NCBI GenBank assembly: GCA_964016885.1
Contig: OZ024742.1
Coordinates: forward strand, 333,932,001 to 333,996,000
Length of the DNA stretch: 64,000 bases
Reading direction: 5' to 3'
DNA from: Eledone cirrhosa
Taxonomy: Eukaryota
Shown here: one piece after another, positions 1 through 64,000 of the stretch
Numbering within the stretch: position 1 is the first letter of the stretch
How the letters are laid out: each line of letters starts with the position of its first letter
Notes under the pieces: model-generated
The model's input: the letters and a program-made list of their open reading frames with translations, nothing else
The model's database searches: none
Told to the model about the DNA's origin: nothing
Made by a program: the position numbers and the translations under genes

Positions 1-19
1 TTGGCATGTTTGTGTGCGA

Positions 20-86
<67 letters not shown>

Positions 87-94
87 CGTATATT

Positions 95-135
<41 letters not shown>

Positions 136-167
136 TTTTATTTATATATATATATATATATATACTT

Positions 168-566
168 GTAATACAGTATTTACGTATCGAGAAAGAGAAA
201 AAAAGGGGAGGATAGGTGATACATATAGTTATTTGCCAAGTAGCGTATGCCATAGGTGCTCGATACTAGTGCCGGCAGTATTAAATATTCGAAGTGTTAA
301 TATTTAGTGGGCTAGAGAGTTAGCAGAGCGTAAGCACGTGGGAAAGTAAGAAATCGGAGAATAGACCGTTAAAACATGTTTATTTAAAACACCACCTACG
401 TACGTTTCGCCCAGTTGGGCTTCTCAAGGGCATAAATAATCACAAGTGTTCCTTATATTGCTCGGAAAGAGTTTTGGGGGTTAAATCCACATCAAGGTTC
501 ATTGCTAGCAAAAATATCTTGTTTTGATTTTGCAGCAGGTCAAGGGAGGTAACTCTGGCCGGTGTT
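168..566 (-). repeat. PLE pseudo-LTR (3' copy)
   Basis: Near-identical to 3481-3879; contains a hammerhead motif. Confidence 0.9.
395..430 (-). ncRNA. Minimal type-I hammerhead ribozyme, U3-A8 variant
   Basis: Minus strand CC-UUGAGAA-GCCC(AACU)GGGC-GAAAC-GUAC-GUA-GG; palindromic stem III ACGUACGU. Confidence 0.8.
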
Positions 567-759
567 GGGGCAGTCTTTCCCGGACAATTTTTTTTTTTTT
601 TTTTTCGCCGCATCTGTTTGTCTGAGGCTGGGTCTGGTATGCAAGGATAGTTTCCTGGGTGTTATTTTGCAGCGCCTGCCCGCCGGGGTGTTAAGACTTG
701 TTGCAGGGAGATCCGGTGTACGGTTTCACTCCTCATTCTTAACCCATCTGAAGAAGGAT

Positions 760-3441
760 ATTTTTAAGCGATGTGTACAACTTATCGCTGTTTCAGCTCT
801 GCTTGTTGATGAGCTCGTGGGGTGCAGTTATGATGTGGTAGAGCTCAATGAGGCAAAGATCGCATTTCCTCTTGAAGTTGTACGGTGCAGCCCTGTCGAA
901 AATCTCCCAGTGCGTGTAGAAGCTGATGTTTAAGTCCTTTAGTGATGTGATGTAGTCCGCGAGCGAAGTGGAGTGCCTTAGTTTTCTTTTTGTGAAAGAG
1001 TGGAGATGTGTTCGAAACCTAATTTTGAACGGGCCGGAGGTAGCCCCTATATAATGTTTAACGCTATTGTGGCTAGTAATAGTTCATCTATATATAACCC
1101 TATCAGTTAAGCAGTATCCTCTAAGGGGGCAGCGTCCTCTGTCGTGGCAGTTGCAATTTCTGTCGCGGTTCCGTCTATTTCCCACGGTAAGGCTATCATT
1201 GTTGCTGCCTACGCAGCTGTCGATAGCACCATTACAACCCACAGCACGCGGGGTGGTGCGATTGTTATTCCGCACGTCATGTCCTGCATGTTCCCCAGTC
1301 ATTTCGCAGTTATGCTGGTTGTGTCTGCGGATGCCGTTGCCAACACTATTGGATGCTGCCAGGGAGTTGTTAAGGCCGATATAGTTATTGTCAGGTGTAG
1401 GTGCGTCTGTGTCGAGGTGCTGTGTGTTGGTGATCTTTCTGTGGTTCGTTGTTCCTATGATGTCTGCTAGGTTAAGAGTAGTAGAGAAGGATATTTTTAT
1501 ATTGTTCCTATTAAGAATTTTTCTATACCTATGGTTGGGCGGGAAGTTCTTCTCTAAGGCTTCGAAGAACATCCGGGGTATGTTGGAGGCCACACTCCGA
1601 GAGTAGGGTGGGGGAGGGGAACCATAGGACGTTACGGTGGCGATTATGTGTCCTTGTACTTTTGCTACGGGTGGTTCCATCTAGGTGACCGCTCTTATGT
1701 GTGTTAATGCGCAGACGCCCGTTCGCTTCCCCTTTCACTTTATGCTCGGGTGTACTCTTCCTACCTCTTCCATGTTTATGTACACGAAGATGTTGGTTGG
1801 AAGGCGTTGGTAGTAAGCCGTCGCCTTTGTTGGTTTTGTAATAGGGGAATAGTTCGAGTAATCTACAGTGTTCACCATCGCCGGGGTCGTGATCTTTGGT
1901 GCGGTTATCTATTTTATTATATCCGACTTCAACGAGGTCGCCGCGTAATCGGTTATAGGTATGGCTTACTATAACGTTTGTTTTATGAGGGGGGTGGTTT
2001 CTAGAGCTAGCGTTAGGGATGTAGGAAATTCCTCGGTTAAAGCCGGCGCTTATCAAGGCCCTATTGTAGTAATCTGCCGCTTGGTTGAAGATATCCTCAT
2101 TGGCGGATAGCCTCGAGATTCTATGTGAGATACTATAGACTATGGAGTTGAGAGTCTGCTTAGGGTGGTTGGAGGAATAATTAATATAAGAGAGGCACTC
2201 TCCAGGCTTATCGTATGGCTTGTATAAGCCCGTACTCAACTCCAGGGTCACGTCTAGGAAGTTGACAACCCTGTGGTTGAGGTCCATATTTACGGATAGG
2301 CCGTATGACTTGAACCTGTGTATATGTTTGTTAAGGTTCTCTATCCTACGGGGGCTATGGTTCCTAACGGTAAACTGGGCGTTGTCCCTATATACACCTC
2401 CTTGTAGGGCCGGTATCTCTTCCCTAAGCTTATGTAGGAGGTATATCCCGACCAGGTCAGTTGCTTGCGCTGAGTCACTGGACCCCATCGTGACATCGAA
2501 GTTATCAGGACGGTTGGTTCTGGTCCAGTGGGAGCCTTCGAACTGGATAATGGTTCTACGCGCCGCTAGAATTATGCCTATTTCTTTTTTAGTGAGACTA
2601 GTGTTAGATCTAGCTAAGATAAGTGCCTTATTTAAGAGTATGGGGGAGATAGACGCGTAGTAACTATCTATATCAAACTGGATGAATTTCAGGGTGGCTT
2701 TATCCTGCAACTCGGTGAACCAATTTATGACCTGGTCGGTGTTGCCTCAGAGGCAGACCTTAGCCTTTCTATTAAGCTCGAGTAGTACTCTGTCAAGGAT
2801 CACTTTACTAATCTTACCTATATCTGATGTAGAGGGGCATATTAGTCTAATAAAGGGGCTTTCATTAAAGTCATATTTGTCATCCTTAAGAGATAATTTA
2901 GGCGTCAGAGGGACGTACGGGTTAGTGTACTTTTCTATTTCTAAGCTGGTGACTATATCCTTCCCTATTCTATTTGTGTCATTTAGGGTACTAGAGGGTG
3001 TCTTTTTGTAGTCTTGTGTAGTTCCTTATAGATGAATTTTTTATACCCACTCGCGTCCATCTTGTACAGCTTTTTGGTTTTGTCGGAGGTGACGAAGAGG
3101 TGCGGGTCATTCTTGATCTTAGTTATTAGTGTATCAAGGGACGTTAAGAATGGATTGCTGCATTGGTGTTTCTTTCTGAACTTAACGTTTTTGATTATTT
3201 TCAGCAGGTCCTCTTCAAAGGAGTCTAGTAAGGTGTTGTGAGGTGGGTTTCGGTATGTTTTGAAGCCATACCTCTCTTTGGGTTCAGGAAGGTTACGGGT
3301 GTTCTCATCCAGGTGGTAGGCCTTCCATCTGACTCTCCGTATAAACGTATTAGTAGCGTCTATAAGCAGTTTAAGGTAGGTTTTTCTGCTGGGTAAGGGG
3401 ATACACTTGAGAGACATGGGTAACGGCTGGTTCTCCAACAT
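760..3441 (-). pseudogene. PLE polyprotein pseudogene: reverse transcriptase + GIY-YIG endonuclease, frameshifted
   Basis: ORFs 2983-3441, 1529-2710 (FIQFDIDSYYASI, FDVTMGS, YRDN instead of YRDD, NFLDVTL, YINYSSNHP) and 1084-1680 (CNC..CPL.G.CL..VIY), followed by HYIGAT and CDLCL motifs near 850-1060. Confidence 0.9.
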
Positions 3442-3480
3442 AATGGCAAATAAGGTGAGATGCTCTACAAAAGGAGCACG

Positions 3481-3879
3481 GTAATACGGTATTTACGTAT
3501 CGAGAAAGAGAAAAAAAGGGGAGGATAGGTGATACATATAGTTATTTGCCAATTAGCGTATGCCAAAGGTGCTCGATACTAGTGCCGGCAGTATTAAATA
3601 TTCGAAGTGTTAATATTTAGTGGGCTAGAGAGTTAGCAGAGCGTAAGCACGTGGGAAAGTAAACAATCGGAGAATACACCGTTAAAACATGTTTATTTAA
3701 AACAGCACCTACGTACGTTTCGCCCAGTTGGGCTTCTCAAGGGCATAAATAATCACAAGTGTTCCTTATATTGCTCGGAAAGAGTTTTGGGGGTTAAATC
3801 CACATCAAGGTTCTTTGCTCGTAAAAATATATTGTTTTAATTTTGCAGCAAGTCAAGGGAGGTAATTCTGGCCGGTGTT
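3481..3879 (-). repeat. PLE pseudo-LTR (5' copy)
   Basis: Direct repeat of 168-566 immediately upstream of the ORF start. Confidence 0.9.
3708..3743 (-). ncRNA. Minimal type-I hammerhead ribozyme, U3-A8 variant
   Basis: Identical core to 395-430. Confidence 0.8.
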
Positions 3880-3894
3880 ATATATATATATACT

Positions 3895-4000
<106 letters not shown>

Positions 4001-4250
4001 TGTGTATATACATATATGTATATATATACATATATCTGTGTGTGTGTATGTTGTGTATGTGCGTGTATGTTGGCGTGTGTCCGTGTATGTACATGTCTAT
4101 GTATGTATATATGTATATGCGGATGTATCTACGTCAGTTTTGTGTAACGTCTTTTGCTGTGGTGGTGTATGTGTTAGATAATGTGTATTTGTATATGAGT
4201 ACACATCAGTTAATATTTATATATATATATATATACATATATATTATGTA

Positions 4251-4289
<39 letters not shown>

Positions 4290-4803
4290 TATTTTCCGTT
4301 GTGTTGTAATATAAATATTACACACAGTAGATTATCAGCTCACGTAGAGTTTGCTCGACGGTTCCAGTTGTAGTTCCAAAAGTAATCCGGAGAAAAATAG
4401 AAAGATTTGAATTGAACGAACATTATTCTGCCGTCACAGAACTAAAACCCTTTTTTCCCACTACAAGCCGAATATTACATAAAAGAGGGACATCCCCCAA
4501 CTATATAAACCTTAATCTAGTTAGAAAAATATAAAAACAATCTCTTCTCAACATATATTAATAACCTTAAATTACCATACTAATAATGAAAAGATATGCT
4601 GATGAGAATAGGTACAAATATGCGATAATGAATGTGTCTAAAAACGTCCATAAGTATGTATATATATGTGAAAATGTATATAAATAAGTAAATATATATA
4701 TATGTTTGATGTGTATAGTTAGATGTAAGTGTATTCATGTATTAAAGTGCTTATATATATATATGTATGTATATATGTGTATATGTATGTGTATGTATAT
4801 ATG

Positions 4804-4904
<101 letters not shown>

Positions 4905-5470
4905 GTATGTATATATGTGTATATGGATGTGTAAGTATGTGTATGTGTGTACACATGGACTAGAGTATGTATGTATATATGAGTGTGTCTATACGTGTGT
5001 ATATAAAGATAAGTTGAGTATGAAAATGTATACACATGAGCGCGTATGTATGTATATGAATACATGTGTGTATATATATGTGTATGCATGTGTATATATA
5101 TGTAAGTATGAATATGTGAATTGTGAGTATATGTATTTTGTAGAGGTGTGCAAATATATTTGTGTGTGAATGCGTGGGTGAAAGGATACGTACACTTGAA
5201 AGAAAAATTTAAGTCTGAATGTTAATTAAGTGCAAACACAAAACCAACCACGCATATCTTTACTATCTCTAATCCTTCTATAGATTTAGAAAAATAACCA
5301 ATAATATATTCTATAAAAAATGTCAAAACAACAGATGGGAATCTAATTACTCACTGCCACCAAGAATTCTCACTGCTATCGAAAAACCACTCCTTCAACT
5401 ATTCTTCTAACAACTTCACCCCTCCCTCCTAATATTCTCTATAAAAACTAAATAGGTCCTCAGTAATATT

Positions 5471-5514
5471 ATTCTGATGAAATGACAGTAAATAATAACA
5501 TTGAAATATTGAAT
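5471..5514 (+). ncRNA. Hammerhead-like motif in a probable decayed PLE 3' end
   Basis: CUGAUGA-AAUG(14 nt)CAUU-GAAAUAUU; weak stem I; a second GAAAC-ACGU-GUC-AAUAAA at about 5569-5586. Confidence 0.5.
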
Positions 5515-5619
5515 GTCTGCATAACTAAAAGTTTGTAGATAGCTGTTTTAGGTTATGTAACTGTTATAGAAACACGTGTCAATAAATTCCTTTCAACTAA
5601 ACTGTATCCATTCAAATCT

Positions 5620-5702
<83 letters not shown>

Positions 5703-5713
5703 TATATATATAT

Positions 5714-5884
5714 AAAAAAGGAATTGTGGTAAGGAACCAGATGGACCATAACGCACCAGAGTACTCAATACTTAGGGTAGTAGAGTGGGAAATAGGAAGA
5801 AGTATGAAACCGACGGCAGAGCTAAAGCCGTTTCGACGGCTATTTCGAAACGGCTTGAGCTATACGATCGGTGTCATACGTTTT

Positions 5885-5889
<5 letters not shown>
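5714..5889 (+). mobile_element. Asymmetric fold-back mini-element, family A, copy 1
   Basis: Shared sequence with six other copies; internal inverted repeat around GCCGTTTCGA...TCGAAACGGC; flanked by (TA)n. Confidence 0.8.
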
Positions 5890-5913
<24 letters not shown>

Positions 5914-5918
<5 letters not shown>

Positions 5919-6100
5919 AAAATGTTTAACCGCGACGGCAGTGCTCAAGCCGTTTCGACAGCTATTTCTGAAATAGCCGTCGAAACGGCTTCAGCTTTGC
6001 TGTCGGGGTCATACTTCTTCCTATTTCCCACTCTACTATCCTAAGTATAGAGTACTCTGTTGCGTTATGGTCCATATGGTTCTTTACCACACTTCCTTCG

Positions 6101-6102
<2 letters not shown>
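5914..6102 (-). mobile_element. Fold-back family A, copy 2 (inverted relative to copy 1)
   Basis: Reverse complement of copy 1 architecture; flanked by (TA)n. Confidence 0.8.
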
Positions 6103-6160
<58 letters not shown>

Positions 6161-6165
<5 letters not shown>

Positions 6166-6943
6166 TAAACGGAATAGAAAATGCTGACAAATTGTTCACA
6201 ATTGAAAAATGGTTTAATTAGGAATAAAAGAGTATTAGTGATTGTATGGGTTAGTATTCAGTTGTGGTTTTAAGTTTTTAATTTTTTGACCGGTTGCGCA
6301 TTTCTAAATGCTTTTCAAAAATAATTTTGAGAAAGAGTGTCCGTGCTGTTTGCTCTGATCTGATTAGTTTTGGGAATTCTACCTGTTTTTATGTTAAAAA
6401 AGAGGCTCCAGCGTTATTTTTGTGTTGCAAAATTGCTTGTGGTCAAAACAATTTTGATTGGTCGGTAGAGGTCATGTGAATGTAAAAAGTTGATTTTGCG
6501 CCAAGACTGTTTTTATGTTAAAAAAGTGGCTCCAGCAAAAATTCTTGGTCAAAACAATTTTGATTGGTCGGTAGAGGTCATGTGGATAAAAAATTGGTTT
6601 TGCGCCAAGATTGAGAAATGACTCTTTCACAACAAATATGTGTGTGTGTGTGTGTGTGTGTGGAGCCACTTTTTTAACATAAAAACAGGTAGAATTCCCA
6701 AAACTAATCAGATCAGAGCAAACAGCACGGACACTCTTTCTCAAAATTATTTTTGAAAAGCATTGAGAAATGCGCAACCGGTAAAAACTTAAAAACTTAA
6801 AACCACAACTGAATACTAACCCATACAATCACTAATACTCTTTTATTCCTAATTAAACCATTTTTCAACTGTGAACAATTTGTCAGCATTTTCTATTCCG
6901 TTTACCAATATATAATAACTTGTGTGTTACACCTCTATTCTTT

Positions 6944-6948
<5 letters not shown>
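6161..6948. mobile_element. Fold-back element with about 250-bp arms carrying variant hammerhead motifs (probable PLE pLTR derivative)
   Basis: Arms 6161-6410 and 6661-6909; motif UUU-UUGAAAA-GCAUU(GAGA)AAUGC-GCAAC-CG-GUA-AAA at 6750-6786 and its mirror at about 6284-6322. Confidence 0.75.
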
Positions 6949-7017
<69 letters not shown>

Positions 7018-7431
7018 TATATATATATATTGTATATCGCTTAGTGCCAGCACAAGCCCAGAGAATTATCTATGTCTGTATGTGTATGTATGATTAATAT
7101 TTGCTTACACATATACATAGATCATGCATACCTACATGTATTCACACATATATACATTGTTACATTAATACATACATACATGCATACATAAAAATACATA
7201 TATATACAGGCATGCATATATTTATATGAAGTAATGAACAAATAGTATAAGTGGAATATAATACCAATTATCCCCTTGGTTCCTTATAATACCCATCAAT
7301 ATGCTTGCATCGTGATGTCATATATTTGCAATTATTTGAATCTACTCTATGGATGTTGACTCAGATGACATTACCATATATAAATTTTGATAGTAATAAT
7401 ATACTTAGCTCTCTATGGTCTGGTCATTACA

Positions 7432-7580
7432 TAATTGTTTCTACTTTTGGCACAAGGCCAGCAAATACCCAGTGCATTACTGGTACTTTATTTTATCGAC
7501 CCTGGAAGGATGAAAGGCAAAGTTAACCTCGGCGGGATTTGAACTCAGATCATACATGGAGGTAACTCTATGCTTCAACA
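7432..7580 (-). mobile_element. tRNA-derived SINE (MetaSINE-core, octopus OK-like), partial
   Basis: Reverse complement of the GAGTTCAAATCCC B-box and TTTCATCCTT..GGGGTCGATAAAATAAAGTACCAG core. Confidence 0.8.
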
Positions 7581-7626
7581 TTTCATAATGATATTGAGAT
7601 CTCCCTCACCTTATTAAGGTTTTTGT

Positions 7627-7747
<121 letters not shown>

Positions 7748-7757
7748 AACACATATA

Positions 7758-7903
7758 TACACGCAAAATTCCATTACAGCGAATACCATAAAAACGATTT
7801 TTTCAATATAAAGAATTTTTTTTTTCAATCCCCGGCCACACGCTCGATGTACTAGGTCAATCTCGTTATGAAGAATGTTACGTTATAACGGAGTTTCATA
7901 GTA
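7758..7903. mobile_element. Possible small pogo/Tigger-type MITE, decayed
   Basis: Right end CGTTATAACGGAGTTTCATAGTA resembles pogo-like TIRs; imperfect left partner. Confidence 0.35.
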
Positions 7904-8000
7904 CATGTATATATATATATATATATAATTAAACATATACATGTATACATAAAAACACATACACGCACACACACATATATCATATATATATATATATATA

Positions 8001-8196
8001 TATTCAATATAGAAATAGCTTCTACAGGACTAGAACTGTTTCAATCGGGATAAATCACGAGGAAGCCGCGATGAATTCTCCCGAATGAAACAATTCTAGT
8101 CCTATAGAAGCCATTTCTATATTAAATATTTATACTCTGCTATGTATTGAGTACCTCCCTTACTTTGGTTTCCCCCGATTGAACACGGAATAAACT

Positions 8197-8198
<2 letters not shown>
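8001..8198 (+). mobile_element. Small asymmetric fold-back element with degenerate hammerhead
   Basis: Arms 8001-8050 and 8079-8128; CGCGAUGA-AUUC(UCCC)GAAU-GAAAC..GUC; solo arm copy at 43141-43184; (TA)n flanks. Confidence 0.6.
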
Positions 8199-8289
<91 letters not shown>

Positions 8290-9019
8290 TTATATATGTA
8301 TATATATACATACTCACTCACCTGGATGTGTGCGTGTATGTATGTATGACGTCTGGCAATTTTGGGACCATACGGCAAAATGTTTTATTTCTCAATTATT
8401 GCGAACGGTGCATTGTCTATTTTGATCTTTGCAAAATACTTTCAAAAGTCATTCTCTGAATATTAGTAACATATTTCCTTTGATTTTGTATCAGTGGTGG
8501 ATTTTATATAGTTTATATTCTTCAAATTTGGGCAACACAAATCGACACATTCTTCCATTCAAAGAGTCCACATATTAGCTCCCTATGACAAAGGTTATTT
8601 ATAGGTTAAATATTGCTATTAACAAAATACCGAATTAGGGGCTCGTGTTTTGACTAGAAGGGGACTGACTGATCGCCACAGAGAAACTAACCATTGAATT
8701 GATCGGATAATGAAAAGCATGACTTCACATTTTTCTACGAGTTCATGCAAAAACAAAAAACGAAAAAAAATACGAAACAGCTGCACCGCTTTACGAAATA
8801 AGTAGTGAAACCATATCATTGTATAACGCCGGGTGGTTGAGGAATATGGTCTAAAATCTTACAAACCTGCCGGAAATAAAGTCAGGTATTGTTAATGAAG
8901 ACGAAACGCCATATATTTGCAAAACAACTACACCAACCATACCAACATCAGCAGCAGCAACAACAACAGCAACAACAACGACAACAACAACAATAACAAC
9001 AATAACAAAGATAATAATA

Positions 9020-9200
9020 ATAATTGTTTGTGGCATGGGGCCAGCAATTTGAAGTTAAGAGGAAAGTCGATTAAATCGATCCCAGTGCTTACTTGTACTT
9101 TATTTCATCGACCAAGTACGGACGAAGGGCAAAGCTAACCTCGTTGTGATTTGAACTCAAAAATTAAAGGGGTACAACTAAATGGTTTTTTACCTATTTT
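9020..9200 (-). mobile_element. MetaSINE-core SINE, diverged
   Basis: Core and tail motifs recognisable on the minus strand. Confidence 0.65.
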
Positions 9201-10549
9201 CCAGCATTTTCTTAACCTTAACCACAGCAAAGATAGCAACAGCAGCAATAATGTCAATATCAGCAACAACAACAACAATAATAAAAATAATGGTAATAAT
9301 AATGCGAGAAGAACTACCGAAGGTGTGATCATACCATTAAAACTGTAACTGTCACTTAATTCCTAGTCTCTATAATCTCTTTAAGTCAATACGTTTCATG
9401 ATATCCTTTCTATTATAGTGTTTGATGTATGGTAGAAATGGAGCTTTAAAAGGCCTTTCTCAATTAGTATTATGCTTTAATATGAGATTTATACGTTCCT
9501 AGATCAGCCCTCTTTCGATATTTAATCCTTTCAAACGAGCGTGTTAGTAATCAATCTCAATCACGACCGCCCACTATCAACAGCTAAAAAGTGAACCTGT
9601 TGATCTTTTCAAGATCACAACCAAAACGACGTTCATTTATATCGATCCACAACTGTAAGCAACAATTGCAATGTGGTCACTCGGTATATTTCCAAACATC
9701 GAAAGAATTCATTAATCTTATTGCAATTTGACAATCGATCAACTGGGACACATGCATTTTCGACCACTTCAATGTAACAGTCTTCTGGTTGATTGGCAAA
9801 TACTCACTCGCCAGCATGCGACGACAGAGGCTGCACGAATCAACTCAATCTTCTCTATATCTCTTGTATATTTAACACAGTCGCCCCTCCCCTCCACACA
9901 TATACGCTCCATGTGCACTATACGGATGCAACCTGGCTACTCTTCTACTCATAACATCATCTTTTTAAATTTAAGAATCTGCATTTAATATTCCTCCTAA
10001 GCCTCCCCGTGGAACTATGTTTCACTATGCTGTTTTTATTGACTTTTTATCATGCGTTGACATCGAACGAGAGGCGCTAAAATCAAGCAATCACGAGTTT
10101 AGATAGCAAAGATGTAGAAATTACATCTAATCCGGTATTATGCACAGTTTGACAAACGTACGAAACAAATGCTTGACAATCTAATAAATTACAGTTCATT
10201 AGTGGTAATAATTACCCCATTTGTTAATCTCTCCTTTCTCACACATCCAAATTTATAACTATTAATATAACCAACCATGCAAGAGTCGAATAACTAGTGT
10301 TAGTGTAGACAATTCTCTTAAATCTTACTTCTCTTCAGTCCACCAAATTTCCGCAAATAATTAATCATACTAACAATTAGTAATCAGTCAATTTGCTAAT
10401 CTGAAATATTAACCATTAATCTAATTGTCCTGTCATTAATTCTTAAAATAATGCAGCTTCAAAACCACGGAAGCTTGCAATCGATCAAATGAAAATTTAT
10501 TCAAGTGCGCAATCGGGAATTCTATTAAGTGTCTACCAATCTTAAGTAT

Positions 10550-12980
10550 CCTGAATAATATTTTGAAGCAATGACACCCACCAACAAATTTATAAGAAAT
10601 ATATTATGATTTTCCTTCATAATCACTTGTTCTAATATATCTTTGTTTGTACGAGAAAACACCATTCCGAAATGGGTTTCAACAGCTCCATAACGAATGT
10701 TGAAATTTGCAGCATGTTTCGCTCTAAAGAGGAAGGCTAATCTTTCTAATATAATTGTGCTATATTAAAGGTGTTTTGCCAGGCCTGAGTATTTGCGATT
10801 GTGAGATGTATGTAACGTTTGAAGAGATTGTAAGATTTCTATCTGCCGGATGTTTGGGTGGTGAGAGTAAAGCGTTGTAATGTTTTATTAATATGAGCTA
10901 TGATTTTGTTTTAAATTTTGAATGAAATAAAATTTGCATTCTCCAGTAGGAGTATATATTTGAGGATTCCATTCCTTTGCAGATTAAGAGTGAAATGTAT
11001 ATGTTGCTTAAGGTGGAGAATTGGATCTGGAGATTATGATCAATGAAGCATTGTGTCATCAGTGTGATGGAGCTGACGATACACAGATAATTGATGTATC
11101 GATAGAAGAGAGTAGTAGTGAGTGAAAAAGAGAATTATGTCATCAAGCGAGCTGGGTTTACGAAAGTTGCACATGTGGATATTAAGTAGTAATAACTGAT
11201 CATAATGTTTGCGAATATTATTGATGTTCCTCTCCTGTGCCTTAAAAATGTTGGATGTGAGGGTGGTAGGACAATAGCTGTTAGGGGTAGCATAGTTAAT
11301 ATTCTTTTAAAATTCAAGAGCACTCTACAGTGGCGTCCTTGACTACACAAAAAGTATGGTTTAAATGTTGAACATTCTGCGAAGTTGCGAGAATTTCTTT
11401 TTTCAGCGAATCAGGATTATTAGCTTCTTGTTTATATGAGAGTTTTCACGTCACGGACTGTGCATTGCTGAGGGGAATACTTCGCAAATCGGATGACGGT
11501 CTTGCAAGAAATAGGAAGTGCAGTAATGATTATTTGTATTAACTAAAGTGCTAAAATGTAGGTGCTGTGAGTAATTTATTTAAGAGATGAAGTAAAATAG
11601 TATGAAATTAATTGCGTATGTGACTGTATATCCATTAATAGAAAATAAATACAAAAATAAATATAAAAACAAAAATATGCAGATTTGTGGCTAGCTATAG
11701 AAATTCCAGCGAACATACGTCTGATAATGGTAATGGTTATGATAATGATGATAGGAAAGCAGGAGTGATTATGTTTAAGGTGATGAATAAAAGTATTGTT
11801 AATAAATTTCACAGTAAGATTAATCAATAATGTCGAGTTGCTAAAGGTACATCTAGAAAATATGCGGATGACAAGACACTCTAGATGGTTTGTTAAATAG
11901 TAATGATAAAGCTATTATATAATACGGTGCTCTGGAGACATGTATCCTGCATTAGTGTCAAAACCTGGTAACAATAATATTTATGATGAATATGGTAGTA
12001 GCAATATTAATGAACATATAATATATAAAATACTATGTCCATCACCAAGCCCCGGAAAGCCAATATCTATATGATGTGTAGTTAAAGAAAATATTGTAAG
12101 AATGTCCTCCTATTTTGACAAAGTTATTGAGTGTTGCAATCGGCTATTTTTGGATTTGTGTAGGTGTTGAGAAAACCAGGACTTGAAGGTGCATGCTGTC
12201 CACTGTACTTCGACTTCACATTAAAGGTCCGCAGACAGGCGGTTATCACCCAGAGAGCAAATAGTTCGCTTTCGATAATTACAATGGCAAGATTCGCTGG
12301 ATATGTTATTAGGAGATACTGTTATAACGTTGTGACTCAGAATCTGTCAAACAATATTGTAGAGGCAGTATAGCTTACCGTACCTGTGTTTACCTGAAAA
12401 TTGTATTGTATTTGTCTGTAATAGGGACGGGCTTACTAACAAGTGCAAGAAACTAGCCAGCTATGTTCGTAGAGACATTAAGACTCTAAGGCGCGTTTTG
12501 CCAATTCTTCTTCCTGGATTTATACAGGACATGATAGAAAGGATATTCACCTGCTCACCTTTTTTTAATATTTGGCGAGTGTTATTATGTCGATGATTTG
12601 AGCCCTTCTTCATATTGATGTTATACTCGTTGTTTTTAGATTGGTCGATTCAGGTTAAGGGTTATCTCTTAGAAGTTCAGAAATGTAAGGTCGATTATAG
12701 CAGAGATCATGAGGCCTATCAATTTCAGTGTTCCAATCAGAATTTTCGTCCATCCGTTAATATTTTGTCCACTGCAGTTTCGGGCTATACCAAGTCCATC
12801 ATCTCTGTATAGCCAAATATCAACAGCAAATAGTTTATCTTTCAGAGAGCCTAAATAGGAAAAGCCAAAATGAGCTAACAGCCTTTCTATATTCTTAATC
12901 TTCGTTCCTCTTCCCTTCTCGTCTTTTCCAAATATTTTCTCTTTCTTCTTGATCCACGCCCATTCTGACATCCTCAATAT
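10550..12980 (-). mobile_element. Highly decayed Penelope-like element (RT and endonuclease remnants)
   Basis: ORF 12669-12977 contains LYRDDGL..LNF typical of PLE RT; KYSGLAKHL-like endonuclease remnant near 10770-10860; boundaries approximate. Confidence 0.55.
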
Positions 12981-13029
12981 ACTCTCCTTTTCTTTGTTTT
13001 CCGCCCACTTGACATTATTTTATCGTACA

Positions 13030-13250
13030 GGGCGGTGGATTGGCAGTATCGCTAGAGCGTCAGACACCATGCGCTGCATCATAGAGTTACGATACTTTAC
13101 GGTCTGAGTTCAAATCCCGCCAAGATTAACTTTGCGTTTCATCCTACGGGGTCGATAAAATAAAGCACCAGTAACGTACTGGGGTCGATTTGATCGCCCC
13201 CACCACCCCAACAAAAAATTACTGACCTTGTGCCTATAGGAGAAATCATT
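13030..13250 (+). mobile_element. MetaSINE-core SINE, full length
   Basis: GGCGGTGGATTGGCAGTATCG head, B-box GAGTTCAAATCCC, core, tail GACCTTGTGCC. Confidence 0.85.
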
Positions 13251-13702
13251 TCTTATCGTACTCTTTTCTTTCCTTACATTCACACTCAAGAAACGTCAAA
13301 CACACCATTCCTCCACATCTTGGTCGTTCCATATTTATACTGTCAGTCTGTAACATGAAATTCAATCAAGTCTTATGATACTATAAGTACACAGGTAAAA
13401 CTACATAGTATAAACATTCATGGCTTAGTCATAATCGAGAATGGTTTTAAACTTAAACGCTAATTCGGTATTGAATACAACTTCTAGCCTCCATCCACAT
13501 CAAATATATATATATATATATGTGTGTGTCTGTGTATGCATGTGTGAGTATGTGTTTGCATGCGTGTGTGTAGGTACATCTATGTATGTAATATATCTAT
13601 ATATATATATATATATTTCGTTTCTGAATTTGTTTAGCAAGATTCTTTATCTGAAAACGTGTGTTGAAATCGATATTGTTATACTTTGGGAGGGTCATGT
13701 TG

Positions 13703-13775
<73 letters not shown>

Positions 13776-14811
13776 TTATATATATATATATATATATATG
13801 TATTTATATATATATATATATATATATGTATTTATATATATATATATATATATATGTATTTATATATATATATATATGTATGTATTTATATATATATATA
13901 TATACTTGATCGTACCTATAAATTTATATTATGTATGTATGAGCAGAAAACCTTGAGAGAGCCACATGAGTGAATGGTGTTGTTTGAAGTGATCAATTTA
14001 GTAAAAGCTTTTATTTTCACTAATGATGAAATGTTCAATGGACCGAATCATTTTGACGTAATTGCCATTCTACTGGCGCCGTCACAGTATGCAATTAGTC
14101 TCTCCCTATATATATATACACACACGCATACGCACACACACACACACACGCGCGCACATACACGTATTCATATATGTATGTATGTTCAACTCTGTATACA
14201 TCTACATATAAACAGAAAGAGAGGGAAAGTAATGCAGTTAAGCACACACGGACATGGAATTACATTTAGTGATTTATGCTCCTTAGCGAATGTTTCCATA
14301 TGTATATATATATACATGGTGGCTGCGAACTCGTTTTCGAGTACGGCCACTACCCTATATCCATGTAGGAGAACCCCTACCGATGCGCTGAACGAGTGTG
14401 ACCTTTTAGTCCAGCCAGCGACTTGAAAACTCTGGTACAAACACTACACTTGTGACAATTATTGACACATAGTGCTGGGCCCATGGTACCATGTGACGAC
14501 AAGTGAGGAGAGATCTCCAGATATAAAGCAATGCCTGTGCCGTGAAACTTTTATAGTGAGCAAAGGCACCGCACAAAGCCAGTCCCACTCTCTTAACCAA
14601 GATGATATTTACCAAAAAAGAAGAACAAGTCAACATCATTGGATACCATCAGGGTTGCAGGTGTTATCTCAGAGTTTTCCTTTTCCTAGAATTCTGCCTT
14701 GACAAAGGCTAAGGGGTCATATACATACATACATACACATACATACATATACATACATACATACACAAATATACACATACATACATACATACATATATAC
14801 ATACATACATA

Positions 14812-15640
14812 TTGAGACGTAAAACACAGACCATAGAGGGGATAAACCACTCAAAAAGCCTGGCATGGAGTTCCGACAAGTTTACAACATCACACCTTGA
14901 GGGATATCTCTATGCAATACAGGAACAAGAAATCCATGCGAAATATCTGCTGCACAAAAGGGGAGGGCCAGCAGCTGACAATAAATGTAGGCTATGTAAA
15001 TCAAAGATCGAGGATGTAAGCCACATTGTTGCCAGCTGCAAAAGAATGTCATCTCGCTACTACCTCCCCATGAGACACGATGGGATAGCTAGAACCATCT
15101 GGAACGCACTTCGGAAAACAAAATTAACAACAAACGAGGAAGAATATATTGAGAGAGATGGTACTAAGGAATACTGGTGGAACCTGAAAATAAAAACTGC
15201 CACCAAATTAAAGCACAACCGGCCTGATATTGTTGTTTGGGACCACACATTGAAAACGTGTTCTGTTGTGGAGATCAGCTGCCCACTTTATGTAAAAGTT
15301 GTCAGAAAAATACACGAGAAGGAGGGCATCTACGGACCATTGATGAGGAGTTTACAAATCCAGTATCCAAGATACACCTTTAGCTTCATACCCATCATTA
15401 TTGGAGCTGCGGGTTATATACCAACCCGTTTGGAGCAAATTATGACTGAACTTGGATTTGCGGACAAAAAGCGCAGCTCCCTAATTCATAGTCTACAGAT
15501 GGGTGCGATAGTTGGCACCTTCAAAATTTGCAAAACATTCTTGCGATTCAGGGGATGACAATTTATTTACTTTTACAACCTTGCCACCAGAAGGGTGGCC
15601 GGTCCAAAAAATGTACTCGAATTTAAGAGAAAGAGATACA
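14812..15640 (+). mobile_element. 3' fragment of a restriction-like-endonuclease non-LTR retrotransposon (R4-like)
   Basis: ORF 14812-15558: QEQEI, CRLC..E...HI..C zinc knuckle, RHD, NRPDIV, VEISCP; flanked by (TACA)n/(TA)n. Confidence 0.88.
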
Positions 15641-15685
15641 TATATACACATATATATATATATATATATATTTATACATATACAC

Positions 15686-15764
<79 letters not shown>

Positions 15765-15808
15765 TATATATCTATACATATACATATATATATATATATA
15801 TATATGTA

Positions 15809-15842
<34 letters not shown>

Positions 15843-15852
15843 CATATACATA

Positions 15853-15883
<31 letters not shown>

Positions 15884-15919
15884 TTATACATATACATATA
15901 TATATATTTATACATATAC

Positions 15920-15968
<49 letters not shown>

Positions 15969-16020
15969 CATATATGTATACATATATATATATATGTATA
16001 TATATTTATATATATAGTAT
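15640..16020. repeat. (TA)n/(TACA) microsatellite
   Basis: Direct observation. Confidence 0.95.
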
Positions 16021-16218
16021 TAAGGATACTATTTATGATTATGTATATACTAACACTTTTTATAGTTATATATATATTATACCCTAAATAGTGAAAGACA
16101 GTAATTTATTACTATCTTTTTACCAGTAAGATAAATAGCTCAATGTAACAACATCAGTTGTTTTACAGAGTAGTTATATAGAGATTACATGAAACAAAGT
16201 TCTGTTTAAATCATTCAT

Positions 16219-16267
16219 TTGCTTACAATTGTTTCTTCCAAACCGAGGTTTGATGTCTTCGGAGCAA
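16219..16267 (-). ncRNA. Hammerhead-like motif (U4C variant or decayed)
   Basis: Minus strand UUGCU-CCGAAGA-..CAAACC(UC)GGUUUG..-GAAAC-AAUU-GUA-AGCAA; 5-bp stem I, palindromic stem III. Confidence 0.65.
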
Positions 16268-17539
16268 TTATTCAGTGATTTTTAACATACTTGACCTCCT
16301 TTTCAACACAAGAGACATATAGAAACATATATATATATTGACCCACAGTGGGTTGACATCCATTATAATAATATAGCATGGTAATTTACATACAAAGATT
16401 ACAGTCATATTAAAGGATAAAATTAAAGTTAAAATTAAAATTAAAATTAAAATAAAACATTGGCAGTCTACTAAGATAAAGCAAAAGGAAAGTTTGGAGT
16501 AACCAGTGTATGCAACAGTCACACGTGTGGCATGCACGCGTATCCTATTTATACAAGATTATAGTGCGGCAGATTGTTACAAGTAAAACAAGCAGTCAAA
16601 GCAGGCAATCAAGAGCATCATGGGGGCTGAACTGGTAAAGCATTATTCACACACACCTGTACGATATAGAAGCCCATGTGTGGAGAAACACCAAACATAT
16701 CAAAAATATTACAGATGAGAAGCAAAACAGCACCACTGTCCTCGTACACACCACCACTCTCACAGTCCAGGAAACGCAATTTATAGACTACATGTCCATC
16801 TCACAATCCACGATGATTCAACATTGGGTGCCTGGCGAACCATGCTAGAACATCACTGCATGTCGTTCTTTAATTCGATTCCATAGACCAGGTTGTTTTT
16901 GTTGTGAGAGATGACATCGTATTATATTCCGGAAGTGTGTGTGTGATTAAGGGGAGATAATGCGTAAGGGAGGTAACTAGCTGATTTCTATAGCTAAATG
17001 TATTATCCTAAAGTACATTAATGGTGTCTCAAATGAGTTCCCATCATATAAGGTTATAAACAATTTCTAAATTTAAGTATCTTATCTATAAATATCAGTG
17101 TAGTCTATCAAGAAGTACTAAAGGTGTTCATATTAGGATGATTACCTTGTATCATAGTGTGCCCCCACCGAACATTCCACATGAAGAGTCAGATCTCCAA
17201 ATCAATGATCTTTGTAAGTGTAGTCCAACCGCAGGACCTGGCAGGGTCTTATTAGAATCAGTTCTATATATGACTCCTGGTAAGTTCCGGGTCATTGCAT
17301 GTCTGTTTGCATGGCAAAGTTAAATATCACTAGGGTAGTCCAGAGATCAATTGTCACTTACAAAGACACTAATCTGACCATCACGTCATACATGTATTTA
17401 TAACTCATACATCACCTGTACATAATTCATTGCACTCAGCATATAGATTATATAGCTCTTTTATGTTAATAAATTAATTACTTAATCTTCCATTTATCCA
17501 ATCATGGCACTAAATACACAGGACAATGTTAGCACAACC

Positions 17540-18571
17540 AATTCCGTGCTTAAAGTTTACATTGGTGTAATGTAGTCCAAGCAATTGAAGGCCAATATAC
17601 CAAAAGTAGAAGTACATGGGGATATCTCCAAGGTAAAAGGTACTAGGAGGATGTCACTATTTGCGTTAAAGTGGATTAATGGGTGTGGAGATGAGGTATA
17701 AGGTGTGCCCCTGATGATTGCTGCTAGAGGTGGTGACGGGTTCAAGTCTGACATTGTTATATATTGGGTTATATATAAAGTTTTCGAAGGAGTGTCGGAA
17801 GCGGTGTTGGCAAGACGCGAACACTTCTGATTTTTTATTAAGGAGGTTATAGTTTGAGAAGATGATAGTATGGGTCTCTAGTAGACAGAGGTTACAAAAT
17901 GTATTAGGTGGTTTGTACGATGTCGCGTTACCTATCACTTCCCATTTAAGTGTATATGGTTTATTTTTAGTTTTTAGATAGTGTATGTAGCTAGGTAGTG
18001 AAGTGGAGACTGTGTTTTTTGAAAGAGTGGAGGTGCGAATTGTATCTGGTTTTGAAGCAGTTTGAAGTAGAGCCTATATAGGTTTCAGAAGAGTTGCTAG
18101 TTGTGACTGTGCATGAGTATATGATATCCTTGGTTAAACATTTTTTATCTAAAGGGCAGGTTCTATTTGATCTACAGTTACAATTATTCTAGGTGTTAGT
18201 CTGCCGGTTATTATGTTGTGTAGAAGTCTGGATGGTAGCTATAGGGTTATCTTTATGTGGGTTGACGTTCCCAGCGTTATTGTTTCCACTAGTGTTATTA
18301 CTATTATTTCTATTGATATTAGGGTTAGTTGCTATAATGTTATTTTGAAGGTTTATCGTCTGTTGTGATTTAGTTTGCTGGAAGTAAGAATTAATTTTTC
18401 TTTTATTGCTACTAGCTATGTGGTATGCTATGTTAGGCGTAGTAGAGTAGGAGATTTTAATGGTGTTTTTGTTTAAAAGGCTATGGTACTTATGGCCGGA
18501 TGGGAAGTTTTTATCTAGTAGTGAGAAGAAAGCACTAGGTAGGTTGGTAGAGACGTTTAGATTGAAAGGAG

Positions 18572-18574
<3 letters not shown>
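17540..18574 (-). mobile_element. PLE 3' fragment (linker + GIY-YIG endonuclease), truncated at (TA)n
   Basis: [27 protein letters not shown] (18189-18574), CNCRSNRTCPL, YIGSTS, FCNLCLLE..LLNKKSE (17666-17938); homologous to 760-1680. Confidence 0.88.
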
Positions 18575-19230
<656 letters not shown>

Positions 19231-19544
19231 TACTTTTATAACCGTCACCCGTGTCCGAAATAAATACATATTCACATACAAAAGATACGCGCTTGAATCT
19301 AATTGGATAGAAAAATATTTATTTTTACTAGAGATACACGCGAGTATGGGCACCTGCACCCACACATGCGCGCGTATGTGAATGTGTGTGTGTTTTCTTT
19401 ATGTATGAAAATAAATATGAATTCCATAATGAACTAAATACGTGATATCGACAGTCGAACGGCTTTCATCAAATCAGACCGGGGAAATAACGTTTCCGTT
19501 GGTCTATCCAATCGCTAATACTATCTATCGGTCGCAACTCGAGG

Positions 19545-19663
19545 TAGATGGAGCAGCGCGAATAAAGTGTCTTGCCCAAGGATATAACGCATCACCCGGT
19601 CTGGGAATGGAACGCACAACGTCACGATTGCGATTCTAATTCTCTAACAACTGAGCCACACGC
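19545..19663 (-). mobile_element. tRNA-derived SINE (second family), diverged
   Basis: Reverse complement matches the 55151-55272 head and TCCTTGGGCAAGACACTT motif. Confidence 0.7.
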
Positions 19664-20111
19664 TGTTTCCTATTTACATTCGAAAATTCGGTAATCACGA
19701 AGTTTCGTAAAATCTGGCAAATTGAAATTATGTTAAGAGATGTGCAGTATTGTTAGATCGTCAGATACTTGTTCCATGCAATTAGTATGTATACCTCGCT
19801 GGAGACCCCATCGCTTTTCATTCTTTCAAGGTTAGTAACATACTACCAGCGCGGTTTTCTATGAGCCCACTCCGCTTCCAGCCTCAAATCCTAGTTATTT
19901 TCCCGAATAAAATAATGAAGATTCAAAATGTTTCTATTTGTAGGCCATAGCATAGGTAACCATAAGAATTAACGAATGCTGGTACAAACTACTATGTCAT
20001 ACTTGATTGCATATGTGATCAGTAGTTTTTGTCAAAGTGAAATGACTTCGTAAGCAGAGCTGAGTTCATTAATTCTTTTTTTCTGGAAAGCATTATCTTT
20101 AAATTTTATTA

Positions 20112-20520
20112 GTCATTTCTTTATTGGCCACTAAGCCCGAAAGATAATGGATAATTCAAAGATAGAGACAGATGGCTTTACGTTAGGAAATTTATAATAG
20201 GTAATAATTAATAACAATAAAATTCCCCAATAGGGGTGGATACCACGCAGGGTTATTAGGATCCCCAAGAGATCCGAAAACAAGCTGATCACCAAGAGCA
20301 CCACAAGAAGCTGCCTCACATCTCTCCAAAATCTTCAGCCAATAGGTATATGCTCAGAGTACACCCAGCCTATCAATCCATCCTCGCCACATTCACCAAC
20401 CTTTTAGGGGGAGGGGCAGCACTTCCCTCTCCACCCTTTCTTTCCTAGTGGATCTTAAAAAGTGTACCAGGGCTTAGCCGAAGGAAAAGGTATGTGTCCG
20501 CAGCCCTTTTCGTCGTGTTT
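20112..20520 (-). mobile_element. Tx1-clade LINE 3' fragment, decayed
   Basis: Shares GTGGCCAATAAAGAAA end, CCTATTGGGGAA motif and ORF2 C-terminal remnant with 28696-30083 and 44940-50781. Confidence 0.75.
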
Positions 20521-20549
20521 ACTTCAAGGAGACTTCGGATGAGCCCCAT

Positions 20550-21300
20550 TTCGACTACTTCTATTTGCAATCGTATTCTTTCGGTAATTACTCAATATTC
20601 CTGACCAAGATTAAGAGTAGGCGCGAAAAACTGATTGAAGATAATGTGTTTAGCTTTTACACACACCTCACTTCTTCTGATTTCCAAATACGGAATCTGG
20701 CACATTACTGACCGGATCCTCCAAATTTTTAGCCTTCTGAATTCCGCCTACATCAGTATAAGTCCACATACATGTTGAGTGCGCTGCTTACGTTTTCCTG
20801 AGAAAATGAGACTCAATCTTCGCATCACTGATTTAACATTCCCTGCCCACTGCTGCGGACAATTACATACTGATCGCCTTTTGACCAGTTATGTATTGCA
20901 TTACCGTCTAGAAATGCCAGACGTTTGAGTCTACATCCTCTATGTCCATGACAATCCTGTTCATAACAATTACGAAGAGGGAAGATGACAATGCGCCTCA
21001 TTGATGGAGTCTAACATCCACATTGAATGGTTTCGCACCATTTATCCTGACGCATATATTGAGTCACTCGTATAGGAACTTCAAGATAACACGCAGCTGT
21101 AAATCCATCCGATACACTTTCAGAATCCTCCACATGTCCCGTGGAACACTTTCGTATGCCTTTTCGAGGTCCACTAAACAATATGACATCTCTTATAAAT
21201 ACTCTCCTAATTCCTCGAAGACGTGTCCAGAATCAAAAATTGGTCAGCTCTGCTACGGCGGGAGGAGGACACCTCATTAGGAAGTCGGTGGACGATCTGC
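20550..21300 (-). mobile_element. RTE-type LINE reverse transcriptase relic
   Basis: Minus-strand translation CLVDLEKAYESVPR..VRINGAKPFNVDVRLHQ*GALSSSLFVIVM with stops. Confidence 0.7.
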
Positions 21301-23034
21301 CAGAATATATTTATTTGCTGATATAAAGTCGAATTACAGCTTAATACCAAAGTCCTCCCATGCATTTTCTAATTGATTTGCAGAATCAACACTAACGTAG
21401 ATCTAAACCGAAAAATAACATATCAGCATGTATTTCCAGTCATCAAAACTACATGAACGTCTTCATCCTAGTGTGTTTTACCCGCCTGTCAGAAGAACTT
21501 ATTAAATAACCTCTTCTCATTTAATGCATCTGATAATGTTTAAACACGCTACTTTATATGTTCAAAGTTTTAATTTATGGACAAGAAAAATGTTTTTATT
21601 TATATGGGACCAAAGAAACTATCCAATTTTCATTTTATTTTCAATATCTGCCGGTCGCAGCTCCAAGAGAAAGAGGTGAGATTTGAACTTAGAACTCACT
21701 GACACGTGCCAGGTACTTCAACGTAGCCCGCCCGCCTCTTTAACAATTCTACTCATATACTCACCTCCGGAAAAGTTATGCAACGGAAAAGAAAGATGTA
21801 AGGCGAAGTTGACATCAGTGAGATTTGAACAGAGAGAACAAAGAACCAGATCAAATAGCGAAAGATTTAATCAACAAACTCTGACTCTGCAGCATCACGA
21901 CCTAAACAAATTCATAACATGTTAAAAATCAAAACATTTTTGCGAGATACAATGAAGTTCACTTTATCAAAATTAATCCAGAATGTTCCTGCTTTACCTA
22001 ATTGTATTTGGTTTATAGACTCCTTAGAGGATGGAAGTCTGAGGTAATCCGAAAGGCATTTGAACACATTGCGGAAAGAAACGCTATTAATACACCAAGA
22101 AATAGCGACGTCTGATCTAAATTTGGTAGTTCAATGATGTAACAAAAAATAGCATTTACTCCGGGATTATCAATGTTTCAGAGTAATTTAATGTTTCATG
22201 CATTCTTTTACTTTTCGTCGGTGCTGGGGATCTTCTAGCTCCTCTGTGAAATGAAAGTGTATAAGTTCCTATGGAGACCGCAGCTCTGTCAAAAGAAAAT
22301 ACAAAAATAATCAATCTTTGATTTAGAAATTCATAGAAATACAACTTTAATTAAATATTGTTGTAATGTTCAGTTTTAAATGTTTTCTATTATAGCCTTC
22401 AATCCGGCTCTATGTAAAAATATATAATACAAAACATATTGTTAAATATATCTAGTATGTGAATTATCAAACAATAATTCTTTAAATTTACAAATTTCTC
22501 TGCATGTAACTTCTATTAAATATTCTTTAAGTGTTCAAGCTTAAATCGTTTTCCTTCAGTCCATTTTTATATATTTTATATACTTCATCAGCGAGTAGTT
22601 GACGCGGAAGTGGTCTTCTCCATCCCTGCCCTATTAAAAAAAAATGTTAAATGTTCAATAAATTTAGTATGTGATTGGAACTACTAAGAAAATATGTCTA
22701 AGTGTGCAATTTACTGCAGAGTTACAGTGGGATTCAGGAAGTATCTCGCGTTTCTACTGACGAAGACTGTGAATCATCAACTAATGTTATTTTTTTTTTT
22801 ATGTTACACAACGTCTGGTTTGACTTTGGCTTTTTTAATGTCCTAAGTAGTAAATGTGCTGTCGGCTACTTAGAAAATCCTTACATTTTGTCCTGCTACA
22901 TTTAACACATTTTCAAATCCCTCAGTAATCGATTTACTTCATTCACACGGCTCGATCCCTTTCTGTGACATTCGTTCTATATATATACACACATACATAG
23001 ATACACCGACACATACGCACACATAAACACATTT

Positions 23035-23070
<36 letters not shown>

Positions 23071-23459
23071 TTCATACATATATATATATATATACCTGTG
23101 TGTGTGCGTGTGTGCAGAGAGAGAGGGTGGGGGGGAGGGAAGAGGGGGGGGATGGAGATAGATTGATGATTCATAATATTCGAAACGGATGCACAATTAT
23201 CGAGAGAAAGTGAGGCTAAACACCAATATCTAGCGTTGTTTCTTCCTTCCTTTGTGCATATGTATATATGGTTACATTGCTATTCATTCTACCATGACGA
23301 AATTGTTTTCTCCTCCACAAAATATGTCAGATGATATTACTTTGCAAACAGTTGAGATATACATATGTATCTCAAACAAATGATACAAGATATTAAAATT
23401 ATAAGTTAACGTAAGGATTGAAAACAATGTTTCGCCATTCACGCCTTTTTGTAATGAGA

Positions 23460-23585
23460 AAGTTAGTGGTAAGACTATTCAGCTCACGATCGTAATTTTG
23501 CGGGTTCGATTCCCTGTGATTTCTTTCCTTAACCAAGTCACTTTATGTTACGCCTTCCAGACACTCAGCTAGAAAATAAATGAAT
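23460..23585 (+). mobile_element. tRNA-derived SINE (second family), decayed
   Basis: A-box AGTGGTAAG and B-box GGTTCGATTCCC. Confidence 0.55.
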
Positions 23586-23612
23586 TGCAACCGTATTTTA
23601 ATTGGCCAGCAT

Positions 23613-24190
23613 CGGTGAATTGGCAGTATCGGTAGAGGGTTGGATTATGCTTTCCAGCATAGTTACGTCCCTTTACAATCTGAGTTCAATTCCCGCCGAG
23701 GTTAACTTTGCCTTTCATCCTTACGGGGTCGATAAAATAAAGTACCAGTAATGTACTGAGATAATTGCTGGCCTTGTGCCAACAAGTAGAAACAATTATT
23801 ATTTGGCAGTATCGGTAGAGTGTCGGACGCCATGCTTTGACGCATAGAGTCACGGCCCTTTCCATATTGAGTTCAAATCCCGCCGAGGTTAACTTTGCCT
23901 TTCATCCTTACGGGGTCGATAAAATAAAGTACCAGTCATGTACTGGGTAATTGCTGGCCTTTTGCTAAAAGTAGAAACAATTATTATAGAATTAATAGGC
24001 GGTAGATTGGCAGTGTCAGTTGAGGGTCGGATGCCATGATTTGCAGCATAGTATTACGGCCCTTTACGGTTTGAGTTCAAATCCCACCGAGGTTAATTTT
24101 TCCTTTCATCCTTACGGGGTCGATGAAATAAAGTGTCAGTAATGCACTTGGATAATTGCTGGCCTTGTGCCAAAAGTAGAAACAATTATA
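23613..24190 (+). mobile_element. Three head-to-tail MetaSINE-core SINE copies
   Basis: Units about 23613-23800, 23802-23990 and 23997-24190, each with B-box, core and GTAGAAACAATTAT tail. Confidence 0.9.
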
Positions 24191-24708
24191 GAATTAACTA
24201 AATGAAATTCACGTTTGTGGAAGTCTCAGCCACTTGTATGTAAATTTCAGGAGCAGTTCTCGTACCAGCGGTAATACACGTTGTTGTAAATGACAGAGGT
24301 TAAATATACACATATTATAGACCACCAAGTGTTCGCTCGACATGATTAAAATAACAGTCGAACCTCCCTTAAATCACATCCTATAGTTGTGGAAAACGAA
24401 GGTCAGCAACAAAACCAAATTGATAAATAAAAGAAACAATGTCCACGACCAGACAACGAAAACGTTCCCGATTTTATATACACTATATTATTATATAAAT
24501 AGTTTCAGTCATTCGACTACGGTCATGCTACGGCACCGCTTTAAGGCACTTTAGACTATCATATCGTTACACTTGATTGTGTTTTATATACGACATTTAT
24601 GTTTGTTTGAGATGTATCAGCGTGTATATATATATATTATATATAAATATATATGTGTGTGTATGTGTGTGTGTTTGTGTGTGTGTGTGTGTGGAGATAT
24701 ATATATAT

Positions 24709-24932
24709 ATAGGAACGAGTAGGACCCCGACGGCTGAGCTCAAGCGGTTTCGACGGCTAATTCTGGATTAAAAAAAAAAAAAACTTTTTTTTTTTAGTCC
24801 AGAATTAGCCGTCGAAACGGCTTGAGCTCAGCCGTCGGGGTCCTACTCGTTCCTATTACCCACTCTACTACCCTAAGTATTGAGTACTTTGGTGCGTTAT
24901 GGTCCACCTGGTTCCTTACCACATTTCCTTCG

Positions 24933-24934
<2 letters not shown>
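24709..24934 (-). mobile_element. Fold-back family A, copy 3
   Basis: Near-perfect hairpin 24709-24856 with A/T-run centre, then unique tail; (TA)n flanks. Confidence 0.85.
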
Positions 24935-24982
<48 letters not shown>

Positions 24983-25204
24983 TTAAAACAGCTGAGAAAA
25001 AGCTTATGTACTTCATGCAATCAGACCTGACCACCTCTAAAATTCTAAACAGGGAAGACCATGAAAGAAATGCTCCCAAACTGGAAGAAATGACTCAAAA
25101 TTGGAAGATTTTACACAATGAAAGCTATACCCATTTCCAGAAGAGACTACATATCTCACTCACCCCAAATTAGGTAGAAGATCTCCCCGTCGGACGGGGA
25201 GAGT

Positions 25205-25870
25205 TGACAGGCCTGTGGAATTAATTTCCTAATCATCTTCACACACATCGCCCAGCAATGTTTTCGCTGTTCGATGAATGCTTTGAATGCCTCCTCTGGA
25301 ATGGCACTCAGCTCCGCCGACGCATCTCCTATAATGAATTCTCGACTCCGAAACTTTCAGTAGCATTTTCCATTTAGAAGTTAGAAGAAAAAACCATGCC
25401 TGAAGAGTAGGGAGGCCGACGAATAAGATGGAATTGCAAAGCCTACAAATGCTATCAATCTCTTGCGACGAACTACGTTGGTGGACATCCTGATAGTTTT
25501 TCTTTGTAAAGGTTTCTCCCTCGTATTCGTGATATTTGGAGAAAACTGTCAATATCAAATTTCATTTTGATCTACACGTGTTGTGCTTTTGGGACCCAGA
25601 AAGGCGTTGGAAGTTTTCATTGTAATGACAGGGCTTAAGTTACACCAATGCCTCACCACATGTTATTAAGTTATTCAGAAATTCAGAGTCCATGTTGGCA
25701 GTTTCGGACGAAATGAAAACTTGACGAGTAAATGGTAAAGTCCCTCACATGTTAGTTGTCTTAAAGCGACTAACGTGCCCAATATGTGTGGCTCCATTCG
25801 GCACATTTGCCCTAACGTCATTATTTCATACTGAAAAAAAACGCCGGAAATTTTTCGACAGTCCTCGTAT
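25205..25870 (-). mobile_element. Mariner-type DNA transposon relic, internally deleted
   Basis: TACGAGGACTGTCGAAAAATTTCCGG left end; transposase remnants DSEFLNNLITCGE, ILTVF..HEY.GET, PPYS, AELSAIPEEAF..CWAMCV. Confidence 0.7.
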
Positions 25871-26205
25871 ATGTGTGTACATATGTATTTTACGTGACAT
25901 ATTTTCTTTGTCTCATTTTCTACCTCTATCTGTCTGTCTGCCATCACATATCTCTCCCCAACTTATTGTCTGTGCAATTCTTTGGATCTCTCTATTTTTC
26001 TCTCGCTCTTTCTTTTTTTCTGTACCTCTGTCTCAGGCGCTATATAAATCCTGCATATCTGTGTATGTATGGATGTGTCATATATTTCATTATGTCTCGT
26101 CTAAACGAGTATTTGCTCTACACTTGGTACTTTATCTATAATTCTCATATATTAACCATTTCCTTTTTCTCCTAATACAATCTCTTTGTCGCCTTATCAA
26201 AGCAG

Positions 26206-26291
<86 letters not shown>

Positions 26292-26548
26292 CTGAAAATA
26301 TACACACGCCAAATCATCCCCACCTCCTGTCCTTTATACGTCTACCTGCGTTGCTATGTGCCCGTTCCTTCATCATCTTTATCCCTTTATCTTTTGGCTT
26401 GACAAATCGTCGTTTAAAGTAAATATATATATAATTAGAAAGCAATATAGCTTTTTTTTCCGGATTCTCCCCAAACACAAACAGAAACATCGTCAAACCA
26501 ACAACAGCAATACTACTTTCACAGCACCACAATAACATCACTTCCCGC

Positions 26549-27500
<952 letters not shown>

Positions 27501-27806
27501 TATACATATAAAATATGTATATTCATACACACATACACACACATACACACATACACACATACACACATACACACACATACACACATACACACATACACAC
27601 ATACATCCCAATATTTACGTTCATTCTCTGCTATGTAAATCCTATTTCCATTCATTTTATTTCCAGTTTGCCTAAATCCATTTTTGTTCTGTTTTACTCA
27701 TTACGTTTATCTTTTCCGTTGATCCATTTCTAGAGATTGTATGAAACATACTTACGGATAAATGTTTACACACAGTCAAACTGTCGCATACAATTATACA
27801 CACACG

Positions 27807-27863
<57 letters not shown>

Positions 27864-27905
27864 ACACATATATATATAATATATATATATAAATATATAT
27901 ATATG

Positions 27906-27946
<41 letters not shown>

Positions 27947-28010
27947 ATATATATATATATATATATATATGATATATATATATATAACATAATACATATA
28001 TATATATATA

Positions 28011-28136
<126 letters not shown>

Positions 28137-28642
28137 TGATTACTCCAATTACGATTTCCTTTCTATGATAGTTGATGCTGCTGCTCACTCCCGTAACACA
28201 CCTAGCACCACTCACACATACATATACATACACACTCACCTATCTACACACACAGAGGCAATCCCGCATACATATGCACACATAAACGGAGGCATACATA
28301 TACATTCTACAATACACACACATATATATATATACATTCTTTATCTCTACAGTTTTATTATATTCTGAAAATTCTTTTTGTTCTTCACACAATTTGTTAG
28401 CATCTCAGTTTTTCTTTCACTTCCATTACTCCGCCATGTTGTTTCTCTATTAACTATATCTTTCCTCCATTTCTTCTGGTTTCTTCTTCATTAACTTCTT
28501 CCTTCTCTTCTTATTTGTTATTATCATCATTATCGTCATGTGTCCCTATCATTATCTTCATCACCATAATAATTGTTTCTACATTTTAGCACAAGGCCAG
28601 CAATCACCCAGTACATTACTGGTACTTTATTTTATCGACCCC

Positions 28643-28697
<55 letters not shown>

Positions 28698-30083
28698 TTT
28701 CATTTATTGGCCACAAGGGCCGGCATATAGGGGACAATACAAAAGACTGGGACAGTGGGGTTTTATAGAAAAATCGAGTAAAAATTATGAATAACAATAA
28801 CAAGTAACAATAACAAAGTAACAATAAAGTAACAATAACATTACAATAAGAAAAAATTCCCCAATAGGAGGGATGACCACCTAGGGCTCGCTCAGGTACC
28901 CCACCAGTCCTGAACGACCCCACGCTTCGAGAGAATCCTGGAAGGGCACCCCTCTCCTCTTCAAATTTACCTACCTACAGCCGCATGACCAGAGTAGGCC
29001 CACTCACACGGGCCATTCTCGCCACATTCACCCACCTTTCAGCAAATGTACTGCGGGGCAGCAGTTCTCTCTCCACCCTCACCTTCCTTTCCAAGTGAAA
29101 CTTGAAAAAGTTGATGAGGGATTGGCCGAAGAGAAAACTGTCTGTCTTCAGTCCTTTCAACTTCGTCCGCCATACAACCTCTTTCGTTACTGCCACCAGA
29201 CAGAGGAAAATTGCCTGCCCTTCCTGGCCAAAAGAAGGCGGCGGGTCGATCTTCATTATGGGCTCGGCCGATAGCCCGATCCGTTCTACACGCGACAACA
29301 GCTGTTCAACATAATTCCACAATCAGTAATGCACGGAGACTGGACGAGTGCGTGCAGAACGGTTTCGTCGCTCTGCGCGCATCTCGGGCAGGTCCGTCTG
29401 ACAGCACTTCCGTGTCTGTAGAGTTTATCTCGAACCGGCAGTGCCCCCGGTAGCTCTGCCAAGCGAGGGATTTTTGGAAATTATCCATCGTCCCCGGCTC
29501 GAAAGTCCTCCGGTACAGACTGGTTAGTTCGACTTCGTTGACTCCCAGAGCCTCTCCGAGTGCGGCGTCGCACTCGCCCACCACTAATCCTCTATAGAAC
29601 TCGAGAGTGGAAGTACTGACCGCATTGCCTGCCTGGTATAGGGCAGTGAATGCCTGGCAACATTCCAGATGACAGTCACCCAGTCTCGGTCTCTTCTTGA
29701 CCCAGGACTGCAACTCAGTCAAAGAAACGAGCTGCGGAAAGGCCCGTCTGACAAACGGCGACCACACCTGTTCACCGTTTAGGCAGAATATCTGGAGATG
29801 CCACAGCCTCAGCGCGTGCCTGCGCATCATTAGCCACGGCATGCCCAGTCCTCCACGTAGAGGGTGCTGACAGCAGATGGACCGCCTCACCAGCGGAACC
29901 TGACCCCTCTACAAGAATTTGAAGAGGAGCCGCTCCAAGATGGCGAGGCGCGAACGGGGGCAATGGGCGACAGTCAGACGGTAGTAGATGACGAGGTGAC
30001 GGGCAGGGTAGTCAGTCTCACCCAGAAATGGGCTGGGATGAAGCTATCACTGAAAGATCGGGCGGAGGTGGCGAACGCGTACA
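28643..30083 (-). mobile_element. 5'-truncated Tx1-clade LINE with 5' inversion, inserted in a SINE
   Basis: ORFs 29306-29890 and 28975-29322 homologous to 45224-46324; (ATT)n tail 28643-28695; inverted segment about 29992-30083. Confidence 0.88.
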
Positions 30084-30262
30084 TTTGGCACAAGGCCAGC
30101 AATTACCCAGTGCATTACTGGTACTTTATTTTATCGACCCCGTGGGGATGAAAGGCAAAGTTAACCTCGGCGGGATTTGAACTCAGATCATAAAGGGACG
30201 TAACTCTATGCTTCAACGCATGGTGTCCGACTCTCTACCGATACTGCCAATCCACCGCCTTG
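30080..30262 (-). mobile_element. MetaSINE-core SINE interrupted by the Tx1 insertion (tail part duplicated at 28570-28642)
   Basis: Complete head-to-tail SINE on the minus strand. Confidence 0.85.
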
Positions 30263-30274
30263 ATGATAATAATA

Positions 30275-30497
30275 ATAATTGTTTCTTATATAGGCACAAG
30301 TCCAGCAATTTGTGGGAGGGCGAAGTCGAGTAAATCGAACCCACTGCATTACTGGTACTTTATTTTATCGACCTCGGTGAGATTTGAACACGCCGAGGTT
30401 AGCTTTGCCTTTCAACCTTACGGGATCGATAAAATATAGTACCAGTAATGAACTGAGGTAATCGCTGGCCTTGTGCCAAATGTAGAAACATTATTAT
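30275..30497. mobile_element. Two SINE 3' halves joined in inverted orientation
   Basis: Minus-strand tail/core 30275-30390 then plus-strand core/tail 30391-30497. Confidence 0.7.
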
Positions 30498-30504
30498 TGT
30501 TTAG

Positions 30505-30569
30505 TTAGTAGTAGTAGCAGCTGCGGCAGTAGTAGTAGTAGTAGCAGCATCAGCAGCATCAGCAGCAGC

Positions 30570-30600
<31 letters not shown>

Positions 30601-30645
30601 GTAGTAGTAGCAACAGCAGCAGCAGCAGCTGTAGCAGCAGCAGTT

Positions 30646-30688
<43 letters not shown>

Positions 30689-30829
30689 CCACAGCAGCAG
30701 CAGCAGCAGTAGTTGTATTAGTAGTATTAATAGTAGTAGTAGTAGTAGTAGTAATAGTAGCAGCAGCAGCAGCAACAGCAGCAGTAATAGCAGAAGCAGC
30801 AGTAGTAGTTGTAGTAGTTGTAGTAGTAA

Positions 30830-30865
<36 letters not shown>
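30505..30865. repeat. (TAG)n/(CAG)n trinucleotide microsatellite
   Basis: Direct observation. Confidence 0.95.
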
Positions 30866-31646
30866 GCCACTTAACATTTTTCATTCTGCTTCTCAACTCT
30901 AGTCATTCTACTTAAATAACTCCTTCATCCATATTTCTATTTCTAGTTGTTGTAAATTGTTTTTATAGTCTTTATTGTAGTTGCTTGTTGTCGTGATGGT
31001 GATGTTGTTGTAATTGGAGGTTGTGAGGCCGTTGTCGTTGTGGTAAGCGGTATTCCTGTTGTTTTTGTTGCTAATTTTGTTGTTGTTTTTGCTGATGATG
31101 TTGTTATTGTAATTGCTAGTGTGTTTTTTATAGTAGTTGATGTTGTTTTTGTTGTTAATGGTGAGATTAATTGTTGTTATAGTAGTTGTTTGTAGTGCTG
31201 CTGGTGGTGGTGGTGATGGCTGTGGATATTCTTGTTGTAGTTGGTCGTGGTGATGACTGTTTCCCCTCTTAATCCAATTGTCATTATCTCTGAGATTCTT
31301 CAGTTTCAAGAGAAAAGAATAAATGGAATTGTATTCTACAGCGGTCTTTGACATTGAAATGGTTAAAAGAACAAAATAATAAAAGCTAAACTACATACAG
31401 TATTTTGATTAATTCATTATTCCCAAAAGAGGGTTTATTCTTTTCTATATCTGTATCATGACGCAGGATAAACCAGTAAACCTGATTATTTTCATTCTTT
31501 CTTTTTAATTTTGCAATATATCAAGCCACTTCTCCCATGGTTAGGCGTGAAAGTTAATAGCCCAGTGGTTAAAGAGGAAGTCACGGATTTAACTGGTGAG
31601 AAAAGAAGTTGGGAGTCCTACAGCTTAAAATTAAAAATGCGAGGTA

Positions 31647-32016
31647 CCGTATTTCTCGGCACCGAAGACACTTTCTTCCTCAAGGACGCACCCTAATTTT
31701 GACAACCAAAAATTTGAAAAGAAATAATTGTTTCTACTTTAGGCACAAGGCCAGAAATTTCTCCGTGCATTACTGGTACTTTATTTTATCGACCCCGTAA
31801 GGATGAAAGGCAAAGTCAACCTCGGCGGGATTTGAACTCAGATCGTAAAAGGACGTAACTATGCTGGAAAGCATGGCGTCCGACCCTCTACCGATACTGC
31901 CAATCCACCGCCCTTTGAAAAGAAATAATAAACAACCTTCGGCCTCCTGGACGCATGGTAGATTTTTGAGACTTATTTTAGGAAAAAAGTAGCATCTTCA
32001 ACGCCAGGAAATACGG
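31647..32016. mobile_element. Tc2/pogo-like MITE
   Basis: TIRs CCGTATTTCTCGGC..GAAGA and TCTTCAACGCCAGGAAATACGG; preceded by TA. Confidence 0.7.
31729..31913 (-). mobile_element. MetaSINE-core SINE, full length, with 16-bp TSD
   Basis: TSD TTTGAAAAGAAATAAT at 31713-31728 and 31914-31929. Confidence 0.92.
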
Positions 32017-32840
32017 TTCATTGCTTAGTGATGAAGACATGAGGCCCATTTGTTAGGAATAATGTTGGATGTCTCTTTGTTGAGAGAGAAGGTTAGTGGC
32101 TCACTGGAATTTGATGATGGCGCATGCCTCTAGGTTTATAATTTAATGTGAGTGGCATATTGGTTTGGAATGAATCCACAAGTGTAACTACTAAGGCATG
32201 AAGGTGCATGGTCCACCGGTTAGAAAAGTCTGTGAGTCACCCAATGGTTAGAGGAGGAGCTTACTAACCCATTAGTTGAAGGTCGATAGCCCACAGTTTT
32301 GGGATGAACGTGCTAGGCCTCATTGGTTAGGAGGGAAGGGCATGACCTCACTATTTAGAAGAGAAGGTTAATGCCGCAGTGGTTAGGAGTGAATATCAGT
32401 AACCTCACTAGTTAGAGATTAAGGAGCGGGATATCCTTAGTTAGAAGAGATGATTGGAGGCCTCATTTCTTATAGATGGAGGTGGGTGGTATCACTAGTT
32501 AAACATGAAGGTGCCTGGTTTATTGAACAGAGATGAAGGTGGGTATCAATCTGGTTATAAATGAAGGATGGTAGCTCAGTGCTTAGCGATGAAGAAGCTA
32601 GTCCTCACTGACATGTAGGTGGGGGGCTAGGAGTCAAAGTTTCATTGGTTAGAAGTGAAGACGACAAGCCTAGAAGTCATGAGTGAAGGCACGTAGCAAA
32701 CTGAATAGGGTTGTGTGCTCACGACCATAATGTCCTGGATTCGAATCCCGATCTACGTTTAAACCATAAAAGCATGGAAGAACGTAGTTAAAAACAGTAA
32801 ATTCCCCCTTCTGTCATTCTCTACCTTTCTCCCGCCCCCC

Positions 32841-32901
<61 letters not shown>

Positions 32902-34431
32902 AACTTTGACTGTGGCCTCTGTGGTATTCTGACAATTATAGATAAATATGTGATTTAACTCTATCCCTCTTTGGGCAAAATATGGAGCTAACTTACCGGT
33001 TTTGAATTTCATTTAAATATCATACAGGGGAGATAATTATAGATGAGGGCTATTTGCGGCCGCTAAATGAAATGCGTTTGCTCAACGGATTTCTTTGACT
33101 TTTATATATAGGCCCACAATGCATCTTTAGTTGTTTATCCGTATATAGTGTAATGGTTACTGCAGTTCCCAGTTCATTAGGAACCATTCCAGATAAATGT
33201 TATATGTAAGCCACGAATATATCCAACCTATAAACTTGTATAAACCTGGTCTTTCTAACAGACTTGTCTACATAATTCTGCACGGAATTATGTTTTGATG
33301 GATTAATCCGTCTAAAATAAATTTCAAATCAACAAATATCGAATATTACATTTTTCAATTCTTACATCCACTCACAATTATCACTATATGGACTATTTAC
33401 ACATATCGTAAAGCATAAACATATCATTACCTATAAAAACACCATGACCGCCATTAACATATCATTTAAACTATCAACTATCATTGCTTCTATTAAAAAC
33501 GTTATTACAACTACAGACACTAATACATGATTTACATTATTATACTTCAAATCCAATATAATCTTCGTTAAAACAATTATATGATTCTGCTTCCCTGTAT
33601 ATTGGCAAAAGGCTGGATAGCTCCTGTTCAAACGCCATTGATTACAGGTCTGCTCAATCAAGGATAACCTGCGACTAAACCACTTCAACCACCACACAAG
33701 GTATTCCACCTGTACCAATACCCTCACTACTACGGCCATATATGACGCTTTAACGCAACTACACATACAGCTCCATAACTTTCAACGATCAGAATACATT
33801 GCCAAGCCACAACAACAAACACCACTGCATCTACCACTCAACTACAAACTCTAAATAAATAACACTTCACCATCACTCCATTAATACAACTATCAGGTTT
33901 ATCACAGCTTTCCAAATAACACTCATACTATCCTTTGTTATTACTTATCATATATACATGGTTATTTAACCAGCTAGTAATAGCAGTAAAATCTCCCTCA
34001 AATCACACGCTGCCGTTTTAAGCATCATCAATATATCCCTCTACAAAGATGAGATGGTCTCGGCTTGAATACCTTTCGACATAAGTCTTCTCGATGAGGA
34101 ATGGACTAGAATTAAACAAGAAAAGTAATAATAAAATCCGATATCAGGTTTTAATAGAAATACAAAACGTGTTATGAATAATATTCCCTTCCACTTTACA
34201 TGTGCACAGGCATGGGTGTAGGCGTCTGTGAGTGTTAGTGTCACCCGAGGATCGGTAAACAGAAACTACGAGTAGTGAATCACGAATCCAACCTTTAAAT
34301 AAATACTAGACTACTCTAGTATGGTCTTGAGTATTTTTTCACTAATTTTCAATTCACACCACAAGCACCTAAGGCTACACACAAAAATATGCACATGCAT
34401 ACACACATTAATTAAATATATATAGATTTAC

Positions 34432-34463
<32 letters not shown>

Positions 34464-34471
<8 letters not shown>

Positions 34472-34827
34472 AAAAAGAGATGAAATCGAAAATGCAACTG
34501 AAGTCTTATTTTTTTTTTAAATATATATATTTATTTGGTTCCTTTACCGGTTTCGCAGTTCTTCTGCTTTTCAAAAGGTGAGTTGAGATGGAGGGTCTGT
34601 GGTTTTTCTCACAGATGTGAGAAAAACCACAGACCCTCCATCTCAACTCACCTTTTGAAAAGCAGAAGAACTGCGAAACCGGTAAAGGAACCAAATAAAT
34701 ATATATATATTTTTAAAAAAATAAGACTTCAGTTGCATTTTCGATTTCATCACTTTTTCTTTATACTTCCACTCGTGTAGGAGACCTCGGTTATTTTTCA
34801 TTTTGTAAAAAAAACCTCACTTTCTAA
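34464..34827 (+). mobile_element. Near-perfect fold-back element (150-bp arms) with two mirror U3-A8 hammerheads
   Basis: Arms 34464-34613 and 34616-34765, 2-nt spacer, extra tail to about 34827; (TA)n flanks. Confidence 0.85.
34651..34688 (+). ncRNA. Minimal type-I hammerhead ribozyme, U3-A8 variant (mirror copy 34541-34578 on minus)
   Basis: CCUU-UUGAAAA-GCAG(AAGAA)CUGC-GAAAC-CG-GUA-AAGG; all three stems pair. Confidence 0.82.
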
Positions 34828-34847
34828 TATATATATATATATATATG

Positions 34848-35284
34848 AGGGTGTTAAAGTTTGCTTGAAGCATTGTGAAATGTGTAAAATACGTAGTTAA
34901 GAAAGCCACAACAATGCAGAGGGAAATCTCGAGGTAGGAAGTGAATGATAGATAGGAGAAACAGGTGAAAGTGAAAATTGAGAGAGACAAAGATGAAAAC
35001 AAAACAAAGGTAGAAGGGTTACCGTAGTGGAGATTTAATCCCAATATTTCGGGCTCACGCCCATCAACGGGGGAAAAGTTCCAAAAGGGGGGGAACAGGC
35101 CAAGCGGAGAAAGTTGTGATGTCGTTAAGACATCACAACTTTCTCCGCTTGGCCTGTTCCCCCCCTTTTGGAACTTTTCCCCCGTTGATGGGCGTGAGCC
35201 CGAAATATTGGGATTAAATCTCCACTACGGTAACCCTTCTACCTTTGTTTTGTTTTCATCTTTGTCTCTCTTAATTTTCACTTT
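34848..35284 (-). mobile_element. Fold-back element (156-bp arms) with non-canonical hammerhead-like motifs
   Basis: Arms 34968-35123 and 35129-35284 with one visible mismatch; motif at 35178-35213 (+) and 35039-35074 (-). Confidence 0.8.
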
Positions 35285-35464
35285 GGACCCGACGGCAGAG
35301 CTCAAGCCGTTTCGATGGCTATCTCTGGACTAAAAATAACCGTCGAAACGGCTTGAGCTCTGCCGTCAGGGTCAAACATTTTCCAATTACCCACTCTACT
35401 ACCCTAAGTTTGAGTACTCTGGTGCGTTGTGGTCCACCTGGTTCCTTACCACACCTCCTTCGTT
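35285..35464 (-). mobile_element. Fold-back family A, copy 4
   Basis: Same sequence and hairpin; short arm truncated by the adjacent element. Confidence 0.82.
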
Positions 35465-35495
35465 ATATATGAATATGCATATATGTATATATAGC

Positions 35496-35526
<31 letters not shown>

Positions 35527-35551
35527 TGGTGTATATATATATATATGCATA

Positions 35552-35600
<49 letters not shown>

Positions 35601-35672
35601 GGAATAGAATGAAACGAAATTGCATTTCTCACTCTTAGTACGGCACGTATTTAGTACGGCACTTACATACAC

Positions 35673-35738
<66 letters not shown>

Positions 35739-35747
35739 TATATATAT

Positions 35748-35941
35748 AACGAAGGAAATGTGGTAAGGAACCAGGTGGACCATAACACACCAAAGTACAC
35801 AATACTTAGGGTAGTAGAGTGGGTAAAAGGAACGAGTAGGTCCCCGACGGCTGAGCTCAAGCCGTTTCGACGGCTAATTCTGAACTGAACAGAATTAGCC
35901 GTCGAAACGGCTTGAGCTCAGCCGTTGGGGTCCTACTCGTT

Positions 35942-35946
<5 letters not shown>
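35748..35946 (+). mobile_element. Fold-back family A, copy 5
   Basis: AACGAAGGAAATGTGG start, hairpin, ends TTCCTAT then (TA)n. Confidence 0.85.
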
Positions 35947-35989
<43 letters not shown>

Positions 35990-36527
35990 TGTAAATGAAA
36001 GTGAGAAGCATATGACTATCAACACGATAGCGGTCATTATCCCCCCAGCAGCACAATAGCGACTAACACCTATACCAGTACAATCAGAAGCTTCAGTATT
36101 ATACACTTGCCACCACTACCAACAACACCACAATAACCCCGACCATGACCACCATCACCCTTAACACACCCATCACCAGCACCAAACCCACCACGAACCC
36201 CAAAGCCACAATCATTGAAAACAAAAAGGCACACAATCTTTACAATGGCATCACCAACACTATTTTAACATGTACTACCAATTTCTAACATTATCAGTAT
36301 CATTGCCAGCATCATCACCACTATACCCAACACAACTATCACTGGCCCTAACACCACCATCGCCCCTCCTAACTCACCATCCCTACAATCATCACTACCA
36401 CCGCTACCACTAGTGCCACCCCGACCACCACTACCACCAACAGAAATGTTAAGTTGAGTAATCCTGACATATCTTAGCTGCAGGGCTGAGAGAAAATAAA
36501 TAATCCTAAATAATTGTTGTCAATACA

Positions 36528-37245
<718 letters not shown>

Positions 37246-37497
37246 ACACCGCCATACACGTACAAAATCATCTGCACATATATACATGTTCATACATACA
37301 TACCTGGAAGAACACCTGAAAAAGCAGATATTTCATACATATATACTCTTTCACCTGCACACGCATATATCTGTAGATGTACACACAGACATATGCTTAC
37401 ACACATATACATTCATGCATATATACCTGCGTACATACATGTATGTATGTGTGTGTATATATGTGATTGTAAGTGTGTGAATATATATATATATATT

Positions 37498-37553
<56 letters not shown>

Positions 37554-38179
37554 CACGCATACCTATACATATGTAACTGGTGAACAACAGAAGAACGTCG
37601 GTAACATATGGTTAAGACAGGGAAGAATTAAGATGATCATCACTTTGCTACGTCCTAACCTGGTGGTGGTGCTGGTAGTGGTGGCGGTGGTAATGTTGTT
37701 GGTGGTGGTGGTGGTGGTGCTGGTGGCGGCGGTAGTTTTGGCGGTGGTCGTGGTCGTAGTCGTGGTCGAGCAGGTGGTGGTGATGGTGGTGGTGTTAGTG
37801 CTGGTGGTGTTGGTAGTGTTTGTGGTGGTGGTGTTGGTGGTGGTGGTGTTGGTGGCGGTGGGGGTGATGTTGGTGTTGGTGGCAGTGGTGGTGGCGGGTT
37901 GATTGGGGAGGTATGATGGAGTTGGCCGTGGTGGCGGCTGTTAAAGTGGGAGTAGGGCCATCGTCGTCGTTATGAATATGACAGCTGTGTGATGTTGATG
38001 AAGGTGGTAGTTGAGGTGCTGCTTGTGCAGGTGGTGAATATGACGTATTGAATAATATATGAAAGCTGAACGCAACCATTGGAATTCCAACACAAACCAA
38101 CGATACACCAACATTCTCTTCATCGCCACTCTAAACTAATATATAGCTGCTTCATAAAGAACACCCATAGTAACAACGA

Positions 38180-38900
38180 TAATAATTGTTTCTACTTTTG
38201 GCACAAGGCCAGTAGTTATCCCAGTACGTTACTGGTACTTAAATTTATCGACCCCGTAAGGATGAAAGGTAAAGTTAACCTTGGCAGGATTTGAACTCAG
38301 AACGTAAACTATGGGACGTAACTATGCTGGAAAGCATGGCGTCCGATCCTCTACCGATACTGCCAATTCACACGATAATAATTGTTTCTCCATTTGGCAC
38401 AAGGCCAGCAATTGTACCAGTGTATTACTGGTACTTTATTTTGTCGATCCCGTAAGGATAAAAGGCCAAGTTAACCTCCGCGGGATTTGAACTCAGACCA
38501 TAAAGGGCTGTAACTCTTTGCTGCAAAGCATGGCGTACGACCCTCTACCGATACTGCCAATCCAATGGCGAACAATAATTTCTTTTTTTTTTTTGCTTGG
38601 GGACAATCTATTGAATAGACCCCACTGCGGGATTTGAATTCCGAACATAGACAATTGTAACTAAATATACGAATCATTTTGTCCGAAGCTCTACCCATAC
38701 CGCCAAATAATAAGGGTTTCTGATTTAGGCAAAAAGCCACAAATTTTGGAGGCGGGGAAAGTCGATTAAATCGACCCAGATACTTTATTTTATCGAAACC
38801 GTAAGGATGAAAAGCAAAGATAACCTCGGCGCAACTCAGAACGCAAAGGGCCATAATTCTATACGCAAAACTTGGTGTCTGACGCTCTGCAGTAATACCA
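38180..38900 (-). mobile_element. Cluster of about four tandem MetaSINE-core SINEs
   Basis: Units near 38180-38372, 38378-38565, 38620-38703 (partial) and 38710-38900. Confidence 0.82.
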
Positions 38901-39277
38901 AAGCCCCATATCGCATGACTATGAAAACACTTCACCTGTTTATACATTGGTTCTTCATAATATTCATTTTCAAAACTCCTCAAATACCGTTTGATTGGGT
39001 AAGAAAAAGGTTGTCCCTGTAGTGTTTACTTGCAAAATCATTATATGCTCTTAAAAGTGTTATCACTTGTTCATTATCCAGCTCACAGAGCATATACACT
39101 GTATCAATGTTCATGTCGACGTGTATCACTTTTCGCGAGTTTTGTAAACCTAATTTCGAATGTCTACCAGCTGTTTGGTTTTTAACGAACATTAAACATT
39201 TGTTTGAAGAATATATACTCTTCTCTTTTTTCTCTCTATTCCAACAGATATCTGCTGGGATATATATTTTTCTCTTT

Positions 39278-39505
39278 GGAGCGGTGGATTAGCAGTAACG
39301 GTAGGGCGCCAGAAACCATGCTATGCAGCATAGAGTTAGGGCCCTTTATGTTCTGAGTTCAAATCCCGCCGACGAGCTTAACTTTGCCTTGTATCCTTAC
39401 GGGGGTCGATAAAATAAAGTAACAGCCACGCACTAGGGTCGGTTTAATCGATTTTGCCCCTTCCCCTCAAAATTGCTGGCCTTGTGCCTATAGTAGAAAT
39501 CATTA
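39278..39505 (+). mobile_element. MetaSINE-core SINE, full length
   Basis: Head, B-box, core and tail present. Confidence 0.85.
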
Positions 39506-39680
39506 TTATCATTATAATATATTATCATTATAATATATTATTTTGATTACTAAAGGATAGAACTGGTCGCTCTGGTAAGCATATCATGATAAAACAAATC
39601 TTCAAAGCACTCAACGTTATGCAATTCATCGATTGTAGATGTAGTATCAAGTTGTTGGTGCAGGAACGGAGTAAAGTATT

Positions 39681-39999
39681 TATAAAACGACAACAGAAGG
39701 CCGGGCGGGAAGATATGCTTTAAAATTTATTTCTATGAAATCACTAGAGATATTTCAGTGGCTCAGCCCCATCATAGAATTTTGAGTCAAATTTAATAAT
39801 TTTCAATTTCCTATTCTGTTTTCCCTATCTCCCATGATAGGTTTCGTTTTAGCATAACCCTGTTATGTAATTCTGTCGAAGATCGTCCTGTCTTGCATCA
39901 TAATTAGATGATAAAGCTGACCCCTTGAATTATATATAGTGATTTCTCGAAATAAAAATGTTAAATCATATCTTCAAGTCCGGCCTTCTGTTGTTCTTA
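39681..39999. repeat. Diverged inverted repeat (about 90-bp arms)
   Basis: ACAACAGAAGGCCGG..GAAGATATG..AAATCACTA at 39681-39775 mirrored at 39906-39999. Confidence 0.7.
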
Positions 40000-40008
40000 T
40001 ATATATAT

Positions 40009-40161
40009 ATAGGAAAATGTTTGACCTCGACGGCAGAGCTCAAGCCGTTTCGACACTGCTGTCGAGGTCAAACATTTTCCTATTACCCACTCTACTACCC
40101 TAAGTATTGAGTACTCTGGTGCGTTATGCTCTATCTGGTTCCTTACCACACTTCCTTCGTT
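40009..40161 (-). mobile_element. Fold-back family A, copy 6 (hairpin centre deleted)
   Basis: Same ends as other copies; (TA)n flanks. Confidence 0.85.
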
Positions 40162-40185
40162 ATATATATATATATATATATATAT

Positions 40186-40845
40186 TAGGATTGGTGCTCT
40201 GAAATAGCGATGTATACATGCATGTATTTATAGTATATTTGGTGATATAATGTGTGTTTAATTAAAAACATTTCGAAGACCTTGTGCTATTTTTTTAAAG
40301 TGGTGACTATGTCACTTAGGGAGATAAACTGACATATCTGTTTCACACTCTTGGTGTTCATCAGAGCAACGCACTCGCCGACCTCTGCCGAAAATTATAG
40401 AGACTGGATTCTTATAGAATTCCAGTAATAATCAGGAACTGATTATACAGAGCAATTGCCGGTCCAGCTTATCTCCCTTCATTTGGTGAAAAAAGAAGTA
40501 AGTGACATATTCACTACTTTAAAATTATAACGCAAGTTTTCAAAATGTTTTTAATTAAATATACAGTATATCACCAAATATACACCGGCAATCGCTCTGT
40601 ATAATCAGTTCCTGATTATTACTGGAATTCTATAAGAATCCAGCCTCTATAATTTTCGGCAGAGTTCGGCGAGTACTAGGCTCTGATGAACACCAACAGT
40701 GTGAAACAGATATGTCAGTTTATCTCAATTCCTTTGCTGAAAAAAGAACTAAGTGACATAGTCACCACTTTAAAATAATAGCGCAAGGTCTTCACAATCT
40801 GTTTAATTAAACATACAGTATATCACCAAATATACTGTACTTACA

Positions 40846-40850
<5 letters not shown>
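40186..40850. mobile_element. Non-coding hammerhead element: partial tandem plus inverted copy (retrozyme-like or PLE pLTR derivative)
   Basis: Inverted arms 40232-40463 and 40584-40836; spacer 40466-40583 is a direct repeat of 40717-40835. Confidence 0.8.
40681..40718 (+). ncRNA. Canonical type-I hammerhead ribozyme (mirror copy 40329-40366 on minus)
   Basis: CU-CUGAUGA-ACAC(CAACA)GUGU-GAAAC-AGAUAU-GUC-AG. Confidence 0.85.
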
Positions 40851-40889
<39 letters not shown>

Positions 40890-40999
40890 TTGCGAGGTTT
40901 TTCATATGAAATCGTGTGTCGAAGCAAATATTGTTATACTTGGGGTGATGGATAAATGACATTGCGAAATAACATTGAGGAAAGGTGAGGGTTTAAAAG

Positions 41000-41660
41000 G
41001 TAATTATCTTAGTAAAAATCCAAAGAAATACAAAAGCCCAAAGAATGTATGAAATACGTATTTTATAGTAATTCCAAAAGGGGATACCCACCAGATTTCC
41101 GTCAGGAACCCCCTAATAAAAGCTTTTAACCTGATAACCAAGTGCATGACCCTTCACCCTGTTCTAGTTTCTGAATTACATATTCTGGATAGACCCAATT
41201 CTGGATAGACCCAATTAGGACATACACGGCTTCTCCTCCGCCTATTTGTAAAGCAGTATTTACTTTGTAAATATTCATGAAATAATTGACTAAAAGTGGG
41301 CTGGATAAGGATTGTTTTTATTCCTCTCAAAGTTTCTCATAACACTATGTTGTGATAGCCTTCCAGCAGAGAAATATTTGAACATATTTATTTCCAATGA
41401 AGTGAAATAAGATACAAGAATCTGGTCAGATGAACTCAGGAATGGTGCAATGATCAGATAATATATTATAAATTTTCCTCTCAGCCCTTTTCCCTTTTGT
41501 GTGTGAGATAGACACATTATAATATAAGTTCGTCGTAGTTACGTTTAGCCTGCAGACATATACCATTCTAGATACCAAGCACTTTAAACCTGCAATATGA
41601 CCAGTGGCAGCCCCTAAGATGTATGAACCCAACAAGCAAACCTATGTATATTTGAAACGT
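41000..41660 (-). mobile_element. Probable decayed PLE reverse transcriptase fragment
   Basis: NVTTTNLYYNVSISHTKG..IPEFI..LEINMF resembles PLE RT motif A region; many disruptions. Confidence 0.4.
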
Positions 41661-43025
41661 AAAGCTTACCATGATGAAATTCAAACTCGTAACGTTAAGA
41701 GACGCATATAGTAGTTGTGAACCAATTATAGACTTGGAGACCTATGTCAGCAGACACACATATCAAATGAAGCTATTGTTCAGTAATAAAAGCAATGTAA
41801 ATACATTAATAAATATTGCAATATATATTGATCATTTTTATCGATCTAACATTATCGATAGTGTTAATAACTATGATAATAACGCCACTGCTGATGTTTA
41901 TGCCGTTGCTGAATGTTTATCTAATTGGAAGAGACTTACAGTCGATGTCGTTCCGATAAAGACCATCCCCTCTTTATTACTCAGATATACTGTATTAATT
42001 ACAACTCTAAATAAAATCTTTGGCTCTTGGGTTTTCATTTTCTTGAGTTAGCATGATGTAATTTGAAAGACAAGTAGCAGATATTTCTAGTAAATTGTTG
42101 TTCCTCGGTTAGGATGAGGTAGATGATGTTGACGATAATGATGAAGATGATGACGGTGGTGATGAAGCCATTGATGATTGATGATGTTGATGATGATGGT
42201 GGTGGTGGACGTGTTGATGGTGATAGCATTAATTGATGGTTAAGCATTAATCTGTAGAAAATATCTGCTAGATTTTCTCTTTGTCGACAACTCCGTTCAT
42301 TTAAGATAATAATTTAAGATAAAAATCGGCACAATAAATGCTTTCTATATATCTAGAACATAATTTTACACATCAAACAAAATATAGAAATTGGTTTAGA
42401 CTTACGACAGGTATTGAGTTCGTTATCTATAGAACATATCAAATACATGTACGATATATATATATATATATATTTGCATGCATGTGAGTGTGTATGTGAT
42501 AGTTGCGTGTTCTGGTGCCAAGCAGCGTTGATGCTAGCCGAGTATTTCCGGGTTTTATGGTTTACACTGTAACACAATTTGTTTCGTTATCGATGCTAGG
42601 ATCATCAAAATCATGATGCTCTTTTAAACATTGCAATCATTCTTCCATTAGAATGTTTACCTCTTGTTGACTGGTCGCTTTCTTCTTTCGGTGTTGTTGT
42701 TTTTTTACCTTAAAACATTAGCCACATCTATAATGAAGCGTTTTGCGCATCGCGCTTCAATCCGTCATTAATCTTCCTACTGTCAATGTGAAGTACCACC
42801 AGAGCGAGGTAGAATATGGTTTGTCTAGTCCCAAATGCACGATATTTAAGCTCACACGAACCAATTGAAACTGCCATAATTGATTTTCACACATCATTTA
42901 TTTCGTCGGATTTTATATACTTCGATTCATGAACTCATTGCATATCGCATTCTCAAGATTACCTTTTTGTCGAGGCAGGCCGTAATATTAAGGCCGGTCA
43001 TGACATTGTTTGGGGATATTAACGC

Positions 43026-43124
<99 letters not shown>

Positions 43125-44282
43125 ACATATATATATATATAATAGAAATGGCTTCTACAGGACTAGAACTGTTTCGTTCGGGATATATATATATATATAC
43201 ATATATACATGTATAATTAGGTGATTCAGTAGATATGTAGTTTATTGGGCGAAGTACCAATATTAGCACTTTATGTTACACCAGAGTATATACATTGAGA
43301 AGAAAAGAACATGGTTTCTCATTGATATTTTAATTGATTAGGATCAACGGACTTCTCATACGTAGGAGGATTAGGATCCGTATTAATGTTATAGACCGGA
43401 CTTTATCCACAATCTGCTGAGCAGATTGTGAAGATCGGAGAAGGAAACGTGTCTATTACACAAATATGTATCCTGAGTCACGGATCTGTGAAACGTTCGT
43501 AACATGTAACCCAGTACAACATGTCTCATGTTCAGATCATCGGTGACTAAACCAGCAACCCCACCAAACTTGTTTGATGAGGGGGAGGGTGATATTTGGA
43601 CACCCTGCGAGATGAAATACAAGACCTGGCAAAGGGCGGAGAAACTCAGCAGATTCAACGGCCTTCCAATTGGCTGAGGGCTGTCGTTGTATTTTCCGTG
43701 GCAAACATTTCAACCGACGATATGTGTCTTCAGTTCCAAAAGTTTGGATCGTCCTACACAAGTCTTCACCACATAAAACAAGACTTTGTGTGGGTAGTTC
43801 AACATCAGTTTACTTTGTAACATTTAATTTTTGTTGGACACTGATACGGCGAAAGTCCATCATACATATGCATATATTTATGTGTGTATGCATGTGTGTG
43901 TCTGTGTGTATGTGTGTTTGTGTATTCAGACACTAAGGTTCTGACGGGCGTATATGAATTGGTGAAGCATAATACCAATTAAACTGACAAGTTTATGGAA
44001 TGAAGTGTACGTTTTAGTCCAGTCAGTAATTAGTGTTCCTAATTAACGTACCACCATTGGTGTATAGATTTTGATGTAAAAACACGAGCTATCATTTCCA
44101 CACATGTACACATAATAACGTTTTTCTTTCTCTTCTAATTTAGGCCCCACCTCTTCACCATCACCGATATCGCTTTCTCAGTTGAAAATTGTTTTGTTGT
44201 GTACGCTGGTACACCATTTTATTTAGCATTAAATGCATCTGTCTTTATTTTATGATTGGATGTATTGATTTATAAACGGTGT

Positions 44283-44313
<31 letters not shown>

Positions 44314-44341
44314 GCATATATATATGCATATATATATATAT

Positions 44342-44398
<57 letters not shown>

Positions 44399-44414
44399 TA
44401 TATACATATATATA

Positions 44415-44820
44415 CGTGGAGAAGTAAAATACAGAACAGACCGCTAAAACATGTTTATTTAAAATAGCACCTACCTACCTCTCGCCCGAATGGGCTTCTC
44501 AAGTGCATGACAACTAAAAAGTGTTCCTTACATGACACGGAATAGATTTTTAGAAATAAGTTCAAGTCAGAGTTCATTCTTCGTAAAAAAACACGTTTTG
44601 ATTTTGCAGTAGGTCAAGAGAGATAACTCTGGCCGGTGTTAGGGCAGTCCTTTCAGGGCAAATTTGTTATCCGATACAAGCATGGGGTTACTACCTTCCA
44701 TTGCCGATACGCACAGGGCCAGGTATGCAACGTTTGTTTCAAGACGTTTGTTAGCTGCGCCTGCTCGCCTGGGTCGATTCATGCCGGGTCTGGGATGCAT
44801 GGTTAGTTTCCGGATGTTTT
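44415..44820 (-). mobile_element. Diverged 3' end/pLTR of a PLE related to 168-3879, with decayed hammerhead at 44467-44506
   Basis: Aligns by eye to about 335-660 (AAAACATGTTTATTTAAAA, GGGCTTCTCAAG, AACTCTGGCCGGTGTT). Confidence 0.8.
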
Positions 44821-44827
44821 TATATAC

Positions 44828-44931
<104 letters not shown>

Positions 44932-45223
44932 GAAAATAGATAGATAAATAGATAGATAGATATGTTTCTTTATTAGCCACAGGGGCACAAAAGAAGGGGA
45001 CAAATACACAGGGGAAAGTTTACATACAATAAAAACGTGTAAAATATTATCACAAATGCAATTTAAAAAATTAGTCGATTTTCCCCAATAGGGGGAGACA
45101 GTTTTTATGGGTAACACATACCCCCGAAAAAACCTTCATCTCCAGGAGTACGAAGAGTTTGTACTCCTTTCCTCTCCTCCTCCTTTTCCCCAGCCTACAG
45201 GCTGATATAGAGAGAAGGCCCAT

Positions 45224-48200
45224 TCACTTGGGCCATTCTCGCCACTTCACCCACTTTTCATAAAACTTGCTGGGGTACAGCACATCTCTCTCCATCCTGA
45301 TTCTTCTTCCAAAGTGGTATTTGAAAAAAAGAATCAGTTGTTGGCCGGAGAGAAAGGTGTCTGACCTCAGCCCTTTCAACCTTGTCCACCATACAACCTC
45401 TTTCGCCATAGCTATCACACAAAGGAAAACCGCCTTTCCTTCGTTTTTGAAGGAGGGTGGCGGTTTGATCATGAAAATGGAAACGGTGGTCAACCGGATT
45501 GGTCTCACCCGCGACAATAGTCGTTCTACATAGCCCCACAGGTCAGTGACGCCCGGGCAGTGTATGAATGCGTGCGCGACGGTTTCTTCGTTACGCACGC
45601 ACCTCGGACAGATCTTTTTTGTAGAGTCCCTGCCCGGGCGCCCGTGTCTGTAGAGCTTGTCTCGAACTGGTAGAGCACCTCGGTAGCACTGCCAGGCCAG
45701 GGACTTTTGGAAGTTGTCCATCAGTCCCGGGCGGAAGGTCCTACCGAACAGACTCGACAGTTCATCTTCCTCTACGCCTAGAGTTTCACCGAGCGCGTCG
45801 TCGCACTTGCTGCGGATCAACCCTCTATAGAATGACGAAGTGGAGTCTCCACTGATCGCCGGGTCCGCCTGCCAGAGTGCTGTGAGCGCCTGAGCACATT
45901 CGATGTGCCAGTCGGCCATTTTCCTCGCTCTTTGCTTGACCCAGAACTGCAGCTCGGTCAGCGAGACGAGTCGTGGGAAGGCTCGCCTCACGAACGGGGC
46001 CCACACCAGTTGTCCGGTGAGGAATACGTAGAGATGCCGCAGCCTGAGTGCGTGTTTGCGCATCGTCAACCACGGCAAACCCAGCCCTCCGTTAGAAGGG
46101 TGTTGGCAGCAGATGGAACTTCTCACCAAAGGAGCCCGCTTCTTCCAAAGGAATTGGAAGAGCGCGCGCTCCATTTCGGCGAGCGTTTTGGCTGGACAAG
46201 GCAGGACGGTCAAGCGGTAGTAGATGGCGGACGCTATAAAAGTGTTCGCCACCTCCGCTCGACCTTTCAAGTATAGTTTGCACTCGGCCCACTTCTGGGT
46301 GAGTGCAAACCCCTTGGCCGTCACTTCGTTTCAGTTCTTCTCCACCTGGAGGTCCGGACCAAACCAAACCCCGAGCAGCTTTACCGGTCCTTCCGTCCAG
46401 CGCCCGATGACGCCATCGGAAGGCATCGGTTTGCCTCTCCACGATCCGAGTTGCAAACCGATGGACTTGTCCCGGTTCAGCTTCGCTCCTGTGAAACTTT
46501 CGTATTCCTTCAATAAGATGCCGACTTCCTCGATTTGCGAGGCGCTCGACAATCTACTGTCCCGTCGGCGTAGGCCGACGCCGCTTTCCGCAGTCCCGGT
46601 TCCAGAGGGATGCACTGCAATAGCTCCAACTTCCGCAGTAGTGGCTCGAGAGTCAGTACGTACAAAAGGGAGGAGAGAGGGCATCCCTGTCGAATGGATC
46701 GCGTAATATGGAACGGCTCCGAGAGGTAGCCGTTCACCTTGACCCTTGAGCAGATGTTGCCGTTGTGCATTGCAGCAATCCAGTCTCTTAACACGGTTCC
46801 GAAGCCTGCCGCCTCGAGCACCGCAACCAGGTAACGATGGTCAACCCTATCGAAAGCCTTAGACTGATCCAAGTTGATCAGGGCCCCACCGAAGCCGGGT
46901 TTACACCCTACCCTCTCTAAGATGTATCGCAATAGGTGGAGGTTGTCGTGTATGGACCTGGTCGGGATTGCGCATCTCTGCGCTTCTCCCACCAGGTTCT
47001 CGACGACAAGCGCCAGCCTCTTTGCCAAAACCTTGGCCAAAATCTGTAACTCTGTGTTTAGCAGAGTTATGGGGCGGAAGTTGCCTATGTCATCCCCTTT
47101 ATTCTCGTCCTTCCTGACTAGTGTGACCCCGCCCCCGGTTACAGAACTGGGAATTCTCCCGTTCTGTTGCCAGTTGCAATAGACCGCTTCCAGGAGACGG
47201 GAGAATAAGTCCGGTATTACTACGTAAAATTAGTAGGGTAGACCGTCGAGACCTGGAGATTTGCATTTGCCGCATTGGCTAAGCGCGTCCCCTATCTCAG
47301 CGGCTGAAATCGGCTTTTCGCAGATCTTTGCCTCGCTGTCCGAGAGTCGCAGTAGGCCGTCGAGGTATGGACCGATATCCATAGCCCCTTCCGGCGCGCC
47401 GCGCCGCCCGAACAGTTGAGCAAAGTGCCGCTGAAAGGCCGTACACATCTGCTTCGGCTCACGTTACACGCGTCCGTTTTGGTCCTTCAAAGACCGAATC
47501 GTGGACCTGTTGCCACTTTTTGCCACCGTCACTCGGGCCCAGCTAACAGCTTTGGCTCTCTCGTTTCCCAGAGCACGTATTTTGCTTCTGACAACGCAGC
47601 TCTCGTGCTTTGCGTTGAAGAACTGGTCCAAGGGCGTTCTCGTTGCTAGCACGCTGGCTACGTTGCCACTTCTAATTGCCTCTTCTACTTTATCTACCAG
47701 TTCCTTCTCGGTTCTATTTCCATCTAACGCTAATTCTTTACTAAAAGCTAACGAGTCTAATCTAACTGCCCTCTTGCGAGAGTACCACCATCTGTTGTTG
47801 ATAATGGCCCCTGTCAAGTGCTGTGTAACTAAAGTTCGTAATCCGTCTACTGTAGGCTTTGCTTGTCGGTAACGACAAGTTCAGATTCCAGTAGCCGGGT
47901 CCTTGTCTATGGGTTCTATCAAGGTTGGCCATGCATGGCACTAGTTTGTGATCTGAATAGGCAACCATGAACATTTGTGGACAGCTTAACATGTCCCTAT
48001 CCTTATTTCTAACTAGAACCCTATCTAGGTACGATCTAGATGTTCCGCTTCGATTAGTCCACGTCCACAGTGGCACAAGGGAAAATCTAGTCGATATCTA
48101 TCGGCCAGGTCAAATCGGTCGATTAACTGTCCGAGGCTGTTACACCCCCCTTATTCGGGACATGCTCCCGCATACTCCCAACGTACATCTAGGATTCCAT

Positions 48201-48626
48201 TCCAGTCCCCCACTAAAAGCAAGGAGCGGGAAGTTCCCAGAAAAGTCTCTAGACGTTTGAAGAAGTCTGGCCATGGTGTCCCGGATGGGGTATATGCAGC
48301 CACCAGCCTGAAGGCTCCACCTTCACTACCGTCAACGTCTAGGACCACCAGTCGACCCTCCGGGTCCAGATGTACCGTCTGTGTTACGAGGCCCAGGTGT
48401 TTCCGCAGCAACACGGCAACTCCGCCCCATCCCCCGGTTGACAGAGAGATGCGTAGATCTCAAAGTCATCGAAGATGGGGGCCAGCTGTCGCTCGCTGTG
48501 GATCCTGGACTCGCAAATGGCTACCACATCCATACTGTGCAACCTGAGGTCGTTTAAGAGTTTGCCCTGTTTCCAGGGCCTCCCCAGGCCGCGTATGTTC
48601 ACACATCCAACTCTTATATTGGCCAT
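45224..48626 (-). pseudogene. LINE ORF2 pseudogene (apurinic endonuclease + reverse transcriptase + zf-RVT)
   Basis: VNIRGL, VVAICES, VGDWN, SYLDRVLV, SDHKLV, KSPGLDGLP, LDQSKAFDRVDH, IRQGCPLS, AYAD, CPRC..EETVAHAFIHC across frameshifted ORFs. Confidence 0.93.
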
Positions 48627-48629
48627 GTT

Positions 48630-50480
48630 GGTGCTGAAAAGTTAAAGAGGAAAAGAGATCACTCACCCTTCGTGTCCTGGGGACCAGGCTGCACGATTTC
48701 CATGGGTTGTTGGAGGGGTTGTCTGGGTGGGTGGTGGTTTCCGGCGGGGTGGGGACGGAGATGTTTGGTGGGGTGGGGCCTGGTGGGATGGGGGTGTCTG
48801 GGGTGGCGAGACATTTGAGAAGGACGCGGTTAAGTGGTTTCACGCAGGAATTCCCCACATCCTTTTCAAATGTTTCTTTTAGTGACCTATAAGTTTGTAT
48901 AGGGACCCTAATCAGTTTTAGGTTCAGTTTTTTGTTATTTTTAATAGAGTGGGCGAAAGTTTTCCCTTCGGTTTTCACCGAAGGGTCGTTCGTGATGATC
49001 TCCATTAGTGTTTTGTTTTCAGTGTTTATGTAAGTGTAAGTGTAATTTTCTTGTGTTGTGTTTGTTTTTGTCTGTAGTTCTTGTGTGTGCTTTCGTTTTG
49101 TTGTAGGTATTTTGTTTTCAGGAGGTGGGGTTTTGTTTGTGATGTTTTTTGTTGTTTGAGTTGGTGGTTGTATGTTTGTGGTAGTGTTTGCTGGTTTTTT
49201 GCTTTTGTGATGTCTTTTCTTTCTTTTCGAGCGATGGGGTTCTCCCTCGTCTTCACTGGATGATGGTGAGATAGCCTCATCTGTTGTATCGTCTGTGTCA
49301 TTGGGGAAGGGTATGTCTTGGGGAGCTATTGTGTCTGTATGTGATTTTGCAGTGGTTTTAGGTGGAGTTGGGTTGGGTGGGACTGTGTTTGTTGTGGTTA
49401 TTTTTGTGTGTTGGTGTTGTTGTTGTTGTGGTGGTGTTGGTGGTTGTGTTGTTTTGATGGGTGTCGGCAGATGAGCCTTTTTTTTACTCATTAATTTAGG
49501 ACAGGAAGCCCTCAGGTGACCCATGCTAAAGCAATGGTAACATGAAGACCGCCTTACCTCAACCGAAAATTTTATGTAGGTGAGTCCGTCCAGGAGTACA
49601 CGTTGTGGGATCATAGCTATTCGCTCTGGGCTCATTTCCACCAGAACTTCAACGCTAGTCCCATTGAATACATCTCTGGGGGACTTTCCTACTGACAGTA
49701 TTCTGTCTTCATCAAAATTGATGAAGCCGCACAGTATCCACCATATGTTCACCTTTGGTGTGACACTCGTGATTTTAATCTTTTGTGTCCTTTTTCCCAT
49801 GTATGTAGGGAAAAAAGGTATACAGGTTGGATACAATTGGCGACACAGAGTAATTTTGGGCCGTCAATTGATCCTTCATGAGTACCGAAATACTCCCAAA
49901 GAGTTTGCTTCTTTGAATGAATGCAATATCATTCATTGAATTTTTGAAAACCAGTTCAATTTCTTTCTGTGACAATTGGAGTGGTTTTCGGGTAGAATTG
50001 GAAACTATCCTAAAAACTATCGTTTTGAGAGCAGTTTCCGGGCGAATTTCTACCGGAGAATTGATGCTAAATGCACCATTTTTTCGAAAGTGACATATCT
50101 CCTAGCGTTGTTCGGCATTTGTTATGTCGAGATATGTCAGTTCCTCCTTTTTCTGAACTGTCTGGCAAAGGAGATTTTTGGTTTCTTTGTGGAATTATCC
50201 GTGTTGGTGGTGTTGTCATTATTGTTGTTATTGTTGTTGTTATTCTTGTTGTCACTGATGTTGATAGTATTCGTATTTTCCTTGGTGTTGGTGTTGGTGT
50301 TGTTGTTGTCTTTGATGCTGGTGTTATTGGTGTTGTCTTTATTTTTTTCTTTGTTGTTGTTGTCATTGTTGTTTTTATCATCATTATTGGTGTTGTTATT
50401 TTTGTTGTCGTTGAACTGTTTGGTGTCATTTGTGTTGTTTGGATATGAATTTGTTTTTACATTTTCATTTCGTAGTATCT
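48630..50480 (-). pseudogene. LINE ORF1 (gag-like, CCHC zinc knuckle, Asn/Thr/Pro-rich regions), frameshifted
   Basis: ORF 48466-49836 has CYHCFSMGHLRASC; upstream fragments 49775-49975 and low-complexity 50067-50480. Confidence 0.8.
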
Positions 50481-50781
50481 AGGGAAGAAGACGATCTTGA
50501 CTGCGAGCTATGTAGTCTTACCGACTCTCCAGCACCATTATCGTTGAACGCAGCGTTCATAACGTAATCAAACTTCTTACGATACTTTTTCCAAAATTCG
50601 ATGGAGAAAAGATTTTTCAAACGAATATTTCGCCCCTGTAGGGGCGAAAATGAGTTGACCTGCCACCTGAAGGTCCAGACGGGGGGTCAAGTTACACAGT
50701 AATATACAATTTAACTAAAAACTCACGTTTTTTTCTTACATAAAATAACGGAAACTTCTCCGCGAAGTTACACACGTCAGA

Positions 50782-51480
50782 GTGTATAGAGGAGCCAGAA
50801 CCAAATGGGAAAAAATGGTAAATAATGACACAAATGGGGCCTGCCCCTTGTATAGGAGCAAATTTTGGAATAGAATAGAAAGTACTAGGAATAAGGCTAA
50901 TATAATAAACTCATGGTATAATAGCAATAAATACCAGAGTGTAATGTTCATCGATACAACCCCTAGAGGTGAATTAGCTTACACATTTAGAAGGGCCCTA
51001 TATAAACATAAACTCAATATTAAGATAGTAGAAAGACCAGGTACCTCCGTAAAAACACTTATTAGCAAGACATACCCTTTTCAAAGACCCCCCTGTATAG
51101 ATAAGAAATGTATAACCTGTAAAATAAGCCCCCATATAAACTGTAAAACTAGAAATGTAGTGTATAGCATAAGATGTACTGAAGGACAATGTAGAGACAA
51201 AAAAAATATAGTGTACATAGGTGAGACAGCTCGTAGTGTAGGGGAACGGATAAATGAACACTGGCGAGACCTTCAAGATAGTAAAGAATCATCTGTACTC
51301 TACCAACATGCTAAAATTGAACATAAGGGTAAATTAGAGAACATAGAAATAAAAATAGAATCTACAAACAGAAAAGACGCAATGTTTAGACAAATCACAG
51401 AGGCAATTAACATAAAAGAATTACAACCAAAATTAAATAGAAAATATGATTGGAACAGCAACATCACAACTTACAATTAA
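50782..51480 (+). CDS. PLE C-terminal fragment: Cys-rich linker + GIY-YIG endonuclease (5'-truncated open frame)
   Basis: CIDKKCITC..CKTRNVVYSIRC..YIGETARS..ERINEH..RQITEAINI..PKLNRK. Confidence 0.88.
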   Translation: MYRGARTKWEKMVNNDTNGACPLYRSKFWNRIESTRNKANIINSWYNSNKYQSVMFIDTTPRGELAYTFRRALYKHKLNIKIVERPGTSVKTLISKTYPFQRPPCIDKKCITCKISPHINCKTRNVVYSIRCTEGQCRDKKNIVYIGETARSVGERINEHWRDLQDSKESSVLYQHAKIEHKGKLENIEIKIESTNRKDAMFRQITEAINIKELQPKLNRKYDWNSNITTYN

Positions 51481-51681
51481 GGACAAAATGAAAACACACG
51501 CGCACATAGAACAAACAACCAACCAGTAACATGTAAATAAACAAATAAATAAACAAATATAAACACACACAGACACCCGGATGTGGCGCATGCGCAGACT
51601 GAGCACACAACACACACACAGAAACAAGATGGCGTAGGACAGAACAAAGGAGAGGCACAAAAACAAAGAAAAGAATCCCCA

Positions 51682-51724
51682 GTCACTGAAGAGGTCACAT
51701 AATGTATGACGAAAGAACTTTGAC
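51682..51724 (+). ncRNA. Type-I hammerhead ribozyme in PLE 3' pLTR
   Basis: GUCA-CUGAAGA-G-GUCA(9 nt)UGAC-GAAAG-AA-CUU-UGAC, 200 bp after the GIY-YIG stop. Confidence 0.78.
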
Positions 51725-51825
51725 AATATATAAACAACCATCTGGTTTTGGAACCAACCAACCAACCGGAAATTTATAAATTCCTAAGTTTATAAATTTA
51801 TTATAATAAATTGAAGTGAAAGCAA

Positions 51826-51934
51826 CTGGTGCGTGTGTTACTTATTGGCAACATGACCCTCCCAAAGTATAACAATATCGGTTTCAACACACGTTTTCAG
51901 ATAAAGAATATTGCTAAACAAATTCATAAACGAA

Positions 51935-51935
<1 letters not shown>
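51826..51935 (-). repeat. Short dispersed repeat adjoining (TA)n (also 13618-13707 +, about 40886-40945 + diverged)
   Basis: Reverse complement of 13618-13707 (GTGTGTTGAAAYCGATATTGTTATACTTTGGGAGGGTCATGTTGCCAATA). Confidence 0.75.
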
Positions 51936-52009
<74 letters not shown>

Positions 52010-52024
52010 TATATATATATATTA

Positions 52025-52101
<77 letters not shown>

Positions 52102-52955
52102 AATGTCAATCATTGTAAGTTTGAATCTGTCATGCAAAAACATAGATATAATAAATTAAGCTCAAATTGTAATAGATTCAAATATCACAGAAAGAAAGAG
52201 AGAGAGGATGGGGAGAGAAATGAGCTGGAACAGAAATGAAACATGGATTACAGGTTAAAATATAGTTTAGATAGATGTGAAAGAAAATGAGGATGTAGTT
52301 TATGGAAGACCCAAATGTCTTAGAAATCGACCTTAAGTAGGAGCAATAATATTTAAAAAGACATGAATGACACCACAACACTTAGTTTTGAAAATTTTGA
52401 AAGTACGTTTATAAATATGAATTTTCATAGTTGTCCCTGTGGCCTATCGGTATGTACTAGAGACGGTTGAGATCCGGGCCTTGAGTTTAATCCTGTCAAG
52501 ATGTACATGTAACATTTTTCAGTTTTTATTTTACATAAAAAACTGAAATGGTTTACTGGGAACCCTACTCCCAACCAGGATCATCAACGTCTACGATTCC
52601 TCCAAGTAGGCCACCGAGACAGCTACAAAAGTCCATTGAAAATTGATAATTATAAATCTACTTTCAAAATTTAAAAATGTGTGCTCTCCTTCCTGGCTTC
52701 CAAGAGCTATTAGTAATATGTAGAGTCGACCTCTGGTCATTATTGAAAGTCTCTGGATTTCGCAAATTATATAATATTTTTTATTGAAGAAGCTAAGATA
52801 TTTTTCCGCAGAAATTTGAGAGGACTGTTTTGTTGCCACTTAAGTATTTTTCGAAAATGTTATTTATTCATTATTAAAAGTTAAATTATAGCATTCTATA
52901 TGTAGGTGGGCCCCCTTCATCTCCTGGCAACCAATATTTTTAGACCCTGTCCGCC

Positions 52956-53036
<81 letters not shown>

Positions 53037-53855
53037 GTGTGTGTGTATGTGTGTGTGTGTAAGAGAGAGAGTGAGAGAGTGTGTGTGTGTGGCATATATA
53101 TATATATATATACGTACACACACATGTGTGTGGGTCAGTGCATCTTATATTGTGTATGTATGATATACAATATCTGATGGTTTTATATGAGTGTAAATGG
53201 TTTCATTTTATTCTACATTTGTGGAGGCTTTTAACGAATATCTGCTGGGAAATTGGGAAGGTATGAATAAAAGAAATGGGTAATGTTGTTTTTTAACCCC
53301 TTGTTTTATTCATTGTCATCTCTGTTGGTTTTCTCAGCTGAATAGCGAAGGCAAGCTATTTAAGAGGACCGAAAGTGTATGTAGGCGAGAGAGAGAGGGA
53401 GAGCGTGTGTCTGAGAGAGAGAGAGGAGGGGAGATACAGAGATATATAGAGAGGGGAAGAAAGAGAGAGAGTGGGGAGATGCGGGAATATCTCGCTTCAT
53501 TTATTCGTAAGCGCTCCTGATTGAGAAAAATATAGTTTATTTAGCAAAGAATGGTGTGAAACGAACAGTATGTGGGAGTGTAGGTGTTGTAAAAGATATG
53601 AGCTTTACTGATAAATTCGAAACCAACTTTGGCTGAGGTTACTTATTAATGAGGTTTCGTTTGGAATTAAAGCAAAGATGCAACAAAAAGGGGTTTGCAT
53701 CTCATCAATAGTTAATCAATCGTAAGTTACTTTGAAGGTGACCCCCACCCCTAAAAGATGAAGCATCTCACATAATCGATAAAACTTTCAGATTTTAGCA
53801 ACGAAGAATCGATATTAATTGGCATTTCAACATACATATATACGTATGCATATAC

Positions 53856-54005
53856 AGGTATAGCTGTGTGTTTAAGATATCGCCTTCCAAATGCAGGTTG
53901 TTCTGGGTTCATTCCCACTTAACAGCAAATGTTTTCTACTATAGCTGCGGGTGAAACAATACCATGTGAGTTAAATTTGGTAAACCGAATCTTTAGCCCG
54001 TCGTA
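53856..54005 (+). mobile_element. tRNA-derived SINE (octopus OR-like), decayed
   Basis: TAGCTGTGTGTTTAAG head, GGGTTCATTCCCACT B-box, TTCTACTATAGC..GCCCGTCGTATATG tail. Confidence 0.6.
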
Positions 54006-54236
54006 TATGTATATATATATATATAAATATATATATATAAGTATGTATACGTACATATATATATGTTTGCATGTATGTATATATATATATACACACTATT
54101 GTACGTCTGTATACATATATGTATGTACGTATACATAATTATATTTAAGTAACAGCCGTACTAAGAGTGAGAAATGACATTTCGTTTCATTTTTTCCGTT
54201 TAATATATATATATATATAAATGAAGGGTATAGAAA

Positions 54237-54802
<566 letters not shown>

Positions 54803-54807
54803 ATATG

Positions 54808-54905
<98 letters not shown>

Positions 54906-54906
54906 A

Positions 54907-55126
<220 letters not shown>

Positions 55127-55150
55127 GTATATATGTATATATATATATAT

Positions 55151-55272
55151 GTGAAGGCGTGTGGCTGAGTGGTTAAGGAATTGGATTCGCAATCGTAAGG
55201 TTGTGAGTTCGATTCCTGGACCAGGCGATGCGTTATGTCCTTGAGCAAGACACTTAATTTCACGTTGCTCCT
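55151..55272 (+). mobile_element. tRNA-derived SINE (second family), 5' part
   Basis: TGGCTGAGTGGTTAAG A-box, GAGTTCGATTCC B-box, TCCTTGAGCAAGACACTT. Confidence 0.8.
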
Positions 55273-55436
55273 TCTACCTGGAGTTGCGACCGATAGATAG
55301 TATTAGCAAGGGGAAAGACCAGCGGAAACATTGTTCCCTCGGTCCGATTTGACGAAAGTCGATCGTTAGGAATATATACATATATATACATATACGACCG
55401 GCTAAAGATTCGGGTTACCAAATTTAACTCACTCAC

Positions 55437-55472
<36 letters not shown>

Positions 55473-55474
<2 letters not shown>

Positions 55475-55541
55475 CGAAGGAAATGTGGTAAGCAATCTAG
55501 CTGTCCAAGCGGCCGGAGATCAGCCGTCGGGGTCCTGACTC
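55473..55541 (+). mobile_element. Fold-back family A, internally deleted copy 7
   Basis: AACGAAGGAAATGTGGTAAG start and CAGCCGTCGGGGTCCT end only. Confidence 0.65.
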
Positions 55542-55550
55542 TTTTTATAT

Positions 55551-55597
<47 letters not shown>

Positions 55598-55624
55598 TAT
55601 ATATATATAAATAAATATATATAT

Positions 55625-55671
<47 letters not shown>

Positions 55672-55677
55672 TATATA

Positions 55678-55723
<46 letters not shown>

Positions 55724-55746
55724 TATATATATATATAAATAAATAT

Positions 55747-55793
<47 letters not shown>

Positions 55794-55808
55794 TATATAT
55801 ATATATAA

Positions 55809-55846
<38 letters not shown>

Positions 55847-55850
55847 AAGA

Positions 55851-56117
55851 AGTGTAAGGCAACACATTAAAATCAACTTTATTTATTCATATTTGCTGTT
55901 ATATATATATATTTCGGTGATAACCATTATTCAACAGCTATGACCTCAACAGTCACATAGAACGTGAACAGGAAAGGTAGAAAAACGTAATGATGTTTTT
56001 TCTGTTCAAATTCTCGATGTATAATGAGGTCACAGGTGTTGAATAATGGCCAGCACCAAAATATATATAACAGAGAATTTGATTTAACGAAGTTAATTTT
56101 AACCTGCTGACTTACAC
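55851..56117. repeat. Diverged inverted repeat (about 120-bp arms)
   Basis: CCATTATTCAACA..TGACCTCA mirrored by TGAGGTCA..TGTTGAATAATGG. Confidence 0.7.
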
Positions 56118-56282
56118 TACATTTTTTTTTATTTTTCCGGAGTAAACAGACTCACATGCGCAATCGTTGTGTGCTCTACCCTGCATAGTGAAGTGCCGGT
56201 AACCAAACAACACATACTCAAAGCCGTTTCCTTGCAAACGAATTGACTATTATTATTATTATTATTATTATTCGATATGTGA

Positions 56283-56948
56283 GGGCGGTGGATTGGCAGT
56301 ATCAGTAGAGGGTCTGATGCTATGCTTTGCAGCATATAGTTACGGCCCTTTATGATATGAATTCAAATGCCGCCGAGCTTAACTTTGCCTTTCATCCTTA
56401 CGGGATCGAAAACACAAACTACCAGTAATGCACTTGTATATATACAAATGTAAGTATGATTTATATATAATAATACTTGTTTCTACTTTTGGCACAAGGC
56501 CAGCAATTATGCCAGTGCATTATTCGTAATTTATTTGATAATAACGGTTTCTGATTTAGGCAGAAGGCCACCAATTTTGGGGGCGTGGAAATTTAATTAA
56601 ATCGGCCCTAGTGCGTTACTGATACTTTATTTAATCGAAATCGTACTAGTACTTTATTTTACCACTGGTACTTTATTTTATCGACCCCGTTCGGATGAAA
56701 GGCAAGGTTAACCTTGGCGGGATTTGAACTCAGCTCATAAAGGGCCGTAACTATAGGGCGGTAGTTTGGCAGTATCGGTGGAGCGTCAGACACCATGCTT
56801 TGCGGCATAGAGTTATGACCCTTTGTGTTCTGAGTTCAAATCCGCCGAGGTTAACTTTACCTTTCATCTTTACGGGGTTAATAAAATAAAGTACCAGTGA
56901 TGCACTGGGATAATTGCTGGCCTTGTGCTAAAAGTAAAAACAATTATT
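56283..56948. mobile_element. Cluster of MetaSINE-core SINEs and fragments in both orientations
   Basis: Plus 56283-56435; minus fragments 56475-56752; plus full copy 56756-56948. Confidence 0.82.
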
Positions 56949-57006
56949 ATTCGATATAAACCATATTTACATTTATATATATATAATATATATATATATA
57001 TATACA

Positions 57007-57066
<60 letters not shown>

Positions 57067-57480
57067 TTGTGTGTATGTATGTGTGTGTTTGTGTGTGTAT
57101 TTGAGAGTGTATGCATATATGTCCCACATTGGAAATCACACTTTTCCGCATAGCAAGCCAAACTGTACATATTGGCACGTTTACAATGGGAAGGTCATAA
57201 GCTAGATAACTTTTTTCTGAAATTTATTCATTTTTACTTTCAGAGAGATAATTACATTCAATGAGAATATTTCTACCCAAAGCCCTGCAATATATGGCAG
57301 AAATATTAGTGATTAGAAAAACAATTCAATTATCGTAATTATTTAAATTAAAACCATAAATTAAAAAAATATTGAAATGCTTTCCAAGAAAGTCAAATAA
57401 GTTGAAGCAGTGAAATTATATTTTAGTTAGTATATCTCAGAATTCATTAAATAAAGCATTATTATTATTATTATTATTAC

Positions 57481-60400
57481 AGTTGCATTTATCTTGCTTT
57501 ATGTTCATACGAGTTATCACCAAGTCACAACCAGTGACCTCAAGAGACAACAAGGTCCGCCATGTTCAAGAAAGAACATACATACTCACACATGCATCTT
57601 TAGTGTTTAGACTTGTGATGTACTTATATTGACAGAATCTTCCTTAGTATATGGGCAGTTCCCATTAGTACTATCTTTTGTATTTCTCCTATACGCGGGT
57701 TTCCTGGGATTTGCGATAAGTAATCATTAGACCCCTTAGGTATCATTCCCAGAGCGCCTACAACCACTGGTATTGTTTTAGTTCTCAATTTCCACATTTT
57801 TCCAATTTCTATCTCCAGGTCCTTATACTTGCTCAATTTTTCAAATGTTTTTATAGATACATTCTTGTCTATTGGAACAGACATATCAATTAGCAGGCAT
57901 ACCCTCTTTTTGAAGTCCTTCAACATTATATCAGGTCTATTTGCATCTATTTTTCGGTCTGTTTGGATGCTAAAGTTCCACAAGATTGAGATGTGATCTT
58001 TTTCAAGTATCGGAGGTGGTTGATGCTCCCACCAATTCTTTTGATGGGGCAGGTCAAAATGCTTACACATTATCCAATGTATGTATTGTGCAGCTCTGTC
58101 ATGCCTGTTTAGGTATTCGGTTGGAGCTATAGGACTTCACATTGAAATTATATGGTCAATGGTCTCTGGTTGTTTTTTGCATACACGGCATAATGGGCTG
58201 CATCCATTTTTTATTATTTTGGCTTGGTAATTTTTTGTTGGCAGACACTGATCTTGTGCTGATATAATCAGTCCTTCAGTCTCCGATTTCAGTCCAGAGG
58301 ATGCCAACCACTGATGGGTTAAAGTTTTGTCAACATCAGGATTGTTAGCTCGCTCCGGGTATTTTCCATACAGAAGCTTTTCTTGCCATTTCTTAGCCAT
58401 TTTCTGTAGCAGTTCTTTCTTTGCAGTTACTTTTACCTGCTTTGCTTTTTCTGTGTTTTCCATTTCAGCAGTAAATTGGACTTCTGAAATTTGTAGTCCA
58501 TTACTGTATGTTTGTGCATCTTTTGTAATGGAATATGATCTTTTGATGCTTTCGTGTTTCAAAACGAGTTTGATCATCCAATCACGTGATTCCCTTAGAT
58601 ATGTAGATAATCCAATTGTTGCAGTTTTCAACGCAATGTCTAACTGGATTAACCCACGTCCTCCTTCTTTCCTAGGGAGATATATTCTATCTATATCTGC
58701 CTTAGGGTGATGCATTCTGTGCATGGTTAAGAGTTTTCGAATTTTTGTATCGAGCCTACGGATCACTGTGCTTGACCAGTTGATGACATTGTAACTGTAG
58801 GTTACTACTGGTATGGCAAGCGTGTTTATGGCATCGATCCTATTCCTTGCATTCAATTCCGTTCTTAAGATTGCTCTTACTCTGCGGTAACATTCCTTCC
58901 TTATCCTTTCCCTCATTGTCGAGTGCTTGATTCCGTCTCCTTCACAAACACCTAGATATTTGTAAGTTTGTTCTTGATCAAGTTCTCTTATCACGTTCCC
59001 CCGATCAAGATTAATGTCTGAACTCTTCAGCAGCTTTCCTCTGGTGAACGTTGCTTTGGTGTATTTGTCTAGTCCAAACTCCATTTTAATGTCATGACTG
59101 AACTGCTTCACAGTGGATAATAGCCCTTGCAATTGTTCATCATTTTTTGCAAATAGTTTCAGGTCATCCATGTAGAACAAGTGATTAATGGTTTTGTCAT
59201 AGACTTTATATCCATGTTTTGTTTCATTGAGCATTTTACTTAATGGTATAAGTGCGATGCAGCATAAAAGCGGTGATAAAGTGTCACCCTGAAAAATTCC
59301 ACAATTAATATTAACTTCTCCAGCTTCCAGTGATTTTGTTTCACTATTCAAAAGGAGTGTCGTTTTCCATGTCTTCATACTGAATGACAAAAACCTCCTG
59401 ACAACGGGGGATATTTTGAAAATCCCTAAACATTTTTCAATCCAACTGTGTGGCAAACTATCGAATGCTTTTTTATAATCTATCCAAGCAATCGATAGAT
59501 TTTTGTGTCTATTATGACAATCTTCCAGTATCATTTTGTTAACCAGAAGCTCATCCTTACAGCCATATGAGCCTCGTTTACACCCTTTCTGCTCAATGGG
59601 AAATAGGTAATTTGTTATCAGGTCGTCATATGTGTATTCAGTTAGGACTGATGTTAAAATGTTATACATTGTGGTCAAGCAGGTTATCGGTCTGTAATTT
59701 TTGGGATTGTTTGTCTCATCATTTTTCGGAAGCAGGAATGTAATGCTGTTAATTAGCCATGATGGTATCTTTTCTGGCTCCTTAACTATTTCATTGTAAA
59801 GTTGGGCTAACAGCTCATGAGACTCTGTGAAGGCATTTATCCAAAAGTTTTGTATTTTGTCTTTTCCTGGGGATTTCCATTTGCTGGTTTTTCTTAGAGC
59901 CAAGCGCAACTGTTCAACTGTTATATTTTCCCATATTTGTTCCTCAAGGTGAGCTGTATCTTTCATTTGTCTGTCTATCCACGGGGCATGTATGTTATGA
60001 ACTTTTTCTTCGGCCCAGATCTTTTCCCAGAATTCTTGCACTTCCTCCTTGGGTGGTATTGATTTAGCAGTTATTGTTGACTTACCAATTTTTCTGTAGA
60101 AGTTTCTTTGGTTGTTTTTCAACATATTATTGTCCTTATAGAATCTAGATCGTTTTTCAAAGCGCCTTATACGAGCAGCTTTGGCCGACACTTTTTGTTT
60201 GATTATTTCTATCAGCATGTCTATGTCACTTGTTGATTTTATACTGTACATTTTTTCAATTTTCTAAGTTTAGTTTGTTTAACATGTTCACATACTTTAT
60301 AGTTTGTTAAAATTTCTATGTCAGATCGGAGAAGGTTTATTTGGCGGTTGATGTTCTCTTGCCAAGTAGATTTCTTGTGGGAATTCCTTTGTTTTTTCAT

Positions 60401-60782
60401 CTTCACTCCACATAAGTGAGTGGTGACTTTAGCCGATGCATAATAGAGATGATTTAAATCAGTAATGTTTAGTTTGTTTGTGATGATAATGTTTTTGAGA
60501 ATTATGTTAGTCTTGTGTATTATCTTTTGGTTCTGTTTGGAGTTCTGGATCTTAGGGAGGGTGTTTCGTTGCCCCATGTCAGATTCTTTCATTTTCATCC
60601 ATTCGATCATAATTTCATCCTTCAAGTTGGCAAGTTCATTCTCATTCATTTCTTTATCATTTACGATCTCAATATTTTCATTTGGAGTTTCATCTTGAGC
60701 ATGCACTCCCTCCACTTTTTCGATCCTTTCTTTAATTTGTTCTGTTGCCAGTGATTCCGCCCCAACCCTGGGATTCGAAGTG
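57481..60782 (-). mobile_element. R4/Dong-clade non-LTR retrotransposon (RT + CCHC + restriction-like endonuclease), frameshifted
   Basis: ORFs 60239-60715, 58137-60251 (WKSPGKD, NYRPITCL, IDYKKAFDS, GIFQGDTLSP, FYMDDLKL, CRVC) and 57624-58070 (NRPDI, LIDMSVP); (TAA)n tail 57457-57479. Confidence 0.95.
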
Positions 60783-62700
60783 GGTTAATGTCTGAATTTC
60801 TCAGCAACTTTCCTCCGTTGAACATGGCTTTGGCGCATTTATCTAGTCCAAACTCCATTGATAATAGCACTTGCAATTGCTCATCATTTTTTGCAAATAG
60901 TTTCAGGTCATCCATGTAGAACAAGTGATTAATGGTTTTGTTATAGACTTTATATCCATGTTTTGTTTCATTGAGCATTTTACTTAATGGTATAAGTGCG
61001 ATGCAGAATAAAAGTGGTCATAAAGATTCACCATGAAAAATTCCACAATTAATATTAATTTCTCCAGCTTCCAGTGATTTTTTTTCAATATTCAAAAGGA
61101 GTGTCGTTTTCCATGTCTTCATACTGAATGACAGGAACCTCCTGACAACGGGAGATATTTTGAAAATCTCTAAACACTTTGCAATCCAACTGTTTGGCAA
61201 ACTATCGAATGCATTTTTTGTAATCTATCCAAGCAATTGACAGATTTTTGTGTCTATTATGAGAATCTTCTAGTATCATTTTGTTTACCAAAAGCTGATC
61301 CTTACAGCCATTTGAGCCTCGTTTACACCCATTCTGCTCATTGGGAAATAGGTCATTTGTTTTCAGGTGGTCATATGTATATTCAGTTAGGACTGATGTT
61401 AACATTTTATACATTGTGGTCAAGCTAGTTAACGGTCTGTAATTTTTGGAATTGTTTGTCTTATCATTCTTCGGAAGTAGGAATGTAATGCCTTTAACTA
61501 GCCATGATAGTATCTTTTCTGGCTCCTTAACCATTTCATTGTAAAGTTTGGCTTACAGCTCATGAGACTCTGTGAAGGCATTTATCCAAATATTTGGTAT
61601 TTTGTCTTTCCCTAGGGATTTCCATTTGCTGGATTTTCTAAGAGCTAAACGCAGATGTTCAACTGTTATATTTTCCCATGTTTGTTCCTCAAGGTGAGCT
61701 GTATCTTTAATTTGTTTCTCAGTCCATGGGGCATGTATATTATAAACTTTTTCTTCGGCCCAGATCTTGTATATTATGAACTTTTTCTTCGGCCCAGAAT
61801 TCTTGCTCTTACTCCTTGTGTGGTATTGATTTAGCAGTTATTGTTGACTTGCCAATTTTTCTGTAGATGTTTTTTTGGGTCGTTTTTGGGGTTGTTTTGG
61901 GGTTGTTTTTTGGGTTGTATTATTGTCCTTATAGAATCTAGATCGTTTTTCAAAGCGCCTTATACGAGCAGGTTTCGCCGACACGTTTTGCTTGATTGTT
62001 TCTATCAGCATGTATATGACATTTGTTGATTTTATATTGTATTTTCTTTTCAATTTTCTAGGTTTAGTTTGTTTAACATGTTCACCTACTTTGTAGTTTG
62101 CTAAAATTTCTGTCAGATCGGACAAGGTTTATTTGGCGATTGATGATCTCTTCCCAAGTATCATTTTTGTGAGAATTCCCTTGTTTTTTCATTTTCACTC
62201 CACATAAGAGAGTGAGGACATTATCCGATGCATAATAGAGATGACTTAGATCAGTAATATTTAGTTTATTTGTGATGATAATGTTTGTGAGAGTTATGTT
62301 AGTCTTGTGTATTATCCTTTGGTTTTGTTTGGAGTTCTGGATCTTAGGGAGAGTGTCTCGTTCCCCCATGTCAGATTCTTTTGTTTTCATCCATTCGATC
62401 ATAATTTCATCCGTTAAGTTGGCAAGTTCATTCTCAGTCATTTCTTTATCATTTACGATCTCATTGTTTTCATTTCGAGTTTCATCTTGAGCATGCACTC
62501 CCTCCACTTTTTCGATTCTTTCTTTAATTTGTTCTGCTGTCAGTGATTCCGCCCAAACCCTGGGATTTGAAGTGTTACAATTTACTTCGTTTTCACTGAC
62601 ATGTGTTTCATTTTCCCTTCGCTGACTTTGCGTTAATTGCTTGATCTCATCAATTTCTATATCAATTAGTAACTTTTACTAACAATATTTCGTCGAATTA
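60783..62700 (-). mobile_element. Second, more decayed R4/Dong segment duplicating the N-terminal and RT region in tandem
   Basis: ORFs 62082-62507, 61838-62125, 61202-61534, 61018-61200 and 60661-60978 repeat the peptides of 59010-60782. Confidence 0.92.
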
Positions 62701-62715
62701 TATTATTATTATTGT

Positions 62716-63102
62716 TCTTTGAGTCTCAGTCATTGGTGTTATTTAACTGGAAAGTTTGTTGAAATGAATATCAAGCCGCTACCTGCAGCCTCAGATATTC
62801 AGGACGTATCCTTGCTGTTCCCAGCAAGCATGCCTTTTGAAGTGTTCCAAAAGCGGGGCTGGACTAATCTTCTTTAACCATCCTTGGAAACTCTTTGAGA
62901 TAGTACCTAGTCCGCCTATGACAATCGGGACGACCTTGATTTCATGGCAGTTCCAAATCCTTTTTAACACCCATTTTAAGTCCTGGTATAGGTTAATTTT
63001 CTCCCTCTCCTTTTCTTGCACTCTCATGTCAAATGGGCAGGCTACATCTACAATCAGGCACGATCTTTTCTCTTTGTCCAAAACCAGGTCAGGGTTATTG
63101 TA
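62716..63102 (-). mobile_element. 3' fragment of another R4/Dong-like LINE (RLE domain)
   Basis: PDLVLDKEKRSCLIVDVACPFD..KINLYQDL..VVPIVIGGLG; (TAA)n on both sides. Confidence 0.88.
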
Positions 63103-63299
63103 TTCTAATTATTATTATTATTATTATTATTATTATCATTTTTATTTTCTTTCATTATTGTTTCTGAGATATATGCGGAGTGTCTTCCTGACACCGAGGT
63201 CAAATAAATTCACAGTGTGCATTGGTACACCAGTTAATACAGCACATTATAATGATTATAATTTTAAAAAAATCAGTATACATATATACACATGTGCAT

Positions 63300-63922
63300 A
63301 TGCATATGCATATGCATATGTAAATACAAATCCTACAGAGATTGTGCTCTTCTCAATACGTGTACAGTACCAGTCAAAATAATTCTTTGCACCTCGTGCC
63401 GAGAGGGTAAACCAGGAGTCGTTCGCAAATATTGTTCTGTTCCTTTCTTGATCAATCCCAGTCCCCCCACAATCACTGGTATTGTAACGGCCTTGAAGCG
63501 CCACATTTTCTCAATTTCAATAAACAGATATTTATATTTTCGTAGCTTGTCAAATTCTTTTGCAACGATATTGTGATCACATGAGATGCTCATATCTATC
63601 AATAAACATACCTTGTTATGTTGATATTTTACAAAGATGTCAGGTCTATTTGCTTTTATGTCAGTATGTACAGGAAAGTCCCAGAGAATTGTTACTTTTT
63701 CTCCTTCAGTTACAGCCTCAGGGTGATGATTGTACCACATTTCTTCAGCTTTGATTTTGTAGTGCCGACATATTACCCAGTGTAGATATTGCCAACTCTG
63801 TCATGTCTATATTTGTATTCTACTGGTGTTAAAACTTCACATCCAGAGACTAAGTGATCCACTGTTTCAAACTCAGCACCGCAGAATCGGCACTTTGGGT
63901 TTATTCCGTTTTTCACCACTTT
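63300..63922 (-). mobile_element. 3' fragment of a further R4/Dong-like LINE (CCHC + RLE)
   Basis: CRFC..ETVDHLVSGC, RHDR, ILWDFPV..NRPDI..LLIDMSI (63333-63740); begins at (TAA)n. Confidence 0.9.
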
Positions 63923-64000
63923 ATTATTATTATTTTTATTTCCCCCTATCACATTTCCCGACTGGTCGAGGGCAGTCGGCGCCTGATGACATTCCGCTTG

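What the first reader, a model, noticed from the sequence alone, without database searches (positions are those of the whole stretch)
395..51724. Window-wide system: non-coding, hammerhead-bearing fold-back mini-elements that live in (TA)n tracts
Seen: about 15 type-I hammerhead-like motifs in 64 kb (395, 3708, 5471, 6284, 6750, 8066, 16219, 34541, 34651, 35039, 35178, 40329, 40681, 44467, 51682). At least five unrelated short sequences (6161, 8001, 34464, 34848, 40186, plus family A) share one architecture: (TA)n, short inverted arm, longer arm, then usually (TA)n, with no ORF. Known: PLE pseudo-LTRs carry minimal HHRs and PLE insertions can have inverted pLTRs. Inference: these are ultra-short PLE-dependent insertions in which cDNA primed in a TA tract snaps back and copies itself, giving palindromes that could yield self-cleaving RNA from both strands or long hairpin RNA. 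Whether they are independent non-autonomous families or truncated PLE ends is open.
Basis: partly seen in the sequence, partly recalled or inferred. Interest (0 to 1): 0.72.

Follow-up and report, generated by a model that had tools for sequence, protein, structure and literature searches.

The report
Two-armed Penelope retrotransposon ends
The mirror-image inserts in TA repeats are real, but most are the short cut-off ends of ordinary Penelope-type jumping genes, and their fixed long-end/short-end pattern suggests that both sides of a cut TA repeat likely copy the same RNA rather than one copy folding back on itself.

Summary
The sequence features are real; the system is not new. Six of 15 hammerheads pass a strict scan (shuffles 0.02), the rest are variants or decayed copies, and stems covary. 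40186 is a 316-bp tandem retrozyme-like unit; 8001 is about 450 nt with no ORF link found. Inverted 5' copy, one-sided tail, (TA)n targeting, U3-A8 cores and opposite-strand hammerhead pairs are all published. Simple snap-back is disfavoured: 105 of 105 fold-backs pair one tailed with one tail-less arm, the tail-less arm is the longer in 16 of 105 (including 6161 here), and 7 of 43 unbiased 24711-family copies have non-overlapping arms. Best reading: both nicked target strands prime at two fixed internal sites on one transcript and run off its 5' end, about 30 nt below a TATA-like box. The scan reached this reading before on other DNA of this genome.

The parts
168..3878 (-). Full-length, frameshifted Hydra-type PLE between (TA)n tracts; ORF pieces 2983-3492, 1529-2746, 1084-1680
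   Evidence: RWK, DKT and CxCx5C motifs read in the ORFs
168..565 (-).
   Evidence: (96.5% to 3481-3878)
3481..3878 (-).
5181..5622 (+). 3' end of another Hydra-type PLE, hammerhead core 5474; no inverted arm
   Evidence: 99.8% to repeats flanking a 637-aa ORF in L246
5718..6101 (.). Two adjacent two-armed inserts of the 24711 family separated by (TA)n
6156..6662 (-). 6161 family, tail-less arm (reference -528 to -33), hammerhead variant at 6284
6661..6947 (+). 6161 family, tailed arm (-286 to 0), hammerhead variant at 6750; 3' end of a Neptune-like PLE
7995..8199 (.). 8001 family two-armed insert (tail-less arm 7995-8068 minus, tailed arm 8070-8199 plus); hammerhead decayed in this copy
16020..16330 (-). 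End of a further repeat family with a CCGAAGA-core hammerhead-like motif (16219); no ORF link found
24709..24933 (.). 24711 family two-armed insert with half hammerhead; 3' end of a Hydra-type PLE
34465..34826 (.). 34464 family: tail-less arm 34465-34613 minus, tailed arm 34612-34826 plus, U3-A8 hammerhead in both; 3' end of a Neptune-like PLE
34847..35284 (.). 34848 family: tailed arm 34847-35132 minus, second arm 35120-35284 plus (cut short); 3' end of an RT+GIY-YIG PLE
35288..35463 (.). 24711 family two-armed insert abutting the 34848 element
35749..35946 (.). 24711 family two-armed insert
40009..40160 (.). 24711 family two-armed insert with shortened centre
40185..40858 (.). 40186 family: tailed arm 40185-40468 minus, partial tandem plus tail-less arm 40465-40858 plus; canonical hammerhead in both arms; 316-bp tandem unit elsewhere
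43128..43183 (-). Lone tail-less fragment of the 8001 family between (TA)n tracts
44417..44830 (-). Diverged solo end of the 168-3878 family with decayed hammerhead (44467)
   Evidence: 78% identity
50749..51940 (+). 3' end of a PLE: GIY-YIG-like ORF 50749-51480, pLTR with hammerhead 51682, then (TA)n
   Evidence: the GIY-YIG motif is read by eye, Pfam gave no GIY-YIG hit
55474..55544 (.). 24711 family insert whose two arms do not overlap (tailed arm 29 nt, tail-less arm about -131 to -75)

Best explanation
These inserts are short head-to-head copies of the ends of several Penelope-like retrotransposon families (plus one or two non-coding relatives) in (TA)n tracts, each made of one tailed and one tail-less arm, and they are likely written by twin priming. 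Inferred steps: the element's GIY-YIG nuclease nicks both strands of a TA tract; each 3' end primes reverse transcription at one of two fixed, TA-containing sites inside the same transcript, 25-77 nt apart near the pLTR-ORF junction; the downstream polymerase either stops at the second primer (non-overlapping arms) or displaces it and reads on (overlapping arms); both cDNAs usually run off the RNA's 5' end, probably the start site of the pLTR promoter, and are joined there. Longer read-through RNAs give the longer and full-length copies with the same two ends.
For: Shown: (1) parent ORFs upstream in the same orientation: 34464 family 2 of 30 loci with the GIY-YIG motif, 6161 5 of 30, 34848 11 of 30, 24711 family 14 of 25 loci fetched with its 3' UTR; RVT_1 and GIY-YIG in Pfam for the first three parents. 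(2) Fixed ends: tail-less arm stops at -77, -61, -33, -39, -62; 105 of 105 pairs in five families are one tailed plus one tail-less. (3) Tail-less arm reaches more than 15 nt further 5' in 16 of 105, tailed arm in 21 of 105. (4) Unbiased 1 Mb: 43 tailed 24711-family copies, 18 overlapping, 7 non-overlapping, 18 with no inverted arm by script; the 7 tailed arms stop at -85, -84, -81, -77, -70, -41, -41, five of them at the second start. (5) Arms share subfamily alleles: 24711 family 56 of 79 against 0.16 +/- 0.04 for random pairing; 34464 site -97 agrees in 15 of 15. (6) 5' ends cluster 24-39 nt below a TATA-like box: 66 of 92 arms (24711), 9 of 15 (34464), 9 of 14 (8001), weakly 3 of 17 (6161) and 2 of 3 (5471). 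(7) The tail reads in frame into the ORF start. Published: a PLE protein nicks and extends both strands, starts at two internal sites that bound the tail, and is predicted to be a dimer (PMC11167929, parts 1-2 of 4 read).
Against: No biochemical or RNA evidence here. Near-symmetric centres (64 of 105 within 10 nt) also fit snap-back, which PMC3846280 proposes as self-priming (passages). Later deletions in palindromes could make asymmetric or non-overlapping arms. In the 34848 family the tail-less arm was never the longer (0 of 14), though loci were chosen for long tailed arms. Allele concordance is poor in 8001 (4 of 60) and in 34464 overall (21 of 63); most of those sites are homopolymer boundaries, alignment ends or alleles favoured by my query, but 4 of 4 testable 34464 copies with A at -74 in the tailed arm lack it in the other arm, and one 24711 copy (L150) has two different known haplotypes. 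The TATA link fails for the 51682 family (densest window 13 of 47 arms, no box) and was not testable for 34848 (0 unbiased arms, no box near its centres); the TATA test was made after seeing the data. In PMC11167929 priming needed no homology, whereas here both ends have 2-6 nt TA overlap.
Confidence: 0.6

Rival explanations
1. Snap-back (first reader; self-priming in the literature): one cDNA folds back, copies itself, and the nuclease resolves the second arm at the fixed tail boundary; asymmetric copies are later deletions.
For: Arms share alleles; 64 of 105 centres nearly symmetric; mirrored A/T runs at the centre of 24711; self-priming proposed in PMC3846280 and nuclease resolution of the tail in PMC8557442.
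Against: Predicts the tailed arm always at least as long; the tail-less arm is longer by more than 15 nt in 16 of 105, by 242 nt at 6161; non-overlapping arms in 7 of 43 with stops clustered at the second start; lone tail-less copies exist.
Confidence: 0.2
2. Dual priming on two separate RNA molecules, one per nicked strand, from the same source locus.
For: Explains overlapping arms without strand displacement, independent arm lengths, and the discordant cases (L150; 34464 site -74; 8001). Defined for L1 in PMC2837659 (passages).
Against: Does not by itself give the 105 of 105 one-of-each rule nor the stops at the second start; many subfamilies coexist yet arms match.
Confidence: 0.15
3. The palindromes are independent non-autonomous master elements (MITE-like or fixed hairpin RNAs) copied as a whole.
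For: Very high copy number of 130-220-nt forms (43 per Mb); 40186 and 8001 have no ORF link found.
Against: Centres differ from copy to copy; the same ends flank long and full-length PLE copies.
Confidence: 0.04
4. Assembly or library artefact.
For: Palindromes next to long (TA)n are error-prone (general knowledge); no read spans this locus.
Against: Arms differ by 1-16%, end at family-specific fixed sites, and both ends joined to (TA)n appear in raw Illumina reads of an independent run (X10: 2569, 483 and 3619 reads at the 24711-family ends).
Confidence: 0.01

Closest known systems
Inverted, 5'-truncated insertions of endonuclease-bearing PLEs with a one-sided tail (Craig et al. 2021, PMC8557442, passages and section 11 read; Arkhipova et al. 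2013, PMC3846280, passages read)
   Same: Head-to-head inverted 5' copy, tail at one end only, strong 5' truncation, microsatellite targets, palindromic junctions, TATA/Inr in the pLTR.
   Different: Tails here are 25-77 nt rather than 30-40; very short two-armed copies dominate; the one-of-each rule and the non-overlapping class were not in the passages read.
Hydra clade of PLEs (PMC8557442 section 11)
   Same: RWK/RWR, DKT, CxCx5C linker, short element, hammerhead in pLTR, (TA)n insertion: 168-3878, and the parents of 5471 and of the 24711 family.
   Different: No tree with reference sequences was built; whether these families are among those in the paper's supplement was not checked.
Minimal PLE hammerheads (Cervera and de la Pena 2014, PMC4209133, passages read)
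   Same: Type I, short palindromic helix III, U3-A8 covariant core, pairs 100-700 bp apart on opposite strands attributed to truncated PLEs.
   Different: Family-fixed GCAA (6161), shortened core (34848) and CCGAAGA (16219) were not in the passages read; supplements not seen.
Animal non-LTR retrozymes (PMC7229834, passages read; bioRxiv 10.64898/2026.07.22.740005, part 1 of 5 read)
   Same: 40186: 316-bp non-coding tandem unit with a canonical type I hammerhead; a 299-bp, 8-unit array derived from the 24711 parent.
   Different: Mostly dispersed and two-armed with PLE-type ends; circular RNA not shown; 'inverted' and 'microsatellite' do not occur in the main text of PMC7229834.
L1 twin priming and dual priming (PMC2837659, passages read)
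   Same: Second nick primes internally on the RNA and gives an inverted segment; non-overlapping class matches.
   Different: Here the second site is fixed, most arms overlap, and two-armed inserts are the majority (25 of 43).

Membership tests
EN+ Penelope-like element (parents of 6161, 34464, 34848) | RT followed by C-terminal GIY-YIG nuclease | tested here: met
   Pfam RVT_1 and GIY-YIG in L246, L239, L241/L244; some scores just under the curated cut-off
EN+ Penelope-like element | pLTRs, inverted 5' copy, one-sided tail | tested here: met
EN+ Penelope-like element | RT groups with PLE/TERT in a tree | not tested
   no reference sequences were at hand; PDB search uninformative
Hydra clade (168-3878; parents of 5471 and 24711) | RWK-type motif, DKT for DKG, CxCx5C linker | tested here: met
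   168-3878: RWK, DKT, CNCHDRGRC; 24711 parent: RWR, DKT, CNCPDRSIC; L246 minus ORF: DKT, CNCTYPDNC. Pfam gave no RT or GIY-YIG hit for these
Hydra clade | insertion in (TA)n, hammerhead in pLTR | tested here: met
Neptune clade (parents of 6161, 34464) | CX2-5CxxC linker and DKG | tested here: inconclusive
   CGRSNCGTC and CDRPNCGIC linkers, DKG in the 34464 parent; the linker is shared with Nematis, no tree
Type I hammerhead ribozyme | conserved core with three stems | tested here: met
   6 strict motifs vs 0.017 by chance; not met in full for 6284/6750, 35039/35178, 16219, 8066, 44467
Type I hammerhead ribozyme | stem covariation | tested here: met
   40186 and relatives, 16 distinct rows: 7 of 13 pairs change on both sides, C3-G8/U3-A8 11:5, 0 of 500 shuffles reach the score, slid controls near zero. 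Rows were picked by a scan that demands pairing, which inflates percent paired
Type I hammerhead ribozyme | self-cleavage | not testable with these tools
   needs in vitro transcription
Non-LTR retrozyme (40186) | non-coding 150-400-bp tandem unit with type I hammerhead | tested here: met
   316-bp tandem in L084/L090, partial tandems in many of 30 loci, no ORF link in 30
Non-LTR retrozyme (40186) | circular RNA | not testable with these tools
   no RNA holder listed
Non-LTR retrozyme (8001) | tandem unit | tested here: not met
   no tandem seen in 80 loci; about 450 nt, starting at a shared site next to (TA)n
MITE / non-autonomous DNA transposon | fixed terminal inverted repeats around a fixed interior | tested here: not met
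   variable centres, unequal ends, continuity with PLE ORFs

The most novel reading that the evidence does not exclude
The long-known inverted, one-tailed PLE insertion is the routine product of a dimeric enzyme that primes both cut strands at two fixed internal sites of a single transcript, with strand displacement, and the tens of thousands of ultra-short two-armed inserts are run-off copies of the transcript's 5' leader, so that their centres map PLE promoters genome-wide.
Probability: 0.5. Interest if true: 0.62.

Novelty: new member of a known kind. Interest (0 to 1): 0.38.

Why it matters
As a catalogue it is ordinary: new PLE and retrozyme-like families in an animal genome with a published architecture. 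The value lies in mechanism. How PLEs make inverted structures is named as open in PMC8557442. The counts here (one-of-each rule, non-overlapping class stopping at the second start, 5' ends below a TATA box) turn the in vitro two-start-site result into specific predictions that the existing in vitro system can test, and young near-intact parents (741-aa and 637-aa ORFs in L246) are available for it. Three family-fixed hammerhead variants are cheap to assay.

Tried and rejected
Rfam window scan: swamped by miRNA-type hairpin matches. The repeat finder: swamped by TA tracts. First hammerhead scan without U3-A8 found 2 motifs. DNA search for the 24711 family returned nothing because its words are too common; copies were taken from other loci and a pattern scan instead. 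First reading of the 24711 family as a pure retrozyme (299-bp array) was dropped when longer copies led to a Hydra-type ORF. A first classifier of its copies mis-scored non-overlapping ones (14/5/10 of 29) and was replaced; the new one still scores some diverged inverted arms as absent. 5' ends at the hammerhead cleavage site: not seen as a cluster. Walk upstream of 8001 in two steps found no ORF. No RNA holder listed. Run X8 gave no test. PDB search uninformative. Paper searches: Penelope + twin priming + inverted gave 2 papers, neither on PLE mechanism by listing; hammerhead + C3U + G8A + Penelope gave none, but U3-A8 is in PMC4209133. Dropped before counts: pairs under 80% identity, 24711 pairs more than 150 nt apart, duplicates, and the 40186 family (tandem reference makes ends ambiguous).
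Full report
1. Observation. The window lies in a 3.0-Gb animal genome; its repeats look cephalopod-like to me from recall only. All 15 coordinates hold a hammerhead-like motif. A type-I scan allowing C3-G8 or U3-A8 finds 6 strict motifs against 0.017 in 60 shuffles. The others are looser, family-fixed variants or decayed. In 1 Mb of unbiased sequence the same scan gives 4 C-G, 12 U-A, 2 U-G and no C-A, A-U or G-C combinations at positions 3 and 8, and in the 40186 family and its relatives 7 of 13 pairs change on both sides. The motifs are therefore conserved structures, not chance; cleavage is untested. The density of 6 strict motifs in 64 kb compares with 17 in 600 kb elsewhere, so the window is rich but not unique. 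The fold-backs exist.

2. What the families are. 168-3878 is a full-length PLE with two 398-bp pLTRs, each with a hammerhead. Genome searches (best 40 scored of 356, 106, 3036, 1715 and 2915 candidates; 30 loci fetched each) show that every family has a fixed 3' end at (TA)n and variable 5' ends. The 34464, 6161 and 34848 families continue upstream into GIY-YIG ORFs in 2, 5 and 11 of 30 loci; wider fetches show RT plus GIY-YIG, and the near full-length 34464 parent carries the same inverted arm at its 5' end. Its complete hammerhead was found in an 8-unit, 299-bp array and in long copies; 14 of 25 loci fetched with its 3' UTR reach a Hydra-type nuclease ORF. The array unit is pLTR plus ORF start. 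5471 is 99.8% identical to the repeats of a 637-aa Hydra-type ORF; 51682 follows a GIY-YIG-like ORF in the window. 40186 is a 316-bp tandem unit without ORF link in 30 loci. 8001 is about 450 nt, without tandem or ORF link in 80 loci; an internal TA tract in an old 3' UTR could hide a parent.

3. Mechanism. In five families all 105 head-to-head pairs have one arm ending at the 3' end and one ending at or inside a fixed site 33-77 nt upstream (pairs were sought within 400 nt and both arms had to end within 130 nt of the 3' end). Both ends overlap the target by a few TA letters and lie near the ORF start. Centres differ between copies, so they are made at insertion. Arms usually share subfamily alleles (24711: 56 of 79 versus 0.16; 34464 site -97: 15 of 15), so both come from one template or source; 8001 (4 of 60) and the remaining 34464 sites disagree, mostly at unreliable or query-selected sites. 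Snap-back requires the tail-less arm to lie within the tailed arm. It does not in 16 of 105 pairs, including the window's own 6161 element by 242 nt, and in 7 of 43 unbiased 24711 copies the arms do not overlap, five of them with the tailed arm stopping within 8 nt of the second start. That is the twin-priming pattern defined for L1 (PMC2837659). Symmetric centres are explained if both cDNAs reach the same RNA 5' end: in loci not selected with the family's own query, 5' ends cluster 24-39 nt below a TATA-like box in three families clearly, two weakly, not in one, and untestable in one. In the 24711 family this point lies inside stem II, so the short copies hold half a ribozyme. Shown: ends, counts, parents, alleles. 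Inferred: double nicking, priming sites, strand displacement, promoter position. The in vitro PLE work fits: both strands cut and extended, two internal starts bounding the tail, product length set by the template's 5' end, hammerhead cleavage not needed (PMC11167929).

4. Comparison with what is known. Inverted 5'-truncated copies, one-sided tails and (TA)n bias, and the Hydra clade, are in PMC8557442. U3-A8 cores and opposite-strand hammerhead pairs 100-700 bp apart from truncated PLEs are in PMC4209133. Palindromic junctions and a self-priming proposal are in PMC3846280. Tandem non-coding hammerhead units are non-LTR retrozymes (PMC7229834), argued to derive from PLEs in a 2026 preprint. 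One search for twin priming applied to PLE inversions found no such paper in the held library; subscription papers and supplements were not seen.

5. Earlier scan notes. One search, made after my own twin-priming reading was recorded, shows several notes on other DNA of this genome with the same conclusion; they are not independent support. One of them prompted the check that reassigned the 24711 family to a Hydra-type parent and anticipates the run-off idea.

6. Verdict. The mechanistic evidence is useful and testable but indirect. Interest 0.38.

Noticed in passing
window 16190-16260 (minus); L008, L010, L102, L112, L249, L271, L287: Repeat family whose hammerhead keeps C instead of U at core position 4 (CCGAAGA; CGGAAGA in L008) with an 8-bp helix II that varies between subfamilies.
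   Followed up: partly
window 6284 and 6750; L031-L060: GCAA replaces the conserved GAAA in all 25 copies listed; a relative at 73% identity (34464) keeps GAAA.
   Followed up: partly
window 35039 and 35178; L091-L120: Hammerhead-like motif with a core about 2 nt short, fixed in 28 of 30 copies of a very young family (98-100% identity).
   Followed up: partly
L231 (G000:C2:356029895-356031745): Eight-unit 299-bp tandem array made of pLTR plus ORF start of the 24711 parent: a retrozyme-like array apparently newly derived from an autonomous PLE.
   Followed up: partly
window 24711-24933; L069: Fold-back centres with mirrored A and T runs absent from the reference upstream sequence; fits slippage at the RNA end or snap-back.
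   Followed up: no
L246: Two different near-intact PLEs side by side: a 741-aa RT+GIY-YIG ORF and a 637-aa Hydra-type ORF.
   Followed up: partly
window 59011-62574: 1.8-kb direct duplication at 87% identity overlapping a non-LTR RT ORF at 58137-60263.
   Followed up: no
window 45171-49863 and 28951-30076: Non-LTR element with RVT_1 (46510-47229) and a diverged second copy at 70%.
   Followed up: no
window 7431-7578, 23613-24197, 30080-30500, 38175-39518, 56261-56973 and others: About 190-bp dispersed SINE-like repeat, more than 20 copies, often in tandem or inverted clusters, not tied to (TA)n.
   Followed up: no
window 17666-18560 (minus): Further Hydra-like nuclease ORF fragment ending at a (TA)n tract.
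   Followed up: no
window 13611-13708, 40888-40945: Short end fragments of the 51682 family in (TA)n; this family also has a fixed second end at -62.
   Followed up: partly
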